Source: Rebecca billardiae RCC1528
Taxonomy: Eukaryota; Protista; Haptophyta
DNA: 64,000 bases
Direction: 5' to 3'
NCBI GenBank assembly: GCA_965240325.2
Contig: OZ251236.1
Location: 1,550,001-1,614,000 of the forward strand
Part shown: positions 1 to 64,000 of the stretch, piece by piece
How positions within the stretch are numbered: position 1 is the first letter of the stretch
Layout of the letters: every line of letters begins with the position of its first letter
The notes under the pieces: model-generated
The model's input: only the letters and a program-made list of their open reading frames with translations
Told to the model about the DNA's origin: nothing
Database searches by the model: none
Translations under genes and position numbers: made by a program

Positions 1-2
1 GG

Positions 3-387
3 CTGGACCCGCAGGCGCGGCAGCGGGGCGTGCACGTGGACTTTGAGCACGCGGTCTGGGAGCACGCCTTCCACGTCACCCTCTCCCTCGCCTCGCTCTT
101 CGAGCCGCTCGCGCGCGGCCTCGTGGGGCGGCCGCGCGCGGCGCGCGCGCTGGTCGCAGACGCGATGGCTGCGGAGGGGGCGGTGCGCGCGCGCGTGGCG
201 CAGTGGCCGCTGTGGACGGACGTGGGCGGGTACGGCGAGCTCACGTTCCACCTGCCGCTGCAGCGCCTCGTCGCGAGCCTCGTGCGCGCCGCGTGCGCGC
301 ACGCAGACGGCGCGCAGGCCGACGAGCTCGTGCGCGCCGTCTGCGACGCGCTCGCGACGCCGCGCGCGCCCGACGCCGCGGCGGCGG

Positions 388-425
<38 letters not shown>

Positions 426-846
426 GGCTCGAGCGGCCGCGCGGCCGCGCTCGCGTTCGCCGTGCAGCCCGTCGCGCGGCTCCTCGCCGCGTGCGCGCAG
501 ATCAGCTGCGGCCTCTGGCGGCGCAACGGCCGGTGCGTGCTCGAGCAGCTCGCCGCGTACTCGGAGCGGCCGTGGGTGGCGGTGCAGCGAGACTTGGACG
601 TGCTGTGTGTACAGGCGGGCGCACTGGCGCTGCTGCAGGGAGCGCAGGGGCGGAGGGAGGAGGAGGAGGCGGCGGTGGGCGGCTTCCTGGACGAGCTGTG
701 CCACGCGTTCGGCCTCGCCGACTGGCTCGGCGCGCACAGCACCGCCCTCGGCGCGGCCGGCAGCGGCGGCGCTCGGCCTGAGCCGGCGGCGGGCGGCGGC
801 GGCGGCCGCGGCGGCGGCGGCCGCGGCCGCGGCGGCCGCGGCGGCC

Positions 847-880
<34 letters not shown>

Positions 881-3800
881 GCTCCTGGACGCCCCGAGCC
901 TGGAGATGGCGGAGCGGCTGCTCGCGCTGCTCGCGCAGCTGTTCACGCAGCTCCCGCCGCCGCGCTCGCCCTCCGCGCCCCGCCTCGACGCCGCCTGCCG
1001 CGAGGTCGTCCATCTGCTCGCAGACCGGCCGCGCTCCTTCTCAGAGGTGGCGGACAGGGTGGGCGCGGCCGGCCCGAGCGGCGCGGGCGCGTCCGCGTGC
1101 GCCGAGCTGCCGTCCGACGAGCTCGAGGCGGTGCTCGACCGCGTGGCCACGCGGCGCGCGGTGCTGCTGCGCGGCGTGCGCGACCACGACGTCTTTGAGC
1201 TGCGCCCGCTCGCGTGGGCGTTGTACAACCCTGCGCACGCGCACCTGAGCCGGCAGCGGCACGAGTCGGCGCACGCGAGGCTGCGCGCGGCGCGCGGCGC
1301 GCTGCGCGCCGCCGCGGCCGCGGGCAGTGCGGAGGTGGTGGCGGCGGTGCGCGCCGCCGCGCAGGCCGGGGCGGAGCGCGCGCCGACCTCGCCGCCGCGC
1401 GGCTGCGCGCCGCCGGTGGCCAGCCTGCCCGCCGCGCACCCCGCGCTCGAGCGAGTGCGCCTGGCCTACCTCTGCTCGAGCGCGCTCGCGGATCTGACGC
1501 TGGCGGCGTTGCGCGCGGCGCTCGGCGGCGGCGGGACGGGCGCGCGCCCGGCGCCGGGCGCGCCGCCGCGCGGGGGCGCGGCCGCGGCTGGCGCGGCCGG
1601 CGCCGGCGGCGCTGCGCTGGGGCCGCCGAGCCCGCCGCCGCCCGCCGCCGACTCCGCCGCCGACTCCGCCGCCGCTCCGCCGCCGGCCGTGGCGCACGAC
1701 CGGCTGCTGAGCTGCGCGCTGCAGCTGCTGGGCCTGGGCGTGCACGTGGACGCGCGCGCGCTGCGGGCCACGCTCGACGCGCAGCGGCGCCGCGCCGAGG
1801 CGTGCGCGCGCTCAGCGGGCGGGCACGCCGCGCCGTGCATGCGCGAGCTGCTGCGCGCCGTCAGCACCCTCGACATGCACGACGCTGACGCCGCCGACGC
1901 CGCCGACGACGTCGCCGCCGCCGACGCCGATGCGGACTCGGCCGACGGCGCGTGGCTCTGGGCACGCGCGGCGGAGCTGCTGCCGACGCTGTCGCACGCG
2001 GAGGCGGCGCGCTGGCTGCTGGCGCGGCTCGGCGAGGGCGAGAGCGTGCACGAGGGGCCGCGCGCGCGCGAGCCGCACGCCTCGGCCGCAGGGCGGCGGC
2101 CGCAGCCGCAGCCGCGCGCGCTCGGCGCGGCTGCTCACACCGCCGCAGCCGCCGAGGCGGACACGGCACGCGGCGGCGGCGGTGGCACGCCGGGCGCGGG
2201 CGGCGGCGCCGAGGCGGGGGAGCGCGGCGAGGCCGCGTGCGCGCGCGGGCAGGAGCGCGCGGCCGCCGCCGGCGCGCCCGCCGCCGCCGCCTCGGCCGAG
2301 GCCGGCGCCGCCTCCGCCGAGCGCGCGCGGCGCAAGGGGCAGCGCGAGGCGGCGCGCGCCGCCGCTCTCTCCGAGCTGCGAAGGCAGGCGGCCTCCTTCT
2401 GGTCGACGGTGGAGGCGGAGGGGGCGGAGGCGCGAGGGGAGGAAGGCGGCGCCGCCGCCAGGCCGCGCGGCGCGGGGCCGATGGACGTCGAGCCGAGCGG
2501 CGGCAGCACCGAGGCCGCGCCGCCCGGCGCCTCGGCCGAAGCGCGCGCGAGCGCTCGCGCGCGCGGCGGCGCTGCGGCGCCCTGCGCGGCGGCGCCCGGC
2601 GGCGCGGCGGCGGGCGGCGGCGGGCGGGGCGTGGGCGCGGAGCGCGCGAGCGCGGCGGAGCGCGCGGTGTGCATGCTCTGCCACACGGTGCAGCCGGGCC
2701 TCGCGCTCGGCGCCATCGGCCGGTGCGAGCTCGCCAAGTTTGTGAGCGCCGAGCCCAGCGGCGGCGCGGCCGACGGCTTGGCGCGGCCGGCGGCGGCCGA
2801 GGGCGCAGCCGGCGGCGGCGGCGGCGCGCACGGCGGCGCGGCGTCGCCCTCGCCCGCGTCGGTGGCGGCGGCGCGCGCGTCGTCCGACGCGAGCGCGGCC
2901 GCGGCGCGCCTCGCGCACGCCGCCGCGACCGAGCCGGGCGTGCACATTGCCCTGTGCTCTCACGCCGCGCACGTCGAGTGCTGGGCGCGGTACAGGCGCG
3001 CGGTGGCGCACGCGGCGCGCGCGGAGGGCGCGGCGCGCGGCGCGGAGGCGATGGCGCTGAGCGAGGCGTCGGGCGAGTTCGCGTGCCCGATGTGCAGAGC
3101 GCTCTCGAACGTGCTGCTCCCGCTCGGCGCCGACGGCGAGCCCGACGAGCCTCAGCCGATGAGCGTCGACGGGACGTCGGGCGGCGGCGGCGCGGCGGCG
3201 CCGTCGCGCCTCGGCGGCGGCGCCGCGGCCGGCGGCGCCGCGCCGGCCGGTGCGGACGCCGCGGCCGAGGCGGGCGGCGGCGAGGGCAGCGCCGACGCGG
3301 TGGTGCGCGAGCTGCTCGCCCGGACGGATGCCGCGCTCGCAGACGCAGCGGACGCCGCGCGCGCCGGGCAGCGCGCCGCCGAGAGCGCCGCGCGCGCGCG
3401 CGCCGCGCGCCGGCCGCCGGCGCCGCGCGTGCACCCCGCCAACACGCGCGCGGCGCGCTTCGGCGCCGCGTCGGCGCTGCCGGGCGGCGCGGCTGCGCTG
3501 GGCCTGGTCGACCCCGCGCTGCTGAGCGACGACGACGACGACGACGAGCTGCTCGAGCACGCCGACGCGCTCCACGCGGACGTCGATGCCGAGCTCGTCG
3601 CGGCCGGCGGCACAGCCGCGGACGCGGGCTCGGACGCGGACGCGGACGCGGCCGCGGGTGGCGGCGCCGAGGGCGGCGCCGAGTCCGAGGGCGGCGCGGA
3701 GTCAGAGTGGGAGGCGCTGGCGCTCAGGCTGGCCGGGCTCGACGCGCCGGCGGCGCCGCTCGCGGCGCAGCGGCAGCACGGCCGGCTCGGGCTGCTGCGC

Positions 3801-6341
3801 ACCATCGCACGGCTGCGGGAGGCCGCGGCGCAGATGGGGGTGGACGCTCAGAACGAGGCGGAGGCGGAGGCGGACGCGGAGGCGGCGGGGGCGGAGGCGG
3901 CGGCGGAGGCGGACGCGGACGCGGCGGCGGCGGGCGGTCGGCCCGCGCGCGCGGCGCAGCCGGCGCAGCCGCCAGCCGCGCACGCCGCGGCACGCGGGCA
4001 GGGCGCTGTCGGCGTGCCTGCGCCGCCGGTGCCGCGCGCGCCGCCGCCGGGCGGCCCGCCGCCGCCGCCCGCCGCCACGCTCTCGGGCCAGGTGGGCGGC
4101 GGCGCGCTCGGCGCCGCCGCGGCCGCGGCGGCCGCGCCGCGCGGGCGCGGGCTCGCGAGCGCGGCCGGTCGCGCCGACGGGCCCGCCGCGGCGGCGGCGG
4201 GCGCGACGGAGGTGGGTGGCGCTCTGCCGGCGCTCGACGCGCGCGCGCAGCCGTGCGCGGCGGGGCCGGCGCAGCACGACCAAGTGCTGGGCGTGGCCCT
4301 GGCGGCAGCGGGCAGCGGCGGCGGCAGCGGCGGCGGTGCGCACCGCGGCTGCACCCGGCAGGCGCCGCGCGCGCCGAGCACGGCGACGCTCTCGCGCGCG
4401 GGCTGGGCGCGCGCCGCGGCCCGCGGCAGCGCGGGCGGCGAGGCGGGGGCGCTCGACTGGGCGGCGTGCGGCGTGGGCGGCAAGGGGGGCGCGCTGCTCG
4501 ACGGCGCCGCGTGCGCACTCGCGTACACCGTGCGGGCGCACGCGCTCGCGACAGCCGGGGCGGGCGCGCGGCCGCAGCAGCAGGGCGGCGGCGGCGGCGG
4601 CGGCGGCGCGCAGCCGGCGGTCGACGCGCTCGCGACGATCGCGCGCGCGCTGCGCATCGCGCCGCCGACGGGCGCGGGTGGCGCGGGCGCGCCAGCCCCC
4701 TCCGAGCGCGCGGTGCTCTCTGCGCACGCGCACGCCTCCCACCGAGCGCTCGCCGTGCACGCGGCCGCGCGCTGCCCGCTGGCGGCGCTGGGTGCGGGCG
4801 CGGAGCCCCTGAGACTGCTGGCGCGCGCGGCGCTGCTGCTGCCTGGCACGGCCACGGCGCTGGCGTGCGCGCGCGCGCTCGCGCTCGCCGTGTGCGTGCA
4901 GGAGGTGCTCGTGGCCGCGGCACACGCCTCGGCGCCGCCCGCAGGCGCGGCCGAGACCGCTGCTGCCGCCGCCGCCGGCGGCGGCGGCGAGCAGGCAGCC
5001 ATGCTGCACCCTCTGGCCGATGGGGCGCGCGCGCCGGCCGGCGAGGATGCGGCGGCGGAGGCGGCCGCCGTGCTGCAGCTCGCGGCGGAGAGCGTCGGGA
5101 GCGGCGGCTGGGCCTGGCTGCCCCGCGGCGGCGCGCCCTCGGACGCCATGCTCCGCGCGGCCGCGGCCGCGCTCCACTCGGCCGACAGCGCGGCCGCGCA
5201 GTTCAGCGCGCACGCGGCGCTGCTGCTGCGCGCGTGCGCGCGCGAGGGGGCGGACGCGGGCGTGGCGGGGGCGGCGGGGGCGGGGGAGGCGAGCGAGGGC
5301 GGCGGCGCGTGGCGGGTCGCGCGGCAGGCGCTCGGGCTCCCGCCGCTCGCGAGCGCCACCCAGCCCGGCGGCGGGGCTCTCCGCTCGCTCCTCGCCTCGT
5401 GGCTGCGCGGCGCGCGCGCGGCCGCCGCCGAGGCTCAGGGCGGCGCGCTCGGCGCGCGCGGCGCGCCGGGTGGCGGTTGCGCCGAGGTCGGCCGCCCGGG
5501 CGCGGGCGGCCCGCTCGGCGAGGGCGCGTGCGCGCGCTGGCACCTCGGCACGCCCTGGCACTGGCGCGTGCGCGCGTGCGTGCGCCTCCCGGACTCGTTC
5601 ACCCGGCTGCACATGGAAGTGGCGGCGCGCGTGTGCGGCTCGTGCGGCGAGCGGCCCGACTCGCCCGCGCTCTGTTTGCTGTGCGGCACGCTGCTGTGCG
5701 CGGGCTGCGAGTGCTGCCGCGCGCAGCTCGACCGGAGCGGCGAGTGCACGCAGCACGCGCGCGCGTGCGGCGCAGGTGCGCGCCGCCGCGCGCCGCCGCG
5801 CGCCGCCCATCCCTCCCGCGCCCGCCCGCCACCCCGACCGCACGCCCGCCGCCGCGCGCCGGTGGCTCTGCCGCCGCTGCTGCCGCCGCTGCCGCTGCTG
5901 CTGCTGCTGCTGCTGCCGCTGCTGCGCAGGGCTGGGTGTGGTGCTGCTCGTGCTGCACTCGCAGCTGCTGCTGCTCCGGGGCGCGCGCGCCGCGTTCACC
6001 ACGCCCCTGTACACGGACGCGTACGGCGAGAAGCCGCGCGTGCACTCGCGCGGGCGGCCTCTCCACCTGAACACAGAGGTGCGGCGCGGCGCTCAGTGCC
6101 ACCGCCGCCTCGCGCCGTGCCCGCGCACACGTCTCCGCCGAGCGCGCGGGTGCGGCGCCGCGCCGGCACGCGCTGCCGTCGACATGCGCGCCGCCGCACG
6201 CGCGCGCCGTCGACCTGCCGACCGCGCGCTCCGCAGGTGCTTGCGTCGGTGCAGCGGCTGATCGCCTCGCACGGCGTGGGCAACGAGGTCGTGCAGAGCC
6301 GGCTCACGAGCGACCGCGTCATCCGCGACAATCACTACTGA
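3..6341 (+). CDS. UBR1/UBR2/PRT6-type N-recognin E3 ubiquitin ligase, 5'-truncated by the window; predicted exons <3..5775, 5930..6078, 6237..6341
   Basis: Frame is open from base 3 (LDPQARQRGVHVDFEHAVWEHAF, resembling the UBR1 'RQxGxHVEYE..W..AF' block). Other UBR motifs: GLWRRNG; split RING-H2 (CMLCH...CSHAAHVECW...EFACPMCRALSNVLLP, ~2668-3122); C-terminal LPDSF..L..C..C....PALCLLCG..C..ECTQHARACGAG. Splicing restores the conserved tail GLGVVLL...PLYTDAYGE...RGRPLHL. Confidence 0.88.
5776..5929 (+). other. Spliceosomal intron 1 of the UBR gene (154 nt, phase 1)
   Basis: CAG|GTGCGC donor at 5776 and GCAG| acceptor ending at 5929. Removal joins CGA-G to LGVVLLV...YTDAYGE, the expected UBR C-terminal motif, which lies in another frame. 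Confidence 0.85.
6079..6236 (+). other. Spliceosomal intron 2 of the UBR gene (158 nt, phase 0)
   Basis: GAG|GTGCGG donor at 6079 and CCGCAG| acceptor ending at 6236. Removal joins PLHLNTE to VLASVQRLIASH...HY*. Confidence 0.82.
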
Positions 6342-6934
6342 GACTCTGGCATACAGCACGGGCGCGGCACCGGCGCCGAGCCCTCAGACGATGGAGCGCC
6401 CGGTGGCAGCGGCAGTGCGCCTGCCCCGGCCAGCTGCTCCGCGGCGATGCTTGGCGCCGCGTCTGCACCCCACCACCCCGCTGACCGCTCGCCCGTGCGC
6501 GCTCGACGAGCACTGCGGGCTGAATCAATCATGCGCGCTCTCAAGCCCGGCAGATGGCTAGCGTGCCCTGCACGCCTCGGACAACGCGCGAGTCGTGTGG
6601 TGCTCACCCAAGACGGCCTTGTTTGCGAGCCGCCCCGCACACCATGCTCGGCATGCTCAACGAGCCTGCAGCGACGAGTGCAGACGAGTGATGTCTGAAT
6701 ACACACGGCGCTTGAACAGTACCCGCTTGGCCATCGGAGTGGATGCAGCTGATTGGTCTTCGCGAGCCAAGGCTCATTTGCTGGCCCATATCTGCCCACC
6801 GGCAATCATTAGTGGTGGAAGGCCTTCAGAAGAACGAGCTGCGTCAGCTGCCGGCGCTGTTGCCGCATCTTTGGGCCGACGACGGGCGTGAGCGCAGCGA
6901 GCCGCGACCAGCCCTGGGCCAACCTGTGAGGCCG

Positions 6935-7897
6935 ATGCTGCCCAAGGTCGCCGCGACCATCCCGCTGGGCGCGCTGCTCGCCCTCGCGGGCAGCCTGGGC
7001 GTCCACCGGCTCGCGCCAGAGTTCGAGCTGGCCGCGCGAGGCCGCTGCCTCGGCGTGGACGCCACGTTTGGGCCGTGCGCGGACGCGGCCAGGCTCTTCC
7101 TCTGGGCTGGCAACGTGCGCGTGAAGGGCTCGGAGCTGTGCCTGACGGAGGAGGCCCGGTTCGGCGAGTGCCCCCTCTATGACGCGACCGCATGGACCGC
7201 CGTTGCCGACGGCCCCCTGTGCCACGCCGACGGGCCCTGCATCGGGCGCGCGCGCTTTGGCAAGCACGCCATCGCCACAAAGGCAAAGCGCGCGGCGCGC
7301 GCGCGCTCGCGCGAGCCGACGTGGGACGGGATGCCCACGCCGAAGGAGCTGATCACAACCTGCACGTACGGCGCCACGGCTGCAGCGGGGCTCGCCTTCC
7401 TGATCCTCTTCTTCCTCGACCTCACCGGCATGCCCAAGCTCGACGGCGCGCCGGCCACGCTGCCGCCGCAGCACGAGCTCGACAGCAAGAACGGCGCGCT
7501 CACCGGGCCGGACGCGGCGAAGCTGATCCAGGCGCGCGCGCGGGGTCACCTGGCGCGCGCGAACAGTAAGGGCGTCGAGCCGCAGAAGCCGGACCCCAGC
7601 CCGATGAGCAAGCTCTTCGGCTCGTTCAAGCTGCCGTCGGTGAGTGTGCCCAAGCTGCCGCAGCCGAGCGTGCCGCAGCTGCCCAAGATGAGCATGCCAG
7701 ACATGGGCGCGGTCTTCTCGGCGTTCTCGCCGAAGAAGGCGGCGGTGGAGGTGCGGCTCGAGGTGGCGCAGACGCCGCCGCCGGGGCTCGCGCCCAAGGT
7801 GGCCGTGCGTGTGCAGGTCGTGCGAGCCACCTCCCCCGCCTCCACATCGTGGCCGTCCATGACCATGGCGCGCACCTCAGCCTCGGCCCGAAAATGA
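6935..7897 (+). CDS. Hypothetical membrane protein: N-terminal hydrophobic signal, Cys-spaced ricin-B/beta-trefoil-like region, TM helix, IQ motif, Pro/Lys-rich tail (320 aa)
   Basis: In-frame ATG at 6935 within ORF 6743..7897, where GC-rich coding-style codons begin. MLPKVAATIPLGALLALAGSLG is signal-like; repeated GRCLGV..FGPC / ELCLT..FGEC / GPCIG units; TM AAAGLAFLILFFLDL; IQ motif AAKLIQARARGHLAR. Confidence 0.65.
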   Translation: MLPKVAATIPLGALLALAGSLGVHRLAPEFELAARGRCLGVDATFGPCADAARLFLWAGNVRVKGSELCLTEEARFGECPLYDATAWTAVADGPLCHADGPCIGRARFGKHAIATKAKRAARARSREPTWDGMPTPKELITTCTYGATAAAGLAFLILFFLDLTGMPKLDGAPATLPPQHELDSKNGALTGPDAAKLIQARARGHLARANSKGVEPQKPDPSPMSKLFGSFKLPSVSVPKLPQPSVPQLPKMSMPDMGAVFSAFSPKKAAVEVRLEVAQTPPPGLAPKVAVRVQVVRATSPASTSWPSMTMARTSASARK

Positions 7898-8236
7898 CCG
7901 CGCGGGGCAGCGCGGGACACGCGGCCAGCGGCGTGCGTGGCGCGCGCTATCGGCTGGATCATCGACCTCGACGAGAGCTGCTCGACCCGCGCGATGCCAT
8001 CGGGGCGTCGTCATCGCCCGCCGCGCCGTCGTTTTGCTCGCGCGGCTCGGGGGCGGCGACGACCGCCGCTCGGATGCGGATATTGATTGCCGGAGTGGCA
8101 CTGGTAGCCTCGGTGCGGCGGCGCGCTGGCGCGGCTGTTATAATATTGCTACTGGCTCATCTGGTCATTGTACTAGTCGGCTATGCTCATACTCATGACG
8201 ACTAGCTATATGACTACTGCTGATGCTGCTTATATG

Positions 8237-8256
8237 ATATATATATATATATATAT
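8237..8256. repeat. (AT)10 microsatellite in the AT-rich gap between convergent 3' ends
   Basis: Direct reading: atatatatatatatatatat within the AT-rich tract ~8130-8300. Confidence 0.9.
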
Positions 8257-8441
8257 TGTCGTTATGACGTCACGGGAGCTGCTGTCGCCTATAGAGTATA
8301 GACCGCGCGCGCCGCGGCGGCCGGACCGGACATCGTCATGACTGTGAGACATACATGACGACGACGATGACGCGGCGATGATGTTGATGACGATGCAAGC
8401 TGCGCAACCCGCATATATCGTCGAATCAGCAGTGGGCGGCG

Positions 8442-10862
8442 CTACGACTCTGCGACGACAGCGCTCAGCTCGAGCTCGGCCCCTGGCGCGCCCACCGCGC
8501 TGGTCCTGATGCCGCCAGCAGTCGCCAGCTGCGCCCACGCTCCGGCGCGCGCGCCGCCGCGCCGGGGCGGGCGCAGGCGGGCGGCGGCGGCGCCGAGAGC
8601 GCCGCGCCGCCAGCGCGTGCGCACGGCGAGGCACGCGAGCGTGAGCGCGATCGCGCCCGTGGCGATCGCGCCGGCGAGTGCGCTGGCGAGGCGTCTCGCC
8701 GGCATCCAGCCGCCAGCCGCCGCCGCCGCCGCCGCTGCAAGCGCGCCGCCGCCGGCAGCGGCGCTGCCAAGTGGCAGGCCGCGCGCGGCGAGGCCCTCCG
8801 CGCTCGCGCACGGCACGCGCCGCACCGCCGGCGGAGGCTCGGCGGCAGCGTCGGCGTGCGCGCCGTCGCGCACGGCGGTGCGCGCCTCCTGCACGAGCAG
8901 CGCGTCGCACTCCGCCTCCGCGCCGCGGCGCGCGACCGTGCGCACGGCGGCGAACGCGGCCGCGTGCGCTCGGCCGCTCAGGGTGACGTGCACCCAGCCG
9001 CGCCGCGCCGTCTCGGCGTGCAGGAGCTCCGGACGGGCGGCGAGCGCGCCCGCGGCGTGGAGGTCTGCGGGGAAGAAGGCGGCGCGCGCCTCGAGCCCGG
9101 CGCTCGTCACGGAGGGCGCCGCGTACTCGACGGCAACGAGCGCCGCGCCCGCGGCGCCGCCCTCCGCGCCAGCGGCCGCGCACGGCCGCGCGCCGCGGCA
9201 GTGTGTCGCCGCCCACGCGTTGTGTTGCCCGGCTGAGTAGAGCACGGCGTTGTTGGCGCCCTCGAGGGCGGAGAGCAGCCGGCGGCGCGCGGCCGGGTAC
9301 GCCGACCACGCGTCGGGCTCGAGGTCGAGGCCGTACCGGCCGGCAGCGAGCGCGCGGCGCGCGGCCGCGATCGTGTCGTTGCTCACAGCCTCGGGCGAGC
9401 CGCCGCCGCCGCCGCCGCCGCCGCTGGCACCGCCGCCGCCGCCATCGTCGCCGCCGCGCGCGGGCACGTACGTCGCGCCGGGTGCGGGCGGCTCGGTGAC
9501 GTTGGCGAGCGCACGCGCCCAGAGCTCCGCGCTGCGCGCGCCGCCCGGCGTCGCGCGCGCCGCCTCGATCGCCCCCTCCACGTCCGCCGCCACGCCGGGC
9601 GCCAGCAGCGCCGGCTGGCCCACCAGCTGCCAGGGCGTGCCCTCGGCGGCTGAGCGGCGCACGGCGGCGCGCAGCCACTCGAGCTGCGCGCCGCCGAGGA
9701 GCGCGTCTTCGGCGGAGTCGCGCAGCGCGTCGAGCCGGTCGCGCAGCGCGCGCACGCGCTGCGCCGCGCTCTCCCCGCCGCCCGCCGCGCCCGCCTCCTC
9801 CCACCGGCTGGGCGGCAGCCCGGCAAGCGCGCGCTCGAGCCAGCCCTCCGCGTCCGCGCGCGCCCACGGCTGGCGCGTGCGCGCGAGCAGCCGCGTCTCG
9901 AGGAGGAGGAGCGTGGCGAGCTGGCCGAAGTGGAGCTCGCGATACGCACCGCGCAGCTGCTCGCTGCCGCTCGCGCCCGCCGCGCCCGCCCGCGTCGGCA
10001 TCCACTCGTGGTACGCGCGCACCGCGTGCGCCGCGCGCGCCGCCCACGGACCGTGCGCCGTCGCGTTGTGCGCGGCCGCGCCGCCCGCCCACGCGCCGTC
10101 GGCGAGCTCGGCGTCGTCCCACACGGCGACGAGCGGAGCGGCGGCGGCGAGCGCCTGCAGATCCGCGTCCGTGCGGTACAGCGCGTGCCGCGCGCGGTAC
10201 TCCTCCAGCGTGAGCGCCTCGCGCTGCGGCGCGGCCGTGCCGGCGCGCGGCGCGGCCGGCTCGGCGGGGGGCGCGCTTTCGGCGCGCGCGGCGCGCAGGT
10301 AGCCGCCGACGTGCAGCCAGAGGTCGAGGGGCGGCTCGGCGTTGGCGGCGGCGCGGTACGCGTTGAAGTACCCCGCCTCCCACTCCGCGCCCGAGAACAC
10401 GCCGAAGCTGAGCGACGGCTGGTACGTGCCGCGCGGCGCGGGCAGACTGAACCGCCCCACAGGGCTGTGCGCGTCGCCGACGCAGAAGCGGTAGTAGAGC
10501 AAGCCCGGGCGCCAGCTCGGCACGGTCGCCTCGACCTTTACCGTCCAGTCCGCCTCGGCGCGCGCGACCGCCTCGCCCTCCGCGACCGCGTCCGCCATCC
10601 CGCGTGACGTCGAGACAAGCCAGCTGACGGCGAGCGGCGCGCGCGCGCCCTCATCCCCGCCGCGCGGCGTCACGCGCGTCCACAGGATGATCGAAGTGGG
10701 CCATGGGTCGCCACTCGCCACGCCGTGCTCGAACGACGCGACGGATGCCGCGGCGATTGTGTGTAGCACCTGGAGCGACGCGACGGACGCCGCGGCGATT
10801 GTGTGTAGCACCTGGAGCACCAGGAGCCACACCGCCACCGGTGGTCGCCGGCCGGCCGCCAT
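8442..10862 (-). CDS. phoD: PhoD-family (alkaline phosphatase D-like) protein with signal peptide and C-terminal TM anchor; catalytic motifs degenerate (806 aa)
   Basis: PhoD N-terminal domain motifs FEHGVASGDP..SIILWTRVTP, DWTVKV, YYRF...SPVGR. Catalytic-domain motifs GYFNAYR, TLEEYRARHALYRTDADLQA, WDDxE, LETR, LLGGAQLEWL, DAWSAYPAARRRL, EYAAPSVTS. Hydrophobic helix ALAGAIATGAIALTLACLAV near the C-terminus. Confidence 0.9.
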   Translation of the reverse strand: MAAGRRPPVAVWLLVLQVLHTIAAASVASLQVLHTIAAASVASFEHGVASGDPWPTSIILWTRVTPRGGDEGARAPLAVSWLVSTSRGMADAVAEGEAVARAEADWTVKVEATVPSWRPGLLYYRFCVGDAHSPVGRFSLPAPRGTYQPSLSFGVFSGAEWEAGYFNAYRAAANAEPPLDLWLHVGGYLRAARAESAPPAEPAAPRAGTAAPQREALTLEEYRARHALYRTDADLQALAAAAPLVAVWDDAELADGAWAGGAAAHNATAHGPWAARAAHAVRAYHEWMPTRAGAAGASGSEQLRGAYRELHFGQLATLLLLETRLLARTRQPWARADAEGWLERALAGLPPSRWEEAGAAGGGESAAQRVRALRDRLDALRDSAEDALLGGAQLEWLRAAVRRSAAEGTPWQLVGQPALLAPGVAADVEGAIEAARATPGGARSAELWARALANVTEPPAPGATYVPARGGDDGGGGGASGGGGGGGGSPEAVSNDTIAAARRALAAGRYGLDLEPDAWSAYPAARRRLLSALEGANNAVLYSAGQHNAWAATHCRGARPCAAAGAEGGAAGAALVAVEYAAPSVTSAGLEARAAFFPADLHAAGALAARPELLHAETARRGWVHVTLSGRAHAAAFAAVRTVARRGAEAECDALLVQEARTAVRDGAHADAAAEPPPAVRRVPCASAEGLAARGLPLGSAAAGGGALAAAAAAAAGGWMPARRLASALAGAIATGAIALTLACLAVRTRWRRGALGAAAARLRPPRRGGARAGAWAQLATAGGIRTSAVGAPGAELELSAVVAES
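10734..10817. repeat. 42-bp in-frame tandem duplication (LQVLHTIAAASVAS x2) in the PhoD signal-peptide region
   Basis: Units 10734-10775 and 10776-10817 differ at one synonymous base. Confidence 0.93.
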
Positions 10863-11028
10863 CGCCGATCACGCCCGGGCCGCCCCAGCCGCCGCAACGG
10901 ACTTCGGAGTTCGGACTGGATCCCGCCCCGGCCCCCGGAGCGGGTGTGCGCACCAGGCCTTGGCGATCCGCGCGAACACGAATCATCATACGAATCTCGT
11001 GATTGCGACGGCCGCGTCGACACGCGCG
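10863..11028. promoter_or_regulatory. Putative bidirectional promoter between phoD-like and PLMT
   Basis: Only 166 bp separate the two divergent ATGs (10862 on minus, 11029 on plus). No specific motif identified. Confidence 0.5.
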
Positions 11029-11664
11029 ATGGCCATGGACCTCGCGCAGGGGCTGCTCGTGTACAGCCTCGTGCTCTGCTGGGAGCGGCTGGCGTACGGC
11101 GTGGTGTACCACTACACGCCGACCTTCCGCCGCGTCTTCAACCTCGGCGCGAGCGGCAAGGCCGACCTGAGCATCATGCACACGCTCGTCGGCACCTTCA
11201 AGGTCGTGCAGGTGTGCACGGTCGCGTACGACATCCTCTCGCGCGTCGAATGGCGCGAGGCGCTGCTGCGCATGGAGTGGGCGGCGGTGGGCTCGAGCAT
11301 CACGTCTAACGCGCTCGCCCAGCCCGCGCGCCTCGCCGCCGCGCTCCTCCTGCTCGGCTTTGGCCAGCTGCTGAACGTGAGCATCTACTCGGCGATCGGC
11401 TCGGTGGGTGTGCACTACGGGCACCAGCTGGGGCACGACGTGCCGTGGTGCACGGGCTGGCCGTTCACATGGCTCTCCAACCCGCAGTACATCGGCGTCG
11501 TGCTCACCTTCTGGGGCGTGTACCTCTTCTTCGCGCCCACGTGGCCGTGGGGCGCGCTGGCGTGGTACACGATCCCGCTCGTGATCAGCGCGCTCTACAC
11601 CGCCTCGTGCAACGTGCTCGAGGCGGGCACGCCGCGGCATACGCTCGGCGTGAAGCGCGCGTGA
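11029..11664 (+). CDS. PLMT: Phospholipid N-methyltransferase, plant PLMT / yeast OPI3 (PEMT family) type
   Basis: Multi-TM protein with family motifs GQLLNVSIYSAIGSVGVHYGHQLGHDVPWCTGWPFTWLSNPQYIG, plus WERLAY and FKVVQ. ATG at 11029 (alternative 11035) within ORF 10687..11664. Confidence 0.85.
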   Translation: MAMDLAQGLLVYSLVLCWERLAYGVVYHYTPTFRRVFNLGASGKADLSIMHTLVGTFKVVQVCTVAYDILSRVEWREALLRMEWAAVGSSITSNALAQPARLAAALLLLGFGQLLNVSIYSAIGSVGVHYGHQLGHDVPWCTGWPFTWLSNPQYIGVVLTFWGVYLFFAPTWPWGALAWYTIPLVISALYTASCNVLEAGTPRHTLGVKRA

Positions 11665-13053
11665 GCGCCAGCCGCGCGCGTCACGCGAGCGGCTCGCCGC
11701 GCGCAAGGCACCCGAGGCCACGCGCAGAACGCCGCCACGGGCGCGGGCTGGGCTGCAGGCCATGTGCCACGCGCACACCCCGCCGGGCTCGTCCTGGCTG
11801 GGCCGCAGGCTCGTGCGACCTAGCTGCCGCGTGCCACGTGACGGGACATTGCTGGCGACGTTTCGGCTCGCGCCCTCGCCGTGGGTGCTTGCAAGAAGCA
11901 GGCGTGCGCACACGTTATTAGTTGGTCATAGCTCCCAGCATCACGGCGCATCAGCGGCACCACGCTCGCCGGCGTGAGGACGTCCTCCGACGGCCTCTGA
12001 GTCTGGCTGAAGGCGGTTTGAGGTGCCAGTGCATGCCCACAGTGGCCCGCAGTGGGTTGGCGTGGCCTCCGCAGTCGTCCAGCACGTGTTTGGGCCGACG
12101 CCGTAGCGCGGCGCGGATGCTCATGGAGTCCGATGCACGCGGGCGCGGTCAGCCCGCGGTGAGGTCGCAAGCCGAACCTTCAACCAGCCGTGGACGGTGG
12201 AACTACTCATCCGAGTCATCGGGATCGGGGATAACTTAAGAGCTGGTCGATCGGCAGCAAACCAACGTCGCATGCGGCCACCGGATGAACGGACAGTTAC
12301 TACTGTGCACACGGTCACGGCGCCAGCCGGACTCCCGGAGGAGGACTCACTGATTCAGAGTGAGGAGGCGCCGCCGCGACTCGCGAACGGCGAGTGGCGC
12401 GTCCACGGCCGTGGCGAGACTGAGAGGCGTCCGGACCGTGAAGTTCTCACTCATCTCAGTCGCGCTCGCGCGCTTCCCGCGCCGGGGGCCCCGTGTACGC
12501 CCGTCGTCGCCCTCGCCGCTGGGTGCCAAACCGGGCTCAAGTTCCACCGAGCGCTCCATGGCCTACAACTACGCGCTTACGACAAATTTGGTTTATCGTA
12601 ACCAGATTTGTTAATGTTATAGTCATACAGGCGATTGCCGATTGGGTAGCCCCGAGCTAATAATAGCACCATTAATACTGGCGATTAAATACCTATGGTA
12701 CGTGTGATATGCTCATAGCAGTACAGTAAACACGAACTCGACATTCATATTAATCGACTTAACGGCGGCGGGGTGGGGCAGTATTATTGCTCTCCTAATT
12801 TCAAATTCGTGGATGGCCACGACCTACCCACTTTCCAATTGGTTGGTTTCGTGGCTGATGAATGGTGGAGTGGTTGCTATTCATCAATATTGCTATTCAC
12901 GGTTTCATCTCAGGGTTGTTATCTAGAGCGCCGCTGCCCGCCTGCCGCGGGTGTGCGCATCTCCGCGAGTGGTCGAGTAGCCGACGTGCGCAACCACTCA
13001 AGGCCTCCGACCCTCCGTTAGTATCTCCGCTCGCAGGCCCGGGCGCCGCAGCC

Positions 13054-16000
13054 ATGCGACCGCGCAAGTGGACGCTCACTCAAGCGGCGGTGCTGCTGCT
13101 CGCAGTCGCGCCGGGCACCGTGAATGCGCAGTTCGTGAGCATCGAACGTGAGCAGAAGATCTCGGCCACGTCTGGCGGGCTTGATGCGTCCTCCGTGTCG
13201 GCGGGCGACGAGCTCGGCTGGAAAGGCCTTGCCTTTGTGGGCGACTTGGACGGCGACGGCGTACCCGACGCGGTCGCCGGGCTGCACATGGCGTCGTCCG
13301 CCGATGGCGCAGCACTCGTGCTCTTCCTGCGCGCGAACGGCACCGTCCACACCGAGCAACGCCTTGCGTCCGGCCAGCGCGGTCTGCCCGTCCTCGTGTC
13401 CGCGGGCAAGTTTGGTGCCGGCGTCGCCGCGCTCGGCGACGTTAACAACGATGGCGTGCCAGACGTGGCGATCGGTGCGAGCGAGGCTGGCGGCGGGCGA
13501 GTCTACATGTGCTTCATGAACGCCGACGGCACCGTCAACGCCACCGAGCAGATCGGTCAGGGCTTGGGCGGCTTCACCGGCACGCTCGGCAGCTCGGACC
13601 TGTTCGGGCAAGCGCTGGCTAACGCGGGCGATCTCGACGGTGACGGAAATCTCGAGCTGCTCGTCGGCGCGCCCGGTGACAGCGCGATGTACGTGCTCTT
13701 CACCAACAGCACCGGCACCGTCACCTCGCACACCAAGATTGCGGCGGGCAGCGGCGGCTTGGTCGCAGCCCCCAGCGCCAATGACGTCTTCGGCGAAGCA
13801 CTGGCCGGGCTCGGCGACGTGAACGGTGACGGTGTGCCCGACGCGCTGGTGGGCGCGCCCGGCGACAAGGACGGCGGCAACCAGGCGGGCGCCGTGTACG
13901 TGCTCATGCTCGATGCCACCGGCGCGGTCATCGCCGAGCAGAAGATCACGGAAGGGCTCGTGAACCCGCCCGGTGGCTTTGACCGCTTCGGCTTTGCGGT
14001 GTCAGCACTCGGCGACCTGAATGGGGACGGCGTCGTCGACTGTGCGGTGGGCGCGGAGAGCACGGACGACGGCGTGTCGAACTCCGGCTCCGTGTACATC
14101 CTCCTCCTCACCTCCGCGGGCGCGGTGCTCGATGAGCGCAAGATCAACACCCTCAGCACAGACCTGACGGCCGAGCTGGCATCGGGCGACCATCTCGGGT
14201 CGGCACTGAGCGCGGCGGACGTGGACGCGGATGGGACGGTCGACCTGCTGGTTGGCGCGTGGGGGGACGACGACGGCGGCTCGGACGCTGGAGCGATCTA
14301 CCTGTGGCACCTCAACGCCTGGCAACCGCCGTCGCCACCGCCATCACCGCCACCACCGGCACCACCGCCGAGCCCACCGCCCGCGGCGCTGCTCCCGAGC
14401 CCGCCACCATCGCCGCCGCCATCACCGCCGCCGAGCCCGCCGCCGAGCCCACCGCCGAGCCCGCCGCCCAGCCCGCCGCCCAGCCCGCCGCCCAGCCCGC
14501 CGCCGTCGCCGCCGCCGAGCCCGCCGCCGCCCACTCCGCCACCGAGCCCACCGCCGAGCCCGCCGCCGAGCCCGCCTCCCAGCCCGCCGCCCAGCCCGCC
14601 GCCGCCAAGCCCGCCGCCGAGCCCGCCGCCGAGCCCGCCGCCGTCGCCGCCGCCAAGCCCGCCACCCTCCCCGCCGCCGTCATCACCACATCCCACGCCG
14701 CCACCAAGCCCGCCGCCAACACCACCGCCCTCCCCGCCGCCGAGCCCGCTGCCCCGGAGCCCGCCACCGAGCCCGCCGCCTGCCCCTCCGCCCAGCCCAC
14801 CGCCGAGCCCGCCACCGCCATCGCCACCACCGTCGCCGCCGCCGAGCCCGCCACCCACCCCACCGCCAAGCTCGCCGCCCTCGCCACCGCCCTCGCCGCC
14901 ACCCTCGCCGCCTCCCTCGTCGCCGCCTCCGGTGCCGCCGCCGAGCCCACCTCCAAGCCCGCCTCCGAGTCGACCGCCGAGTCCGCCACCGAGCCCGCCG
15001 CCGAGCCCGCCGCCGCCGAGCCCGCCGCCGAGCCCGCCGCCATCACCGCCACCTTCGCCGCCACCGTCACCGCCGCCGCCGAGTCCGCCGCCGAGCCCGC
15101 CGCCGAGCCCACCACCAAGACCCCCGCCAAGCCCGCCACCGCCATCGCCACCCCCGTCGCCGCCGCCGAGCCCGCCACCCTCCCCGCCGCCGAGTTCGCC
15201 GCCCAGCCCGCCGCCCACCCCGCCGCCCAGCCCACCGCCCAGCCCACCGCCCAGCCCGCCGCCACCGTCCCCTCCGCCATCGCCCCCGCCATCTCCGCCG
15301 CCGTTGCCACCGCCGTCGCCGCCGCCGCCATCACTGCCGCCGAGCCCGCCGCCGAGCCCACCGCCGAGCCCGCCGCCGAGCCCGCCGCCGCCAGGCTCTC
15401 CGCCGAGTCCGCCGCCGAGCCCACCGCCGACTCCGCCACCATCGCCACCGCCGCCGGGCCCGCCGCCGAGCCCGCCACCGTCACCGCTACCGGGCCCTCC
15501 GCCGAGCCCGCCACCGCCATCACCGCCTCCGTCGCCTCCGCCGAGCCTGCCACCGAGCCCGCCGCCGAGCCCGCCGCCATCGCCACCGCCACCCAGCCCG
15601 CCACCACGCCCGCCGCCATCGCCGCCACCAAGCCCACCACCGAGCCCAACGCCGCCGTCCCCACCGCCGTCCCCACCGCCATCGCCGCCGCCGGCGCCGC
15701 CACCCTCGCCGCCGCCGCCGTTGCCGCCGCCGAGCCCGCCGCCGAGCCCGCCGCCGAGCCCGCCGCCGAGCCCGCCGCCGCCAAGCCCACCGCCGAGCCC
15801 GCCTCCGAGCCCACCACCGAGCCCGTCGCCATCGACGCCGCCGCCGAGCCCGCCGCCGAGCCCGCCGCCGAGCCCGCCACCATCACCACCGCCATCGCCA
15901 CCACCGAGCCTGCCGCCGCCATCGCCGCCACCGTCGCCACCGCCGAGCCCGCCGCCGAGCCCGCCGCCATTGCCACCGCCGTCGCCGCCGCCGAGCCCGC

Positions 16001-19000
16001 CGCCGAGCCCGCCGCCATCGCCACCGCCGTCGCCACCGCCGAGCCCGCCGCCGAGCCCGCCGCCGAGCCCGCCGCCCCCGAGCCCGCCGCCGAGCCCGCC
16101 ACCGTCGCCACCACCATCACCGCCGCCGAGCCCGCCGCCGCCGAGCCCGCCGCCGTCGCCGCCGCCAAGCCCGCCACCCTCCCCGCCGCCGTCACCACCA
16201 CCGCCCACGCCACCACCAAGCCCGCCGCCAACACCACCGCCCTCCCCGCCGCCGAGCCCGCCGCCGCCGAGCCCGCCACCGAGCCCGCCACCTGCCCCTC
16301 CGCCCAGCCCACCGCCGAGCCCGCCGCCGCCATCGCCACCACCGTCGCCGCCGCCGAGCCCGCCGCCGAGCCCGCCGCCCCGCCCGCCGCCCAGCCCGCC
16401 GCCCAGCCCGCCGCCCAGCCCGCCGCCCAGCCCGCCGCCGCCGTCCCCTCCACCATCGCCACCGCCATCTCCGCCGCCGCCGCCGCCACCCTCGCCGCCG
16501 CCGCCATCGCTGCCGCCGAGCCCGCCGCCGAGCCCGCCGCCGAGCCCGCCGCCGAGCCCGCCGCCGCCGAGCCCTCCGCCGAGCCCGCCGCCGAGCCTAC
16601 CACCGAGCCCGCCGCCATCGCCGCCGCCGCCGAGCCCGCCGCCGAGCCCGCCACCATCACCACCGCCATCGCCACCACCGAGCCCGCCGCCGCCATCGCC
16701 GCCGCCGTCGCCACCGCCGAGCCCGCCACCGAGCCCGCCACCGAGCCCGCCGCCGCCGAGCCCGCCGCCGAGCCCGCCGCCGTCGCCACCACCATCACCG
16801 CCGCCGAGCCCGCCGCCGCCGAGCCCGCCGCCGTCGCCGCCGCCAAGCCCGCCACCCTCCCCGCCGCCGTCACCACCACCGCCTACGCCACCGCCAAGCC
16901 CGCCGCCAACACCACCGCCCTCCCCGCCGCCGAGCCCGCCGCCGCCGAGCCCGCCGCCGAGCCCGCCGCCATTGCCACCGCCGTCGCCACCGCCGAGCCC
17001 GCCGCCGAGCCCGCCGCCATTGCCACCGCCGTCGCCGCCGCCGAGCCCGCCGCCGAGCCCGCCGCCATCGCCACCGCCGTCGCCACCGCCGAGCCCGCCG
17101 CCGAGCCCGCCGCCGAGCCCGCCGCCCCCGAGCCCGCCGCCGAGCCCGCCACCGTCGCCACCACCATCACCGCCGCCGAGCCCGCCGCCGCCGAGCCCGC
17201 CGCCGTCGCCGCCGCCAAGCCCGCCACCCTCCCCGCCGCCGTCACCACCACCGCCCACGTCACCACCAAGCCCGCCGCCAACACCACCGCCCTCCCCGCC
17301 GCCGAGCCCGCCGCCGCCGAGCCCGCCACCGAGCCCGCCACCTGCCCCTCCGCCCAGCCCACCGCCGAGCCCGCCGCCGCCATCGCCACCACCGTCGCCG
17401 CCGCCGAGCCCGCCGCCGAGCCCGCCGCCCCGCCCGCCGCCCAGCCCGCCGCCCAGCCCGCCGCCCAGCCCGCCGCCCAGCCCGCCGCCGCCGTCCCCTC
17501 CACCATCGCCACCGCCATCTTCGCCGCCGTCGCCGCCACCTTCGTCGCCGCCGCCATCGCTGCCGCCGAGCCCGCCGCCGAGCCCGCCGCCCAGCCCGCC
17601 GCCCAGCCCGCCGCCGCTGAGCCCTCCGCCCATCCCGCCACCGTCGCCACCACCATCACCGCCGCCGAGCCCGCCGCCGCCGAGCCCGCCGCCGTCGCCG
17701 CCGCCAAGCCCGCCACCCTCCCCGCCGCCGTCACCACCACCGCCCACGCCACCACCAAGCCCGCCGCCAACACCACCGCCCTCCCCGCCGCCGAGCCCGC
17801 CGCCGCCGAGCCCGCCGCCGAGCCCGCCGCCTGCCCCTCCGCCCAGCCCACCGCCGAGCCCGCCACCGCCATCGCCACCACCGTCGCCGCCGCCGAGCCC
17901 GCCGCCGAGCCCGCCGCCGAGCCCGCCGCCCAGCCCGCCGCCCAGCCCGCCGCCCAGCCCGCCGCCCAGCCCGCCGCCCAGCCCGCCGCCCAGCCCACCG
18001 CCCAGCCCGCCGCCATCGCCGCCGCCGCCGAGCCCGCCGCCGAGCCCGCCACCGTCACCGCCTCCGAGCCCTCCGCCGAGTCCGCCACCGCCATCACCAC
18101 CTCCGTCGCCACCCCCGAGCCCGCCACCGAGCCCTCCGCCGAGCCCTCCGCCACCAAGCCCGCCTCCGAGCCCGCCACCGACACCGCCGCCATCGCCGCC
18201 GCCAAGTCCGCCGCCGCCGAGTCCGCCACCGTCGCCACCGCCGAGCCCGCCGCCGAGCCCGCCGCCCAGCCCGCCGCCGCCGAGCCCGCCGCCGAGCCCG
18301 CCGCCGACACCACCGCCATCGCCACCGCCATCGCCTCCGCCACCGAGCCCACCGCCAAGCCCGCCGCCATCGCCGCCACCGAGCCCGCCGCCCAGCCCGC
18401 CGCCGCCGTCTCCACCGCCATCGCCCCCGCCATCTCCTCCGCCGTCGCCGCCGCCGTCGCCGCCGCCGCCGAGCTCGCCGCCGAGCCCGCCGCCGAGCCC
18501 GCCGCCGAGCCCTCCGCCGAGCCCGCCACCGCCATCACCGCCTCCGTCGCCTCCGCCGAGCCCGCCACCGAGCCCTCCGCCGAGCCCGCCGCCCCCAAGC
18601 CCGCCTCCGAGCCCGCCGCCGACACCACCGCCTTCGCCACCGCCATCGCCGCCGCCGCCGAGCCCCCCGCCGAGTCCCCCGCCGAGCCCGCCTCCGGCGC
18701 CGCCGCCCAGCCCGCCGCCGCCAAGCCCGCCGCCATCGCCACCGCCGTCGCCGCCGCCGTCGCCACCGCCGTCGCCGCCACCGCCAAGCCCGCCACCGAG
18801 CCCGCCGCCAGCCCCGCCCCCGAGTCCGCCGCCGCCGAGCCCGCCACCGAGCCCGCCACCATCGCCGCCGCCGAGCCCTCCGCCGAGCCCGCCGCCGCCC
18901 AGCCCGCCGCCATCGCCGCCGCCCAGCCCGCCACCCAACCCGCCGCCATCGCCGCCGCCCAGCCCGCCGCCCAGTCCGCCGCCGGCACCGCCACCGAGCC

Positions 19001-22000
19001 CGCCACCGCCGTCTCCGCCGCCAAGCCCGCCGCCCAGCCCACCGCCATCGCCGCCGCCGAGCCCACCACCGCCGAGCCCGCCGCCATCGCCGCCTCCCTC
19101 GCCACCGCCGGTGCCGCCGCCCAGCCCGCCGCCGCCATCGCCGCCGCCCTCGCCGCCGCCCATCTCTCCACCCTCGCCACCGCCAAGCCCGCCACCGCCC
19201 TCGCCGCCGCCGAGCCCGCCGCCCGCCAGTCCGCCGGCGCCACCACCAAGTCCACCGCCGCCCAGCCCACCACCAACGCCACCGCCGAGCCCGCCACCGT
19301 CGCCGCCGCCGTCGCCGCCGCCACCCGGCGCGCCGCCCTCGCCGCCGCCGAGCCCGCCGCCCCTGCACCCGCCCGCGCCGCCGCCGAGCCCACCACCATC
19401 GCCTCCGCCCTCGCCGCCGCCTCAGCCCCCGCCTCCGCTTCCCCCGCCGAGCCCGCCACCGAGCCCGCCGCCGAATCCACCGCCGTCGCCGCCGCCGCCA
19501 AGCCCGCCGCCCGCCCCGCCGCCCGCCCCGCCCCCGCAGCCACCGCCGTCGCCGCCGCCGCCGGGCTTGCCACCAAGCCCGCCGCCGAGCCCGCCACCCG
19601 CGCCGCCGCCGCGCCCGCCGCCGCCCAGCCCGCCGCCCAACCCGCCGCCGTCGCCGCCGCCGAGCCCGCCGCCCAACCCTCCACCTCCAAGCCCACCGCC
19701 AAGCCCACCCCCTTCGCCGCCGCCGACGCCGCCGCCTCCCGGGCCACCGCCGTCGCCGCCGCCCGCTCCACCGCCACAGGCGCCACCGCCGCCGCCACCG
19801 ACGCCGCCGCCGAGCCCGCCGCCCTCGCCGCCGCCCTCGCCGCCGCCGCTCCCACCACCGCCCAGCCCGCCGCGCCCGCCGCCGTTCGTGCCGCCGCCGC
19901 TGCCGCCAAGCGCGTCCCCGCCGCCGAGCGCGCCGCCGCCGTCCGCGCCGCCGTCGCCCCCTCCGCTCTCCCCGCCGCCCTCTCCGCCCGGCAGCTCGTC
20001 CTACCTCGGCCTCACGCTCGACGCCGAGCCGAGCGCGTACGGCACACAGGCGGCGCAGCGGGCGCTGGCCGACGGCCTCGCGAGCGCGGCGGCCATCCCG
20101 GCCGAGTGGGTGGGCGTGGTCTCCGTGTCGGCCGCGTCGGTGCGCGTGGTGCTGCGCGTCTTCCAGCCGAGCGACCCGGCCGCCCCCGACGCGGCCGCCG
20201 CGCTGCAGGCGCTCTCAGCGGAGGGCCTGGGCGCCTCGCTCGGCGTGGGCGTGCTCGTGACGCCCGAGCCGCTCGTCGCGGGCTGCTCCGAGCCGGGCGC
20301 GGCCAACTACGAGCCCGGAGTCGAAGTGGACGACGGCAGCTGCGTGGCTCACTCGCCGCCGCCGCCGGCGTCGCCGCCGAGCGCGCCGCCGAGCCCGCCG
20401 CCCGCGTCGCCGCCGCCGAGCCCGCCGCCGAGCCCGCCGCCGAGCCCGCCGCCGCCGAGCCCACCGCCCCTTCTGCCACCGCCGCCGCGCGTGGCTCCGT
20501 TCCCACCGCCGAGCCCGCCGAGCCCGCCGCCCGCGCCGCCGCCCAGCCCGCCGCCGAGCCCGCCGCCGGGCGCGCCGCCCGCACCGCCGCCGAGCGCGCC
20601 GCCGAGCGCGCCACCGAGCGAGCCACCGAGCGCGCCGCCGCCGGCGCCACCGCCGTCCTCGCCGCCGCAGCCGCCGCCGCGCCCGCCGCCGCGCCCGCCG
20701 CCGCCGAGCCCGCCGCCGGCCCTGCCGCCGCCGCCTCGCGCTGAGCCGTTCCCGCCGCCTGCGCCGCCAAGCCCGCCGCCGCGCCCGCCTCCGCCGCGCC
20801 CGCCGCCGAGCCCGCCACCGAGCCCGCCGCCCTTGCCGCCGCCGCCACCACCCGGCACGCCCCCGGCGTCGCCGCCCTCGCCACCGCCGCCGCCGCCGCC
20901 GCACGCGCCGCCTCTGCTGCCGCCCTCGCCGCCGCCCTCGCCACCGCCGATGCCGCCGCTGCCGTCGCTGCCACCCTCGCCGCCGCCTCGCCCGCCGCCG
21001 CCGAGTGCGCCGCCCTCGCCGCCGCCGCCGCCGCGCACCGAGCCGTTCCCGCCGCCGGCGCCGCCGAGCCCGCCGCCGAGCCCGCCGCCGAGCCCGCCCC
21101 CGCCGAGCCCACCACCCAGCCCGCCACCATCCCCACCGCCAAGCCCGCCCTCGCCGCCTCCGCTGCCTCCGCCGCGTGATCCGCCGAGCGCGCCGCCGAG
21201 CGCGCCGCCCACGCCGCCGCCCTCGCCGTCGCCGCGCCCGCCGCCTGGCGCGCCGCCGAGCTCGCCGCCGATGCCGCCGCCGAATCTGCCGCCGCACGCG
21301 CCGCCGCCGCACCCGCCGCCCAGTCCGCCGCCTGGCACACCGCCGCCGATGCCTCCGCCCTCGCCGCCGCCTACGCCGCCGCCGCCGAGCCCGCCACCGT
21401 CTCTGCCGCCGCCGCCGCGCACGGAGCCGTTCCCGCCGCCGGCGCCGCCGAGTCCGCCGCCGAATCCGCCGCCGAGCCCGCCACCGCAGAGTCCGCCGCC
21501 GAGCCCCTCTCCGCCTTCGTCCCCCAGCCCGCCCTCGCCGCCTCCGCCGCCTCCGCCGACCACGCCGCCGAGCGAGCCGCCGACCACGCCGCCAGCACCG
21601 CCGCCCACGCCACCGCCACCGCCGCCGCCGCCCGCGCCGCCGCCGCGCCCGCCGCCGGTGCCGCCGACACCGCCGCCGCCGCCGCGCACGGAGCCCTTCC
21701 CGCCGCCGGCGCCGCCGAGCCCGCCGCCAAGCCCACCTCCGTCACCACCGCCCAGCTCGCCACCGCCGCCGCCGCCATCGCCGCCGCCATCGCCGCCGCC
21801 GGGCCCGCCGCCGCACCCGCCGCCGAGCTCTCCGCCGCCGCTGCCGCCACCCAGCCCGCCGCCGCCGCCGCCGCCCGCGATCCGCGTGAGCGTGCTCGGC
21901 GGCAGCCGCGAGGGCGCGCCGCTCGGCTCGGACGACGCGGCGCTCGAGCTCGAGGGTGCGGGCTTTGACAGCCTGGCCGGCGGCGCGTTTGGCGAGATCC

Positions 22001-25000
22001 AGTGCGCCTTCACGCGCGCCGACGGCGGCGGGGACGGTGGCGGCCCGCTGCTCTCGGGCGCGACGGTGCTGAGCGACGCGCGGCTGCGCTGCGCCATGCC
22101 CGCCGCCGCCTCGTCCGGCGCCCCCTCCGCCGCGGGCGCGTACACCGTCGGCCTCGCCCTCGGCGCCGTGGGCGCGTCCACGGACGTGGATGTCTCCGGG
22201 CTCTTCGGCCCGGTCTCGTTTGAGCTGTACGACATGGCGGCCGTGTCGGTGCTCGAGCTGCGCCCGCCGGGCGGGCCGGTGGGCGGCGGCACGGCGGTCA
22301 CGCTCGTGGGCTCGGGCTTTGCCGAGTACGGCGAGGGCCAGCTGTGCTGCGTGCTCGGCGGCGGCGGCTGCGCGGCGGCGGCGACGCTGCTGCCGCCGTC
22401 GGCGGCGGCGCCAACCCTGAGCCGCGCGCGCTGCGTGCTGCCGCCGCCGCTGGGCGGCGCGGCGGGCAGCGTGGCGCTCGAGCTCTCGCTTGGCGGCGGC
22501 AGCGCCGACTCGACCACCGCCTCGGCGCTGCCCTTCTTCGCGTACGACCCGCCCACCCTCGGCTCCGTCAGCCCGGCGAGCGGCGACGCGAACGGCGGCA
22601 CGGAGGTGACGATCGGGGGCGCGGGCTTCGACGCGCTGGCCGGCGGCGCGCTGCTGGCCGTGCGCTTCGGCGACGCGCCCGCGCAGCCGCCGGCGCGCGT
22701 CACGGCGGGCGAGGTTGTCGTCTCCACGCGGTACGGCGCCGCGGGCCGCGCGCAGCTCCGCGTCTCGCTCAACGGCCAGCAGTTCACGCCCGCGGCCGCC
22801 GCGACGCCGCCGCCCGCGGGTGCGCTCGCGTTCACGTTCGTCGGCCTGCACGCGCCCGTGCTCGAGGGTGTGGCGTTCAACGGCGCGGCGACGCTGATGG
22901 TGCTGCGCTTCGACGCGCAGCCGACCGACCGCGCGGGCATGGGCAGCGGCGTGGGCGAGTGCTCGCGCGTCCTCGACGACGACACCGTCGCGCTGGTCGG
23001 CGGCGGCGCGGCCGCGGCCGCGGCCGCGCCGCCGCAGTGCTACTGGACGGACGACTCGACGCTCGTCGCGCGGCTGAGCTCGGCGACGCTCGTGCGCGCC
23101 GGCTCGGAGGTGGGCGTGCGCGCGGGCGCGCTGCGCCCCGAGCAGTGCGGCACGCCGTGCGCCGCCGCCCTCGCCTCCGCCGCCGTGCGCGCCGCCATCG
23201 ACGCGGACGCGCCGTGCGGCGAGGGCGTGCCGTGCCCGACGCCTGTCGCAGCCGTGTCGGGCCCGGCGGTGCTCTCGGCTTGCCCGGGCGCGTCGCTCGC
23301 GCTCGACGGCTCCGCCTCGTCGCGCGGCGGCATCGGGCCCGCCGCCTTTGAGTGGCGCGTCGACCCGAGCCGCTCGGCGCGCGCGGCGTCGCTCAACGCG
23401 CGGCTGAGCGCGCTGCCGGCGCGCACGCCTCAGCTCTCGCTCGGCGGGCCCGGTGCGGCCTCGCCGACCGAGCTCGGCGTGAGCGGCTCGTTCGTGTTCG
23501 TGCTGCGCGTCACGTCGTTCCTTGGCGTGCCCTCCGCGCCCGCCGAGTGGCCCGTGTCGCGCGGCGACGGCGCCAGCCCGATCCTCGCCATCGACGGCGC
23601 GCCCGAGCTGCGCGCGCGCGCCTCCGAGCCCACGCTGCTGAGCGGGCGCGCGGAGCTCGCGCCGTGCTGGCCGCCGAGCTTCGAGCCGGCGATGGTGTTC
23701 AGCTGGGCGCTCGAGGGCGCAGCGCAGGTGGGCGGCGGCGCGAACGCGAGCAGCAGCGCCTCCGCCGGCGAGCTCGCCGCCGCGACGGACGTGCTGCTCG
23801 CGCGCCTCGCGTCCGCGCGCACCGCGGTGCTGCAGCTGCCGCCGCACTCGCTGGCCGCCGGCTGGGCGTACGACCTGGCGCTCACGGCGAGGATGGCGGC
23901 GGCACCCGCGCAGGCGTCGACGGCACGCGTGCGCGTGCGCGTCGCGCGGCAGCCGCTGCGCGCGGTGATCGCCGGCGGCGACCGCCGCGTGCCGAGCTCG
24001 CTGCGCCTCGCCGTCGACGCCTCCGCGTCATTCGACCCCGATGCGCCGACGGCCGACGGCGGCGACGGCGGCATGCCGCCGCTGTCGTTCGCGTGGAGCG
24101 TGGCGAACGCGAGCTCGCTCGAGCCGGTGGCTCTCGAGCCGTCCGCGGCGAACGCAAGCGGCGCGCTCTTCGAGCTTGCGCCCGGCACGCTGCCGCCGGG
24201 CGTGTACGCGCTCACCGTGCGCGTGTCCGCGCCCGGCCGCGCGCCCGCGGCCGCGTCGGTGACGGTCGAGGCGGTGCCGGGCGCGGTGCCCACGCTCGGC
24301 TTCGAGCCGCTCGGGCGGCGCAAGTGGCCGGCGGTGTTCGACCGGAACCCCGAGCGGCTGACTATTAACGCGCGCCTCGACGCCGCCTCGCGCGCGCTCG
24401 AGGCGGCGGGGCAGGCGCGCTTCAGCTACGAGTGGAGCGCGCGGCGCGTGGGCGCGGCCGGCGCGCTCGAGCCCGCCGGTCTCGACCTCGCGGACAGCGA
24501 GCGGGTGACCACGACGGGCGCGGCGCTGCGCACGGTCGCGATCCGCAGCGGCGCGCTCGCGCCCGGTGCGACGTACGCATTCCGCCTCGCCGTGCTCGGC
24601 GGCGCGCAGCCCGCGTACACGGAGGTGCGCGTCACGATCAATCGGCCGCCGTACGGCGGAGGGCTCGAGGTGGCGCCGGCGTCGGGCGTGGCGCTGCAGA
24701 CGAGCTTTGCGCTGTACGCGGCGGGGTGGGCGGAGGACGACGAGGAGGACCTGCCGCTGAGCTACGCGTTCTCGCACGCGCCGCTCGGCACCGACGCCGT
24801 CGCCGCCGTCGCCGCGCTCGGCGCCGCCTCCGCCTCCGCCTCGGCGGCCGCGCTTCTCCCCGCGGGCAACCGCACGCTCACCGTCAGGGTGGCGGACGCG
24901 CTCGGCGGCGCGGCGCACGCGCACACGGCCGTGGCCGTCGCGCCGCCCGGCGAGGGCGCGGGGCTACTCGACTCGGTGCTCACGCGCGCGTACGCCGCGG

Positions 25001-28000
25001 TCGCGACGGGCGCGGCCGAGACCGCCACGCAGCTCGTGAGCGCCCTCGCCGACGCGCTTGACGCGACGCCCGCGGGCGGCGACAACGCCACCGTCGCCTC
25101 GGCCACGCTCGCTCGGCTGCTCGAGCTCACGGCGGGCGCGGCGGAGGCGTCCGCGCCGACCGCCGAAGCACGCGCGGCGAGCGCGTCCGCGCTCGCCGCC
25201 GTGCTCGAGGCCGCGCCGCCCGGCGCGTTCGACGCCTCCGCGCAGACCGCGGGCCTCGAGCAGGTCGCCGCCCTCGCGTCGCAGTCGGCCGCGTCGGGCG
25301 TCGACGGACCGACCGCGGCCGCGCTGCTGCGCGCGGCGGACGCGGCGCTCTCCGCCGACACCGACGCCGACGCGCCGCTGAGCGCGGCGGAGGCGGAGGC
25401 CGTGGGCGGAGCGGCGACGAGCGCGGTGGGCGCGCTCGCCATCGCGCTGCTCGCCGGCGCCGTGTCGGGCGAGGCGCCCTTCGAGGCCGTGGGCAAGGCC
25501 ATCAATGTGAGCGCGACGCGCGCGGACGCGGGCGCGCTCGGCAACATCACGCTGCCCGGGCCGGGCGGCGCGGGTTCGGTGGGCGTGCCGGCGAGCGTGT
25601 TCGGCGGCGTGCCGCTCGAGCTGCTCGAGGGCGGCGTCGACGTCGTGCTCTGGTCCTCGGCGCGCAACGTGCACGGCGACCCGTCGACGCAGGCGAATGG
25701 CACGGCCGTGGCGTCGGGGCTGGTGACGCCCGTCTTCTCCGTCACGCTCTACTCGGCGTCGGCCGGGCTGGCGCTCACCATCTCCGACCTGCCGGACGAC
25801 GGGCGCGTGCTGATCGAGGTGCCCGGGCTCGACGGCGCGGGCGGCGCGGGCGAGTGGGGCTGCGTGTGGTGGGACGAGGGCGCGAGCGCGTGGCTCGATG
25901 ACGGCTGCGAGACGGTGGTCGCGCGTGCGGACGACGGCTCGCTCGCGCGCTACTGCGCGTGCACGCACCTGACCGACTTTGCGGGCGTGGCCGTGCCGAC
26001 GGACGCGGACGCGGCGCGCACCGAGGTGGTCGAGTTCAACATCAACACGCTCTCCCTTGATGACGCCGCTGCAGCCGTCGGCGTCGGCTCCGGCCCCGTC
26101 CTCGCGCGCAACCCGTACATCTTCTGGCTGGTGGTGGCGATGAGTGCCGGCTGCGGACTCAGCGTGGCGCTGTTCGGGGCGCGCGACTTGCGCGACCACG
26201 CGCGGCGCAAGGAGCGCATCCGGCGGCTGCTCGCGAGCGAGGCCGGGCCCGCCGGTGGGCTGCCGGCCTCGCCGGCCAAGCCGGCCAAGCCCTCTCTCTT
26301 CCAGCGCCGCGCGGCCAAGCTCCAGGCGGAGGAGGACGCCCTGTTTGGCGGCTCACCGTGGCGGCCCGCGCCCGCCGACGCGCCCGCCGCCGTCGGCACG
26401 CACAGCCGGCCCGCCTCCTCCTCCGTCCCGGGGCCGCGCTTGGTCGCGCCGGCGGACGGCTGGGACGCGGGCGGGCGCGCGGTGCGCGCGTCGGCCCCTC
26501 TCGCCTCCATCTCGCCCGAGGGCAGCTTCGCACAGCGGCAGCCGCCCCAGCTCTCGCCGCGGCGCGGCAGCGACGGCGCCGCTAGCCGCGGCGGCGCGGA
26601 GGCGCTCGGCTTTGCCGACAGGCTCGAGGCGCGGCTCGACGACCTCGACGACCTGGTGGACGAGACGAAGCGGCGCGCGGCGCTCACGATGCAGAAGTAC
26701 GCGCGCGGGCGCAAGGCGCGCGCCCTTGTCGACGAGGCCTCGCCCCAGTTCCGCGAGCGCAAGGCGCGCGCCTCGGACCGCACGCGCGACCACTCGCTGA
26801 CCAAGCTCGTGCGGCTCGTGGGCGAGAGGCTGAGCACAGACCACTCGCTGCTCGGCATCTGGTTCGCCGACCCGGAGGACGCGAAGCGCGCCGAGCTGGC
26901 GCAGATCTTCTGGAACATCGCGATGCTCGGCCTCGTGATCACGTGCATGCTCTACGACGCGAGCGGCGGGCCTCCGGACGCGTCGGCGGCGCCGAGCGTC
27001 TCGCTGCTGAGCGCGGTGCTCACGGCGCTTCTCACCGCGGCCCTCTCGTTCCCCGCGCTCGCGCTCTTCCGGCTGCTCTTCCGCTGGGGGTACGGCCGGC
27101 GCTCGGCGCCGCTCTCGAAGCGCGTGTTCGCCACGTTCCTCCGCGCCGAGCTCGCGCAGCGCGAACGCGAGCGCGCGCCCTTCTCCACCGCCGTCAAGAC
27201 GAGCGTGCGCACCGGCGCGTACCTGCGGCCCGCGCTGCCGCGCAAGAACTCAGACCGGCGCGGCGACGGCGGCGCGCTGCGCGCCGCCGCGCCCGCCGAC
27301 CTCGAGCTCGCGCGCGAGTTCGCGCGGCGCGCGTCGATCGAGGCGGAGCGCTCCTCCATGCCGAGCATGCCCGGGCTCGCGCCGGTCACGCTGCCCGGCA
27401 TGCCCGGCCGCTCGTCGCCGCGCGCCAAGCCGCGGCCGCCGCCGCCGCCGGGCATGACGGTGCGCCGGCCGGGCGGGCCCCGCGCCACCGGCCAGCTGCC
27501 GCCGAGCATGGCAGCGTCGATGGCGGCGACGGCGGCGGTGGCGGCGGCGGCGGGCGCTTCGGAGGGCGAGCGCACCGACGCGCCCGCCGCGGCCACGGCC
27601 GCCAAGCCGGGCAGCCTCTTCGCGCCGCGGGCGGTGGCCGTGCCGAGTGCCGACGCGTTCAAGCAGGCGCGAGTCACGCCCGTGCCCACCGCGGGCGCGC
27701 TCGACCCCGGCTCGTTCGGCCGGCACAGGAAGTCGGACGAGGACGAGTTCGAGGCGAGCGGCAGCTTCAACCAAGCGTCGTCCGAGCGCGCCGCCCGGCG
27801 CGCGGTCGCCGCGTCGCTCAGCGTCTCGCTCCGGGGCACGAGCGCGCACGCGGAGGCGGAGCGCGCGGCCGCGGCCGAGCCGCCGTCCGCGCTCGGCCTC
27901 GTGCGCGACTTTGCCGACGTGGCGTCGAACCGTCACGGCCGCTCGCCGCACCCCGGCTCGCCGCCGCTGAGGCGCGATGACGCGCCGCTCACGCCCAGCG

Positions 28001-28914
28001 GCCTCGCGGGTCAGCGCCGCCCGCACTCGCGCCCCTCCTCGGCATCGTGCGCCGCCATCTCCGCCGCGTCCACCCCGCGTGCGAGCGCAGCAGACGGCGA
28101 GGAGGCGGGTGCGACCGAGGAGGCGGAGGCGGCGATGCGCACGAGCATTAGCGAGGTGCTGCCCACGCCCCCGCCCAGCCCGCCGCCGCCGGGCGGTCCG
28201 GCGTTCTCGTTCAAGACGGGGCAGGTCCCCGCGCCTACCGACCTGCCGCCCGCCGCCGGTCCCGCCGCCGCTGCTGCGGAGGAGGAGGCGGAGGGCGGCG
28301 GTCTGGACGAGCAGACGGTCGCGCTGCTCAAGCTCAAGTTCGAGGCGTTCGACGCGGACGACAACGGCTCGGTGGACGGCACCGAGTTCGGCGCGCTGCT
28401 CGAGTCGCTCGGCTTCCGGCTGCGCCCGCGCCGCGTCAAGCAGCTCGCCTCGGAGCTGGACACCAACGGCAACGGGCTGATCGGCTTCGACGAGCTGTGC
28501 GACTGGTACGAGAAGATGGTCGCGGACGAGGCCGCAAAGGAGGCGCGCCGCGCGGCGGGCTGGCAAGGCCGCGTGCGCCGCGTGCTGCGCAGGCTGACGC
28601 CGCCGCCACTCGTCAAGCTCTTGCTCGCGTGGCTGGCGATGTGGGCCATCTTCGTCGCGCTCGCGCTGCTCGCGGTCGCGTACGCGCTCACGTTTGGCGC
28701 GCAGCAGACGCGCTGGCTCCTCTTCAGCTGGACGTTCGCCGAGGTGCAGACGCTCGGGCTGGAGGAGCCGGTCATCATCGCGATCACCGTGCTCGCGCCC
28801 ATCCTCTTCGACCGGCTGCTCTCGCAGGGCGGCGCGACGGGCGAGGCGATCAACGAGCTGCTCGCGACGACCGTCGCGACGGCCGTCACCGCGATGCACA
28901 ACCTCTGCGGCTGA
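13054..28914 (+). CDS. Giant polycystin-1-like surface receptor, copy 1 (head type A; 5286 aa): SP, 6x FG-GAP, extensin-like shaft, SEA-like, Pro shaft 2, 3x IPT/TIG, REJ, GAIN/GPS, 5 TM, IQ, 2x EF-hand
   Basis: Uninterrupted ORF 12862..28914. ATG 13054 gives a signal peptide (MRPRKWTLTQAAVLLLAVAPGTVNAQ). Motifs: six GDxxxDGxxDxxxGA repeats; REJ-type NRPPYGGGLEVAPASGVALQTSF..W..D.DLPLSYAF; GPS CVWWD..W..GC..CACTHLTDF; two canonical EF loops. Confidence 0.88.
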   Translation: MRPRKWTLTQAAVLLLAVAPGTVNAQFVSIEREQKISATSGGLDASSVSAGDELGWKGLAFVGDLDGDGVPDAVAGLHMASSADGAALVLFLRANGTVHTEQRLASGQRGLPVLVSAGKFGAGVAALGDVNNDGVPDVAIGASEAGGGRVYMCFMNADGTVNATEQIGQGLGGFTGTLGSSDLFGQALANAGDLDGDGNLELLVGAPGDSAMYVLFTNSTGTVTSHTKIAAGSGGLVAAPSANDVFGEALAGLGDVNGDGVPDALVGAPGDKDGGNQAGAVYVLMLDATGAVIAEQKITEGLVNPPGGFDRFGFAVSALGDLNGDGVVDCAVGAESTDDGVSNSGSVYILLLTSAGAVLDERKINTLSTDLTAELASGDHLGSALSAADVDADGTVDLLVGAWGDDDGGSDAGAIYLWHLNAWQPPSPPPSPPPPAPPPSPPPAALLPSPPPSPPPSPPPSPPPSPPPSPPPSPPPSPPPSPPPSPPPSPPPPTPPPSPPPSPPPSPPPSPPPSPPPPSPPPSPPPSPPPSPPPSPPPSPPPSSPHPTPPPSPPPTPPPSPPPSPLPRSPPPSPPPAPPPSPPPSPPPPSPPPSPPPSPPPTPPPSSPPSPPPSPPPSPPPSSPPPVPPPSPPPSPPPSRPPSPPPSPPPSPPPPSPPPSPPPSPPPSPPPSPPPPSPPPSPPPSPPPRPPPSPPPPSPPPSPPPSPPPSPPPSSPPSPPPTPPPSPPPSPPPSPPPPSPPPSPPPSPPPLPPPSPPPPSLPPSPPPSPPPSPPPSPPPPGSPPSPPPSPPPTPPPSPPPPGPPPSPPPSPLPGPPPSPPPPSPPPSPPPSLPPSPPPSPPPSPPPPSPPPRPPPSPPPSPPPSPTPPSPPPSPPPSPPPAPPPSPPPPLPPPSPPPSPPPSPPPSPPPPSPPPSPPPSPPPSPSPSTPPPSPPPSPPPSPPPSPPPSPPPSLPPPSPPPSPPPSPPPSPPPLPPPSPPPSPPPSPPPSPPPSPPPSPPPSPPPSPPPPSPPPSPPPSPPPSPPPSPPPPSPPPSPPPSPPPSPPPSPPPPTPPPSPPPTPPPSPPPSPPPPSPPPSPPPAPPPSPPPSPPPPSPPPSPPPSPPPSPPPRPPPSPPPSPPPSPPPSPPPPSPPPSPPPSPPPPPPPSPPPPSLPPSPPPSPPPSPPPSPPPPSPPPSPPPSLPPSPPPSPPPPSPPPSPPPSPPPSPPPSPPPPSPPPSPPPSPPPSPPPSPPPPSPPPSPPPSPPPSPPPSPPPPSPPPSPPPSPPPSPPPSPPPPTPPPSPPPTPPPSPPPSPPPPSPPPSPPPLPPPSPPPSPPPSPPPLPPPSPPPSPPPSPPPSPPPSPPPSPPPSPPPSPPPPSPPPSPPPSPPPSPPPSPPPPSPPPSPPPSPPPSPPPSPPPPTSPPSPPPTPPPSPPPSPPPPSPPPSPPPAPPPSPPPSPPPPSPPPSPPPSPPPSPPPRPPPSPPPSPPPSPPPSPPPPSPPPSPPPSSPPSPPPSSPPPSLPPSPPPSPPPSPPPSPPPLSPPPIPPPSPPPSPPPSPPPPSPPPSPPPSPPPSPPPSPPPPTPPPSPPPTPPPSPPPSPPPPSPPPSPPPAPPPSPPPSPPPPSPPPSPPPSPPPSPPPSPPPSPPPSPPPSPPPSPPPSPPPSPPPSPPPSPPPPSPPPSPPPSPPPSPPPSPPPPSPPPSPPPSPPPSPPPSPPPPSPPPSPPPTPPPSPPPSPPPPSPPPSPPPSPPPSPPPSPPPPSPPPSPPPTPPPSPPPSPPPPSPPPSPPPSPPPSPPPSPPPPSPPPSPPPSPPPSPPPSPPPPSSPPSPPPSPPPSPPPSPPPPSPPPSPPPSPPPSPPPSPPPPSPPPSPPPTPPPSPPPSPPPPSPPPSPPPSPPPAPPPSPPPPSPPPSPPPSPPPSPPPSPPPPSPPPSPPPAPPPSPPPPSPPPSPPPSPPPSPPPSPPPPSPPPSPPPSPPPNPPPSPPPSPPPSPPPAPPPSPPPPSPPPSPPPSPPPSPPPSPPPPSPPPSPPPSPPPVPPPSPPPPSPPPSPPPISPPSPPPSPPPPSPPPSPPPASPPAPPPSPPPPSPPPTPPPSPPPSPPPSPPPPGAPPSPPPSPPPLHPPAPPPSPPPSPPPSPPPQPPPPLPPPSPPPSPPPNPPPSPPPPSPPPAPPPAPPPQPPPSPPPPGLPPSPPPSPPPAPPPRPPPPSPPPNPPPSPPPSPPPNPPPPSPPPSPPPSPPPTPPPPGPPPSPPPAPPPQAPPPPPPTPPPSPPPSPPPSPPPLPPPPSPPRPPPFVPPPLPPSASPPPSAPPPSAPPSPPPLSPPPSPPGSSSYLGLTLDAEPSAYGTQAAQRALADGLASAAAIPAEWVGVVSVSAASVRVVLRVFQPSDPAAPDAAAALQALSAEGLGASLGVGVLVTPEPLVAGCSEPGAANYEPGVEVDDGSCVAHSPPPPASPPSAPPSPPPASPPPSPPPSPPPSPPPPSPPPLLPPPPRVAPFPPPSPPSPPPAPPPSPPPSPPPGAPPAPPPSAPPSAPPSEPPSAPPPAPPPSSPPQPPPRPPPRPPPPSPPPALPPPPRAEPFPPPAPPSPPPRPPPPRPPPSPPPSPPPLPPPPPPGTPPASPPSPPPPPPPHAPPLLPPSPPPSPPPMPPLPSLPPSPPPRPPPPSAPPSPPPPPRTEPFPPPAPPSPPPSPPPSPPPPSPPPSPPPSPPPSPPSPPPLPPPRDPPSAPPSAPPTPPPSPSPRPPPGAPPSSPPMPPPNLPPHAPPPHPPPSPPPGTPPPMPPPSPPPTPPPPSPPPSLPPPPRTEPFPPPAPPSPPPNPPPSPPPQSPPPSPSPPSSPSPPSPPPPPPPTTPPSEPPTTPPAPPPTPPPPPPPPAPPPRPPPVPPTPPPPPRTEPFPPPAPPSPPPSPPPSPPPSSPPPPPPSPPPSPPPGPPPHPPPSSPPPLPPPSPPPPPPPAIRVSVLGGSREGAPLGSDDAALELEGAGFDSLAGGAFGEIQCAFTRADGGGDGGGPLLSGATVLSDARLRCAMPAAASSGAPSAAGAYTVGLALGAVGASTDVDVSGLFGPVSFELYDMAAVSVLELRPPGGPVGGGTAVTLVGSGFAEYGEGQLCCVLGGGGCAAAATLLPPSAAAPTLSRARCVLPPPLGGAAGSVALELSLGGGSADSTTASALPFFAYDPPTLGSVSPASGDANGGTEVTIGGAGFDALAGGALLAVRFGDAPAQPPARVTAGEVVVSTRYGAAGRAQLRVSLNGQQFTPAAAATPPPAGALAFTFVGLHAPVLEGVAFNGAATLMVLRFDAQPTDRAGMGSGVGECSRVLDDDTVALVGGGAAAAAAAPPQCYWTDDSTLVARLSSATLVRAGSEVGVRAGALRPEQCGTPCAAALASAAVRAAIDADAPCGEGVPCPTPVAAVSGPAVLSACPGASLALDGSASSRGGIGPAAFEWRVDPSRSARAASLNARLSALPARTPQLSLGGPGAASPTELGVSGSFVFVLRVTSFLGVPSAPAEWPVSRGDGASPILAIDGAPELRARASEPTLLSGRAELAPCWPPSFEPAMVFSWALEGAAQVGGGANASSSASAGELAAATDVLLARLASARTAVLQLPPHSLAAGWAYDLALTARMAAAPAQASTARVRVRVARQPLRAVIAGGDRRVPSSLRLAVDASASFDPDAPTADGGDGGMPPLSFAWSVANASSLEPVALEPSAANASGALFELAPGTLPPGVYALTVRVSAPGRAPAAASVTVEAVPGAVPTLGFEPLGRRKWPAVFDRNPERLTINARLDAASRALEAAGQARFSYEWSARRVGAAGALEPAGLDLADSERVTTTGAALRTVAIRSGALAPGATYAFRLAVLGGAQPAYTEVRVTINRPPYGGGLEVAPASGVALQTSFALYAAGWAEDDEEDLPLSYAFSHAPLGTDAVAAVAALGAASASASAAALLPAGNRTLTVRVADALGGAAHAHTAVAVAPPGEGAGLLDSVLTRAYAAVATGAAETATQLVSALADALDATPAGGDNATVASATLARLLELTAGAAEASAPTAEARAASASALAAVLEAAPPGAFDASAQTAGLEQVAALASQSAASGVDGPTAAALLRAADAALSADTDADAPLSAAEAEAVGGAATSAVGALAIALLAGAVSGEAPFEAVGKAINVSATRADAGALGNITLPGPGGAGSVGVPASVFGGVPLELLEGGVDVVLWSSARNVHGDPSTQANGTAVASGLVTPVFSVTLYSASAGLALTISDLPDDGRVLIEVPGLDGAGGAGEWGCVWWDEGASAWLDDGCETVVARADDGSLARYCACTHLTDFAGVAVPTDADAARTEVVEFNINTLSLDDAAAAVGVGSGPVLARNPYIFWLVVAMSAGCGLSVALFGARDLRDHARRKERIRRLLASEAGPAGGLPASPAKPAKPSLFQRRAAKLQAEEDALFGGSPWRPAPADAPAAVGTHSRPASSSVPGPRLVAPADGWDAGGRAVRASAPLASISPEGSFAQRQPPQLSPRRGSDGAASRGGAEALGFADRLEARLDDLDDLVDETKRRAALTMQKYARGRKARALVDEASPQFRERKARASDRTRDHSLTKLVRLVGERLSTDHSLLGIWFADPEDAKRAELAQIFWNIAMLGLVITCMLYDASGGPPDASAAPSVSLLSAVLTALLTAALSFPALALFRLLFRWGYGRRSAPLSKRVFATFLRAELAQRERERAPFSTAVKTSVRTGAYLRPALPRKNSDRRGDGGALRAAAPADLELAREFARRASIEAERSSMPSMPGLAPVTLPGMPGRSSPRAKPRPPPPPGMTVRRPGGPRATGQLPPSMAASMAATAAVAAAAGASEGERTDAPAAATAAKPGSLFAPRAVAVPSADAFKQARVTPVPTAGALDPGSFGRHRKSDEDEFEASGSFNQASSERAARRAVAASLSVSLRGTSAHAEAERAAAAEPPSALGLVRDFADVASNRHGRSPHPGSPPLRRDDAPLTPSGLAGQRRPHSRPSSASCAAISAASTPRASAADGEEAGATEEAEAAMRTSISEVLPTPPPSPPPPGGPAFSFKTGQVPAPTDLPPAAGPAAAAAEEEAEGGGLDEQTVALLKLKFEAFDADDNGSVDGTEFGALLESLGFRLRPRRVKQLASELDTNGNGLIGFDELCDWYEKMVADEAAKEARRAAGWQGRVRRVLRRLTPPPLVKLLLAWLAMWAIFVALALLAVAYALTFGAQQTRWLLFSWTFAEVQTLGLEEPVIIAITVLAPILFDRLLSQGGATGEAINELLATTVATAVTAMHNLCG
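13140..14310 (+). other. FG-GAP beta-propeller head A (6 repeats)
   Basis: GDLDGDGVPD, GDVNNDGVPD, GDLDGDGNLE, GDVNGDGVPD, GDLNGDGVVD and ADVDADGTVD, each preceded by (F/L)G and mostly followed by GA(P). Confidence 0.9.
14326..19989 (+). repeat. Coding minisatellite, extensin-like (SPPP)n/SPPPP shaft of copy 1 (~1888 codons)
   Basis: 12-nt units (e.g. agcccgccgccg) mixed with 15-nt units; internal duplication with 1050-bp offset (15961 vs 17011; 16290 vs 17340). Confidence 0.95.
20353..21876 (+). repeat. Second, more degenerate Pro-rich segment (508 codons); equivalents at 38017-39540 and 55462-56985
   Basis: Poly-Pro with S/A/T/R/L; recurring R(T/A)EPFPPPAPP motif; same length in all three copies. 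Confidence 0.9.
21877..25989 (+). other. 3x IPT/TIG, REJ and GAIN/GPS ectodomain of copy 1 (offset +17664 in copy 2, +35109 in copy 3)
   Basis: IPT signatures LRPPGGPVGGGTAVTLVGSGF and SVSPASGDANGGTEVTIGGAGF...VSLNGQQF; REJ Ig-like repeats (LDGSAS, VDASASFDPD, LSFAW); GPS at 25858-25989. Confidence 0.8.
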
Positions 28915-28925
28915 GCTTGGATAAA

Positions 28926-28964
28926 CCCAACGGGATTCTCATACCGGCCCAACGGGATTCTCAT
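28926..28964. repeat. 17-bp direct repeat CCCAACGGGATTCTCAT x2 just downstream of the stop codon (also at 46587-46625)
   Basis: 28926-28942 and 28948-28964 are identical, with a 5-bp spacer. Confidence 0.9.
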
Positions 28965-29424
28965 GGCCTTTGGGCGCCTTATTTTTGGTAGTAACGACAT
29001 GGGTATGGTTTTGATAATTTGTGTAGTGTATAATTCTGTTGATTGGCGCAGCTCCATAACTCCATAAGTAATTCGACAAGGTCGGCTATTAATTCCTCGA
29101 TCAATCAAGGGATGACTATGATAACGTCGTCCTCGACTCCTCGCCGACGACGAGTCGCCGTCGTCGTCGTCGTCGCCTGGTGTACCATACCCTCGTGGAC
29201 CCGCATATCTATCATCCTTGAGTGTATTTCTGGAATACCCCTCACGAACGCTCCAAGTACAGTTTTACTAAGAATAAGAGACGCACACACCTCAGGCAGG
29301 CGAGTACGACGCGCTGGTCATGCTCCTCCAACAACACCTTGGTGCTCGGGCCGCGGCGCGCATTGGGCGCGCCTTGCCGGGCGTGTCGGGTGCCGACGCG
29401 CTCGCACGTCGCCTCCGCCGCCGC

Positions 29425-32400
29425 ATGCGTGTGCCACAACCAGTCCTGCTCGCCGCCGTGCTGCTCGCCGCGCTGCCTGCCACGCGAGCGCAGACGAGCC
29501 CGCCGCCCTCTCCGCCACCCAGCCCGCCGCCGTCGCCAACTGCGGTCGTGCTCGGCCAGACGAAGATCTCGGCCACGCAGGGCGGGCTGGCTCAGGCGCT
29601 GCAGGATCGCGACGAATTTGGCACCGCCGTCGCCAGCCTGGGCGACGTCGACGGCGACGGCGTGCCCGACGCGTTTGTCGGCGCGCCGTGGGATGCGATC
29701 AACGCCAACATCGGCGGCGCGGGGTACGTGCTGCTGATGAACGCAGAGGGCACGGTGAAGGCGGAGACGCGCATCGCCGAGCAGGAGGGCGGCTTCACCG
29801 AGTCTTTCTCCGGCCAGGCGCACTTCATCGGCGGCTCGGCCGCCGGCCTGGGCGACCTGGACGGCGACGGCGTGCCGGACATGCTGATGGCGCAGGGCGA
29901 CAAGGCCGGCTCGACGATCTGGACGCTCTTCCTCAACACGGACGGCACGGTCAAGTCGTACGTCAAGATCGCGCCCGGCGAGGGCGACCTCGCAGACCTC
30001 GGCACTGACAAGTTTGGCAACACAGTCGCGGTGCTCGGCGACGTCGACGGCGACGGCGTCGTCGATGCCCTCGTGGGCGCGGGCCGGCGCGACACGCAGT
30101 CGGCCTTCGTCCTCTTCCTGCGCACCGACGGCAGCGCGAAGGGGTACCAGGAGATCTCCGAGGCGGCGGGCGGGCTGGCCGCCTCGCCGTTCGTCAACGG
30201 CACCTGGGGCAACGCCGTGTGCGCGGCCGGTGACGTGAATGGCGACGGCATACCAGACGCGGCCGTGGGCGACGAAAAGTACGAGGACGGCGGACTCAAG
30301 TACGGCGCGCTGTACGTGCTGATGCTCCACCGGAACGGCACGGTGAAGGCGGAGGCGTTCATCAGCAAGGACGAGCTGAGCCTTCTGGCGGCCGGGCACA
30401 AGCTCGGCTCGGCTTGCGAAGGGCTGGGCGACCTCGACGGTGACGGTGTGCCAGACCTGGCGGTGGGCGCGAAAGAGGCTGGCTCCGGCGAGCAGGGCGG
30501 GGTGTTCATTCTGAACCTCAACTCGGACGGCAGCGTGAAGGCGTCGGCTGAGATCAGCCAGGGCGTGGGCGGGCTCAGCGCGAGCGGGCTCGACGAACTC
30601 GACCAGTTTGGCAGCGGCCTCGGCTTCCTGGGCGACCTCGACGGCGACGGCTCCCCAGAGCTGATGGTCGGGGCGCCGTGGGACGATGATGGCTTCAACA
30701 AAGCGGGTGCGGTGTACGTGCTCACGCTCGCCACGCCGCCCTCGTCGCCGAAACCGCCGCCCAGCCCGCCGCCGAGCTCGCCGCCGCCGAGCCCGCCGCC
30801 GAGCCCGCCGCCGAGCCCGCCACCACCATCGCCGCCCCCGAGCCCGCCGCCCAGCCCGCCGCCGCCAAAGGCGCCGCCGAGCCCGCCGCCATCGCCACCA
30901 CCAACGCCACCGCCGAGCCCGCCGCCGAGCCCGCCGCCGAGCCCGTCGCCGCCGAAACCGCCGCCGAGCCCGCCGCCGTCGCCACCACCATCGCCGCCGC
31001 CGAGCCCGCCGCCGAGTCCGCCGCCGTCGCCACCACCATTGCCGCCGCCGAGCCCGCCGCCCAGCCCGCCGCCGCCGAAGCCGCCGCCGAGCCCGCCGCC
31101 ATCGCCACCACCATCGCCACCGCCGAGCCCGCCGCCGAGCCCGCCGCCGAGCCCGTCGCCGCCGAAACCGCCGCCGAGCCCGCCGCCGTCGCCACCACCA
31201 ACGCCGCCGCCAAGCCCGCCGCCGAGCCCGCCGCCGAACCCGTCGCCGCCGAGCCCACCGCCGAGCCCGCCGCCGTCGCCACCACCATCGCCACCGCCAA
31301 GCCCGCCGCCGAGCCCACCTCCGAGCCCGCCGCCGCCGAGCCCGCCGCCATCGCCACCGCCGTCGCCACCGCCGAGCCCGCCGCCGAGCCCGCCGCCATC
31401 GCCACCGCCATCGCCACCGCCGAGCCCGCCGCCGAGCCCGCCGCCGAGCCCGCTGCCCCCGAGCCCGCCGCCGAGCCCGCCACCGTCGCCACCACCATCA
31501 CCGCCGCCGAGCCCGCCGCCGCCGAGCCCGCCGCCGTCGCCGCCGCCAAGCCCGCCACCCTCCCCGCCGCCGTCACCACCACCGCCCACGCCGCCACCAA
31601 GCCCGCCGCCGACACCACCGCCCTCCCCGCCGCCGAGCCCGCCACCGCCGAGCCCGCCACCGAGCCCGCCGCCTGCCCCTCCGCCCAGCCCGCCGCCGAG
31701 CCCGCCACCGCCATCGCCACCACCGTCGCCGCCGCCGAGCCCGCCACCCAGCCCGCCGCCAAGCCCGCCGCCAAGCCCGCCGCCCAGCCCGCCGCCCAGC
31801 CCGCCGCCCAGCCCGCCGCCGCCGTCCCCTCCACCATCGCCACCGCCATCTCCGCCGCCGTCGCCGCCACCCTCGCCGCCGCCGCCATCGCTGCCGCCGA
31901 GCCCGCCGCCGAGCCCGCCGCCGAGCCCGCCGCCGAGCCCGCCGCCGCCGAGCCCTCCGCCGAGCCCGCCGCCGAGCCCACCACCGAGCCCGCCGCCATC
32001 GCCGCCGCCGCCGAGCCCGCCGCCGAGCCCGCCACCATCACCACCGCCGTCGCCGCCACCGAGCCCGCCGCCGCCATCGCCGCCGCCGTCGCCACCGCCG
32101 AGCCCGCCACCGAGCCCGCCGCCATCGCCACCGCCATCGCCACCGCCGAGCCCGCCGCCGAGCCCGCCGCCATCGCCACCGCCGTCGCCACCGCCGAGCC
32201 CGCCGCCGAGCCCGCCGCCATCGCCACCGCCGTCGCCGCCGCCGAGCCCGCCGCCGAGCCCGCCGCCGAGCCCGCCGCCCCCGAGCCCGCCGCCGAGCCC
32301 GCCACCGTCGCCGCCACCATCACCGCCGCCGAGCCCGCCGCCGCCGAGCCCGCCGCCGTCGCCGCCGCCAAGCCCGCCACCAAGCCCGCCGCCGTCACCA

Positions 32401-35400
32401 CCACCGCCCACGCCGCCGCCAAGCCCGCCGCCGACACCACCGCCCTCCCCGCCGCCGAGCCCGCCGCCGCCGAGCCCGCCACCGAGCCCGCCGCCTGCCC
32501 CTCCGCCCAGCCCGCCGCCGAGCCCGCCACCGCCATCGCCACCACCGTCGCCGCCGCCGAGCCCGCCGCCCAGCCCGCCGCCAAGCCCGCCGCCAAGCCC
32601 GCCGCCCAGCCCGCCGCCCAGCCCGCCGCCCAGCCCGCCGCCGCCGTCCCCTCCGCCATCGCCACCGCCATCTCCGCCGCCGTCGCCACCACCCTCGCCG
32701 CCGCCGCCATCGCTGCCGCCGAGCCCGCCGCCGAGCCCGCCGCCGAGCCCGCCGCCGAGCCCGCCGCCGCCGAGCCCGCCGCCGAGCCCGCCGCCGAGCC
32801 CACCACCGAGCCCGCCGCCGTCGCCGCCGCCGCCGAGCCCGCCGCCGATCCCGCCACCATCACCACCGCCGTCGCCGCCACCGAGCCCGCCGCCGCCATC
32901 GCCGCCGCCGTCGCCACCGCCGAGCCCGCCACCGAGCCCGCCGCCATCGCCACCGCCATCGCCACCGCCGAGCCCGCCGCCGAGCCCGCCGCCATCGCCA
33001 CCGCCGTCGCCACCGCCGAGCCCGCCGCCGAGCCCGCCGCCATCGCCACCGCCGTCGCCGCCGCCGAGCCCGCCGCCGAGCCCGCCGCCGAGCCCGCCGC
33101 CCCCGAGCCCGCCGCCGAGCCCGCCACCGTCGCCGCCACCATCACCGCCGCCGAGCCCGCCGCCGCCGAGCCCGCCGCCGTCGCCGCCGCCAAGCCCGCC
33201 ACCAAGCCCGCCGCCGTCACCACCACCGCCCACGCCGCCGCCAAGCCCGCCGCCGACACCACCGCCCTCCCCGCCGCCGAGCCCGCCGCCGCCGAGCCCG
33301 CCACCGAGCCCGCCGCCTGCCCCTCCGCCCAACCCGCCGCCGAGCCCGCCACCGCCATTGCCACCACCGTCACCGCCGCCGAGCCCGCCGCCCAGCCCGC
33401 CGCCAAGCCCGCCGCCCAGCCCGCCGCCCAGCCCGCCGCCCAGCCCGCCGCCCAGCCCGCCGCCGCCGTCCCCTCCGCCATCGCCACCGCCATCTCCGCC
33501 GCCGTCGCCACCACCCTCGCCGCCGCCGCCATCGCTGCCGCCGAGCCCGCCGCCGAGCCCGCCGCCGAGCCCGCCGCCGAGCCCGCCGCCGCCGAGCCCG
33601 CCGCCGAGCCCGCCGCCGAGCCCACCACCGAGCCCGCCGCCGTCGCCGCCGCCGCCGAGCCCGCCGCCGAGCCCGCCACCATCGCCACCACCATCGCCGC
33701 CACCGAGCCCGCCGCCGCCTTCGCCGCCGCCGTCGCCACCGCCGAGCCCGCCACCGAGCCCGCCGCCATCGCCACCGCCATCGCCACCGCCGAGCCCGCC
33801 GCCGAGCCCGCCGCCATCGCCACCGCCGTCGCCACCGCCGAGCCCGCCGCCGAGCCCGCCGCCGAGCCCGCCGCCCCCGAGCCCGCCGCCGAGCCCGCCG
33901 CCGTCACCACCACCATCACCGCCGCCGAGCCCGCCGCCGCCGAGCCCGCCGCCGTCGCCGCCGCCGAGCCCGCCACCCTCCCCGCCGCCGTCACCACCAC
34001 CGCCCACGCCGCCGCCAAGCCCGCCGCCGACACCACCGCCCTCCCCGCCGCCGAGCCCGCCGCCGCCGAGCCCGCCACCGAGCCCGCCGCCTGCCCCTCC
34101 GCCCAGCCCGCCACCGAGCCCGCCACCGCCATCGCCACCACCGTCGCCGCCGCCGAGCCCGCCACCCAGCCCGCCGCCAAGCCCGCCGCCCAGCCCGCCG
34201 CCCAGCCCGCCGCCCAGCCCACCGCCCAGCCCGCCGCCGCCGTCCCCTCCACCATCGCCACCGCCATCTCCGCCGCCGTCGCCGCCACCCTCGCCGCCGC
34301 CGCCATCGCCGCCACCAAGCCCGCCGCCGAGGCCGCCGCCGAGCCCGCCGCCGAGCCCGCCGCCGCCGAGCCCTCCGCCGAGCCCGCCACCAAGCCAACC
34401 GCCGAGCCCGCCGCCATCGCCGCCGCCGCCGAGCCCGCCGCCCAGCCCGCCGCCATCGCCGCCACCGAGCCCTCCGCCGAGTCCCCCACCGCCATCGCCG
34501 CCGCCGTCGCCACCGCCGAGCCCGCCACCGAGCCCGCCGCCATCGCCACCGCCATCGCCACCGCCGAGCCCGCCGCCGAGCCCGCCGCCATCGCCACCAC
34601 CGTCGCCACCGCCGAGCCCGCCGCCGAGCCCGCCGCCATCGCCACCGCCATCGCCGCCGCCGAGCCCGCCGCCGAGCCCGCCGCCGAGCCCGCCGCCCCC
34701 GAGCTCGCCGCCGAGCCCGCCACCGTCGCCACCACCATCACCGCCGCCGAGCCCGCCGCCGCCGAGCCCGCCGCCGTCGCCGCCGCCAAGCCCGCCACCA
34801 AGCCCGCCGCCGTCACCACCACCGCCCACGCCACCACCAAGCCCGCCGCCGACACCACCGCCCTTCCCGCCACCGAGCCCGCCGCCGCCGAGCCCGCCAC
34901 CGAGCCCGCCGCCTGCCCCTCCGCCCAGCCCGCCGCCGAGCCCGCCACCGCCATTGCCACCACCGTCGCCGCCGCCGAGCCCGCCACCCAGCCCGCCGCC
35001 AAGCCCGCCGCCAAGCCCGCCGCCCAGCCCGCCGCCCAGCCCGCCGCCCAGCCCGCCGCCGCCGTCCCCTCCGCCATCGCCACCGCCATCTCCGCCGCCG
35101 TCGCCGCCACCCTCGCCGCCGCCGCCATCGCCGCCACCAAGCCCGCCGCCGAGCCCGCCGCCGAGCCCGCCGCCGAGCCCGCCGCCGCCGAGCCCTCCGC
35201 CGAGCCCGCCACCAAGCCCACCGCCGAGCCCGCCGCCATCGCCGCCGCCGCCGAGCCCGCCGCCCAGCCCGCCGCCATCGCCGCCACCGAGCCCTCCGCC
35301 GAGTCCCCCACCGCCATCACCACCTCCGTCGCCACCGCCGAGCCCGCCACCGAGCCCGCCACCGAGCCCGCCGCCGCCGAGCCCGCCACCGAGCCCGCCG

Positions 35401-38400
35401 CCGACGCCACCGCCGTCGCCACCGCCATCACCACCGCCACCGAGCCCGCCGCCGAGCCCGCCACCGTCGCCACCGCCGAGCCCGCCGCCGAGCCCGCCGC
35501 CGCCAAGCCCTCCGCCCAGCCCGCCGCCCAGCCCGCCGCCGAGCCCGCCGCCATCGCCGCCGCCGCCGAGCCCGCCGCCGAGCCCGCCACCATCGCCGCC
35601 ACCGAGCCCTCCGCCGAGCCCGCCACCGCCATCATCACCTCCGTCGCCTCCGCCGAGCCCGCCACCCACCCCACCGCCGAGCCCGCCGCCCCCAAGCCCG
35701 CCTCCGAGCCCGCCACCGACACCGCCGCCATCGCCGCCGCCAAGCCCGCCGCCACCGAGCCCGCCACCGTCGCCACCGCCGAGCCCGCCGCCGAGCCCGC
35801 CGCCGAGCCCGCCGCCGCCGAGCCCGCCGCCGAGCCCGCCGCCGACACCACCGCCATCGCCACCGCCATCGCCTCCGCCACCGAGCCCACCGCCAAGCCC
35901 GCCGCCATCGCCGCCACCGAGCCCGCCGCCCAGCCCGCCGCCGCCGTCTCCACCGCCATCGCCCCCGCCATCTCCGCCACCGTCGCCGCCGCCGTCGCCG
36001 CCGCCGCCATCGCCGCCACCAAGCCCGCCGCCGAGCCCGCCGCCGAGCCCGCCGCCGAGCCCGCCGCCGCCAAGCCCTCCGCCGAGCCCGCCACCAAGCC
36101 CACCGCCGAGCCCGCCGCCATCGCCGCCGCCGCCGAGCCCACCGCCGAGCCCGCCACCATCGCCGCCACCGAGCCCTCCGCCGAGCCCGCCACCGCCATC
36201 ACCACCTCCGTCGCCTCCGCCGAGCCCGCCACCGAGCCCTCCGCCGAGCCCGCCGCCCCCAAGCCCGCCTCCGAGCCCGCCGCCGACACCACCGCCTTCG
36301 CCACCGCCATCGCCGCCGCCGCCGAGCCCCCCGCCGATTCCCCCGCCGAGCCCGCCTCCGGCGCCGCCGCCCAGCCCGCCGCCGCCCAGCCCGCCGCCAT
36401 CGCCACCGCCGTCGCCGCCGCCGTCGCCACCGCCGTCGCCGCCACCGCCAAGCCCGCCACCGAGCCCGCCGCCAGCCCCGCCCCCGAGTCCGCCGCCGCC
36501 GAGCCCGCCACCGAGCCCGCCACCATCGCCGCCGCCGAGCCCGCCGCCGAGCCCGCCGCCGCCCAGCCCGCCGCCATCGCCGCCGCCCAGCCCGCCACCC
36601 AACCCGCCGCCATCGCCGCCGCCCAGCCCGCCGCCCAGTCCGCCGCCGGCACCGCCACCGAGCCCGCCACCGCCGTCTCCGCCGCCAAGCCCGCCGCCCA
36701 GCCCACCGCCATCGCCGCCGCCGAGCCCACCACCGCCGAGCCCGCCGCCATCCCCGCCTCCCTCGCCACCGCCGGTGCCGCCGCCCAGCCCGCCGCCGCC
36801 ATCGCCGCCGCCCTCGCCGCCGCCCATCTCTCCACCCTCGCCACCGCCAAGCCCGCCACCGCCCTCGCCGCCGCCGAGCCCGCCGCCCGCCAGTCCGCCG
36901 GCGCCACCACCAAGTCCGCCGCCGCCCAGCCCACCACCAACGCCACCGCCGAGCCCGCCACCGTCGCCGCCGCCGTCGCCGCCACCACCCGGCGCGCCGC
37001 CCTCGCCGCCGCCGAGCCCGCCGCCCCTGCACCCGCCCGCGCCGCCGCCGAGCCCACCACCATCGCCTCCGCCCTCGCCGCCGCCTCAGCCCCCGCCTCC
37101 GCTTCCCCCGCCGATCCCGCCACCGAGCCCACCGCCGAATCCACCGCCGTCGCCGCCGCCGCCAAGCCCGCCGCCCGCCCCGCCGCCCGCCCCGCCCCCG
37201 CAGCCACCGCCGTCGCCGCCGCCGCCGGGCTTGCCACCAAGCCCGCCGCCGAGCCCGCCGCCCGCGCCGCCGCCGCGCCCGCCGCCGCCCAGCCCGCCGC
37301 CCAACCCGCCGCCGTCGCCGCCGCCGAGCCCGCCGCCCAACCCTCCACCTCCAAGCCCACCGCCAAGCCCACCCCCTTCGCCGCCGCCGACGCCGCCGCC
37401 TCCCGGGCCACCGCCGTCGCCGCCGCCCGCTCCACCGCCACAGGCGCCACCGCCGCCGCCACCGACGCCGCCGCCGAGCCCGCCGCCCTCGCCGCCGCCC
37501 TCGCCGCCGCCGCTCCCACCACCGCCCAGCCCGCCGCGCCCGCCGCCGTTCGTGCCGCCGCCGCTGCCGCCAAGCGCGTCCCCGCCGCCGAGCGCGCCGC
37601 CGCCGTCCGCGCCGCCGTCGCCCCCTCCGCTCTCCCCGCCGCCCTCTCCGCCCGGCAGCTCGTCCTACCTCGGCCTCACGCTCGACGCCGAGCCGAGCGC
37701 GTACGGCACACAGGCGGCGCAGCGGGCGCTGGCCGACGGCCTCGCGAGCGCGGCGGCCATCCCGGCCGAGTGGGTGGGCGTGGTCTCCGTGTCGGCCGCG
37801 TCGGTGCGCGTGGTGCTGCGCGTCTTCCAGCCGAGCGACCCGGCCGCCCCCGACGCGGCCGCCGCGCTGCAGGCGCTCTCAGCGGAGGGCCTGGGCGCCT
37901 CGCTCGGCGTGGGCGTGCTCGTGACGCCCGAGCCGCTCGTCGCGGGCTGCTCCGAGCCGGGCGCGGCCAACTACGAGCCCGGAGTCGAAGTGGACGACGG
38001 CAGCTGCGTGGCTCACTCGCCGCCGCCGCCGGCGTCGCCGCCGAGCGCGCCGCCGAGCCCGCCGCCCGCGTCGCCGCCGCCGAGCCCGCCGCCGAGCCCG
38101 CCGCCGAGCCCGCCGCCGCCGAGCCCACCGCCCCTTCTGCCACCGCCGCCGCGCGTGGCTCCGTTCCCACCGCCGAGCCCGCCGAGCCCGCCGCCCGCGC
38201 CGCCGCCCAGCCCGCCGCCGAGCCCGCCGCCGGGCGCGCCGCCCGCACCGCCGCCGAGCGCGCCGCCGAGCGCGCCACCGAGCGAGCCACCGAGCGCGCC
38301 GCCGCCGGCGCCACCGCCGTCCTCGCCGCCGCAGCCGCCGCCGCGCCCGCCGCCGCGCCCGCCGCCGCCGAGCCCGCCGCCGGCCCTGCCGCCGCCGCCT

Positions 38401-41400
38401 CGCGCTGAGCCGTTCCCGCCGCCTGCGCCGCCAAGCCCGCCGCCGCGCCCGCCTCCGCCGCGCCCGCCGCCGAGCCCGCCACCGAGCCCGCCGCCCTTGC
38501 CGCCGCCGCCACCACCCGGCACGCCCCCGGCGTCGCCGCCCTCGCCACCGCCGCCGCCGCCGCCGCACGCGCCGCCTCTGCTGCCGCCCTCGCCGCCGCC
38601 CTCGCCACCGCCGATGCCGCCGCTGCCGTCGCTGCCACCCTCGCCGCCGCCTCGCCCGCCGCCGCCGAGTGCGCCGCCCTCGCCGCCGCCGCCGCCGCGC
38701 ACCGAGCCGTTCCCGCCGCCGGCGCCGCCGAGCCCGCCGCCGAGCCCGCCGCCGAGCCCGCCCCCGCCGAGCCCACCACCCAGCCCGCCACCATCCCCAC
38801 CGCCAAGCCCGCCCTCGCCGCCTCCGCTGCCTCCGCCGCGTGATCCGCCGAGCGCGCCGCCGAGCGCGCCGCCCACGCCGCCGCCCTCGCCGTCGCCGCG
38901 CCCGCCGCCTGGCGCGCCGCCGAGCTCGCCGCCGATGCCGCCGCCGAATCTGCCGCCGCACGCGCCGCCGCCGCACCCGCCGCCCAGTCCGCCGCCTGGC
39001 ACACCGCCGCCGATGCCTCCGCCCTCGCCGCCGCCTACGCCGCCGCCGCCGAGCCCGCCACCGTCTCTGCCGCCGCCGCCGCGCACGGAGCCGTTCCCGC
39101 CGCCGGCGCCGCCGAGTCCGCCGCCGAATCCGCCGCCGAGCCCGCCACCGCAGAGTCCGCCGCCGAGCCCCTCTCCGCCTTCGTCCCCCAGCCCGCCCTC
39201 GCCGCCTCCGCCGCCTCCGCCGACCACGCCGCCGAGCGAGCCGCCGACCACGCCGCCAGCACCGCCGCCCACGCCACCGCCACCGCCGCCGCCGCCCGCG
39301 CCGCCGCCGCGCCCGCCGCCGGTGCCGCCGACACCGCCGCCGCCGCCGCGCACGGAGCCCTTCCCGCCGCCGGCGCCGCCGAGCCCGCCGCCAAGCCCAC
39401 CTCCGTCACCACCGCCCAGCTCGCCACCGCCGCCGCCGCCATCGCCGCCGCCATCGCCGCCGCCGGGCCCGCCGCCGCACCCGCCGCCGAGCTCTCCGCC
39501 GCCGCTGCCGCCACCCAGCCCGCCGCCGCCGCCGCCGCCCGCGATCCGCGTGAGCGTGCTCGGCGGCAGCCGCGAGGGCGCGCCGCTCGGCTCGGACGAC
39601 GCGGCGCTCGAGCTCGAGGGTGCGGGCTTTGACAGCCTGGCCGGCGGCGCGTTTGGCGAGATCCAGTGCGCCTTCACGCGCGCCGACGGCGGCGGGGACG
39701 GTGGCGGCCCGCTGCTCTCGGGCGCGACGGTGCTGAGCGACGCGCGGCTGCGCTGCGCCATGCCCGCCGCCGCCTCGTCCGGCGCCCCCTCCGCCGCGGG
39801 CGCGTACACCGTCGGCCTCGCCCTCGGCGCCGTGGGCGCGTCCACGGACGTGGATGTCTCCGGGCTCTTCGGCCCGGTCTCGTTTGAGCTGTACGACATG
39901 GCGGCCGTGTCGGTGCTCGAGCTGCGCCCGCCGGGCGGGCCGGTGGGCGGCGGCACGGCGGTCACGCTCGTGGGCTCGGGCTTTGCCGAGTACGGCGAGG
40001 GCCAGCTGTGCTGCGTGCTCGGCGGCGGCGGCTGCGCGGCGGCGGCGACGCTGCTGCCGCCGTCGGCGGCGGCGCCAACCCTGAGCCGCGCGCGCTGCGT
40101 GCTGCCGCCGCCGCTGGGCGGCGCGGCGGGCAGCGTGGCGCTCGAGCTCTCGCTTGGCGGCGGCAGCGCCGACTCGACCACCGCCTCGGCGCTGCCCTTC
40201 TTCGCGTACGACCCGCCCACCCTCGGCTCCGTCAGCCCGGCGAGCGGCGACGCGAACGGCGGCACGGAGGTGACGATCGGGGGCGCGGGCTTCGACGCGC
40301 TGGCCGGCGGCGCGCTGCTGGCCGTGCGCTTCGGCGACGCGCCCGCGCAGCCGCCGGCGCGCGTCACGGCGGGCGAGGTTGTCGTCTCCACGCGGTACGG
40401 CGCCGCGGGCCGCGCGCAGCTCCGCGTCTCGCTCAACGGCCAGCAGTTCACGCCCGCGGCCGCCGCGACGCCGCCGCCCGCGGGTGCGCTCGCGTTCACG
40501 TTCGTCGGCCTGCACGCGCCCGTGCTCGAGGGTGTGGCGTTCAACGGCGCGGCGACGCTGATGGTGCTGCGCTTCGACGCGCAGCCGACCGACCGCGCGG
40601 GCATGGGCAGCGGCGTGGGCGAGTGCTCGCGCGTCCTCGACGACGACACCGTCGCGCTGGTCGGCGGCGGCGCGGCCGCGGCCGCGGCCGCGCCGCCGCA
40701 GTGCTACTGGACGGACGACTCGACGCTCGTCGCGCGGCTGAGCTCGGCGACGCTCGTGCGCGCCGGCTCGGAGGTGGGCGTGCGCGCGGGCGCGCTGCGC
40801 CCCGAGCAGTGCGGCACGCCGTGCGCCGCCGCCCTCGCCTCCGCCGCCGTGCGCGCCGCCATCGACGCGGACGCGCCGTGCGGCGAGGGCGTGCCGTGCC
40901 CGACGCCTGTCGCAGCCGTGTCGGGCCCGGCGGTGCTCTCGGCTTGCCCGGGCGCGTCGCTCGCGCTCGACGGCTCCGCCTCGTCGCGCGGCGGCATCGG
41001 GCCCGCCGCCTTTGAGTGGCGCGTCGACCCGAGCCGCTCGGCGCGCGCGGCGTCGCTCAACGCGCGGCTGAGCGCGCTGCCGGCGCGCACGCCTCAGCTC
41101 TCGCTCGGCGGGCCCGGTGCGGCCTCGCCGACCGAGCTCGGCGTGAGCGGCTCGTTCGTGTTCGTGCTGCGCGTCACGTCGTTCCTTGGCGTGCCCTCCG
41201 CGCCCGCCGAGTGGCCCGTGTCGCGCGGCGACGGCGCCAGCCCGATCCTCGCCATCGACGGCGCGCCCGAGCTGCGCGCGCGCGCCTCCGAGCCCACGCT
41301 GCTGAGCGGGCGCGCGGAGCTCGCGCCGTGCTGGCCGCCGAGCTTCGAGCCGGCGATGGTGTTCAGCTGGGCGCTCGAGGGCGCAGCGCAGGTGGGCGGC

Positions 41401-44400
41401 GGCGCGAACGCGAGCAGCAGCGCCTCCGCCGGCGAGCTCGCCGCCGCGACGGACGTGCTGCTCGCGCGCCTCGCGTCCGCGCGCACCGCGGTGCTGCAGC
41501 TGCCGCCGCACTCGCTGGCCGCCGGCTGGGCGTACGACCTGGCGCTCACGGCGAGGATGGCGGCGGCACCCGCGCAGGCGTCGACGGCACGCGTGCGCGT
41601 GCGCGTCGCGCGGCAGCCGCTGCGCGCGGTGATCGCCGGCGGCGACCGCCGCGTGCCGAGCTCGCTGCGCCTCGCCGTCGACGCCTCCGCGTCATTCGAC
41701 CCCGATGCGCCGACGGCCGACGGCGGCGACGGCGGCATGCCGCCGCTGTCGTTCGCGTGGAGCGTGGCGAACGCGAGCTCGCTCGAGCCGGTGGCTCTCG
41801 AGCCGTCCGCGGCGAACGCAAGCGGCGCGCTCTTCGAGCTTGCGCCCGGCACGCTGCCGCCGGGCGTGTACGCGCTCACCGTGCGCGTGTCCGCGCCCGG
41901 CCGCGCGCCCGCGGCCGCGTCGGTGACGGTCGAGGCGGTGCCGGGCGCGGTGCCCACGCTCGGCTTCGAGCCGCTCGGGCGGCGCAAGTGGCCGGCGGTG
42001 TTCGACCGGAACCCCGAGCGGCTGACTATTAACGCGCGCCTCGACGCCGCCTCGCGCGCGCTCGAGGCGGCGGGGCAGGCGCGCTTCAGCTACGAGTGGA
42101 GCGCGCGGCGCGTGGGCGCGGCCGGCGCGCTCGAGCCCGCCGGTCTCGACCTCGCGGACAGCGAGCGGGTGACCACGACGGGCGCGGCGCTGCGCACGGT
42201 CGCGATCCGCAGCGGCGCGCTCGCGCCCGGTGCGACGTACGCATTCCGCCTCGCCGTGCTCGGCGGCGCGCAGCCCGCGTACACGGAGGTGCGCGTCACG
42301 ATCAATCGGCCGCCGTACGGCGGAGGGCTCGAGGTGGCGCCGGCGTCGGGCGTGGCGCTGCAGACGAGCTTTGCGCTGTACGCGGCGGGGTGGGCGGAGG
42401 ACGACGAGGAGGACCTGCCGCTGAGCTACGCGTTCTCGCACGCGCCGCTCGGCACCGACGCCGTCGCCGCCGTCGCCGCGCTCGGCGCCGCCTCCGCCTC
42501 CGCCTCGGCGGCCGCGCTTCTCCCCGCGGGCAACCGCACGCTCACCGTCAGGGTGGCGGACGCGCTCGGCGGCGCGGCGCACGCGCACACGGCCGTGGCC
42601 GTCGCGCCGCCCGGCGAGGGCGCGGGGCTACTCGACTCGGTGCTCACGCGCGCGTACGCCGCGGTCGCGACGGGCGCGGCCGAGACCGCCACGCAGCTCG
42701 TGAGCGCCCTCGCCGACGCGCTTGACGCGACGCCCGCGGGCGGCGACAACGCCACCGTCGCCTCGGCCACGCTCGCTCGGCTGCTCGAGCTCACGGCGGG
42801 CGCGGCGGAGGCGTCCGCGCCGACCGCCGAAGCACGCGCGGCGAGCGCGTCCGCGCTCGCCGCCGTGCTCGAGGCCGCGCCGCCCGGCGCGTTCGACGCC
42901 TCCGCGCAGACCGCGGGCCTCGAGCAGGTCGCCGCCCTCGCGTCGCAGTCGGCCGCGTCGGGCGTCGACGGACCGACCGCGGCCGCGCTGCTGCGCGCGG
43001 CGGACGCGGCGCTCTCCGCCGACACCGACGCCGACGCGCCGCTGAGCGCGGCGGAGGCGGAGGCCGTGGGCGGAGCGGCGACGAGCGCGGTGGGCGCGCT
43101 CGCCATCGCGCTGCTCGCCGGCGCCGTGTCGGGCGAGGCGCCCTTCGAGGCCGTGGGCAAGGCCATCAACGTGAGCGCGACGCGCGCGGACGCGGGCGCG
43201 CTCGGCAACATCACGCTGCCCGGGCCGGGCGGCGCGGGTTCGGTGGGCGTGCCGGCGAGCGTGTTCGGCGGCGTGCCGCTCGAGCTGCTCGAGGGCGGCG
43301 TCGACGTCGTGCTCTGGTCCTCGGCGCGCAACGTGCACGGCGACCCGTCGACGCAGGCGAATGGCACGGCCGTGGCGTCGGGGCTGGTGACGCCCGTCTT
43401 CTCCGTCACGCTCTACTCGGCGTCGGCCGGGCTGGCGCTCACCATCTCCGACCTGCCGGACGACGGGCGCGTGCTGATCGAGGTGCCCGGGCTCGACGGC
43501 GCGGGCGGCGCGGGCGAGTGGGGCTGCGTGTGGTGGGACGAGGGCGCGAGCGCGTGGCTCGATGACGGCTGCGAGACGGTGGTCGCGCGTGCGGACGACG
43601 GCTCGCTCGCGCGCTACTGCGCGTGCACGCACCTGACCGACTTTGCGGGCGTGGCCGTGCCGACGGACGCGGACGCGGCGCGCACCGAGGTGGTCGAGTT
43701 CAACATCAACACGCTCTCCCTTGATGACGCCGCTGCAGCCGTCGGCGTCGGCTCCGGCCCCGTCCTCGCGCGCAACCCGTACATCTTCTGGCTGGTGGTG
43801 GCGATGAGTGCCGGCTGCGGACTCAGCGTGGCGCTGTTCGGGGCGCGCGACTTGCGCGACCACGCGCGGCGCAAGGAGCGCATCCGGCGGCTGCTCGCGA
43901 GCGAGGCCGGGCCCGCCGGTGGGCTGCCCGCCTCGCCGGCCAAGCCGGCCAAGCCCTCTCTCTTCCAGCGCCGCGCGGCCAAGCTCCAGGCGGAGGAGGA
44001 CGCCCTGTTTGGCGGCTCACCGTGGCGGCCCGCGCCCGCCGACGCGCCCGCCGTCGGCACGCACAGCCGGCCCGCCTCCTCCTCCGTCCCGGGGCCGCGC
44101 TTGGTCGCGCCGGCGGACGGCTGGGACGCGGGCGGGCGCGCGGTGCGCGCGTCGGCCCCTCTCGCCTCCATCTCGCCCGAGGGCAGCTTCGCCAAGCGGC
44201 AGCCGCCCCAGCTCTCGCCGCGGCGCGGCAGCGACGGCGCCGCTAGCCGCGGCGGCGCGGAGGCGCTCGGCTTTGCCGACAGGCTCGAGGCGCGGCTCGA
44301 CGACCTCGACGACCTGGTGGACGAGACGAAGCGGCGCGCGGCGCTCACGATGCAGAAGTACGCGCGCGGGCGCAAGGCGCGCGCCCTTGTCGACGAGGCC

Positions 44401-46575
44401 TCGCCCCAGTTCCGCGAGCGCAAGGCGCGCGCCTCGGACCGCACGCGCGACCACTCGCTGACCAAGCTCGTGCGGCTCGTGGGCGAGAGGCTGAGCACAG
44501 ACCACTCGCTGCTCGGCATCTGGTTCGCCGACCCGGAGGACGCGAAGCGCGCCGAGCTGGCGCAGATCTTCTGGAACATCGCGATGCTCGGCCTCGTGAT
44601 CACGTGCATGCTCTACGACGCGAGCGGCGGGCCTCCGGACGCGTCGGCGGCGCCGAGCGTCTCGCTGCTGAGCGCGGTGCTCACGGCGCTTCTCACCGCG
44701 GCCCTCTCGTTCCCCGCGCTCGCGCTCTTCCGGCTGCTCTTCCGCTGGGGGTACGGCCGGCGCTCGGCGCCGCTCTCGAAGCGCGTGTTCGCCACGTTCC
44801 TCCGCGCCGAGCTCGCGCAGCGCGAACGCGAGCGCGCGCCCTTCTCCACCGCCGTCAAGACGAGCGTGCGCACCGGCGCGTACCTGCGGCCCGCGCTGCC
44901 GCGCAAGAACTCAGACCGGCGCGGCGACGGCGGCGCGCTGCGCGCCGCCGCGCCCGCCGACCTCGAGCTCGCGCGCGAGTTCGCGCGGCGCGCGTCGATC
45001 GAGGCGGAGCGCTCCTCCATGCCGAGCATGCCCGGGCTCGCGCCGGTCACGCTGCCCGGCATGCCCGGCCGCTCGTCGCCGCGCGCCAAGCCGCGGCCGC
45101 CGCCGCCGCCGGGCATGACGGTGCGCCGGCCGGGCGGGCCCCGCGCCACCGGCCAGCTGCCGCCGAGCATGGCAGCGTCGATGGCGGCGACGGCGGCGGT
45201 GGCGGCGGCGGCGGGCGCTTCGGAGGGCGAGCGCACCGACGCGCCCGCCGCGGCCACGGCCGCCAAGCCGGGCAGCCTCTTCGCGCCGCGGGCGGTGGCC
45301 GTGCCGAGTGCCGACGCGTTCAAGCAGGCGCGAGTCACGCCCGTGCCCACCGCGGGCGCGCTCGACCCCGGCTCGTTCGGCCGGCACAGGAAGTCGGACG
45401 AGGACGAGTTCGAGGCGAGCGGCAGCTTCAACCAAGCGTCGTCCGAGCGCGCCGCCCGGCGCGCGGTCGCCGCGTCGCTCAGCGTCTCGCTCCGGGGCAC
45501 GAGCGCGCACGCGGAGGCGGAGCGCGCGGCCGCGGCGGAGCCGCCGTCCGCGCTCGGCCTCGTGCGCGACTTTGCCGACGTGGCGTCGAACCGTCACGGC
45601 CGCTCGCCGCACCCCGGCTCGCCGCCGCTGAGGCGCGATGACGCGCCGCTCACGCCCAGCGGCCTCGCGGGTCAGCGCCGCCCGCACTCGCGCCCCTCCT
45701 CGGCATCGTGCGCCGCCATCTCCGCCGCGTCCACCCCGCGTGCGAGCGCAGCAGACGGCGAGGAGGCGGGTGCGACCGAGGAGGCGGAGGCGGCGATGCG
45801 CACGAGCATTAGCGAGGTGCTGCCCACGCCCCCGCCCAGCCCGCCGCCGCCGGGCGGTCCGGCGTTCTCGTTCAAGACGGGGCAGGTCCCCGCGCCTACC
45901 GACCTGCCGCCCGCCGCCGGTCCCGCCGCCGCTGCTGCGGAGGAGGAGGCGGAGGGCGGCGGTCTGGACGAGCAGACGGTCGCGCTGCTCAAGCTCAAGT
46001 TCGAGGCGTTCGACGCGGACGACAACGGCTCGGTGGACGGCACCGAGTTCGGCGCGCTGCTCGAGTCGCTCGGCTTCCGGCTGCGCCCGCGCCGCGTCAA
46101 GCAGCTCGCCTCGGAGCTGGACACCAACGGCAACGGGCTGATCGGCTTCGACGAGCTGTGCGACTGGTACGAGAAGATGGTCGCGGACGAGGCCGCAAAG
46201 GAGGCGCGCCGCGCGGCGGGCTGGCAAGGCCGCGTGCGCCGCGTGCTGCGCAGGCTGACGCCGCCGCCACTCGTCAAGCTCTTGCTCGCGTGGCTGGCGA
46301 TGTGGGCCATCTTCGTCGCGCTCGCGCTGCTCGCGGTCGCGTACGCGCTCACGTTTGGCGCGCAGCAGACGCGCTGGCTCCTCTTCAGCTGGACGTTCGC
46401 CGAGGTGCAGACGCTCGGGCTGGAGGAGCCGGTCATCATCGCGATCACCGTGCTCGCGCCCATCCTCTTCGACCGGCTGCTCTCGCAGGGCGGCGCGACG
46501 GGCGAGGCGATCAACGAGCTGCTCGCGACGACCGTCGCGACGGCCGTCACCGCGATGCACAACCTCTGCGGCTGA
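29425..46575 (+). CDS. Giant polycystin-1-like surface receptor, copy 2 (head type B; 5716 aa), probable chimera
   Basis: Uninterrupted ORF 29320..46575. ATG 29425 gives a signal peptide (MRVPQPVLLAAVLLAALPATRAQ). Six FG-GAP repeats differ from copy 1; the C-terminal ~9 kb is almost identical to copy 1. Confidence 0.88.
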   Translation: MRVPQPVLLAAVLLAALPATRAQTSPPPSPPPSPPPSPTAVVLGQTKISATQGGLAQALQDRDEFGTAVASLGDVDGDGVPDAFVGAPWDAINANIGGAGYVLLMNAEGTVKAETRIAEQEGGFTESFSGQAHFIGGSAAGLGDLDGDGVPDMLMAQGDKAGSTIWTLFLNTDGTVKSYVKIAPGEGDLADLGTDKFGNTVAVLGDVDGDGVVDALVGAGRRDTQSAFVLFLRTDGSAKGYQEISEAAGGLAASPFVNGTWGNAVCAAGDVNGDGIPDAAVGDEKYEDGGLKYGALYVLMLHRNGTVKAEAFISKDELSLLAAGHKLGSACEGLGDLDGDGVPDLAVGAKEAGSGEQGGVFILNLNSDGSVKASAEISQGVGGLSASGLDELDQFGSGLGFLGDLDGDGSPELMVGAPWDDDGFNKAGAVYVLTLATPPSSPKPPPSPPPSSPPPSPPPSPPPSPPPPSPPPSPPPSPPPPKAPPSPPPSPPPTPPPSPPPSPPPSPSPPKPPPSPPPSPPPSPPPSPPPSPPPSPPPLPPPSPPPSPPPPKPPPSPPPSPPPSPPPSPPPSPPPSPSPPKPPPSPPPSPPPTPPPSPPPSPPPNPSPPSPPPSPPPSPPPSPPPSPPPSPPPSPPPPSPPPSPPPSPPPSPPPSPPPSPPPSPPPSPPPSPPPSPLPPSPPPSPPPSPPPSPPPSPPPPSPPPSPPPSPPPSPPPSPPPPTPPPSPPPTPPPSPPPSPPPPSPPPSPPPAPPPSPPPSPPPPSPPPSPPPSPPPSPPPSPPPSPPPSPPPSPPPSPPPPSPPPSPPPSPPPSPPPSPPPPSLPPSPPPSPPPSPPPSPPPPSPPPSPPPSPPPSPPPSPPPPSPPPSPPPSPPPSPPPSPPPPSPPPSPPPSPPPSPPPSPPPSPPPSPPPSPPPSPPPSPPPSPPPSPPPSPPPSPPPSPPPSPPPSPPPPSPPPSPPPSPPPSPPPSPPPPSPPPSPPPSPPPSPPPSPPPPTPPPSPPPTPPPSPPPSPPPPSPPPSPPPAPPPSPPPSPPPPSPPPSPPPSPPPSPPPSPPPSPPPSPPPSPPPSPPPPSPPPSPPPSPPPSPPPSPPPPSLPPSPPPSPPPSPPPSPPPPSPPPSPPPSPPPSPPPSPPPPSPPPIPPPSPPPSPPPSPPPPSPPPSPPPSPPPSPPPSPPPSPPPSPPPSPPPSPPPSPPPSPPPSPPPSPPPSPPPSPPPSPPPSPPPPSPPPSPPPSPPPSPPPSPPPPSPPPSPPPSPPPSPPPSPPPPTPPPSPPPTPPPSPPPSPPPPSPPPSPPPAPPPNPPPSPPPPLPPPSPPPSPPPSPPPSPPPSPPPSPPPSPPPSPPPPSPPPSPPPSPPPSPPPSPPPPSLPPSPPPSPPPSPPPSPPPPSPPPSPPPSPPPSPPPSPPPPSPPPSPPPSPPPSPPPSPPPPSPPPSPPPSPPPSPPPSPPPSPPPSPPPSPPPSPPPSPPPSPPPSPPPSPPPPSPPPSPPPSPPPSPPPSPPPPSPPPSPPPSPPPSPPPSPPPPTPPPSPPPTPPPSPPPSPPPPSPPPSPPPAPPPSPPPSPPPPSPPPSPPPSPPPSPPPSPPPSPPPSPPPSPPPSPPPPSPPPSPPPSPPPSPPPSPPPPSPPPSPPPRPPPSPPPSPPPPSPPPSPPPSQPPSPPPSPPPPSPPPSPPPSPPPSPPPSPPPPSPPPSPPPSPPPSPPPSPPPSPPPSPPPSPPPSPPPSPPPSPPPSPPPSPPPSPPPSPPPSPPPSPPPPSSPPSPPPSPPPSPPPSPPPPSPPPSPPPSPPPSPPPSPPPPTPPPSPPPTPPPFPPPSPPPPSPPPSPPPAPPPSPPPSPPPPLPPPSPPPSPPPSPPPSPPPSPPPSPPPSPPPSPPPPSPPPSPPPSPPPSPPPSPPPPSPPPSPPPSPPPSPPPSPPPPSPPPSPPPSPPPSPPPSPPPPSPPPSPPPSPPPSPPPSPPPPSPPPSPPPSPPPSPPPSPPPPSPPPSPPPTPPPSPPPSPPPPSPPPSPPPSPPPSPPPSPPPPSPPPSPPPSPPPSPPPSPPPPSPPPSPPPSPPPSPPPSPPPPSSPPSPPPSPPPTPPPSPPPPSPPPSPPPTPPPSPPPSPPPPSPPPSPPPSPPPSPPPSPPPPSPPPSPPPTPPPSPPPSPPPPSPPPSPPPSPPPSPPPSPPPPSPPPSPPPSPPPSPPPSPPPPSPPPSPPPSPPPSPPPSPPPPSPPPSPPPSPPPSPPPSPPPPSPPPSPPPSPPPSPPPSPPPPSPPPSPPPSPPPSPPPSPPPPSPPPSPPPTPPPSPPPSPPPPSPPPIPPPSPPPAPPPSPPPPSPPPSPPPSPPPSPPPSPPPPSPPPSPPPAPPPSPPPPSPPPSPPPSPPPSPPPSPPPPSPPPSPPPSPPPNPPPSPPPSPPPSPPPAPPPSPPPPSPPPSPPPSPPPSPPPSPPPPSPPPSPPPSPPPVPPPSPPPPSPPPSPPPISPPSPPPSPPPPSPPPSPPPASPPAPPPSPPPPSPPPTPPPSPPPSPPPSPPPPGAPPSPPPSPPPLHPPAPPPSPPPSPPPSPPPQPPPPLPPPIPPPSPPPNPPPSPPPPSPPPAPPPAPPPQPPPSPPPPGLPPSPPPSPPPAPPPRPPPPSPPPNPPPSPPPSPPPNPPPPSPPPSPPPSPPPTPPPPGPPPSPPPAPPPQAPPPPPPTPPPSPPPSPPPSPPPLPPPPSPPRPPPFVPPPLPPSASPPPSAPPPSAPPSPPPLSPPPSPPGSSSYLGLTLDAEPSAYGTQAAQRALADGLASAAAIPAEWVGVVSVSAASVRVVLRVFQPSDPAAPDAAAALQALSAEGLGASLGVGVLVTPEPLVAGCSEPGAANYEPGVEVDDGSCVAHSPPPPASPPSAPPSPPPASPPPSPPPSPPPSPPPPSPPPLLPPPPRVAPFPPPSPPSPPPAPPPSPPPSPPPGAPPAPPPSAPPSAPPSEPPSAPPPAPPPSSPPQPPPRPPPRPPPPSPPPALPPPPRAEPFPPPAPPSPPPRPPPPRPPPSPPPSPPPLPPPPPPGTPPASPPSPPPPPPPHAPPLLPPSPPPSPPPMPPLPSLPPSPPPRPPPPSAPPSPPPPPRTEPFPPPAPPSPPPSPPPSPPPPSPPPSPPPSPPPSPPSPPPLPPPRDPPSAPPSAPPTPPPSPSPRPPPGAPPSSPPMPPPNLPPHAPPPHPPPSPPPGTPPPMPPPSPPPTPPPPSPPPSLPPPPRTEPFPPPAPPSPPPNPPPSPPPQSPPPSPSPPSSPSPPSPPPPPPPTTPPSEPPTTPPAPPPTPPPPPPPPAPPPRPPPVPPTPPPPPRTEPFPPPAPPSPPPSPPPSPPPSSPPPPPPSPPPSPPPGPPPHPPPSSPPPLPPPSPPPPPPPAIRVSVLGGSREGAPLGSDDAALELEGAGFDSLAGGAFGEIQCAFTRADGGGDGGGPLLSGATVLSDARLRCAMPAAASSGAPSAAGAYTVGLALGAVGASTDVDVSGLFGPVSFELYDMAAVSVLELRPPGGPVGGGTAVTLVGSGFAEYGEGQLCCVLGGGGCAAAATLLPPSAAAPTLSRARCVLPPPLGGAAGSVALELSLGGGSADSTTASALPFFAYDPPTLGSVSPASGDANGGTEVTIGGAGFDALAGGALLAVRFGDAPAQPPARVTAGEVVVSTRYGAAGRAQLRVSLNGQQFTPAAAATPPPAGALAFTFVGLHAPVLEGVAFNGAATLMVLRFDAQPTDRAGMGSGVGECSRVLDDDTVALVGGGAAAAAAAPPQCYWTDDSTLVARLSSATLVRAGSEVGVRAGALRPEQCGTPCAAALASAAVRAAIDADAPCGEGVPCPTPVAAVSGPAVLSACPGASLALDGSASSRGGIGPAAFEWRVDPSRSARAASLNARLSALPARTPQLSLGGPGAASPTELGVSGSFVFVLRVTSFLGVPSAPAEWPVSRGDGASPILAIDGAPELRARASEPTLLSGRAELAPCWPPSFEPAMVFSWALEGAAQVGGGANASSSASAGELAAATDVLLARLASARTAVLQLPPHSLAAGWAYDLALTARMAAAPAQASTARVRVRVARQPLRAVIAGGDRRVPSSLRLAVDASASFDPDAPTADGGDGGMPPLSFAWSVANASSLEPVALEPSAANASGALFELAPGTLPPGVYALTVRVSAPGRAPAAASVTVEAVPGAVPTLGFEPLGRRKWPAVFDRNPERLTINARLDAASRALEAAGQARFSYEWSARRVGAAGALEPAGLDLADSERVTTTGAALRTVAIRSGALAPGATYAFRLAVLGGAQPAYTEVRVTINRPPYGGGLEVAPASGVALQTSFALYAAGWAEDDEEDLPLSYAFSHAPLGTDAVAAVAALGAASASASAAALLPAGNRTLTVRVADALGGAAHAHTAVAVAPPGEGAGLLDSVLTRAYAAVATGAAETATQLVSALADALDATPAGGDNATVASATLARLLELTAGAAEASAPTAEARAASASALAAVLEAAPPGAFDASAQTAGLEQVAALASQSAASGVDGPTAAALLRAADAALSADTDADAPLSAAEAEAVGGAATSAVGALAIALLAGAVSGEAPFEAVGKAINVSATRADAGALGNITLPGPGGAGSVGVPASVFGGVPLELLEGGVDVVLWSSARNVHGDPSTQANGTAVASGLVTPVFSVTLYSASAGLALTISDLPDDGRVLIEVPGLDGAGGAGEWGCVWWDEGASAWLDDGCETVVARADDGSLARYCACTHLTDFAGVAVPTDADAARTEVVEFNINTLSLDDAAAAVGVGSGPVLARNPYIFWLVVAMSAGCGLSVALFGARDLRDHARRKERIRRLLASEAGPAGGLPASPAKPAKPSLFQRRAAKLQAEEDALFGGSPWRPAPADAPAVGTHSRPASSSVPGPRLVAPADGWDAGGRAVRASAPLASISPEGSFAKRQPPQLSPRRGSDGAASRGGAEALGFADRLEARLDDLDDLVDETKRRAALTMQKYARGRKARALVDEASPQFRERKARASDRTRDHSLTKLVRLVGERLSTDHSLLGIWFADPEDAKRAELAQIFWNIAMLGLVITCMLYDASGGPPDASAAPSVSLLSAVLTALLTAALSFPALALFRLLFRWGYGRRSAPLSKRVFATFLRAELAQRERERAPFSTAVKTSVRTGAYLRPALPRKNSDRRGDGGALRAAAPADLELAREFARRASIEAERSSMPSMPGLAPVTLPGMPGRSSPRAKPRPPPPPGMTVRRPGGPRATGQLPPSMAASMAATAAVAAAAGASEGERTDAPAAATAAKPGSLFAPRAVAVPSADAFKQARVTPVPTAGALDPGSFGRHRKSDEDEFEASGSFNQASSERAARRAVAASLSVSLRGTSAHAEAERAAAAEPPSALGLVRDFADVASNRHGRSPHPGSPPLRRDDAPLTPSGLAGQRRPHSRPSSASCAAISAASTPRASAADGEEAGATEEAEAAMRTSISEVLPTPPPSPPPPGGPAFSFKTGQVPAPTDLPPAAGPAAAAAEEEAEGGGLDEQTVALLKLKFEAFDADDNGSVDGTEFGALLESLGFRLRPRRVKQLASELDTNGNGLIGFDELCDWYEKMVADEAAKEARRAAGWQGRVRRVLRRLTPPPLVKLLLAWLAMWAIFVALALLAVAYALTFGAQQTRWLLFSWTFAEVQTLGLEEPVIIAITVLAPILFDRLLSQGGATGEAINELLATTVATAVTAMHNLCG
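30736..37653 (+). repeat. Extensin-like shaft of copy 2 (~2306 codons) with an 822-bp higher-order repeat
   Basis: Marker gcctgcccct at 31671, 32493, 33315, 34089 and 34911 (spacings 822, 822, 774, 822). Confidence 0.93.
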
Positions 46576-47118
46576 GCTTGGATAAACCCAACGGGATTCT
46601 CATACCGGCCCAACGGGATTCTCATGGCCTTTGGGCGCCTTATTTTTGGTAGTAACGACATGGGTATGGTTTTGATAATTTGTGTAGTGTATAATTCTGT
46701 TGATTGGCGCAGCTCCATAACTCCATAAGTAATTCGACAAGGTCGGCTATTAATTCCTCGATCAATCAAGGGATGACTATGATAACGTCGTCCTCGACTC
46801 CTCGCCGACGACGAGTCGCCGTCGTCGTCGTCGTCGCCTGGTGTACCATACCATACCCTCGTGGACCCAGGTGGACCCGCATATCTATCATCCTTGAGTG
46901 TATTTCAGCTGGGACTCTGGCACCACCCCTACCCCTCACGAACGCTCCAAGTACAGTTTTACTAAGAATAAGAGACGCACACACCTCAGGCAGGCGAGTA
47001 CGACGCGCTGGTCATGCTCCTCCAACAACACCTTGGTGCTCGGGCCGCGGCGCGCATTGGGCGCGCCTTGCCGGGCGTGTCGGGTGCCGACGCGCTCGCA
47101 CGTCGCCTCCGCCGCCGC

Positions 47119-50100
47119 ATGCGTGTGCCACAACCAGTCCTGCTCGCCGCCGTGCTGCTCGCCGCGCTGCCTGCCACGCGAGCGCAGACGAGCCCGCCGC
47201 CCTCTCCGCCACCCAGCCCGCCGCCGTCGCCAACTGCGGTCGTGCTCGGCCAGACGAAGATCTCGGCCACGCAGGGCGGGCTGGCTCAGGCGCTGCAGGA
47301 TGGCGACGAATTTGGCACCGCCGTCGCCAGCCTGGGCGACGTCGACGGCGACGGCGTGCCCGACGCGTTTGTCGGCGCGCCGTGGGATGCGATCAACGCC
47401 AACATCGGCGGCGCGGGGTACGTGCTGCTGATGAACGCAGAGGGCACGGTGAAGGCGGAGACGCGCATCGCCGAGCAGGAGGGCGGCTTCACCGAGTCTT
47501 TCTCCGGCCAGGCGCACTTCATCGGCGGCTCGGCCGCCGGCCTGGGCGACCTGGACGGCGACGGCGTGCCGGACATGCTGATGGCGCAGGGCGACAAGGC
47601 CGGCTCGACGATCTGGACGCTCTTCCTCAACACGGACGGCACGGTCAAGTCGTACGTCAAGATCGCGCCCGGCGAGGGCGACCTCGCAGACCTCGGCACT
47701 GACAAGTTTGGCAACACAGTCGCGGTGCTCGGCGACGTCGACGGCGACGGCGTCGTCGATGCCCTCGTGGGCGCGGGCCGGCGCGACACGCAGTCGGCCT
47801 TCGTCCTCTTCCTGCGCACCGACGGCAGCGCGAAGGGGTACCAGGAGATCTCCGAGGCGGCGGGCGGGCTGGCCGCCTCGCCGTTCGTCAACGGCACCTG
47901 GGGCAACGCCGTGTGCGCGGCCGGTGACGTGAATGGCGACGGCATACCAGACGCGGCCGTGGGCGACGAAAAGTACGAGGACGGCGGACTCAAGTACGGC
48001 GCGCTGTACGTGCTGATGCTCCACAGGAACGGCACGGTGAAGGCGGAGGCGTTCATCAGCAAGGACGAGCTGAGCCTTCTGGCGGCCGGGCACAAGCTCG
48101 GCTCGGCGTGCGAAGGGCTGGGCGACCTCGACGGTGACGGTGTGCCAGACCTGGCGGTGGGCGCGAAAGAGGCTGGCTCCGGCGAGCAGGGCGGGGTGTT
48201 CATTCTGAACCTCAACTCGGACGGCAGCGTGAAGGCGTCGGCTGAGATCAGCCAGGGCGTGGGCGGGCTCAGCGCGAGCGGGCTCGACGAACTCGACCAG
48301 TTTGGCAGCGGCCTCGGCTTCCTGGGCGACCTCGACGGCGACGGCTCCCCAGAGCTGATGGTCGGGGCGCGGTGGGACGATGATGGCTTCGACAAAGCGG
48401 GTGCGGTGTACGTGCTCACGCTCGCCACGCCGCCCTCGTCGCCGAAACCGCCGCCCAGCCCGCCGCCGAGCTCGCCGCCGCCGAGCCCGCCGCCGAGCCC
48501 GCCGCCGAGCCCGCCACCACCATCGCCGCCCCCGAGCCCGCCGCCCAGCCCGCCGCCGCCAAAGGCGCCGCCGAGCCCGCCGCCATCGCCACCACCAACG
48601 CCACCGCCCAGCCCGCCGCCGAGCCCGCCGCCGAGCCCGTCGCCGCCGAAACCGCCGCCGAGCCCGCCGCCGTCGCCACCACCATCGCCGCCGCCGAGCC
48701 CGCCGCCGAGTCCGCCGCCGTCGCCACCACCATCGCCGCCGCCGAGCCCGCCGCCCAGCCCGCCGCCGCCGAAGCCGCCGCCGAGCCCGCCGCCATCGCC
48801 ACCACCATCGCCACCGCCGAGCCCGCCGCCGAGCCCGCCGCCGAGCCCGTCGCCGCCGAAACCGCCGCCGAGCCCGCCGCCGTCGCCACCACCAACGCCA
48901 CCGCCAAGCCCGCCGCCGAGCCCGCCGCCGAACCCGTCGCCGCCGAGCCCACCGCCGAGCCCGCCGCCGTCGCCACCACCATCGCCACCGCCAAGCCCGC
49001 CGCCGAGCCCACCGCCGAGCCCGCCGCCGCCGAGCCCGCCGCCATCGCCACCGCCGTCGCCACCGCCGAGCCCGCCGCCGAGCCCGCCGCCATCGCCACC
49101 GCCATCGCCACCGCCGAGCCCGCCGCCGAGCCCGCCGCCGAGCCCGCCGCCCCCGAGCCCGCCGCCGAGCCCGCCACCGTCGCCACCACCATCACCGCCG
49201 CCGAGCCCGCCGCCGCCGAGCCCGCCGCCGTCGCCGCCGCCAAGCCCGCCACCCTCCCCGCCGCCGTCACCACCACCGCCCACGCCGCCACCAAGCCCGC
49301 CGCCGACACCACCGCCCTCCCCGCCGCCGAGCCCGCCACCGCCGAGCCCGCCACCGAGCCCGCCGCCTGCCCCTCCGCCCAGCCCGCCGCCGAGCCCGCC
49401 ACCGCCATCGCCACCACCGTCGCCGCCGCCGAGCCCGCCACCCAGCCCGCCGCCAAGCCCGCCGCCAAGCCCGCCGCCCAGCCCGCCGCCCAGCCCGCCG
49501 CCCAGCCCGCCGCCGCCGTCCCCTCCACCATCGCCACCGCCATCTCCGCCGCCGTCGCCGCCACCCTCGCCGCCGCCGCCATCGCTGCCGCCGAGCCCGC
49601 CGCCGAGCCCGCCGCCGAGCCCGCCGCCGAGCCCGCCGCCGCCGAGCCCTCCGCCGAGCCCGCCGCCGAGCCCACCACCGAGCCCGCCGCCATCGCCGCC
49701 GCCGCCGAGCCCGCCGCCGAGCCCGCCACCATCACCACCGCCGTCGCCGCCACCGAGCCCGCCGCCGCCATCGCCGCCGCCGTCGCCACCGCCGAGCCCG
49801 CCACCGAGCCCGCCGCCATCGCCACCGCCATCGCCACCGCCGAGCCCGCCGCCGAGCCCGCCGCCATCGCCACCGCCGTCGCCACCGCCGAGCCCGCCGC
49901 CGAGCCCGCCGCCATCGCCACCGCCGTCGCCACCGCCGAGCCCGCCGCCGAGCCCGCCGCCGAGCCCGCCGCCGCCGAGCCCGCCGCCGAGCCCGCCACC
50001 GTCGCCGCCACCATCACCGCCGCCGAGCCCGCCGCCGCCGAGCCCGCCGCCGTCGCCGCCGCCAAGCCCGCCACCAAGCCCGCCGCCGTCACCACCACCG

Positions 50101-53100
50101 CCCACGCCGCCGCCAAGCCCGCCGCCGACACCACCGCCCTCCCCGCCGCCGAGCCCGCCGCCGCCGAGCCCGCCACCGAGCCCGCCGCCTGCCCCTCCGC
50201 CCAGCCCACCGCCGAGCCCGCCACCGCCATCGCCACCACCGTCGCCGCCGCCGAGCCCGCCACCCAGCCCGCCGCCAAGCCCGCCGCCCAGCCCGCCGCC
50301 CAGCCCGCCGCCCAGCCCGCCGCCCAGCCCGCCGCCGCCGTCCCCTCCACCATCGCCACCGCCATCTCCGCCGCCGTCGCCGCCACCATCGCCGCCGCCG
50401 CCATCGCCGCCACCAAGCCCGCCGCCGAGCCCGCCGCCGAGCCCGCCGCCGAGCCCGCCGCCGCCGAGCCCTCCGCCGAGCCCGCCGCCGAGCCCACCAC
50501 CGAGCCCGCCGCCATCGCCGCCGCCGCCGAGCCCGCCGCCGAGCCCGCCACCATCACCACCGCCGTCGCCGCCACCGAGCCCGCCGCCGCCATCGCCGCC
50601 GCCGTCGCCACCGCCGAGCCCGCCACCGAGCCCGCCGCCATCGCCACCGCCATCGCCACCGCCGAGCCCGCCGCCGAGCCCGCCGCCATCGCCACCGCCG
50701 TCGCCACCGCCGAGCCCGCCGCCGAGCCCGCCGCCATCGCCACCGCCGTCGCCGCCGCCGAGCCCGCCGCCGAGCCCGCCGCCGAGCCCGCCGCCCCCGA
50801 GCCCGCCGCCGAGCCCGCCACCGTCGCCGCCACCATCACCGCCGCCGAGCCCGCCGCCGCCGAGCCCGCCGCCGTCGCCGCCGCCAAGCCCGCCACCAAG
50901 CCCGCCGCCGTCACCACCACCGCCCACGCCGCCGCCAAGCCCGCCGCCGACACCACCGCCCTCCCCGCCGCCGAGCCCGCCGCCGCCGAGCCCGCCACCG
51001 AGCCCGCCGCCTGCCCCTCCGCCCAGCCCGCCGCCGAGCCCGCCACCGCCATCGCCACCACCGTCGCCGCCGCCGAGCCCGCCGCCGTCGCCGCCGCCGC
51101 CGAGCCCGCCGCCGAGCCCGCCACCATCGCCACCACCATCGCCGCCACCGAGCCCGCCGCCGCCTTCGCCGCCGCCGTCGCCACCGCCGAGCCCGCCACC
51201 GAGCCCGCCGCCATCGCCACCGCCATCGCCACCGCCGAGCCCGCCGCCGAGCCCGCCGCCATCGCCACCGCCGTCGCCACCGCCGAGCCCGCCGCCGAGC
51301 CCGCCGCCGAGCCCGCCGCCCCCGAGCCCGCCGCCGAGCCCGCCGCCGTCGCCACCACCCTCCCCGCCGCCGAGCCCGCCGCCGCCGAGCCCGCCGCCGT
51401 CGCCGCCGCCGAGCCCGCCACCCTCCCCGCCGCCGTCACCACCACCGCCCACGCCGCCGCCAAGCCCGCCGCCGACACCACCGCCCTCCCCGCCGCCGAG
51501 CCCGCCGCCGCCGAGCCCGCCACCGAGCCCGCCGCCTGCCCCTCCGCCCAGCCCGCCGCCGAGCCCGCCACCGCCATCGCCACCACCGTCGCCGCCGCCG
51601 AGCCCGCCACCCAGCCCGCCGCCAAGCCCGCCGCCCAGCCCGCCGCCCAGCCCGCCGCCCAGCCCACCGCCCAGCCCGCCGCCGCCGTCCCCTCCACCAT
51701 CGCCACCGCCATCTCCGCCGCCGTCGCCGCCACCCTCGCCGCCGCCGCCATCGCCGCCACCAAGCCCGCCGCCGAGGCCGCCGCCGAGCCCGCCGCCGAG
51801 CCCGCCGCCGCCGAGCCCTCCGCCGAGCCCGCCACCAAGCCCACCGCCGAGCCCGCCGCCATCGCCGCCGCCGCCGAGCCCGCCGCCCAGCCCGCCGCCA
51901 TCGCCGCCACCGAGCCCTCCGCCGAGTCCCCCACCGCCATCGCCGCCGCCGTCGCCACCGCCGAGCCCGCCACCGAGCCCGCCGCCATCGCCACCGCCAT
52001 CGCCACCGCCGAGCCCGCCGCCGAGCCCGCCGCCATCGCCACCACCGTCGCCACCGCCGAGCCCGCCGCCGAGCCCGCCGCCATCGCCACCGCCATCGCC
52101 GCCGCCGAGCCCGCCGCCGAGCCCGCCGCCGAGCCCGCCGCCCCCGAGCTCGCCGCCGAGCCCGCCACCGTCGCCACCACCATCACCGCCGCCGAGCCCG
52201 CCGCCGCCGATCCCGCCGCCGTCGCCGCCGCCAAGCCCGCCACCAAGCCCGCCGCCGTCACCACCACCGCCCACGCCACCACCAAGCCCGCCGCCGACAC
52301 CACCGCCCTTCCCGCCACCGAGCCCGCCGCCGCCGAGCCCGCCACCGAGCCCGCCGCCTGCCCCTCCGCCCAGCCCGCCGCCGAGCCCGCCACCGCCATT
52401 GCCACCACCGTCGCCGCCGCCGAGCCCGCCACCCAGCCCGCCGCCAAGCCCGCCGCCAAGCCCGCCGCCCAGCCCGCCGCCCAGCCCGCCGCCCAGCCCG
52501 CCGCCGCCGTCCCCTCCGCCATCGCCACCGCCATCTCCGCCGCCGTCGCCGCCACCCTCGCCGCCGCCGCCATCGCCGCCACCAAGCCCGCCGCCGAGCC
52601 CGCCGCCGAGCCCGCCGCCGAGCCCGCCGCCGCCGAGCCCTCCGCCGAGCCCGCCACCAAGCCCACCGCCGAGCCCGCCGCCATCGCCGCCGCCGCCGAG
52701 CCCGCCGCCCAGCCCGCCGCCATCGCCGCCACCGAGCCCTCCGCCGAGTCCCCCACCGCCATCACCACCTCCGTCGCCACCGCCGAGCCCGCCACCGAGC
52801 CCGCCACCGAGCCCGCCGCCGCCGAGCCCGCCACCGAGCCCGCCGCCGACGCCACCGCCGTCGCCACCGCCATCACCACCGCCACCGAGCCCGCCGCCGA
52901 GCCCGCCACCGTCGCCACCGCCGAGCCCGCCGCCGAGCCCGCCGCCGCCAAGCCCCCCGCCCAGCCCGCCGCCCAGCCCGCCGCCGAGCCCGCCGCCATC
53001 GCCGCCGCCGCCGAGCCCGCCGCCGAGCCCGCCACCATCGCCGCCACCGAGCCCTCCGCCGAGCCCGCCACCGCCATCATCACCTCCGTCGCCTCCGCCG

Positions 53101-56100
53101 AGCCCGCCACCCACCCCACCGCCGAGCCCGCCGCCCCCAAGCCCGCCTCCGAGCCCGCCACCGACACCGCCGCCATCGCCGCCGCCAAGCCCGCCGCCAC
53201 CGAGCCCGCCACCGTCGCCACCGCCGAGCCCGCCGCCGAGCCCGCCGCCGAGCCCGCCGCCGCCGAGCCCGCCGCCGAGCCCGCCGCCGACACCACCGCC
53301 ATCGCCACCGCCATCGCCTCCGCCACCGAGCCCACCGCCAAGCCCGCCGCCATCGCCGCCACCGAGCCCGCCGCCCAGCCCGCCGCCGCCGTCTCCACCG
53401 CCATCGCCCCCGCCATCTCCGCCACCGTCGCCGCCGCCGTCGCCGCCGCCGCCATCGCCGCCACCAAGCCCGCCGCCGAGCCCGCCGCCGAGCCCGCCGC
53501 CGAGCCCGCCGCCGCCAAGCCCTCCGCCGAGCCCGCCACCAAGCCCACCGCCGAGCCCGCCGCCATCGCCGCCGCCGCCGAGCCCACCGCCGAGCCCGCC
53601 ACCATCGCCGCCACCGAGCCCTCCGCCGAGCCCGCCACCGCCATCACCACCTCCGTCGCCTCCGCCGAGCCCGCCACCGAGCCCTCCGCCGAGCCCGCCG
53701 CCCCCAAGCCCGCCTCCGAGCCCGCCGCCGACACCACCGCCTTCGCCACCGCCATCGCCGCCGCCGCCGAGCCCCCCGCCGATTCCCCCGCCGAGCCCGC
53801 CTCCGGCGCCGCCGCCCAGCCCGCCGCCGCCCAGCCCGCCGCCATCGCCACCGCCGTCGCCGCCGCCGTCGCCACCGCCGTCGCCGCCACCGCCAAGCCC
53901 GCCACCGAGCCCGCCGCCAGCCCCGCCCCCGAGTCCGCCGCCGCCGAGCCCGCCACCGAGCCCGCCACCATCGCCGCCGCCGAGCCCTCCGCCGAGCCCG
54001 CCGCCGCCCAGCCCGCCGCCATCGCCGCCGCCCAGCCCGCCACCCAACCCGCCGCCATCGCCGCCGCCCAGCCCGCCGCCCAGTCCGCCGCCGGCACCGC
54101 CACCGAGCCCGCCACCGCCGTCTCCGCCGCCAAGCCCGCCGCCCAGCCCACCGCCATCGCCGCCGCCGAGCCCACCACCGCCGAGCCCGCCGCCATCCCC
54201 GCCTCCCTCGCCACCGCCGGTGCCGCCGCCCAGCCCGCCGCCGCCATCGCCGCCGCCCTCGCCGCCGCCCATCTCTCCACCCTCGCCACCGCCAAGCCCG
54301 CCACCGCCCTCGCCGCCGCCGAGCCCGCCGCCCGCCAGTCCGCCGGCGCCACCACCAAGTCCACCGCCGCCCAGCCCACCACCAACGCCACCGCCGAGCC
54401 CGCCACCGTCGCCGCCGCCGTCGCCGCCACCACCCGGCGCGCCGCCCTCGCCGCCGCCGAGCACGCCGCCCCTGCACCCGCCCGCGCCGCCGCCGAGCCC
54501 ACCACCATCGCCTCCGCCCTCGCCGCCGCCTCAGCCCCCGCCTCCGCTTCCCCCGCCGAGCCCGCCACCGAGCCCGCCGCCGAATCCACCGCCGTCGCCG
54601 CCGCCGCCAAGCCCGCCGCCCGCCCCGCCGCCCGCCCCGCCCCCGCAGCCACCGCCGTCGCCGCCGCCGCCGGGCTTGCCACCAAGCCCGCCGCCGAGCC
54701 CGCCGCCCGCGCCGCCGCCGCGCCCGCCGCCGCCCAGCCCGCCGCCCAACCCGCCGCCGTCGCCGCCGCCGAGCCCGCCGCCCAACCCTCCACCTCCAAG
54801 CCCACCGCCAAGCCCACCCCCTTCGCCGCCGCCGACGCCGCCGCCTCCCGGGCCACCGCCGTCGCCGCCGCCCGCTCCACCGCCACAGGCGCCACCGCCG
54901 CCGCCACCGACGCCGCCGCCGAGCCCGCCGCCCTCGCCGCCGCCCTCGCCGCCGCCGCTCCCACCACCGCCCAGCCCGCCGCGCCCGCCGCCGTTCGTGC
55001 CGCCGCCGCTGCCGCCAAGCGCGTCCCCGCCGCCGAGCGCGCCGCCGCCGTCCGCGCCGCCGTCGCCCCCTCCGCTCTCCCCGCCGCCCTCTCCGCCCGG
55101 CAGCTCGTCCTACCTCGGCCTCACGCTCGACGCCGAGCCGAGCGCGTACGGCACACAGGCGGCGCAGCGGGCGCTGGCCGACGGCCTCGCGAGCGCGGCG
55201 GCCATCCCGGCCGAGTGGGTGGGCGTGGTCTCCGTGTCGGCCGCGTCGGTGCGCGTGGTGCTGCGCGTCTTCCAGCCGAGCGACCCGGCCGCCCCCGACG
55301 CGGCCGCCGCGCTGCAGGCGCTCTCAGCGGAGGGCCTGGGCGCCTCGCTCGGCGTGGGCGTGCTCGTGACGCCCGAGCCGCTCGTCGCGGGCTGCTCCGA
55401 GCCGGGCGCGGCCAACTACGAGCCCGGAGTCGAAGTGGACGACGGCAGCTGCGTGGCTCACTCGCCGCCGCCGCCGGCGTCGCCGCCGAGCGCGCCGCCG
55501 AGCCCGCCGCCCGCGTCGCCGCCGCCGAGCCCGCCGCCGAGCCCGCCGCCGAGCCCGCCGCCGCCGAGCCCACCGCCCCTTCTGCCACCGCCGCCGCGCG
55601 TGGCTCCGTTCCCACCGCCGAGCCCGCCGAGCCCGCCGCCCGCGCCGCCGCCCAGCCCGCCGCCGAGCCCGCCGCCGGGCGCGCCGCCCGCACCGCCGCC
55701 GAGCGCGCCGCCGAGCGCGCCACCGAGCGAGCCACCGAGCGCGCCGCCGCCGGCGCCACCGCCGTCCTCGCCGCCGCAGCCGCCGCCGCGCCCGCCGCCG
55801 CGCCCGCCGCCGCCGAGCCCGCCGCCGGCCCTGCCGCCGCCGCCTCGCGCTGAGCCGTTCCCGCCGCCTGCGCCGCCAAGCCCGCCGCCGCGCCCGCCTC
55901 CGCCGCGCCCGCCGCCGAGCCCGCCACCGAGCCCGCCGCCCTTGCCGCCGCCGCCACCACCCGGCACGCCCCCGGCGTCGCCGCCCTCGCCACCGCCGCC
56001 GCCGCCGCCGCACGCGCCGCCTCTGCTGCCGCCCTCGCCGCCGCCCTCGCCACCGCCGATGCCGCCGCTGCCGTCGCTGCCACCCTCGCCGCCGCCTCGC

Positions 56101-59100
56101 CCGCCGCCGCCGAGTGCGCCGCCCTCGCCGCCGCCGCCGCCGCGCACCGAGCCGTTCCCGCCGCCGGCGCCGCCGAGCCCGCCGCCGAGCCCGCCGCCGA
56201 GCCCGCCCCCGCCGAGCCCACCACCCAGCCCGCCACCATCCCCACCGCCAAGCCCGCCCTCGCCGCCTCCGCTGCCTCCGCCGCGTGATCCGCCGAGCGC
56301 GCCGCCGAGCGCGCCGCCCACGCCGCCGCCCTCGCCGTCGCCGCGCCCGCCGCCTGGCGCGCCGCCGAGCTCGCCGCCGATGCCGCCGCCGAATCTGCCG
56401 CCGCACGCGCCGCCGCCGCACCCGCCGCCCAGTCCGCCGCCTGGCACACCGCCGCCGATGCCTCCGCCCTCGCCGCCGCCTACGCCGCCGCCGCCGAGCC
56501 CGCCACCGTCTCTGCCGCCGCCGCCGCGCACGGAGCCGTTCCCGCCGCCGGCGCCGCCGAGTCCGCCGCCGAATCCGCCGCCGAGCCCGCCACCGCAGAG
56601 TCCGCCGCCGAGCCCCTCTCCGCCTTCGTCCCCCAGCCCGCCCTCGCCGCCTCCGCCGCCTCCGCCGACCACGCCGCCGAGCGAGCCGCCGACCACGCCG
56701 CCAGCACCGCCGCCCACGCCACCGCCACCGCCGCCGCCGCCCGCGCCGCCGCCGCGCCCGCCGCCGGTGCCGCCGACACCGCCGCCGCCGCCGCGCACGG
56801 AGCCCTTCCCGCCGCCGGCGCCGCCGAGCCCGCCGCCAAGCCCACCTCCGTCACCACCGCCCAGCTCGCCACCGCCGCCGCCGCCATCGCCGCCGCCATC
56901 GCCGCCGCCGGGCCCGCCGCCGCACCCGCCGCCGAGCTCTCCGCCGCCGCTGCCGCCACCCAGCCCGCCGCCGCCGCCGCCGCCCGCGATCCGCGTGAGC
57001 GTGCTCGGCGGCAGCCGCGAGGGCGCGCCGCTCGGCTCGGACGACGCGGCGCTCGAGCTCGAGGGTGCGGGCTTTGACAGCCTGGCCGGCGGCGCGTTTG
57101 GCGAGATCCAGTGCGCCTTCACGCGCGCCGACGGCGGCGGGGACGGTGGCGGCCCGCTGCTCTCGGGCGCGACGGTGCTGAGCGACGCGCGGCTGCGCTG
57201 CGCCATGCCCGCCGCCGCCTCGTCCGGCGCCCCCTCCGCCGCGGGCGCGTACACCGTCGGCCTCGCCCTCGGCGCCGTGGGCGCGTCCACGGACGTGGAT
57301 GTCTCCGGGCTCTTCGGCCCGGTCTCGTTTGAGCTGTACGACATGGCGGCCGTGTCGGTGCTCGAGCTGCGCCCGCCGGGCGGGCCGGTGGGCGGCGGCA
57401 CGGCGGTCACGCTCGTGGGCTCGGGCTTTGCCGAGTACGGCGAGGGCCAGCTGTGCTGCGTGCTCGGCGGCGGCGGCTGCGCGGCGGCGGCGACGCTGCT
57501 GCCGCCGTCGGCGGCGGCGCCAACCCTGAGCCGCGCGCGCTGCGTGCTGCCGCCGCCGCTGGGCGGCGCGGCGGGCAGCGTGGCGCTCGAGCTCTCGCTT
57601 GGCGGCGGCAGCGCCGACTCGACCACCGCCTCGGCGCTGCCCTTCCTCGCGTACGACCCGCCCACCCTCGGCTCCGTCAGCCCGGCGAGCGGCGACGCGA
57701 ACGGCGGCACGGAGGTGACGATCGGGGGCGCGGGCTTCGACGCGCTGGCCGGCGGCGCGCTGCTGGCCGTGCGCTTCGGCGACGCGCCCGCGCAGCCGCC
57801 GGCGCGCGTCACGGCGGGCGAGGTTGTCGTCTCCACGCGGTACGGCGCCGCGGGCCGCGCGCAGCTCCGCGTCTCGCTCAACGGCCAGCAGTTCACGCCC
57901 GCGGCCGCCGCGACGCCGCCGCCCGCGGGTGCGCTCGCGTTCACGTTCGTCGGCCTGCACGCGCCCGTGCTCGAGGGTGTGGCGTTCAACGGCGCGGCGA
58001 CGCTGATGGTGCTGCGCTTCGACGCGCAGCCGACCGACCGCGCGGGCATGGGCAGCGGCATGGGCGAGTGCTCGCGCGTCCTCGACGACGACACCGTCGC
58101 GCTGGTCGGCGGCGGCGCGGCCGCGGCCGCGGCCGCGCCGCCGCAGTGCTACTGGACGGACGACTCGACGCTCGTCGCGCGGCTGAGCTCGGCGACGCTC
58201 GTGCGCGCCGGCTCGGAGGTGGGCGTGCGCGCGGGCGCGCTGCGCCCCGAGCAGTGCGGCACGCCGTGCGCCGCCGCCCTCGCCTCCGCCGCCGCGCGCG
58301 CCGCCATCGACGCGGACGCGCCGTGCGGCGAGGGCGTGCCGTGCCCGACGCCTGTCGCAGCCGTGTCGGGCCCGGCGGTGCTCTCGGCGTGCCCGGGCGC
58401 GTCGCTCGCGCTCGACGGCTCCGCCTCGTCGCGCGGCGGCATCGGGCCCGCCGCCTTTGAGTGGCGCGTCGACCCGAGCCGCTCGGCGCGCGCGGCGTCG
58501 CTCAACGCGCGGCTGAGCGCGCTGCCGGCGCGCACGCCTCAGCTCTCGCTCGGCGGGCCCGGTGCGGCCTCGCCGACCGAGCTCGGCGTGAGCGGCTCGT
58601 TCGTGTTCGTGCTGCGCGTCACGTCGTTCCTTGGCGTGCCCTCCGCGCCCGCCGAGTGGCCCGTGTCGCGCGGCGACGGCGCCAGCCCGATCCTCGCCAT
58701 CGACGGCGCGCCCGAGCTGCGCGCGCGCGCCTCCGAGCCCACGCTGCTGAGCGGGCGCGCGGAGCTCGCGCCGTGCTGGCCGCCGAGCTTCGAGCCGGCG
58801 ATGGTGTTCAGCTGGGCGCTCGAGGGCGCGGCGCAGGTGGGCGGCGGCGCGAACGCGAGCAGCAGCGCCTCCGCCGGCGAGCTCGCCGCCGCGACGGACG
58901 TGCTGCTCGCGCGCCTCGCGTCCGCGCGCACCGCGGTGCTGCAGCTGCCGCCGCACTCGCTGGCCGCCGGCTGGGCGTACGACCTGGCGCTCACGGCGAG
59001 GATGGCGGCGGCACCCGCGCAGGCGTCGACGGCACGCGTGCGCGTGCGCGTCGCGCGGCAGCCGCTGCGCGCGGTGATCGCCGGCGGCGACCGCCGCGTG

Positions 59101-62100
59101 CCGAGCTCGCTGCGCCTCGCCGTCGACGCCTCCGCGTCATTCGACCCCGATGCGCCGACGGCCGACGGCGGCGACGGCGGCATGCCGCCGCTGTCGTTCG
59201 CGTGGAGCGTGGCGAACGCGAGCTCGCTCGAGCCGGTGGCTCTCGAGCCGTCCGCGGCGAACGCAAGCGGCGCGCTCTTCGAGCTTGCGCCCGGCACGCT
59301 GCCGCCGGGCGTGTACGCGCTCACCGTGCGCGTGTCCGCGCCCGGCCGCGCGCCCGCGGCCGCGTCGGTGACGGTCGAGGCGGTGCCGGGCGCGGTGCCC
59401 ACGCTCGGCTTCGAGCCGCTCGGGCGGCGCAAGTGGCCGGCGGTGTTCGACCGGAACCCCGAGCGGCTGACTATTAACGCGCGCCTCGACGCCGCCTCGC
59501 GCGCGCTCGAGGCGGCGGGGCAGGCGCGCTTCAGCTACGAGTGGAGCGCGCGGCGCGTGGGCGCGGCCGGCGCGCTCGAGCCCGCCGGTCTCGACCTCGC
59601 GGACAGCGAGCGGGTGACCACGACGGGCGCGGCGCTGCGCACGGTCGCGATCCGCAGCGGCGCGCTCGCGCCCGGTGCGACGTACGCATTCCGCCTTGCC
59701 GTGCTCGGCGGCGCGCAGCCCGCGTACACGGAGGTGCGCGTCACGATCAATCGGCCGCCGTACGGCGGAGGGCTCGAGGTGGCGCCGGCGTCGGGCGTGG
59801 CGCTGCAGACGAGCTTTGCGCTGTACGCGGCGGGGTGGGCGGAGGACGACGAGGAGGACCTGCCGCTGAGCTACGCGTTCTCGCACGCGCCGCTCGGCAC
59901 CGACGCCGTCGCCGCCGTCGCCGCGCTCGGCGCCGCCTCCGCCTCTGCCTCGGCGAGCGCGCTTCTCCCCGCGGGCAACCGCACGCTCACCGTCAGGGTG
60001 GCGGACGCGCTCGGCGGCGCGGCGCACGCGCACGCGGCCGTGGCCGTCGCGCCGCCCGGCGAGGGCGCGGGGCTACTCGACTCGGTGCTCACGCGCGCGT
60101 ACGCCGCGGTCGCGACGGGCGCGGCCGAGACCGCCACGCAGCTCGTGAGCGCCCTCGCCGACGCGCTTGACGCGACGCCCGCGGGCGGCGACAACGCCAC
60201 CGTCGCCTCGGCCACGCTCGCTCAGCTGCTCGAGCTCACGGCGGGCGCGGCGGAGGCGTCCGCGCCGACCGCCGAAGCACGCGCGGCGAGCGCGTCCGCG
60301 CTCGCCGCCGTGCTCGAGGCCGCGCCGCCCGGCGCGTTCGACGCCTCCGCGCAGACCGCGGGCCTCGAGCAGGTCGCCGCCCTCGCGTCGCAGTCGGCCG
60401 CGTCGGGCGTCGACGGACCGACCGCGGCCGCGCTGCTGCGCGCGGCGGACGCGGCGCTCTCCGCCGACACCGACGCCGACGCGCCGCTGAGCGCGGCGGA
60501 GGCGGAGGCCGTGGGCGGAGCGGCGACGAGCGCGGTGGGCGCGCTCGCCATCGCGCTGCTCGCCGGCGCCGTGTCGGGCGAGGCGCCCTTCGAGGCCGTG
60601 GGCAAGGCCATCAACGTGAGCGCGACGCGTGCGGACGCGGGCGCGCTCGGCAACATCACGCTGCCCGGGCCGGGCGGCGCGGGCTCGGTGGGCGTGCCGG
60701 CGAGCGTGTTCGGCGGCGTGCCGCTCGAGCTGCTCGAGGGCGGCGTCGACGTCGTGCTCTGGTCCTCGGCGCGCAACGTGCACGGCGACCCGTCGACGCA
60801 GGCGAACGGCACGGCCGTGGCGTCGGGGCTGGTGACGCCCGTCTTCTCCGTCACGCTCTACTCGGCGTCGGCCGGGCTGGCGCTCACCATCTCCGACCTG
60901 CCGGACGAGGGGCGCGTGCTGATCGAGGTGCCCGGGCTCGAGGGCGCGGGCGGCGCGGGCGAGTGGGGCTGCGTGTGGTGGGACGAGGGCGCGAGCGCGT
61001 GGCTCGACGACGGCTGCGAGACGGTGGTCGCGCGTGCGGACGACGGCTCGCTCGCGCGCTACTGCGCGTGCACGCACCTGACCGACTTTGCGGGCGTGGC
61101 CGTGCCGACGGACGCGGACGCGGCGCGCACCGAGGTGGTCGAGTTCAACATCAACACGCTCTCCCTTGATGACGCCGCTGCAGCCGTCGGCGTCGGCTCC
61201 GGCCCCGTCCTCGCGCGCAACCCGTACATCTTCTGGCTGGTGGTGGCGATGAGTGCCGGCTGCGGACTCAGCGTGGCGCTGTTCGGGGCGCGCGACTTGC
61301 GCGACCACGCGCGGCGCAAGGAGCGCATCCGGCGGCTGCTCGCGAGCGAGGCCGGGCCCGCCGGCGGGCTGCCGGCCTCGCCGGCCTCGCCGGCCAAGCC
61401 CTCTCTCTTCCAGCGCCGCGCGGCCAAGCTCCAGGCGGAGGAGGACGCCCTGTTTGGCGGCTCACCGTGGCGGCCCGCGCCCGCCGACGCGCCCGCCGCC
61501 GTCGGCACGCACAGCCGGCCCGCCTCCTCCTCCGTCCCGGGGCCGCGCTTGGTGGCGCCGGCGGACGGCGGGGACGCGGGCGGGAGCGTGGCTCGCGCGC
61601 CGGCCCCTCTCGCCTCCATCTCGCCCGAGGGCAGCTTCGCACAGCGGCAGCCGCCCCAGCTCTCGCCGCGGCGCGGCAGCGACGGCGCCGCTAGCCGCGG
61701 CGGCGCGGAGGCGCTCGGCTTTGCCGACAGGCTCGAGGCGCGGCTCGACGACCTCGACGACCTGGTGGACGAGACGAAGCGGCGCGCGGCGCTCACGATG
61801 CAGAAGTACGCGCGCGGGCGCAAGGCGCGCGCCCTTGTCGACGAGGCCTCGCCCCAGTTCCGCGAGCGCAAGGCGCGCGCCTCGGACCGCACGCGCGACC
61901 ACTCGCTGACCAAGCTCGTGCGGCTCGTGGGCGAGAGGCTGAGCACAGACCACTCGCTGCTCGGCATCTGGTTCGCCGACCCGGAGGACGCGAAGCGCGC
62001 CGAGCTGGCGCAGATCTTCTGGAACATCGCGATGCTCGGCCTCGTGATCACGTGCATGCTCTACGACGCGAGCGGCGGGCCTCCGGACGCGTCGGCGGCG

Positions 62101-64000
62101 CCGAGCGTCTCGCTGCTGAGCGCGGTGCTCACGGCGCTTCTCACCGCGGCCCTCTCGTTCCCCGCGCTCGCGCTCTTCCGGCTGCTCTTCCGCTGGGGGT
62201 ACGGCCGGCGCTCGGCGCCGCTCTCGAAGCGCGTGTTCGCCACGTTCCTCCGCGCCGAGCTCGCGCAGCGCGAGCGCGAGCGCGCGCCCTTCTCCACCGC
62301 CGTCAAGACGAGCGTGCGCACCGGCGCGTACCTGCGGCCCGCGCTGCCGCGCACCAACTCGGACCGGCGCGGCGACGGCGGCGCGCTGCGCGCCGCCGCG
62401 CCCGCCGACCTCGAGCTCGCGCGCGAGTTCGCGCGGCGCGCGTCGATCGAGGCGGAGCGCTCCTCCATGCCGAGCATGCCCGGGCTCGCGCCGGTCACGC
62501 TGCCCGGCATGCCCGGCCGCTCGTCGCCGCGCGCCAAGCCGCGGCCGCCGCCGGCGGCGGGCATGACGGTGCGCCGGCCGGGCGGGCCCCGCGCCACCGG
62601 CCAGCTGCCGCCGAGCATGGCAGCGTCGATGGCGGCGACGGCGGCGGTGGCGGCGGCGGCGGGCGCTTCGGAGGGCGAGCGCACCGACGCGCCCGCCGCG
62701 GCCACGGCCGCCAAGCCGGGCAGCCTCTTCGCGCCGCGGGCGGTGGCCGTGCCGAGTGCCGACGCGTTCAAGCAGGCGCGAGTCACGCCCGTGCCCACCG
62801 CGGGCGCGCTCGACCCCGGCTCGTTCGGCCGGCACAGGAAGTCGGACGAGGACGAGTTCGAGGCGAGCGGCAGCTTCAACCAAGCGTCGTCCGAGCGCGC
62901 CGCCCGGCGCGCGGTCGCCGCGTCGCTCAGCGTCTCGCTCCGGGGCACGAGCGCGCACGCGGAGGCGGAGCGCGTGGCCGCGGCCGAGCCGCCGTCCGCG
63001 CTCGGCCTCGTGCGCGACTTTGCCGACGTGGCGTCGAACCGTCACGGCCGCTCGCCGCACCCCGGCTCGCCGCCGCTGAGGCGCGATGACGCGCCGCTCA
63101 CGCCCAGCGGCCTCGCGGGTCAGCGCCGCCCGCACTCGCGCCCCTCCTCGGCATCGTGCGCCGCCATCTCCGCCGCGTCCACCCCGCGTGCGAGCGCAGC
63201 AGACGGCGAGGAGGCGGGTGCGACCGAGGAGGCGGAGGCGGCGATGCGCACGAGCATTAGCGAGGTGCTGCCCACGCCCCCGCCTAGCCCGCCGCCGCCG
63301 GGCGGTCCGGCGTTCTCGTTCAAGACGGGGCAGGTCCCCGCGCCCACCGACCTGCCGCCCGCCGCCGGTCCCGCCGCCGCTGCTGCGGAGGAGGAGGCGG
63401 AGGGCGGCGGTCTGGACGAGCAGACGGTCGCGCTGCTCAAGCTCAAGTTCGAGGCGTTCGACGCGGACGACAACGGCTCGGTGGACGGCACCGAGTTCGG
63501 CGCGCTGCTCGAGTCGCTCGGCTTCCGGCTGCGCCCGCGCCGCGTCAAGCAGCTCGCCTCGGAGCTGGACACCAACGGCAACGGGCTGATCGGCTTCGAC
63601 GAGCTGTGCGACTGGTACGAGAGGATGGTCGCGGACGAGGCCGCAAAGGAGGCGCGCCGCGCGGCGGGCTGGCAAGGCCGCGTGCGCCGCGTGCTGCGCA
63701 GGCTGACGCCGCCGCCACTCGTCAAGCTCTTGCTCGCGTGGCTGGCGATGTGGGCCATCTTCGTCGTGCTCGCGCTGCTCGCGGTCGCGTACGCGCTCAC
63801 GTTTGGCGCGCAGCAGACGCGCTGGCTCCTCTTCAGCTGGACGTTCGCCGAGGTGCAGACGCTCGGGCTGGAGGAGCCGGTCATCATCGCGATCACCGTG
63901 CTCGCGCCCATCCTCTTCGACCGGCTGCTCTCGCAGGGCGGCGCGACGGGCGAGGCGATCAACGAGCTGCTCGCGACGACCGTCGCGACGGCCGTCACCG
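47119..64000 (+). CDS. Giant polycystin-1-like surface receptor, copy 3 (head type B), 3'-truncated by the window; stop predicted at ~64023 (~5634 aa)
   Basis: Absent from the ORF track because its stop lies outside the window. Colinear with copy 2 with offsets 17694, 17445 and 17448, all differing by multiples of 3. The window ends at ...ELLATTVATAVT. Confidence 0.87.
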   Translation, partial: MRVPQPVLLAAVLLAALPATRAQTSPPPSPPPSPPPSPTAVVLGQTKISATQGGLAQALQDGDEFGTAVASLGDVDGDGVPDAFVGAPWDAINANIGGAGYVLLMNAEGTVKAETRIAEQEGGFTESFSGQAHFIGGSAAGLGDLDGDGVPDMLMAQGDKAGSTIWTLFLNTDGTVKSYVKIAPGEGDLADLGTDKFGNTVAVLGDVDGDGVVDALVGAGRRDTQSAFVLFLRTDGSAKGYQEISEAAGGLAASPFVNGTWGNAVCAAGDVNGDGIPDAAVGDEKYEDGGLKYGALYVLMLHRNGTVKAEAFISKDELSLLAAGHKLGSACEGLGDLDGDGVPDLAVGAKEAGSGEQGGVFILNLNSDGSVKASAEISQGVGGLSASGLDELDQFGSGLGFLGDLDGDGSPELMVGARWDDDGFDKAGAVYVLTLATPPSSPKPPPSPPPSSPPPSPPPSPPPSPPPPSPPPSPPPSPPPPKAPPSPPPSPPPTPPPSPPPSPPPSPSPPKPPPSPPPSPPPSPPPSPPPSPPPSPPPSPPPSPPPSPPPPKPPPSPPPSPPPSPPPSPPPSPPPSPSPPKPPPSPPPSPPPTPPPSPPPSPPPNPSPPSPPPSPPPSPPPSPPPSPPPSPPPSPPPPSPPPSPPPSPPPSPPPSPPPSPPPSPPPSPPPSPPPSPPPPSPPPSPPPSPPPSPPPSPPPPSPPPSPPPSPPPSPPPSPPPPTPPPSPPPTPPPSPPPSPPPPSPPPSPPPAPPPSPPPSPPPPSPPPSPPPSPPPSPPPSPPPSPPPSPPPSPPPSPPPPSPPPSPPPSPPPSPPPSPPPPSLPPSPPPSPPPSPPPSPPPPSPPPSPPPSPPPSPPPSPPPPSPPPSPPPSPPPSPPPSPPPPSPPPSPPPSPPPSPPPSPPPSPPPSPPPSPPPSPPPSPPPSPPPSPPPSPPPSPPPSPPPSPPPSPPPPSPPPSPPPSPPPSPPPSPPPPSPPPSPPPSPPPSPPPSPPPPTPPPSPPPTPPPSPPPSPPPPSPPPSPPPAPPPSPPPSPPPPSPPPSPPPSPPPSPPPSPPPSPPPSPPPSPPPSPPPPSPPPSPPPSPPPSPPPSPPPPSPPPSPPPSPPPSPPPSPPPPSPPPSPPPSPPPSPPPSPPPPSPPPSPPPSPPPSPPPSPPPPSPPPSPPPSPPPSPPPSPPPSPPPSPPPSPPPSPPPSPPPSPPPSPPPSPPPSPPPSPPPSPPPSPPPPSPPPSPPPSPPPSPPPSPPPPSPPPSPPPSPPPSPPPSPPPPTPPPSPPPTPPPSPPPSPPPPSPPPSPPPAPPPSPPPSPPPPSPPPSPPPSPPPSPPPPSPPPSPPPSPPPSPPPSPPPPSPPPSPPPSPPPSPPPSPPPSPPPSPPPSPPPSPPPSPPPSPPPSPPPSPPPPSPPPSPPPSPPPSPPPSPPPPSPPPSPPPSPPPSPPPSPPPPTPPPSPPPTPPPSPPPSPPPPSPPPSPPPAPPPSPPPSPPPPSPPPSPPPSPPPSPPPSPPPSPPPSPPPSPPPSPPPPSPPPSPPPSPPPSPPPSPPPPSPPPSPPPRPPPSPPPSPPPPSPPPSPPPSPPPSPPPSPPPPSPPPSPPPSPPPSPPPSPPPPSPPPSPPPSPPPSPPPSPPPSPPPSPPPSPPPSPPPSPPPSPPPSPPPSPPPSPPPSPPPSPPPSPPPPSSPPSPPPSPPPSPPPSPPPPIPPPSPPPSPPPSPPPSPPPPTPPPSPPPTPPPFPPPSPPPPSPPPSPPPAPPPSPPPSPPPPLPPPSPPPSPPPSPPPSPPPSPPPSPPPSPPPSPPPPSPPPSPPPSPPPSPPPSPPPPSPPPSPPPSPPPSPPPSPPPPSPPPSPPPSPPPSPPPSPPPPSPPPSPPPSPPPSPPPSPPPPSPPPSPPPSPPPSPPPSPPPPSPPPSPPPTPPPSPPPSPPPPSPPPSPPPSPPPSPPPSPPPPSPPPSPPPSPPPSPPPSPPPPSPPPSPPPSPPPSPPPSPPPPSSPPSPPPSPPPTPPPSPPPPSPPPSPPPTPPPSPPPSPPPPSPPPSPPPSPPPSPPPSPPPPSPPPSPPPTPPPSPPPSPPPPSPPPSPPPSPPPSPPPSPPPPSPPPSPPPSPPPSPPPSPPPPSPPPSPPPSPPPSPPPSPPPPSPPPSPPPSPPPSPPPSPPPPSPPPSPPPSPPPSPPPSPPPPSPPPSPPPSPPPSPPPSPPPPSPPPSPPPTPPPSPPPSPPPPSPPPIPPPSPPPAPPPSPPPPSPPPSPPPSPPPSPPPSPPPPSPPPSPPPAPPPSPPPPSPPPSPPPSPPPSPPPSPPPPSPPPSPPPSPPPNPPPSPPPSPPPSPPPAPPPSPPPPSPPPSPPPSPPPSPPPSPPPPSPPPSPPPSPPPVPPPSPPPPSPPPSPPPISPPSPPPSPPPPSPPPSPPPASPPAPPPSPPPPSPPPTPPPSPPPSPPPSPPPPGAPPSPPPSTPPLHPPAPPPSPPPSPPPSPPPQPPPPLPPPSPPPSPPPNPPPSPPPPSPPPAPPPAPPPQPPPSPPPPGLPPSPPPSPPPAPPPRPPPPSPPPNPPPSPPPSPPPNPPPPSPPPSPPPSPPPTPPPPGPPPSPPPAPPPQAPPPPPPTPPPSPPPSPPPSPPPLPPPPSPPRPPPFVPPPLPPSASPPPSAPPPSAPPSPPPLSPPPSPPGSSSYLGLTLDAEPSAYGTQAAQRALADGLASAAAIPAEWVGVVSVSAASVRVVLRVFQPSDPAAPDAAAALQALSAEGLGASLGVGVLVTPEPLVAGCSEPGAANYEPGVEVDDGSCVAHSPPPPASPPSAPPSPPPASPPPSPPPSPPPSPPPPSPPPLLPPPPRVAPFPPPSPPSPPPAPPPSPPPSPPPGAPPAPPPSAPPSAPPSEPPSAPPPAPPPSSPPQPPPRPPPRPPPPSPPPALPPPPRAEPFPPPAPPSPPPRPPPPRPPPSPPPSPPPLPPPPPPGTPPASPPSPPPPPPPHAPPLLPPSPPPSPPPMPPLPSLPPSPPPRPPPPSAPPSPPPPPRTEPFPPPAPPSPPPSPPPSPPPPSPPPSPPPSPPPSPPSPPPLPPPRDPPSAPPSAPPTPPPSPSPRPPPGAPPSSPPMPPPNLPPHAPPPHPPPSPPPGTPPPMPPPSPPPTPPPPSPPPSLPPPPRTEPFPPPAPPSPPPNPPPSPPPQSPPPSPSPPSSPSPPSPPPPPPPTTPPSEPPTTPPAPPPTPPPPPPPPAPPPRPPPVPPTPPPPPRTEPFPPPAPPSPPPSPPPSPPPSSPPPPPPSPPPSPPPGPPPHPPPSSPPPLPPPSPPPPPPPAIRVSVLGGSREGAPLGSDDAALELEGAGFDSLAGGAFGEIQCAFTRADGGGDGGGPLLSGATVLSDARLRCAMPAAASSGAPSAAGAYTVGLALGAVGASTDVDVSGLFGPVSFELYDMAAVSVLELRPPGGPVGGGTAVTLVGSGFAEYGEGQLCCVLGGGGCAAAATLLPPSAAAPTLSRARCVLPPPLGGAAGSVALELSLGGGSADSTTASALPFLAYDPPTLGSVSPASGDANGGTEVTIGGAGFDALAGGALLAVRFGDAPAQPPARVTAGEVVVSTRYGAAGRAQLRVSLNGQQFTPAAAATPPPAGALAFTFVGLHAPVLEGVAFNGAATLMVLRFDAQPTDRAGMGSGMGECSRVLDDDTVALVGGGAAAAAAAPPQCYWTDDSTLVARLSSATLVRAGSEVGVRAGALRPEQCGTPCAAALASAAARAAIDADAPCGEGVPCPTPVAAVSGPAVLSACPGASLALDGSASSRGGIGPAAFEWRVDPSRSARAASLNARLSALPARTPQLSLGGPGAASPTELGVSGSFVFVLRVTSFLGVPSAPAEWPVSRGDGASPILAIDGAPELRARASEPTLLSGRAELAPCWPPSFEPAMVFSWALEGAAQVGGGANASSSASAGELAAATDVLLARLASARTAVLQLPPHSLAAGWAYDLALTARMAAAPAQASTARVRVRVARQPLRAVIAGGDRRVPSSLRLAVDASASFDPDAPTADGGDGGMPPLSFAWSVANASSLEPVALEPSAANASGALFELAPGTLPPGVYALTVRVSAPGRAPAAASVTVEAVPGAVPTLGFEPLGRRKWPAVFDRNPERLTINARLDAASRALEAAGQARFSYEWSARRVGAAGALEPAGLDLADSERVTTTGAALRTVAIRSGALAPGATYAFRLAVLGGAQPAYTEVRVTINRPPYGGGLEVAPASGVALQTSFALYAAGWAEDDEEDLPLSYAFSHAPLGTDAVAAVAALGAASASASASALLPAGNRTLTVRVADALGGAAHAHAAVAVAPPGEGAGLLDSVLTRAYAAVATGAAETATQLVSALADALDATPAGGDNATVASATLAQLLELTAGAAEASAPTAEARAASASALAAVLEAAPPGAFDASAQTAGLEQVAALASQSAASGVDGPTAAALLRAADAALSADTDADAPLSAAEAEAVGGAATSAVGALAIALLAGAVSGEAPFEAVGKAINVSATRADAGALGNITLPGPGGAGSVGVPASVFGGVPLELLEGGVDVVLWSSARNVHGDPSTQANGTAVASGLVTPVFSVTLYSASAGLALTISDLPDEGRVLIEVPGLEGAGGAGEWGCVWWDEGASAWLDDGCETVVARADDGSLARYCACTHLTDFAGVAVPTDADAARTEVVEFNINTLSLDDAAAAVGVGSGPVLARNPYIFWLVVAMSAGCGLSVALFGARDLRDHARRKERIRRLLASEAGPAGGLPASPASPAKPSLFQRRAAKLQAEEDALFGGSPWRPAPADAPAAVGTHSRPASSSVPGPRLVAPADGGDAGGSVARAPAPLASISPEGSFAQRQPPQLSPRRGSDGAASRGGAEALGFADRLEARLDDLDDLVDETKRRAALTMQKYARGRKARALVDEASPQFRERKARASDRTRDHSLTKLVRLVGERLSTDHSLLGIWFADPEDAKRAELAQIFWNIAMLGLVITCMLYDASGGPPDASAAPSVSLLSAVLTALLTAALSFPALALFRLLFRWGYGRRSAPLSKRVFATFLRAELAQRERERAPFSTAVKTSVRTGAYLRPALPRTNSDRRGDGGALRAAAPADLELAREFARRASIEAERSSMPSMPGLAPVTLPGMPGRSSPRAKPRPPPAAGMTVRRPGGPRATGQLPPSMAASMAATAAVAAAAGASEGERTDAPAAATAAKPGSLFAPRAVAVPSADAFKQARVTPVPTAGALDPGSFGRHRKSDEDEFEASGSFNQASSERAARRAVAASLSVSLRGTSAHAEAERVAAAEPPSALGLVRDFADVASNRHGRSPHPGSPPLRRDDAPLTPSGLAGQRRPHSRPSSASCAAISAASTPRASAADGEEAGATEEAEAAMRTSISEVLPTPPPSPPPPGGPAFSFKTGQVPAPTDLPPAAGPAAAAAEEEAEGGGLDEQTVALLKLKFEAFDADDNGSVDGTEFGALLESLGFRLRPRRVKQLASELDTNGNGLIGFDELCDWYERMVADEAAKEARRAAGWQGRVRRVLRRLTPPPLVKLLLAWLAMWAIFVVLALLAVAYALTFGAQQTRWLLFSWTFAEVQTLGLEEPVIIAITVLAPILFDRLLSQGGATGEAINELLATTVATAVT
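48430..55098 (+). repeat. Extensin-like shaft of copy 3 (~2223 codons)
   Basis: Marker gcctgcccct at 49365, 50187, 51009, 51534 and 52356 (spacings 822, 822, 525, 822), i.e. 249 bp shorter than copy 2 in the third unit. Confidence 0.93.

What the first reader, a model, noticed from the sequence alone, without database searches (positions are those of the whole stretch)
13054..64000. Array of giant 'head-on-a-pole' receptors: integrin-like FG-GAP head, extensin shaft, and a polycystin-1 base with its own Ca2+ sensor
Seen: each ORF joins six FG-GAP/DxDxDG repeats, ~2,400-2,800 Pro-rich residues, 3 IPT domains, REJ, an intact GPS, five hydrophobic helices, an IQ motif and two EF-hands. Established: REJ-GAIN/GPS-TM is the polycystin-1/suREJ layout; FG-GAP propellers are ligand-binding heads in integrin alpha; SP3/SP4 repeats form hydroxyproline-rich rods in extensins and Chlamydomonas wall proteins and agglutinins. 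Inference: a long-reach adhesion or recognition receptor (mating, prey, surface or pathogen contact) coupling head binding or tension to Ca2+ signalling. I do not know a characterised protein with this combination, but I cannot search to confirm that.
Basis: partly seen in the sequence, partly recalled or inferred. Interest (0 to 1): 0.92.

Follow-up and report, generated by a model that had tools for sequence, protein, structure and literature searches.

The report
Giant stalked REJ-GAIN surface receptor genes
Three tandem 16-17 kb intronless genes of a very GC-rich alga, probably a pavlovophyte haptophyte, each encode a calcium-binding propeller head on a predicted 0.75-0.9 micrometre proline-serine rod, anchored by a polycystin-like REJ/GAIN module and a novel five-helix base with calmodulin-type motifs; no characterised protein with this layout was found.

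Summary
Three same-strand ORFs (A 13054-28914, B 29425-46575, C 47119 to the window end) each join:
- a signal peptide;
- six FG-GAP/DxDxDG repeats;
- about 2,400-2,800 Pro/Ser-rich residues, interrupted by a 119-aa globular island;
- IPT domains, REJ and a GAIN domain with an intact GPS (HL/T);
- five hydrophobic helices, an IQ-consensus motif and an EF-hand pair.

The shaft is under protein-level selection. The order shaft-island-shaft-tail recurs in a second organism.

The tail is a family found here only in Pavlovales haptophytes and unnamed environmental sequences. All members are annotated as hypothetical, and none carries FG-GAP.

"Polycystin-1 base" is only half right. REJ and GAIN/GPS are present. 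PLAT, the 11-TM layout and the channel domain are absent, and the protein ends just after the fifth helix.

Stalk and base are about 99.5-100% identical among the copies. Head A is only 40% identical to heads B and C, so different heads sit on a homogenised stalk.

The closest functional analogues are Chlamydomonas Mstax and the cleaved SAG1 agglutinin. I rate it a new variant of known kinds: a long-reach adhesion or mechano-receptor or membrane-anchored hair. Its function is inferred, not shown.

The parts
13054..28914 (+). Gene A: complete giant ORF, from the signal-peptide Met to the stop. The mechanical ORF starts at 12862.
13054..13128 (+). A: predicted signal peptide (MRPRKW...TVNA)
   Evidence: hydrophobic segment; sequence
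13129..14325 (+). A: head with six FG-GAP repeats, each carrying a DxDxDG Ca2+ loop. It is only 40% identical to heads B and C.
   Evidence: Pfam; loops; integrin alpha PDB hits; identity
14326..19995 (+). A: shaft 1, 1890 aa, 95% Pro+Ser. SPPP units form a 21-aa (63-nt) super-repeat.
19996..20352 (+). A: 119-aa globular island, tentatively SEA-like, followed by a Cys...NY...DDGSC motif
   Evidence: homologous island in L003 (E 4e-12); AlphaFold and Foldseek; no Pfam hit
20353..21876 (+). A: shaft 2, 508 aa, more varied Pro-rich sequence with five PPPPRxxPFPPP motifs
21877..22851 (+). A: IPT/TIG region. Two units are significant in Pfam; a third is seen by eye.
23821..25044 (+). A: REJ domain
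   Evidence: Pfam E 1.1e-43
25315..25983 (+). A: GAIN domain (modelled part) ending in the GPS. The predicted cleavage site HL/T lies before nt 25972.
   Evidence: Pfam GPS; motif; Foldseek hits to aGPCR GAIN structures
26113..26184 (+). A: TM1, followed by a basic cytosolic stretch
26689..26721 (+). A: IQ-type motif MQKYARGRKAR on a long predicted helix
26896..27081 (+). A: TM2-TM3 hairpin, with conserved FWN..ML.LVI.C.LY and ITA...PAL motifs
28327..28509 (+). A: EF-hand pair with two canonical loops
   Evidence: Pfam; Foldseek calmodulin and centrin hits
28600..28827 (+). A: TM4-TM5 with the conserved W...QTL..EEP motif. The protein ends 29 aa later.
28915..29424 (.). A-B spacer, 510 nt, GC 0.55. 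The equivalent B-C spacer is 46576-47118.
29425..46575 (+). Gene B: complete. It has the B/C-type head and a 2309-aa shaft 1. From the island to the stop it is about 100% identical to A.
47119..64000 (+). Gene C: cut by the window end about 7 codons before the stop. Its head is 99.4% identical to B and its tail 99.1% identical in amino acids to A and B.

Best explanation
Each gene encodes one secreted, N-out membrane glycoprotein built as a tether or hair. At the tip is a Ca2+-binding FG-GAP beta-propeller head that binds a ligand. Below it is a Ser-Pro3/4 shaft. This is inferred to be hydroxylated and O-glycosylated into a stiff polyproline-II rod. At 0.31 nm per residue it would be roughly 0.6-0.7 um long. 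A small SEA-like island and a second shaft of about 0.16 um follow. IPT, REJ and GAIN domains then connect the rod to the membrane.

The GAIN domain is predicted to self-cleave at HL/T. The whole ectodomain would then be held non-covalently on a five-helix membrane fragment. Pull or ligand binding at the head would be transmitted to the GAIN/GPS junction, with strain or shedding of the ectodomain. The membrane fragment would sense this.

The cytosolic IQ motif (calmodulin docking) and EF-hand pair (direct Ca2+ binding) tie the base to Ca2+, either as regulator or as read-out.

Recombination within the repetitive shafts keeps stalk and base identical among the copies while letting different heads sit on them.

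Shown: domain content and order, consistent topology, family conservation, coding status, and head divergence. Inferred: glycosylation and rigidity, cleavage, ligand, signalling output and cellular location.
For: Domains:
- Pfam hits and motifs.
- The GAIN fold and EF-hand lobes are recovered by AlphaFold plus Foldseek.

Single coding unit:
- SPPP is encoded by more than 50 different 12-mers.
- Ser is encoded by both AGC (226) and TCN (155) codons.
- There is no Met plus signal peptide ahead of the IPT region.
- GC3 is 0.94-0.96 through the tail, and the spacers are AT-richer.

Conservation:
- The tail order GPS-TM1-IQ-TM2-TM3-EF-TM4-TM5 is kept at 25-45% identity in about 24 representatives with E<1e-30.
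- Shaft-island-shaft-tail is found in L003, from an organism with GC 66%.
- A shaft also runs off the contig start in L001.

Heads versus stalk: 40% against 99.5-100% identity.

Analogues: Mstax, SAG1 cleavage, and a male-gamete REJ-GPS-TM protein in Ectocarpus.
Against: - No transcript, protein or localisation data exist for these genes.
- The organism is not identified. The best database relative of the neighbouring PhoD gene is 47% identical.
- The five-helix base has no structural or sequence relative of known function, so no output mechanism is established.
- The IQ motif is below the Pfam threshold.
- Prolyl hydroxylation and glycosylation of SPPP in haptophytes is assumed from green-algal and plant precedent.
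- Head-bearing relatives were not found, because contigs break inside the shafts. FG-GAP plus shaft plus tail is therefore documented only in this window.
- Near-identical 9-kb repeats could in principle be inflated by assembly.
Confidence: 0.55

Rival explanations
1. A purely structural, membrane-anchored surface fibre, such as a flagellar or body hair or a scale or coat tether. Like the axial protein Mstax of the Chlamydomonas mastigoneme, it would have no receptor function of its own. The base would serve only as an anchor and the Ca2+ motifs would regulate trafficking or shedding.
For: The blueprint is the same as Mstax: distal globular domains, a long Hyp-type shaft and a multi-TM base. 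The predicted length is similar to a mastigoneme stem. The shaft is homogenised in sequence and variable in length.
Against: The GAIN/GPS, IQ and EF-hand modules are conserved across all family members, including those with no shaft. That points to a signalling or regulated core rather than a simple anchor. The divergent heads suggest ligand specificity. The base is not PKD2-like.
Confidence: 0.2
2. A true polycystin-1 orthologue that pairs with a PKD2-type channel, as the reader's 'polycystin-1 base' implies.
For: REJ (E 1e-43) plus GAIN/GPS directly ahead of the first TM helix is the polycystin-1/suREJ layout. The sequence after the cleavage site (TDFAG..PTS) resembles a tethered peptide.
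Against: No PLAT domain was found between TM1 and TM2 at E<=10. There are five helices, not eleven. No PKD_channel hit was found. No polycystin or TRP structure was hit by profile or by fold. The C-terminus is conserved and short.
Confidence: 0.1
3. A gamete or self/non-self recognition molecule of the agglutinin type. This is a special case of the best explanation. The heads would be mating-type or allele-specific ligands, and the cleaved ectodomain would be shed on contact, as with SAG1.
For: Head divergence of 40% on an identical stalk. SAG1 is cleaved into a fibrous agglutinin plus an integral membrane fragment. REJ-GPS-TM proteins are gamete-specific in sea urchin and Ectocarpus.
Against: There are no expression data. 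Sexual cycles in Pavlovophyceae are poorly documented (my own knowledge). B and C differ by only 3 aa and 2 synonymous sites in the head, too few for a selection test.
Confidence: 0.1
4. An artefact. The long ORFs would be read-through in 80-85% GC DNA, or head and tail would be separate genes joined by a non-coding CCG-rich repeat, or the array would be an assembly duplication.
For: High GC yields many long spurious ORFs in all frames here. The shaft is open in several frames. The copies are nearly identical over 9-11 kb.
Against: - Ser is encoded by two unrelated codon families, and third codon positions are the most variable.
- Homologous shaft-island-shaft-tail occurs in another organism.
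- The tail has no signal peptide of its own.
- The spacers have clearly lower GC.
- The copies differ in shaft length, carry 39-42 SNPs and have one entirely different head.
Confidence: 0.05

Closest known systems
Pavlovales REJ-GPS-EF-hand proteins: Diacronema lutheri KAG8462819.1 and KAG8461221.1; Pavlovales sp. CCMP2436 KAJ1636386.1, KAJ1635852.1, KAJ1633484.1 and others
   Same: These are true homologues of the tail, at about 26-45% identity. They share the order (IPT)-REJ-GAIN/GPS-TM1-IQ-TM2-TM3-EF pair-TM4-TM5 and the same short C-terminus.
   Different: All are uncharacterised. The annotated models are 900-2150 aa with no FG-GAP head. The D. lutheri locus examined (KAG8462819.1) has a signal peptide directly ahead of the ectodomain and no shaft.
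Polycystin-1 / suREJ / PKDREJ family
   Same: A REJ domain followed by GAIN with an HL/T GPS immediately before the first TM helix. A large modular adhesive ectodomain.
   Different: No PLAT, no 11-TM or channel-like domain, and no PKD Ig repeats or C-type lectin. Five helices with IQ and EF-hand motifs inserted in the cytosolic loops.
Chlamydomonas Mstax, the mastigoneme axial protein (bioRxiv 10.1101/2024.12.24.630281)
   Same: A giant single polypeptide with distal globular binding domains at the N-terminus, a long Hyp-type linear shaft of similar length, and a multi-TM base plus a cytosolic part.
   Different: Mstax has lectin domains rather than FG-GAP. It has Hyp11-(X2Hyp)n-Hyp12 repeats rather than SPPP. 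Its TM region is PKD2-like, and REJ or GAIN is not reported. No sequence homology was tested or seen.
Chlamydomonas plus agglutinin SAG1 (PMC4362204)
   Same: A fibrous Hyp-rich adhesion glycoprotein made as one precursor. It is cleaved into an extracellular agglutinin and an integral membrane C-terminal fragment, and it is linked to signalling and shedding.
   Different: It comes from a different lineage. No REJ/GAIN, FG-GAP, IQ or EF-hand is reported, and the cleavage mechanism differs or is unknown.
Adhesion GPCRs
   Same: The GAIN fold and autoproteolytic GPS (Foldseek hits to Gpr126, latrophilin, BAI3 and GPR56). A mechanosensitive tethered-ectodomain logic.
   Different: No secretin-like 7TM. 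The base here has five helices.
Integrin alpha subunits
   Same: FG-GAP propeller repeats with DxDxDG Ca2+ loops (PDB hits E 1e-12 to 1e-7).
   Different: All six repeats carry Ca2+ loops. There are no thigh or calf domains, no single-pass TM with GFFKR, and no beta subunit is implied.

Membership tests
Polycystin-1 (PKD1-type) | REJ domain | tested here: met
   Pfam PF02010, E 1.1e-43, covering 40-452 of 452 profile positions
Polycystin-1 (PKD1-type) | GAIN domain with a GPS (HL/T) just before TM1 | tested here: met
   Pfam GPS E 1e-5. The motif is invariant in the family. Foldseek hits GAIN structures at E 6e-5. Cleavage itself was not tested.
Polycystin-1 (PKD1-type) | PLAT domain in the first cytosolic loop | tested here: not met
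   No PLAT hit at E<=10 in the TM1-TM3 segment. The loop is modelled as disordered plus the IQ helix.
Polycystin-1 (PKD1-type) | 11 TM helices, the last six polycystin/TRP channel-like | tested here: not met
   Five hydrophobic segments. No PKD_channel hit. No polycystin or TRP hit by family profile or by fold. The C-terminus is conserved 25-30 aa after TM5.
Broad REJ family (suREJ/PKDREJ-like) | REJ plus GPS plus at least one TM helix | tested here: met
Adhesion GPCR | Secretin-like 7TM after GAIN | tested here: not met
   No 7tm_2 Pfam hit. Five helices. No significant GPCR 7TM match: the only whole-receptor entry in the Foldseek list is weak (inactive CD97, rmsd 14.8 over 333 columns), and the A5 profile gives only chance-level neuropeptide Y receptor hits at E 1.7-2.3.
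Integrin alpha | FG-GAP beta-propeller | tested here: met
   Pfam E 3.8e-32; PDB integrin alpha hits. The blade number (six or seven) was not resolved.
Integrin alpha | Thigh and calf legs, and a single TM helix with a GFFKR tail | tested here: not met
   No Integrin_alpha2 Pfam hit. The head is followed directly by the shaft.
Extensin / algal HRGP rods | Long Ser-Pro(3-4) repeats | tested here: met
   359-469 SPPP units per shaft 1, 95% Pro+Ser
Extensin / algal HRGP rods | Prolyl hydroxylation and arabinosylation; polyproline-II rod | not testable with these tools
   Needs mass spectrometry, glycan analysis and EM
Mstax-type mastigoneme axis | MHR repeats (Hyp11-(X2Hyp)n-Hyp12) and a PKD2-like TM region | tested here: not met
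   The repeat here is (SPPP)4SPPPP. The base is not PKD2-like.
Calmodulin-binding IQ motif | IQxxxRGxxxR on a helix | tested here: inconclusive
   The consensus is met with Met for Ile, and it is kept in 10 of 21 family sequences scanned. The family profile hits IQ regions of RSP23 (E 0.0013), Sp17 and myosins. Pfam IQ scores only 8.2 bits.
EF-hand pair | Two canonical 12-residue Ca2+ loops | tested here: met
   Pfam EF-hand_7 E 3.5e-10; loops; calmodulin and centrin fold hits
SEA domain (the island) | A roughly 120-aa alpha/beta sandwich next to O-glycosylated stalks | tested here: inconclusive
   The model has pLDDT 68 and a beta-alpha-beta-beta-alpha-beta order. The best Foldseek hits are the IA-2 ectodomain and dystroglycan at E 2e-3, TM 0.47-0.6. 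No Pfam SEA hit.

The most novel reading that the evidence does not exclude
The five-helix IQ/EF-hand base, conserved in Pavlovales and unrelated to polycystin or GPCR folds, would be a new kind of GAIN-gated membrane signalling unit, for example a Ca2+-regulated channel or scaffold that oligomerises. With the micrometre-long glycosylated rod and exchangeable propeller heads, it would form a previously unrecognised class of sensory 'hair' receptor. It could correspond to a fine surface or flagellar fibre of these algae.
Probability: 0.2. Interest if true: 0.85.

Novelty: new variant of a known kind. Interest (0 to 1): 0.62.

Why it matters
GAIN/REJ receptors are central to animal mechanosensation (polycystins, adhesion GPCRs), but their origins and their non-animal forms are hardly studied. 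Here GAIN/REJ is wired to a different membrane base with built-in Ca2+ and calmodulin motifs, and to a rod of near-micrometre predicted length. That gives a natural system for testing force transmission to a GAIN domain.

It also extends the Mstax and SAG1 theme, a Hyp-type glycorod on a membrane anchor, from green algae to haptophytes. And it offers candidate genes for glycofibrils of the kind now being seen by cryo-EM of environmental samples (PMC11725842).

The pattern of different heads on a homogenised stalk suggests a simple recombination route to diversifying surface specificity.

Practically, it shows that such genes are systematically missed or truncated. Assemblies break inside the shafts, and annotators stop there.

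Tried and rejected
- Exact look-up of the neighbouring PhoD product: not on record.
- Word-indexed search with the full-length protein, tail region: no hit among 2940-9360-aa proteins.
- Tail alone: one metagenome relative and two weak Aureococcus REJ proteins. This first suggested a pelagophyte. I dropped that idea once the exhaustive search gave only Pavlovales names.
- PhoD search for organism identity: best hit 47% and unnamed. The species stays unknown, and it is not the annotated D. lutheri assembly.
- The search for related loci with the single protein: nothing.
- The search for related loci with the GPS alignment: 57 loci, mostly short or distant. None carried an FG-GAP head similar to the window's heads.
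- Sequence search of the REJ-GAIN region against PDB: only E about 0.9. The fold search was needed.
- Profile A1 against PDB: swamped by EF-hand proteins, so it was redone without them.
- The CCMP2436 locus has a 3.2-kb N gap just upstream of the truncated model, so it is uninformative.
- Literature searches for this architecture and for pavlovophyte hairs or knob scales: nothing relevant.
- A dN/dS test on the copies: too few differences.
Full report
**What is there**

The window is extremely GC-rich, 64-86% in 2-kb windows, and looks like compact eukaryotic nuclear DNA. Upstream of the finding lie:
- a UBR-type E3 ligase ORF;
- a small IQ-containing membrane protein;
- a PhoD-like phosphatase on the minus strand;
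- a PEMT-like methyltransferase.

From 12.9 kb onward there are three giant + strand ORFs:
- A, 12862-28914 (5350 aa);
- B, 29320-46575 (5751 aa);
- C, open from 46972 to the window end.

The probable starts are the Met codons ahead of clear signal peptides at 13054, 29425 and 47119. By alignment, C lacks only about 7 codons and its stop. The genes are separated by AT-richer spacers of 510 and 543 nt (GC 0.55), against GC3 of 0.94-0.96 throughout the tail.

**Checking the observation**

Pfam confirms these domains in A, and the same set in B:
- FG-GAP, E 3.8e-32;
- IPT/TIG, E 2e-15, with two significant units and a third seen only by eye;
- REJ, E 1.1e-43;
- GPS, E 1e-5;
- an EF-hand pair, E 3.5e-10.

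Further details hold up as well:
- Each head has six DxDxDG loops at 62-68-aa spacing. It matches integrin alpha propellers in the PDB down to E 1e-12.
- After the GPS (C-x-C-x-H-L-T) there are five hydrophobic segments, at A residues 4418-4441, 4679-4700, 4709-4740, 5247-5282 and 5297-5322.
- An IQxxxRGxxxR-type motif (MQKYARGRKAR) lies between TM1 and TM2. Two canonical EF loops lie between TM3 and TM4.
- With the N-terminus outside, this topology places both Ca2+-related modules in the cytosol. The stretch after TM1 is strongly basic.

So the description is accurate. There are two refinements. The shaft is interrupted by a 119-aa globular island. The third IPT unit and the IQ motif are motif-level calls only, since Pfam scores the IQ at 8 bits.

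**Is it one real protein?**

High GC makes long spurious ORFs common here, so this needed testing. Six points support a single coding unit.
1. In the shafts, SPPP is written with more than 50 different 12-mers. Ser is encoded by both AGC (226 times) and TCN (155 times) in A. The third codon position is the most variable. TRF finds 12-nt and 63-nt periods at only 67-68% matches. This is an old repeat maintained at the amino-acid level, with a 21-aa super-repeat (SPPP)4SPPPP, and not a recent CCG microsatellite.
2. The tail has no Met plus signal peptide of its own, and the head has no anchor or stop.
3. GC3 stays at 0.94-0.96 even in the low-complexity cytosolic loops, so I see no hidden introns.
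4. A relative from another organism (L003, Logan SRR30664515, GC 66%) has one ORF open to the contig start. It reads S(P)4 shaft, a PPPPRTEPFPPP motif, a homologous island (32% identity, E 4e-12), a second Pro-rich stretch, extra modules, then IPT, REJ, GPS, TM helices and EF-hands.
5. The ORF carrying the best metagenome relative (P0001, L001) also opens into an SPPP shaft at the contig edge. Assemblies evidently break inside the shafts, which explains why no full-length relative is in the protein databases.
6. The C-terminal alignment shows that all relatives end 25-30 aa after TM5. The stop at 28912-28914 is therefore the true end, and no downstream channel exon is missing.

**What family is it?**

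An exhaustive HMMER search used the last 1199 residues. It found about 24 representatives at E<1e-30 and 140 at E<1e-10, with the best at about 40% identity. Every named member is from Pavlovales haptophytes:
- Diacronema lutheri: KAG8462819.1 and KAG8461221.1;
- Pavlovales sp. CCMP2436: at least seven proteins;
- one MMETSP transcript.

The rest are unnamed metagenome or Logan contigs. They are annotated as 'hypothetical', 'EF-hand domain-containing' or 'REJ domain-containing'.

The core (IPT)-REJ-GAIN/GPS-TM1-IQ-TM2-TM3-EF-TM4-TM5 is shared. The region N-terminal to it varies, and none of the annotated members carries FG-GAP.

D. lutheri has 73% GC and 45% single-exon genes (PMC8379373), which matches the window's character. 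But the window's own proteins are not in the collections: the PhoD best hit is 47% identical and no tail hit is much above 40%. The source is therefore probably an unannotated pavlovophyte or a close relative. This is an inference.

**The base is not polycystin-1**

An AlphaFold model built with the family alignment has mean pLDDT 61.6. The GAIN beta-sandwich, most TM helices and the EF pair score about 80-95 (TM2 about 70-75), and the loops are disordered. Foldseek against the PDB returns two kinds of hit:
- GAIN domains of Gpr126, latrophilin, BAI3, GPR56, CELSR1 and CD97, at E 6e-5 to 1e-3 over about 220 columns;
- calmodulin and centrin lobes.

It returns no polycystin or TRP structure. 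Its only whole-receptor entry is a weak match to inactive CD97 (rmsd 14.8 over 333 columns).

A profile of TM1-IQ-TM2-TM3 hits mainly IQ-motif proteins in the PDB: RSP23 at E 0.0013, then Sp17, CFAP91 and myosins. The rest are chance-level hits (E 0.5-5.5) such as coiled-coil proteins and neuropeptide Y receptors. No PLAT is found at E<=10. Thus REJ plus GAIN/GPS is polycystin/suREJ-like, but the defining PLAT and 11-TM channel-like part are absent. The five-helix IQ/EF base has no characterised relative.

**The island**

The island model has pLDDT 68 and a beta-alpha-beta-beta-alpha-beta order. Its best fold matches are the SEA-like ectodomain of IA-2 and dystroglycan, at E 2e-3 and TM 0.47-0.6. 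This is a tentative SEA-like assignment, and it fits a domain embedded in an O-glycosylated stalk.

**The array: different heads on one stalk**

From the island to the stop, A and B differ by 5 nt and one 3-nt indel in about 9 kb. C differs from them by 39-42 nt. Near-identity extends about 1.5 kb (A/B) and more than 4 kb (B/C) up into shaft 1, and across the spacers.

Heads B and C are 99.4% identical. Head A is only 40% identical to them and has no DNA similarity, although it has the same six-repeat plan. The length of shaft 1 differs: 1890, 2309 and 2226 aa.

The simplest reading, which is inference, is unequal crossing-over or gene conversion within the repetitive shafts. This would homogenise stalk and base and could place different heads on them. 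The heads also have lower GC3 (0.85-0.90) than the homogenised part (0.96). That would fit GC-biased conversion.

**How it probably works**

These steps are inferred from the known behaviour of the domain families:
- The propeller head binds a ligand in a Ca2+-dependent way.
- The SP3/4 shaft becomes hydroxylated and glycosylated and forms a polyproline-II rod. At 0.31 nm per residue it would measure 586-716 nm, plus 157 nm for shaft 2.
- GAIN self-cleaves at HL/T, leaving the ectodomain non-covalently attached.
- Tension or binding is sensed at the GAIN-membrane junction by the five-helix fragment. Its state is coupled to Ca2+ and calmodulin through the IQ and EF-hand motifs.

Precedents for the overall design are:
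- Chlamydomonas Mstax: about 8000 aa, with lectin domains, a Hyp-repeat stem of about 660 nm and a PKD2-like TM region (bioRxiv 10.1101/2024.12.24.630281);
- the SAG1 agglutinin, which is cleaved into a fibrous adhesin and an integral membrane fragment and is shed during signalling (PMC4362204);
- REJ-GPS-TM proteins implicated in gamete recognition in Ectocarpus (PMC4700764);
- linear tetrapeptide-repeat glycofibrils seen in pond water (PMC11725842), which show that such rods exist in nature without known genes.

**Verdict**

It is not a polycystin-1 and not an integrin or an adhesion GPCR. It is a new variant that combines known modules (FG-GAP head, HRGP-type rod, REJ-GAIN) with an uncharacterised, Pavlovales-restricted five-helix IQ/EF-hand base.

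I found no paper describing this architecture. Function, modification, cleavage and location are untested, and the source organism is unidentified.

Noticed in passing
window 3-6341 (+): A UBR/PRT6-type E3 ligase ORF runs off the window start (Pfam PRT6_C and UBR1-like wing). Near its C-terminus an odd Arg/Pro/Leu-rich stretch sits between a Cys-rich cluster and a conserved-looking end. It may be an intron read through in frame.
   Followed up: no
window 8442-10862 (-) and 10687-11664 (+): A PhoD-like phosphatase with a C-terminal hydrophobic anchor (Pfam E 2.7e-64). Its best database relative is only 47% identical and unnamed. Its 5' end overlaps the mechanical start of a PEMT-like ORF on the other strand, so one of the two start codons is probably further in.
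   Followed up: partly
window 6743-7897 (+): A small ORF with one hydrophobic segment and a weak IQ motif (Pfam E 0.0017, below the cut-off). A second IQ-bearing membrane protein sits next to the array.
   Followed up: no
window 13054-14325, 29425-30732 and 47119-48426 versus 19996-28911: The heads have GC3 of 0.85-0.90. The homogenised island and tail, and the neighbouring genes, have 0.93-0.96. This would fit GC-biased gene conversion in the homogenised part, or a different history for the heads.
   Followed up: partly
window 14411-19873 (and the B and C shafts): The shaft has a 63-nt, 21-aa super-repeat, (SPPP)4SPPPP, at only about 67% DNA matches. Pro codons include about 20% CCA, and shaft GC3 (0.72-0.83) is below the level typical of the other coding regions in the window.
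   Followed up: partly
window 20353-21876; L003 about 1640-1700: The motif PPPPR(V/A/T)(A/E)PFPPP occurs five times in shaft 2. It recurs just before the island in the L003 relative. It is a conserved punctuation of the rod with no known meaning.
   Followed up: no
window 20280-20352; L003 about 2040-2100: The island ends in a conserved GC-x5-A-x-NY-x-P-x4-DD-x-SC motif that Pfam does not recognise.
   Followed up: no
L003 about 2330 onward; L001 416 onward (P0001 N-terminus): The relatives carry three or more repeats of a module of about 95 aa ending in LCY-x-F, between the rod and the IPT domains. The window genes lack these modules, and Pfam gives no hit.
   Followed up: no
L042 (Ga0314689_10000887), ORF 2-5200: A more distant protist relative (GC 59%) alternates Pro-rich linkers with small Cys-containing globular domains. 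A GPS (CACDHLTDFA) and several TM helices follow. The Pro-rich stalk plus GAIN theme is therefore wider than Pavlovales.
   Followed up: partly
L004 (Pavlovales sp. CCMP2436, MU631356.1) 5170-9070: A 3.2-kb run of N lies directly upstream of the truncated gene model KAJ1636386.1, which starts inside REJ. This would fit an unassembled shaft.
   Followed up: no
window 14231-63675, other frames and minus strand: There are dozens of ORFs of 300-2400 aa in the other five frames over the array. They are compositional by-products of 80-85% GC and of the CCG-type repeat. None was treated as a gene.
   Followed up: partly

Follow-up and report, generated by a model that had tools for sequence, protein, structure and literature searches.

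The polycystin-1, sea-urchin REJ and PKDREJ proteins, together with brown-algal REJ-GPS proteins such as Ectocarpus Esi0130_0068 (PMC4700764), carry a REJ domain followed by a GPS-containing GAIN domain just before the first membrane segment. The same arrangement is found in the three genes described here (g1, g2 and g3), which resemble this family also in their large, modular ectodomain and in a connection to Ca2+ signalling, in our case through predicted cytoplasmic EF-hands. The window genes differ in presenting an FG-GAP propeller on an SPPP-rich rod of about 2,000 residues, in having five predicted membrane segments rather than 11 or 6, and in giving no Pfam match to a PLAT or PKD_channel domain at E <= 0.01. 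By comparison, the adhesion GPCRs (BAI, latrophilin, CELSR and GPR126) provide the best structural matches to the GAIN domain, whose HL/T autoproteolysis motif is conserved here, and share the principle of mounting a long, adhesive N-terminal fragment on a membrane stub, whereas the window genes show five predicted hydrophobic segments and no Pfam match to a secretin-like 7tm domain. The propeller is shared with the integrin alpha subunit, but Pfam detects no thigh or calf leg domains in these genes, the propeller leading straight into the SPPP shaft of a protein with five predicted membrane segments.

A head on a shaft is also characteristic of hydroxyproline-rich glycoproteins such as the extensins and the Chlamydomonas sexual agglutinins, whose Ser-Pro3-4 repeats are predicted to adopt an extended polyproline-II conformation and so make up a glycosylated rod that bears a globular head. 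Unlike the window genes, these glycoproteins of green plants and algae occur in the wall or on the flagellar surface and have no membrane-signalling body. In the fungal Als, Flo and Iff-Hyr adhesins, the binding head is borne by a repetitive, glycosylated stalk, and recombination in the stalk repeats alters stalk length and can put one head on the stalk and tail of another gene (PMC1462868, as related in PMC8712946). They provide the closest known precedent for a recombination hinge, yet as portrayed in that account they are GPI wall-anchored proteins of an unrelated lineage, with Ser/Thr-rich units of 30-45 residues rather than SPPP and with no signalling body. Finally, tandem arrays with divergent edge copies (rDNA, satellites and partially converted paralogs) share with this locus near-identical inner copies, including synonymous and intergenic sites, as well as genealogies that are discordant along the unit and divergence that increases towards the edge.

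Architecture of the three genes

The window, the entire 64,000-nucleotide stretch analysed from this very GC-rich alga, contains three neighbouring giant surface-receptor genes arranged as tandem copies of ~17.5 kb. Each protein begins with a signal peptide and an FG-GAP propeller. An (SPPP)n shaft leads from there to a small alpha/beta module and a second Pro-rich spacer, which are followed by TIG, REJ and GAIN/GPS domains and finally by five predicted TM segments together with an EF-hand pair. All three ORFs are open across more than 5,200 codons. The third copy, which runs from 47119 to beyond 64000 and bears head B, had gone unmentioned in the preliminary description of the locus.

13054..13131, + strand: g1 start codon and signal-peptide-like N-terminus (MRPRKW...VNA/Q; from translation and a hydrophobic segment, cleavage site read by eye)
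13132..14325, + strand: head A of g1, FG-GAP beta-propeller with six DxDxDG Ca-loop motifs (Pfam FG-GAP; PDB sequence matches to integrin alpha propellers)
14326..19998, + strand: g1 shaft, 1,891 codons of (SPPP)n, 12-bp unit, mostly CCG/CCA/AGC/TCG (translation, repeat analysis)
19999..20358, + strand: post-shaft module, predicted beta-alpha-beta-beta-alpha-beta domain with a Cys loop (C..A.NY....DDGSC; jackhmmer, AlphaFold2)
20359..21879, + strand: second Pro-rich spacer with five PPR.EPFPPP.PPSPPP landmarks (translation, TRF)
21880..23817, + strand: IPT/TIG region and linker, best Pfam match at 22552-22788 (TIG E = 5.5e-14)
23818..24954, + strand: REJ domain (Pfam REJ PF02010, E = 2.2e-43, 149 bits vs cutoff 25)
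24958..25983, + strand: GAIN domain, seven predicted helices followed by a beta-sandwich, with the GPS motif CxCTHL/TDFAG at its end (Pfam, AlphaFold2, Foldseek)
26119..28809, + strand: membrane and cytoplasmic part (Kyte-Doolittle scan, Pfam)
29425..30735, + strand: head B of g2, with signal peptide, short SPPP stretch and FG-GAP propeller (translation, Pfam, alignment to head A)
30736..37662, + strand: g2 shaft, 2,309 codons with an 822-bp higher-order repeat (identity scans, repeat analysis)
37663..46575, + strand: g2 body, module to stop codon (identity scans, variant comparison)
47119..48429, + strand: head B of g3, with 5 differences from the g2 head in 1311 nt (3 nonsynonymous, 2 synonymous)
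48430..64000, + strand: g3 shaft and body, the ORF still open where the window ends, about 23 nt short of the expected stop

The preliminary description had placed two divergent heads at 13054-14325 (head A) and 29425-30735 (head B); their coordinates, their content and their differing signal-peptide-like N-termini (MRPRKWTLTQAAVLLLAVAPGTVNA followed by Q in head A, MRVPQPVLLAAVLLAALPATRA followed by Q in head B) are borne out by translation and Pfam. Both are FG-GAP domains (Pfam E about 4e-31 to 5e-31 each, with 5-6 stretches per head), and translation reveals six DxDxDG-type loops per head. The tandem FG-GAP stretches with DxDxDG loops, together with PDB sequence matches to integrins alpha4, alpha5, alphaIIb and alphaV, identify an integrin alpha-type propeller. 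Heads A and B are 41% identical in register, no better than the 35-42% obtained in out-of-register blade-to-blade alignments, so that the residues they share are mostly repeat consensus, as the preliminary description had it. Their dS is about 0.86 (saturated) and the apparent dN/dS about 0.7. In the propeller tree, a branch (support 96/83) separates heads A and B from 45 other propellers, none of them from another haptophyte head; each of the two has a branch of about 1.35 substitutions per site, and their sister grouping could be long-branch attraction. The two heads appear to be old paralogs. By comparison, identity between the heads of g2 and g3 reaches 99.6%.

The shafts of g1, g2 and g3 all consist of long Ser-Pro3-4 runs of the kind found in HRGP/extensin-like rods, and we presume that they resemble extensin and agglutinin rods, with putative hydroxylation and glycosylation in this lineage. 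Downstream of the shaft, the post-shaft module is conserved at the same position in the relatives L001, L003 and L004 (jackhmmer). The preliminary description called it SEA-like. Its AlphaFold2 model (pLDDT 63) has a topology compatible with the SEA domain, and the beta2-beta3 turn carries [AG]-S-[VI]-x-V, which may resemble the SEA cleavage motif; Pfam gives no significant match for 19999-20358, and none to SEA even at E <= 10, and the best Foldseek hit on this pLDDT 63 model has an E value of 0.1 (assorted ferredoxin-like folds). The GAIN domain is modelled with a pLDDT of 74, and its top Foldseek matches are the GAIN domains of BAI3, ADGRB2, CELSR1 and latrophilin (E = 9e-9 to 5e-7). Its GPS motif is detected by Pfam (E = 5e-6, 27.3 bits vs cutoff 22.5), CxCTHLTDFAG is almost invariant among 12 homologs, and the HL/T junction falls at 25971/25972, about 48 residues before the first TM segment. 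A Kyte-Doolittle scan predicts five hydrophobic segments (26119-26175, 26896-26952, 27013-27069, 28621-28677 and 28753-28809), and the EF-hand pair lies at 28327-28509 (Pfam EF-hand_7, E = 2e-10).

The closest relatives of the tail are Pavlovales proteins with 38-45% identity in the body, and in Diacronema lutheri the nearest members of the family lack a head altogether. The N-terminal elaboration varies across the family: P0007 is without head and shaft, L001 (D. lutheri) has a shaft only, and the window genes have both.

Identity boundary and discordant genealogies

Comparison of the three copies reveals that identity passes the stop codon, crosses a 0.5-kb spacer and enters the next head B, so that the tandem unit measures 17.5 kb and has its limits within the shaft.

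18226..18541, + strand: 5' limit of colinear identity, g1 vs g2/g3 (offset 17538, then 17664), and left end of tandem unit 1 (identity scans)
18226..35763, + strand: tandem unit 1, running from the 3' shaft of g1 through body, spacer and head B into the 5' shaft of g2 (diagonal identity scans, spacer alignment)
35764..53208, + strand: tandem unit 2 (diagonal identity scans, spacer alignment)
53209 to beyond 64000, + strand: tandem unit 3 (diagonal identity scans, spacer alignment)
19597..22536, + strand: tract without a variable site among the three copies, covering shaft end, module and second Pro-rich spacer (variant comparison)
28915..29424, + strand: spacer g1/g2, the same sequence as spacer g2/g3 (46576-47118) save 15-bp and 18-bp indels at about 29192-29260

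The array has at least three genes, their number and the head-A junction being as given by the assembly. g1 is its left-edge copy, because the 5' flank of g1 is unrelated to the intergenic spacers; upstream of it lie ordinary genes (PEMT-like, PhoD and UBR1/PRT6-like). The right end is beyond the window, and the edge effect proposed below is judged at the left end alone.

The claim that the identity boundary lies inside the Pro shaft is upheld by sliding identity between the copies. Nucleotide identity of g1 to g2 is about 50% in the head and 76-95% in the first 1.6 kb of the shaft; colinear similarity begins at about 18226 and near-identity at about 18541, about 1.5 kb before the shaft 3' end, and near-identity extends to 277 nt beyond the stop, the first 277 nt after the stop being identical in both spacers. 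Divergence is about 1% over 18541-19596 and 0.05% over 19597-29191. The boundary is a gradient with no single clean break, because the shafts upstream of 18226 still contain higher-order units that are 95-99% identical between g1 and g2, although out of register. The shafts are recombinationally active, since they differ in in-frame length changes and internal duplications: the g1 shaft carries a 540-bp near-perfect internal duplication (15931-16470 = 16981-17520), and the g3 shaft (2,226 codons) is 249 bp shorter than that of g2 through an in-frame indel.

From module to stop (g1 19999-28914 vs g2 37663-46575), where the preliminary description had noted nearly identical tails, we find 5 substitutions and one 3-bp indel, and the same differences account for 19,597-29,191. 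The tail dS is 0.0016 for g1-g2 against 0.86 in the heads, a contrast far above chance, and 0.0065-0.0073 for either tail against g3; overall, the g1 body is 99.5-99.95% identical to those of its neighbours. The genealogies are discordant, ((g2,g3),g1) for the heads and ((g1,g2),g3) for the tails, in line with the incongruence foreseen at the outset. Downstream of 19597, 38 informative sites unite g1 with g2 and 1 unites g2 with g3; upstream, the counts are 1 and 7 (Fisher p = 1e-6). Such discordance requires exchange.

Recombination occurred more than once, and at least two exchange layers are needed, as indicated by two observations. The 5 differences between the g2 and g3 heads exceed the 0.7 predicted from the g1-g2 tail rate (p = 7e-4), and the 2.9-kb tract invariant in all copies has a probability of about 2e-8 of showing no difference at the g2-g3 background rate. 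The tract specific to g1 and g2 starts somewhere inside 19597-22536. Furthermore, 7 private variants of g1 are packed in 18504-19596, beside a 9.6-kb tract with a single private variant, and g2 has private variants of its own and a private 3-bp deletion.

Origin of divergent heads on near-identical bodies

The near-identity at synonymous and non-coding sites, with genealogies discordant along the unit, is that of concerted evolution, and we consider a partly homogenised tandem array with an edge effect, maintained by unequal crossover and/or gene conversion, to be the probable explanation. Exchange between misaligned neighbours would repeatedly overwrite the distal shaft, the body and the spacer into the next head, while the head and proximal shaft of the edge copy g1 would lie outside its reach; head A would be retained because unequal crossover cannot replace the 5' part of an edge copy. 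Heads A and B may now be too divergent to pair, so that exchange could start only in the shaft, the first usable homology, and copy-correction would stop within the proline-rich stalk. The expected outcome is an ancient, divergent head A on a near-identical body, with the inner copies g2 and g3 homogenised, heads included. GC3 peaks at 0.96 in the homogenised body and has its minimum, 0.85-0.90, in the heads, a pattern that would fit GC-biased conversion. Against this explanation, the 9.6-kb tract is long for simple conversion. Three copies are compatible with many histories as to the order and direction of events.

It is less likely that a single ectopic swap brought head A and the proximal shaft from another shaft-bearing gene, joined by non-allelic recombination in (SPPP)n with no ongoing edge effect. 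Colinearity sets in fairly sharply at 18226-18541, no part of the g1 shaft is more distinct than its first 1.6 kb, and L001 (D. lutheri), L003 and L004 could have served as shaft partners. However, g1 mid-shaft units are 95-99% identical to g2/g3 units elsewhere in the shaft, indicating repeated exchange, the tree places head A next to head B, and no second head-A-like sequence was found in the window or in protein and metagenome-contig searches.

We also doubt that head A was misjoined to the array through the low-complexity shaft, or that the number of 17.5-kb units is wrong. Units at 99.5-99.95% identity with 12-bp-repeat runs of 5.7-6.9 kb are difficult to assemble, the g1 body lies only 5 sites from that of g2, like a phantom copy, and the one published long-read assembly from the Pavlovales was built with Canu from noisy PacBio CLR reads and polished with Illumina data (PMC8379373), although that of the window may differ. 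These points are opposed by the clustered private variants of g1 in 18504-19596, which suggest exchange tracts nested in one another and not consensus noise, expected to be evenly scattered, by the private variants and deletion of g2, by three ORFs open over > 5,200 codons, and by the ability of ordinary long reads to span a 5.7-kb shaft.

The preliminary description proposed that the shaft is a recombination hinge in a cassette-like scheme, by which alternative recognition heads are placed on one homogenised signalling body; as a rival explanation, this would make the shaft a selected hinge that diversifies the receptor repertoire. Part of this stands: exchange boundaries lie in or beside the recombinationally active shafts, and head and tail trees disagree. 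The variable N-terminal elaboration of the family and the Als/Flo/Iff adhesins, whose repeat stalks are able to mediate domain swaps (PMC8712946), speak for it as well. A selected swapping mechanism is nevertheless improbable. Only two head types occur in the three genes, the visible recent event duplicated head B and created no new class of combination, and bodies outside the array are not constant (38-45% identity). No silent or partial head cassette was found in the masked window by tblastn of both heads, which matched only the three full-length heads, and searches of about 5.8 billion proteins and JGI metagenome contigs yielded no close relative of either head and none of the further FG-GAP+SPPP heads that had been anticipated. 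An edge effect gives the same pattern without selection. A programmed cassette or antigenic-variation system, with a donor reservoir, many variants and one expression site, finds no support, the window holding only three full-length heads, each with its own start codon and signal peptide, and the public collections searched yielding no further variants.

Recent whole-gene duplication followed by very fast head divergence under diversifying selection, without recombination, can practically be dismissed in spite of the high apparent dN/dS (about 0.7) and the fast evolution possible in recognition domains of REJ-type receptors (PMC4700764), being refuted by the contrast between the saturated dS of the heads (0.86) and that of the same genes' tails (0.002-0.007), while signal peptides and 5' flanks are unrelated and the discordant genealogies need exchange.

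Implications for the receptor family

The proteins are putative long-reach adhesion or mechano-sensing receptors, with a GAIN domain predicted from its motif to be cleaved at HL/T. Homogenisation appears to be local, since body identity to the closest family members outside the array is only 38-45%. Unlike in the tandem arrays with divergent edge copies, the unit boundary here lies inside a coding low-complexity repeat, so that the unconverted part is a complete, functional-looking ligand-binding domain. A passive edge effect would explain a variable head on a constant body without a selected swapping mechanism.

Three tandem receptor genes and the architecture of their product

The DNA is extremely GC-rich (64–86% per 2-kb window) and carries on its plus strand three huge tandem ORFs, g1, g2 and g3, preceded by ordinary genes unrelated to them. 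Very long ORFs also overlie the shafts in other frames or antisense (up to 2,400 codons); these are not genes but by-products of a GC-rich, stop-free CCG-type triplet repeat, and three of them close the list below.

Genes and open reading frames of the locus
3–6338: UBR1/PRT6-like E3 ligase gene, upstream of g1
8445–10862, minus strand: PhoD phosphatase gene, upstream of g1
10687–11661: PEMT-like methyltransferase gene, upstream of g1
12862–28914, plus strand: g1 ORF, likely start 13054
29320–46575, plus strand: g2 ORF, likely start 29425
46972 onward, plus strand: g3 ORF, open from 46972, head B from 47119; leaves the window at 64000, ~23 nt short of the expected stop
14298–19163, minus strand: ORF over shaft, by-product
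14259–20744, plus strand: ORF over shaft, by-product
29592–36827, minus strand: ORF over shaft, by-product

In the UBR1/PRT6-like ORF, an Arg/Pro-rich stretch in the C-terminal part (5700–6250) resembles out-of-frame or intronic sequence; with the PRT6_C match on one side of it and a well-formed final segment on the other, it may mark a short intron. In the PhoD-like gene, 42 nt of the N-terminal signal region are directly duplicated, with one mismatch (10734–10817, minus strand), which doubles the peptide LQVLHTIAAASVAS; a look-up of the PhoD protein returned no exact match. Just past the stop codon of g1, in an AT-richer 3' flank common to g1 and g2, a 17-nt direct repeat, CCCAACGGGATTCTCAT, occurs as two copies 5 nt apart (28926–28964, and 46587–46625).

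The encoded receptor begins with a signal-peptide-like segment and an FG-GAP propeller of ~400 residues, the head, which is followed by the shaft, an (SPPP)n run that is 1,891, 2,309 and 2,226 codons long in g1, g2 and g3, respectively. Heads A (g1) and B (g2 and g3) match integrin alpha propellers in sequence and each carry six DxDxDG loops. The shaft leads into a module of ~120 residues, a second Pro-rich spacer of ~500 residues, IPT/TIG domains, a REJ domain (E = 2e-43) and the GPS motif CxCTHL|TDFAG. Five hydrophobic segments follow, with an EF-hand pair within the long loop joining segments three and four. For the 450 residues up to and including the first membrane segment, AlphaFold2 (pLDDT 74) places a helical subdomain before a beta-sandwich, and the best PDB matches to this model are adhesion-GPCR GAIN domains (BAI3 4dlo, E = 9e-9, then ADGRB2, CELSR1, latrophilin and GPR126).

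The module had been called SEA-like in the preliminary description; its predicted beta-alpha-beta-beta-alpha-beta topology is compatible with that name, but neither sequence nor fold comparison (Pfam, Foldseek) supported it with a match. Past the module, at 20290–20350, lies a short Cys-bounded motif, C-x4-A-x-N-[YF]-x-P-x5-D-x-S-C, related matches to which occur about ten times in tandem in P0067:729–1037, a homolog of unrelated length; it appears to be a separate small disulfide module without a Pfam name. What is new here is the propeller on a rod as the ectodomain of a REJ-GAIN receptor. Our searches found no second instance of the full architecture, that is, an integrin-like propeller with a polyproline-type rod of ~2,000 residues, REJ-GAIN and EF-hands.

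Divergent heads and graded identity between copies

The copies were compared by diagonal identity scans and k-mer chaining. Genes g1 and g2 are colinear from 18,226, inside the shaft and ~1.5 kb short of its end, at an offset of 17,538, which changes to 17,664 at ~18,541. Near-identity then extends along the 17,664/17,661-nt diagonal to 29,191, 277 nt past the stop codon, with ten substitutions in 18,541–19,596 and only five substitutions and one 3-bp indel in 19,597–29,191. The claims of the preliminary description that the tails are nearly identical and that the identity boundary lies inside the Pro shaft are both borne out, as are its other observations. Tail dS is 0.0016 between g1 and g2, and 0.0065–0.0073 between either of them and g3. 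Toward the 5' end, the similarity of g1 to g2 and g3 falls stepwise.

Identity of g1 to its neighbours, from 3' to 5'
Body and distal shaft, from 19,597: 99.95% identical to g2
Shaft, 18,541–19,596: ~99% identical to g2/g3
Mid-shaft: 95–99% identical to g2/g3, out of register
First 1.6 kb of shaft: 76–95% identical to g2/g3
Head: ~50% nucleotide identity to the g2/g3 head

Since g3, a copy absent from the preliminary description, bears head B and the two intergenic spacers are one sequence save 15-bp and 18-bp indels, the repeated object is a 17.5-kb tandem unit, running from distal shaft through body, spacer and head B to proximal shaft (18226–35763, 35764–53208 and 53209 onward). Head A and its proximal shaft form the unique left flank of the array, and neither spacer-like sequence nor relics of another copy occur upstream of g1. 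The shafts are unstable: g2 and g3 differ by a 249-bp in-frame shaft indel and share an 822-bp higher-order repeat, and within the g1 shaft a 540-bp segment is duplicated almost perfectly.

Identity between heads A and B is 41% in register and 35–42% out of register, so their likeness is essentially repeat consensus, in agreement with the preliminary description. As a match to head A, head B scores 197 bits and is outscored by many bacterial or metagenomic propellers, which reach 274 bits. In a maximum-likelihood tree, a branch with support 96/83 separates A and B from 45 other propellers, and A and B each have a branch of ~1.35 substitutions per site; they look like old paralogs, subject to the caveat of long-branch attraction. 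The two B heads of g2 and g3 differ at 5 positions in 1,311 nt. Further head relics are absent from the window.

Recombination within the array

Site patterns were taken from the three-way alignment of 18,500–28,891. Upstream of 19,597, 7 sites join g2 with g3 and 1 joins g1 with g2; downstream, 1 site joins g2 with g3 versus 38 that join g1 with g2 (Fisher p = 1e-6, upstream versus downstream). Heads thus give ((g2,g3),g1) and bodies ((g1,g2),g3), the head–tail incongruence that the preliminary description had looked to. Moreover, a 2.9-kb tract spanning the shaft end, module and second Pro-rich spacer (19,597–22,536 = 37261–40200 = 54706–57645) has zero variable sites in the three copies (p ~2e-8), with g2–g3 flanks differing by ~0.6%, which points to very recent three-way homogenisation or unusual constraint.

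These findings are most simply explained by a tandem array that evolves in concert and is subject to an edge effect. When misaligned units undergo unequal crossover, any part of a unit could be replaced save the 5' part of the leftmost copy, which would therefore drift away. Once the heads had grown too different to pair, the shaft would be the first homologous sequence on offer, and exchange boundaries would accumulate there because its 12-bp periodicity gives many registers. Such a model would reproduce the graded decay of identity in g1 and the homogenisation of the inner copies, heads included, and would also yield identical spacers and discordant genealogies. The shaft, which the preliminary description took for a recombination hinge, retains that role as a description of where exchange starts; the idea is thus supported in part. 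The cassette-like diversification proposed there finds no footing in an array with two heads, no silent cassettes and a recent event that copied an existing head; nor did proteins, metagenome loci or the window yield FG-GAP+SPPP heads beyond A and B.

A one-off ectopic swap through the shaft is a possible alternative to the edge effect. Misassembly through the shaft is likewise possible, but the private variants of g1 cluster in 18,504–19,596, adjoining an almost variant-free 9.6-kb tract, which argues for real nested tracts and not a phantom copy. One unequal crossover between an A gene and a B gene would make g2 and account for the identical spacers. As the full history, it predicts equal divergence of g2/g3 heads and g1/g2 tails, and fails: divergence is 0.38% for the heads and 0.05% for the tails (p = 7e-4), a sevenfold excess of head over body, and the invariant ~3-kb tract is left unexplained. 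At least two layers of homogenisation are therefore needed. Duplication followed by fast head divergence is ruled out by the contrast in dS between heads (0.86 for A versus B) and tails.

GC3 peaks at 0.96 in the homogenised body (21880–28911) and is lowest in the heads (0.85–0.90; 13054–14325 and 29425–30735), with neighbouring genes and the Diacronema lutheri paralogs at 0.90–0.94. This contrast would fit GC-biased gene conversion but is only suggestive.

Relatives, proposed function and implications

A TIG-REJ-GPS query returned 2,246 body relatives at E ≤ 1e-3 among 1.84 billion representative proteins; none exceeds 45% identity, and the best 150 include no FG-GAP head. Named among the best ten are D. 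lutheri KAG8459354.1 and KAG8462819.1 and Pavlovales sp. CCMP2436 KAJ1635852.1, matches that make a pavlovophyte haptophyte the likeliest source of the window. A long-protein search with the body gave only two matches, at TIG level. The N-terminal elaboration differs across the family. In KAG8462819.1 the signal peptide leads directly to TIG. The KAG8459354.1 locus (L001:4144–21816, JAGTXO010000041.1) is a continuous 5,890-codon ORF in which a signal peptide leads straight into an SPPP shaft of ~1,950 residues, without a head; the annotated 3,751-aa protein is its 3' part and begins only past the shaft, the repeat having apparently been lost from the gene model. The D. lutheri genome has 73% GC and 45% single-exon genes (PMC8379373). 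Two Logan contigs have ends that open into Pro-rich shafts, and these relatives keep the post-shaft module.

FG-GAP and REJ, with or without GPS, co-occur in a few giant proteins (P0314, P0333, P0341, P0371 and P0352) that carry numerous propeller repeats but lack a long Pro shaft. Head searches in two protein length ranges found only generic propellers at 29–52% identity, mostly bacterial or metagenomic. A metagenome scan with head A gave 80 loci at ≤47% identity, none with an SPPP run, and one with the module alone gave no match. The protein and metagenome searches thus revealed neither a close relative of head A or B nor another FG-GAP+SPPP pairing.

The propeller heads would bind ligand in a Ca2+-dependent manner. 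Ser-Pro3-4 glycoproteins adopt the polyproline-II conformation, which rises 0.31 nm per residue; if the shaft does likewise, it would form an extended rod ~0.6–0.7 µm long. If the receptor behaves as polycystin-1, sea-urchin REJ and adhesion GPCRs do, its GAIN domain would undergo cleavage at HL|T, and the long N-terminal fragment would remain attached non-covalently. Binding or pulling at the head would then act on the membrane stub, with readout through Ca2+ and the EF-hands. The body would work like the polycystin-1/REJ and adhesion-GPCR families. It is distinct from the former in having neither PLAT nor a polycystin channel, and from the latter in having no 7TM, its predicted segments being five. 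In evolution, g1–g3 behave as partially converted tandem paralogs do.

A role in cell–cell recognition is plausible by analogy, because brown-algal REJ-GPS proteins are candidate gamete-recognition receptors (PMC4700764). In such a role, heads A and B would have different ligands, and the A and B genes may also be regulated differently, as their 5' flanks differ. More broadly, the (SPPP)n shafts of pavlovophyte haptophytes might be shared recombination substrates through which REJ-GAIN receptors gain, lose and exchange tips, giving a repertoire of roughly half-micrometre reach and varied propellers for cell–cell or gamete recognition or mechanosensing; we consider this improbable. If true, the g1–g3 array would be one snapshot of a process akin to that of fungal adhesin stalks. 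For domain exchange mediated by a stalk, the nearest precedent in function is that of the Als/Flo/Iff adhesins (PMC8712946, citing Verstrepen 2005).

An extended rod would put a ligand-binding head ~0.6 µm from the membrane and couple pulling force to the GAIN domain, in a lineage for which there is hardly any knowledge of cell-surface biology or sexual recognition. Because gene callers drop shafts, as in the D. lutheri relative, whose annotation lacks the signal peptide and ~1,950 residues of shaft, the receptor family is under-described in current proteomes. The locus is a clean, textbook-quality natural example of concerted evolution that is partial and has its limit inside a coding low-complexity repeat. 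It illustrates how, with a repeat stalk between them, a recognition head and its signalling body can come to evolve separately.

Follow-up and report, generated by a model that had tools for sequence, protein, structure and literature searches.

The question raised by this locus is how a giant gene that carries the 5′ part of one tandem paralogue and the 3′ part of another came to lie directly beside one of the two types of gene that it resembles. The window, by which we mean the whole stretch of DNA analysed (64,000 nucleotides; C19:1,550,001-1,614,000), has a GC content of 79.6% and belongs to a GC-rich genome of 72 Mb in 41 contigs, whose size and gene content point to a eukaryote. Genes for a UBR1/PRT6-like E3 ligase and a PhoD-like phosphatase are the 5′ neighbours of the array; when the PhoD-like protein was looked up by exact identity, no match was returned. 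Three giant intact ORFs then follow one another head-to-tail on the plus strand. Copy 1 (13054-28914, plus strand) combines head A with a shaft of its own and a tail of type T1, as judged from its ORF, its FG-GAP head and the tail alignment; its frame is open from 12862, and translation probably begins at 13054, with the Met that precedes the signal peptide. Copy 2 (29425-46575, plus strand), the recombinant, is an intact ORF in a frame open from 29320. Copy 3 (47014-64000, plus strand) has head B and tail T2, and its stop codon falls 23 nt beyond the end of the window.

An earlier note on this DNA described an array of three copies in the order A, B/A, B. A search of the organism's own genome, after which the flanking DNA was fetched, showed this to be incomplete, as a fourth intact head-B copy lies 3′ of copy 3. 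Copy 4 (C19:1,614,455-1,631,917, plus strand; head B, tail T2) has its ATG about 455 nt beyond the window end. All four copies are direct tandem repeats on the plus strand with intact ORFs and with tails that are >99% identical over about 10 kb, and the order of the array is A-T1, B-T1, B-T2, B-T2, where T1 and T2 are two tail haplotypes. The array units measure 17.4-17.9 kb and are >99% identical, and within them (SPPP)n occupies 6-7 kb at about 85% GC. The DNA 3′ of the copy 4 stop codon bears no relation to the inter-copy spacers. Copies 1 and 4 are therefore the array ends, so that hybrids are expected at the internal copies; as the genes upstream of copy 1 are also unrelated, the array consists of exactly four copies.

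The ORFs share one order of parts. A signal peptide and an FG-GAP propeller head are followed by about 1,900-2,300 residues of (SPPP)n, a short non-repetitive segment without a Pfam match, a second proline-rich region, and then TIG, REJ, GPS, hydrophobic stretches and an EF-hand pair. REJ (Pfam E value 4.6e-44) precedes GPS (5.7e-6), and both stand ahead of the first membrane segment; the hydrophobic stretches between GPS and the EF-hand pair are presumably membrane-spanning. Head A of copy 1 and head B of copies 2 and 3 have 41% protein identity.

Sites were called from three-way and four-way MAFFT alignments of the copies, and both alignments reproduced all of the variant sites that had been cited for copies 1-3. 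Copy 1 has A at 19596, where copies 2 and 3 have G (37260 and 54705), and it has G at 18674, where they have T (36338 and 53783), a Ser-to-Ile change referred to as the 'PIP' variant. Copies 1 and 2 share T (22537 and 40201) against C in copy 3 (57646), and they agree with each other, with copy 3 different, at 58060, 60224, 61387-8, 61570-61600, 62354-5 and 62554/62557. Informative sites for the triplet of copies 1, 2 and 3 were counted only where copy 1 can be aligned, at 36204-46575 in copy 2 coordinates. Left of the break, copy 2 is copy-1-like at one of seven sites (the exception is 37018); right of it, at 38 of 39 (the exception is 43170). The maximum chi-square break falls at 37260/40201 (permutation p ≤ 5e-5, with copy 3 or copy 4 as the B parent alike), which bears out the interval of about 37260-40200 proposed earlier for the crossover. 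The four-way pattern is mostly copy 1 against copies 2, 3 and 4 from 36204 to 37260, and from 40201 to 46319 there are 34 sites at which copies 1 and 2 are split from copies 3 and 4.

The breakpoint interval itself holds no distinguishing site. This stretch of 2,940 nt, here called zone X, is letter-for-letter the same in all four copies by exact string identity (19597-22536 in copy 1 and 37261-40200 in copy 2, both on the plus strand), and it encodes amino acids 2648-3627 of the copy 2 ORF. Over this length one would expect about 25 variable sites, and none was seen (Poisson P about 1.5e-11). Copy 2 is confirmed as a real recombinant paralogue, in which a B-type 5′ part is joined to a copy-1-type 3′ part by one clean switch. 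Its location directly 3′ of copy 1, between copy 1 and the other B copies, corresponds to the anti-Lepore geometry that had been assigned to it.

The origin of the two halves was assessed from their divergence. The B-type 5′ part (29320-37260, plus strand) is nearest to copy 4, with nine SNPs and two indels (0.114%), and not to copy 3, with 39 SNPs and one indel (0.507%). Across head and shaft, copies 2 and 4 agree against copy 3 at 32 of 41 sites, copies 3 and 4 against copy 2 at seven, and copies 2 and 3 against copy 4 at only two. Head B contributes four sites of the first kind and one that is private to copy 2, and the shaft contributes 28, six and two, respectively. Each of the B copies also has its own shaft layout. 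A 249-nt deletion is private to copy 3, and a 48-nt deletion and a 252-nt insertion are private to copy 4; copy 2 has none of these. The earlier derivation of the 5′ half from copy 3 must accordingly be replaced, and the wrong parent was named because the nearest relative lies just outside the three-copy window. The statement that copies 2 and 3 are alike up to 37260 holds for head B and for the colinear shaft, but not for the 249-nt indel or for the four late-shaft sites 36543, 36918, 37115 and 37131, at which copies 1 and 3 share a state that copy 2 does not have. In practical terms, a reading of a tandem array that is limited to a window can misname the parent of a recombinant.

The T1-type 3′ part of copy 2, taken together with the proximal part of the second spacer (40201-46849, plus strand), differs from copy 1 by five SNPs and one 3-nt deletion, or 0.078%, which is also the divergence between the two copies over the whole tail (40201-46575). 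From copies 3 and 4 it differs by 34 SNPs in 40201-45100 (0.69%). The distance between copies 2 and 4 therefore rises from 0.114% in the 5′ half to 0.694% in this part of the tail (p = 8.5e-8), whereas the distance between copies 2 and 3 is 0.507% in the 5′ half, 0.694% in 40201-45100 (p = 0.19) and 0.54% in 45101-46575. Copy 2 is a mosaic against copy 4 and against copy 1, and not against copy 3 alone. Measured against these two relatives, its halves are equally young (0.114% to copy 4 and 0.078% to copy 1; p = 0.6), whereas with copies 3 and 1 as parents they are unequal in age (0.507% against 0.078%; p = 2e-6). As copy 3 sits between copies 2 and 4, the nearest 5′ relative of copy 2 is not the adjoining gene.

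The tail haplotypes differ at 13 synonymous and 17 non-synonymous codons. When polarised with six dispersed paralogues, both T1 and T2 were found to carry derived states, so that copies 1 and 2 and copies 3 and 4 form true tail clades and do not merely share ancestral states. When these paralogues were searched as possible ectopic sources of T1 or T2, the majority of the derived states occurred in none of the six, and a few T1 states occurred in single paralogues. Copy 2 has in addition acquired changes of its own, with seven private variants in head and shaft and four SNPs and a 3-nt in-frame deletion in the tail. The private changes number 12 in copy 2 and three in its partners (p = 0.035). 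Private variants in both halves, together with a shaft layout of its own, mark copy 2 as a separate physical copy.

The alignment of the shaft called for some care. Megablast is useless within (SPPP)n because many diagonals score about 78%, and the megablast self-comparison of the window was dropped for this region in favour of chaining of unique 25-mers and affine-gap dynamic-programming alignment. A cluster of mismatches between copies 2 and 3 at 32238-32849 had been considered as the product of a misplaced indel, and dynamic programming returned the same single 249-nt gap. A haplotig-duplication artefact was also rejected, since no one other copy is near copy 2 over its full length.

The spacers bound the copy-1-like segment on its right. 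The first spacer, S1 (28915-29319, plus strand; about 53% GC), runs from a tail to a head B, as does the second, S2 (46576-47013, plus strand), and the two had been described as the same sequence. This is correct for the first 273 nt. Beyond that point S2 follows S3, the spacer upstream of copy 4, against S1 at three indel events, and it has one private 11-nt insertion. The last site at which copy 2 equals copy 1 and is unlike copy 3 is 46319, and the spacer event that first matches S3 against S1 in the unit of copy 2 is at 46850. As distal S2 matches S3, the T1-like tract of copy 2 ends on the right at 46786-46850. Regarded as a near-identical tract, the tail of copy 2 thus has a clear left bound and a right bound set by spacer indels only.

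Copies 3 and 4 are mosaics too. From 54577 to 62553 of copy 3 (plus strand), they share an exact block of 7,977 nt, and the 5′ flank diverges by 0.445% and the 3′ flank by 0.88%; the divergence is 0 in the part that corresponds to 40201-45100 and 0.88% in that corresponding to 45101-46575. This block is a two-sided, conversion-like tract, and exchanges of about 8 kb do occur here, which means that long conversion-like exchange has also been at work in the array. Among the B copies, it is copy 3 that stands apart in the 5′ half, and the final 1.5 kb of this copy is nearer to copies 1 and 2 than to copy 4. With 0.445% to copy 4 in the 5′ half and 0.475% to copy 1 in the last 1.5 kb (45101-46575; p = 0.83), copy 3 is also consistent with a hybrid of the kind seen in copy 2, but an older one. 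Every copy of the array is a patchwork, and no fewer than three separate exchanges have left their trace in one array of 70 kb.

The reading that we tentatively prefer, while giving it somewhat less than an even chance, is that copy 2 was born as a hybrid gene by one unequal crossover, in a four-copy array reshuffled by non-allelic homologous recombination (NAHR). The crossover would have taken place within a long shared stretch, now the identical zone X, and would have joined a 5′ part of the copy 4 lineage (head B and shaft) to the 3′ part of copy 1 (the TIG-REJ-GPS-membrane-EF-hand tail), thereby placing the hybrid directly 3′ of copy 1. We infer that this exchange was a copy-adding crossover and not conversion. 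At least one further exchange would have put or kept copy 3 between copies 2 and 4, and it may have been, for instance, a crossover between array haplotypes of unlike copy number or a two-unit-offset duplication followed by the loss of one copy. Later exchanges would have removed every difference between copies 3 and 4 over 8 kb, with zone X left the same in the four copies. An unequal crossover explains the single switch, the place next to copy 1, the equal age of the halves, as expected from one event that made both, and the absence of 'old' copy 2 sequence, none of which is left between the two young segments. The older 5′ half of copy 3 (0.45-0.5%), lying between copies 2 and 4, is left unexplained, and a simple sister-chromatid crossover between copies 1 and 4 gives three copies, or five in another order. 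The agreement of distal S2 with S3 at three indel events fits a conversion tract that ends in the spacer, and the block shared by copies 3 and 4 is itself a two-boundary exchange of about 8 kb at this locus; long conversion-like exchange of this kind could explain the tail of copy 2 with no change in copy number. Among histories built from NAHR alone and listed by hand with two copies as the starting point, none arrives at the order and distances seen here unless an extra event is added.

Long-tract non-allelic gene conversion at constant copy number, acting on four old copies (the B copies being about 0.5% apart), is the strongest competitor, and we regard it as quite possible though short of probable. 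It would need one tract between copies 2 and 4 over head, shaft and zone X, a second from copy 2 to copy 1 (or from copy 1 to copy 2) reaching from 37261 into the proximal spacer, and a third from copy 4 to copy 3 over 37132-45105. These three tracts also account for the lack of any difference in zone X among the four copies, and the two-sided exact block shared by copies 3 and 4, the spacer boundary at 46786-46850 set by the agreement of distal S2 with S3, and the bounded 4.3-kb core with 96-100% identity in paralogues on other contigs all speak for conversion. So does the homogeneous divergence between copies 2 and 3, which is 0.51% over the 5′ half and, within the tail, 0.69% across the initial 4.9 kb and 0.54% across the final 1.5 kb. 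As this distance is about uniform (p = 0.19), copy 2 could instead be an old donor, from which copy 1 received its tail and copy 4 its 5′ half, in which case copies 1 and 4 would be the chimeras and copy 2 would not. For copy 2 as donor, however, it would be a coincidence that both donations are of nearly the same age (0.11% and 0.08%), and the excess of private changes in copy 2 is unpredicted. For copy 2 as recipient, two tracts of equal age must abut exactly and overwrite the whole gene. Gene conversion tracts usually extend up to a few kb, and the 8-10.6 kb required here would be long for most eukaryotes; tract lengths in this array, with a minimum of 6.1 kb and a maximum of 10.6 kb, would lie outside the usual range. 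Event counts in the crossover and conversion scenarios are about equal, and the two explanations are about equally viable, with a slight lean on our part towards unequal crossover.

An assembly artefact, in which copy 2 would be a false path joining copy-4-type 5′ reads to copy-1-type 3′ reads and the true copies would be fewer, is improbable. Units of this length and identity with GC-rich (SPPP)n are hard to assemble, and the switch falls in a stretch without distinguishing sites. However, copy 2 has private variants both 5′ and 3′ of the switch and a shaft layout absent from every other copy, all four ORFs are intact, and phasing of the junction requires the spanning of just 3.1 kb (37115-40201), far less than the read lengths implied by an assembly of 72 Mb in 41 contigs. 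Least probable of all, and very doubtful in our view, is the exact model of the earlier note, a single crossover between copies 1 and 3 in an A-B pair that yields A, B/A and B. Although the geometry and the switch point fit, and copies 2 and 3 do share head B and a colinear shaft, this one-step origin is contradicted by the existence of a fourth copy, by the unequal age that it gives to the halves, and by the 32 of 41 informative 5′ sites at which copy 2 sides with copy 4 against copy 3. The genome holds no other head-B donor; in a genome search for further instances of head B, as outgroup or donor, head B with its spacer was found only three times.

Hybrids of this geometry have precedents. 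In haemoglobin, anti-Lepore-type hybrids arise by unequal crossover between the tandem delta- and beta-globin genes. As in those hybrids, the paralogues here are direct tandem repeats, and the hybrid lies between the parental types with a single junction in shared sequence, with the downstream type represented in its 5′ part and the upstream type in its 3′ part. Unlike in haemoglobin, there are four copies, the 5′ parent is non-adjacent, the distal spacer departs from prediction and the other copies are mosaic, and the units are 17.5 kb long, intronless and 80% GC. Because the 5′ parent is non-adjacent and spacer identity is partial, we class the event as NAHR or conversion in a tandem array and not as a simple anti-Lepore product. 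Interlocus gene conversion is also known to homogenise tandem gene families, as in concerted evolution. The blocks of absolute identity with diverged flanks (the 7,977-nt block of copies 3 and 4, and zone X) resemble this process, as does the weaker homogenisation of the 3′ end of copy 4, at the edge of the array, whereas tracts of 8-10 kb exceed those usual in conversion.

Hybrid genes and copy-number variants produced by NAHR have been described in the KIR receptor cluster (PMC2816608), in GYPA/GYPB (bioRxiv 10.1101/083634) and in maize p1/p2 (PMC3014980). In these systems, misaligned exchange creates new loci with the 5′ part of one paralogue and the 3′ part of another, as seen here; they are supported by population haplotypes and reciprocal products, whereas the present case comes from one assembly. 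The mechanism is textbook repeat-driven recombination, and the array is a new example of it and not a new mechanism or kind of system. Its value lies in showing the evolution of a giant adhesion/receptor-like gene family at single-site resolution, in which long identical stretches in a shared body let homologous exchange make new head-tail combinations and new copies.

Exchange in this family appears to extend beyond the array. At least seven further paralogues are found elsewhere in the genome, two on C19 and others on C23, C18, C14, C1 and C34. They carry other heads, including an LRR head and a different FG-GAP head, and one is headless; what they share with the array genes is only a sharply bounded core of 4.3 kb with 96-100% identity, which corresponds to about 39,270-43,600 in copy 2. 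This bounded core points to frequent ectopic exchange in the family. It is conceivable, although we consider it unlikely, that the identical stretches (the 2,940-nt zone, and the 4.3-kb core on at least seven contigs) serve as fixed exchange junctions for a germline shuffling of cassettes, in which variable heads and cytoplasmic tails would be combined on a constant ectodomain. If this were true, the heads (two FG-GAP types, LRR and others) would be re-assorted routinely for surface receptors and would not be the outcome of occasional accidents. A canonical telomere repeat was looked for at the start of contig C23 and was not found there.

As to the identity of the genes, literature searches for the same domain architecture in algae returned nothing relevant. 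The closest likeness is to Polycystin-1 and the sea-urchin REJ receptors. Unlike that family, the array genes have an N-terminal FG-GAP propeller, an (SPPP)n shaft of about 2,000 residues and an EF-hand pair in the tail, and a Pfam scan of the tail (43900-46572) gave no match to PLAT or PKD_channel at E ≤ 0.01. What the two have in common is REJ, GPS and TIG followed by membrane segments, a likeness that bears on the identity of the genes and not on the recombination event.

The 2,940-nt stretch that forms the breakpoint interval of the second tandem copy (zone X) is letter-for-letter identical in all four copies of the array, namely at window positions 19597-22536, 37261-40200 and 54706-57645 and in c4, a fourth copy beyond the window end. 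No site differs within this zone, whereas about 0.85% of sites differ in its flanks. Identity over zone X is only ~70% in the other paralogues, except for that on contig C34, which is ~96-98% identical to the array copies over 38350-39270.

Comparison of the second copy, c2, with the family members dispersed elsewhere in the genome (L012-L025) delimited a sharp-edged 4.3-kb core, TIG-REJ-GPS, at window positions 39270-43600 in c2 coordinates. Core identity to c2 is 96-100% in the paralogues on C19 (two), C18, C14, C1 and C34, and on either side it falls to 50-75%; only the paralogue at C19:1.905 Mb exceeds 90% through the 3' end. This pattern suggests that a constant ectodomain has undergone genome-wide homogenisation or recent shuffling. 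The heads of the dispersed paralogues are radically unlike one another: that at C19:1.905 Mb has a duplicated module of ~230 aa, those on C18 and C14 are LRR heads, and C34 carries a third FG-GAP head. The C1 paralogue has a signal peptide and only the first ~60 residues of head-A-like sequence, which run directly into the shaft, and its head therefore appears to have been lost. On C23, the contig start (L016, G000:C23:1-3400) is an AT-richer satellite with units like GGTACA/TTGGTACAC, in which no canonical telomere repeat was found; next comes a 100-N gap (3401-3500), which closely precedes a partial family member.

The fourth tandem copy carries head B and lies at G000:C19:1614024-1631917 (24 to 17917 nt past the window end; L009-L010), with an intact ORF of ~5,820 aa. 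Over the final 1.5 kb, c4 retains states in common with the C19:1.905 Mb paralogue at which c1-c3 are derived, and this retention is an array-edge effect.

Six differences between the tail haplotypes of c1/c2 (T1) and c3/c4 (T2) are packed into 31 nt (window 44122-44152 versus 61570-61600), turning 'WDAGGRAVRASAPL' into 'GDAGGSVARAPAPL' in the cytoplasmic part. Since the outgroup paralogues have mixed states here, the cluster seems to stem from either a micro-conversion or a complex mutation. Four changes are private to the c3 head, among them one at 48025 (30331 in c2) that converts the conserved 'GAPWDDDG' of the last FG-GAP blade into 'GARWDDDG'.

The inter-copy spacers (window 28915-29319 and 46576-47013) are islands of ~53% GC amid genes of ~80% GC, and indels between them are due to short tandem motifs (ACCAT; ACCCTCGTGG/ACCCAGGTGG). 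Upstream of the array lie a UBR1/PRT6-like N-recognin (window 30-6338; PRT6_C, E 1.8e-20) and, on the minus strand, a PhoD-like phosphatase (window 8445-10862; E 2.7e-64).
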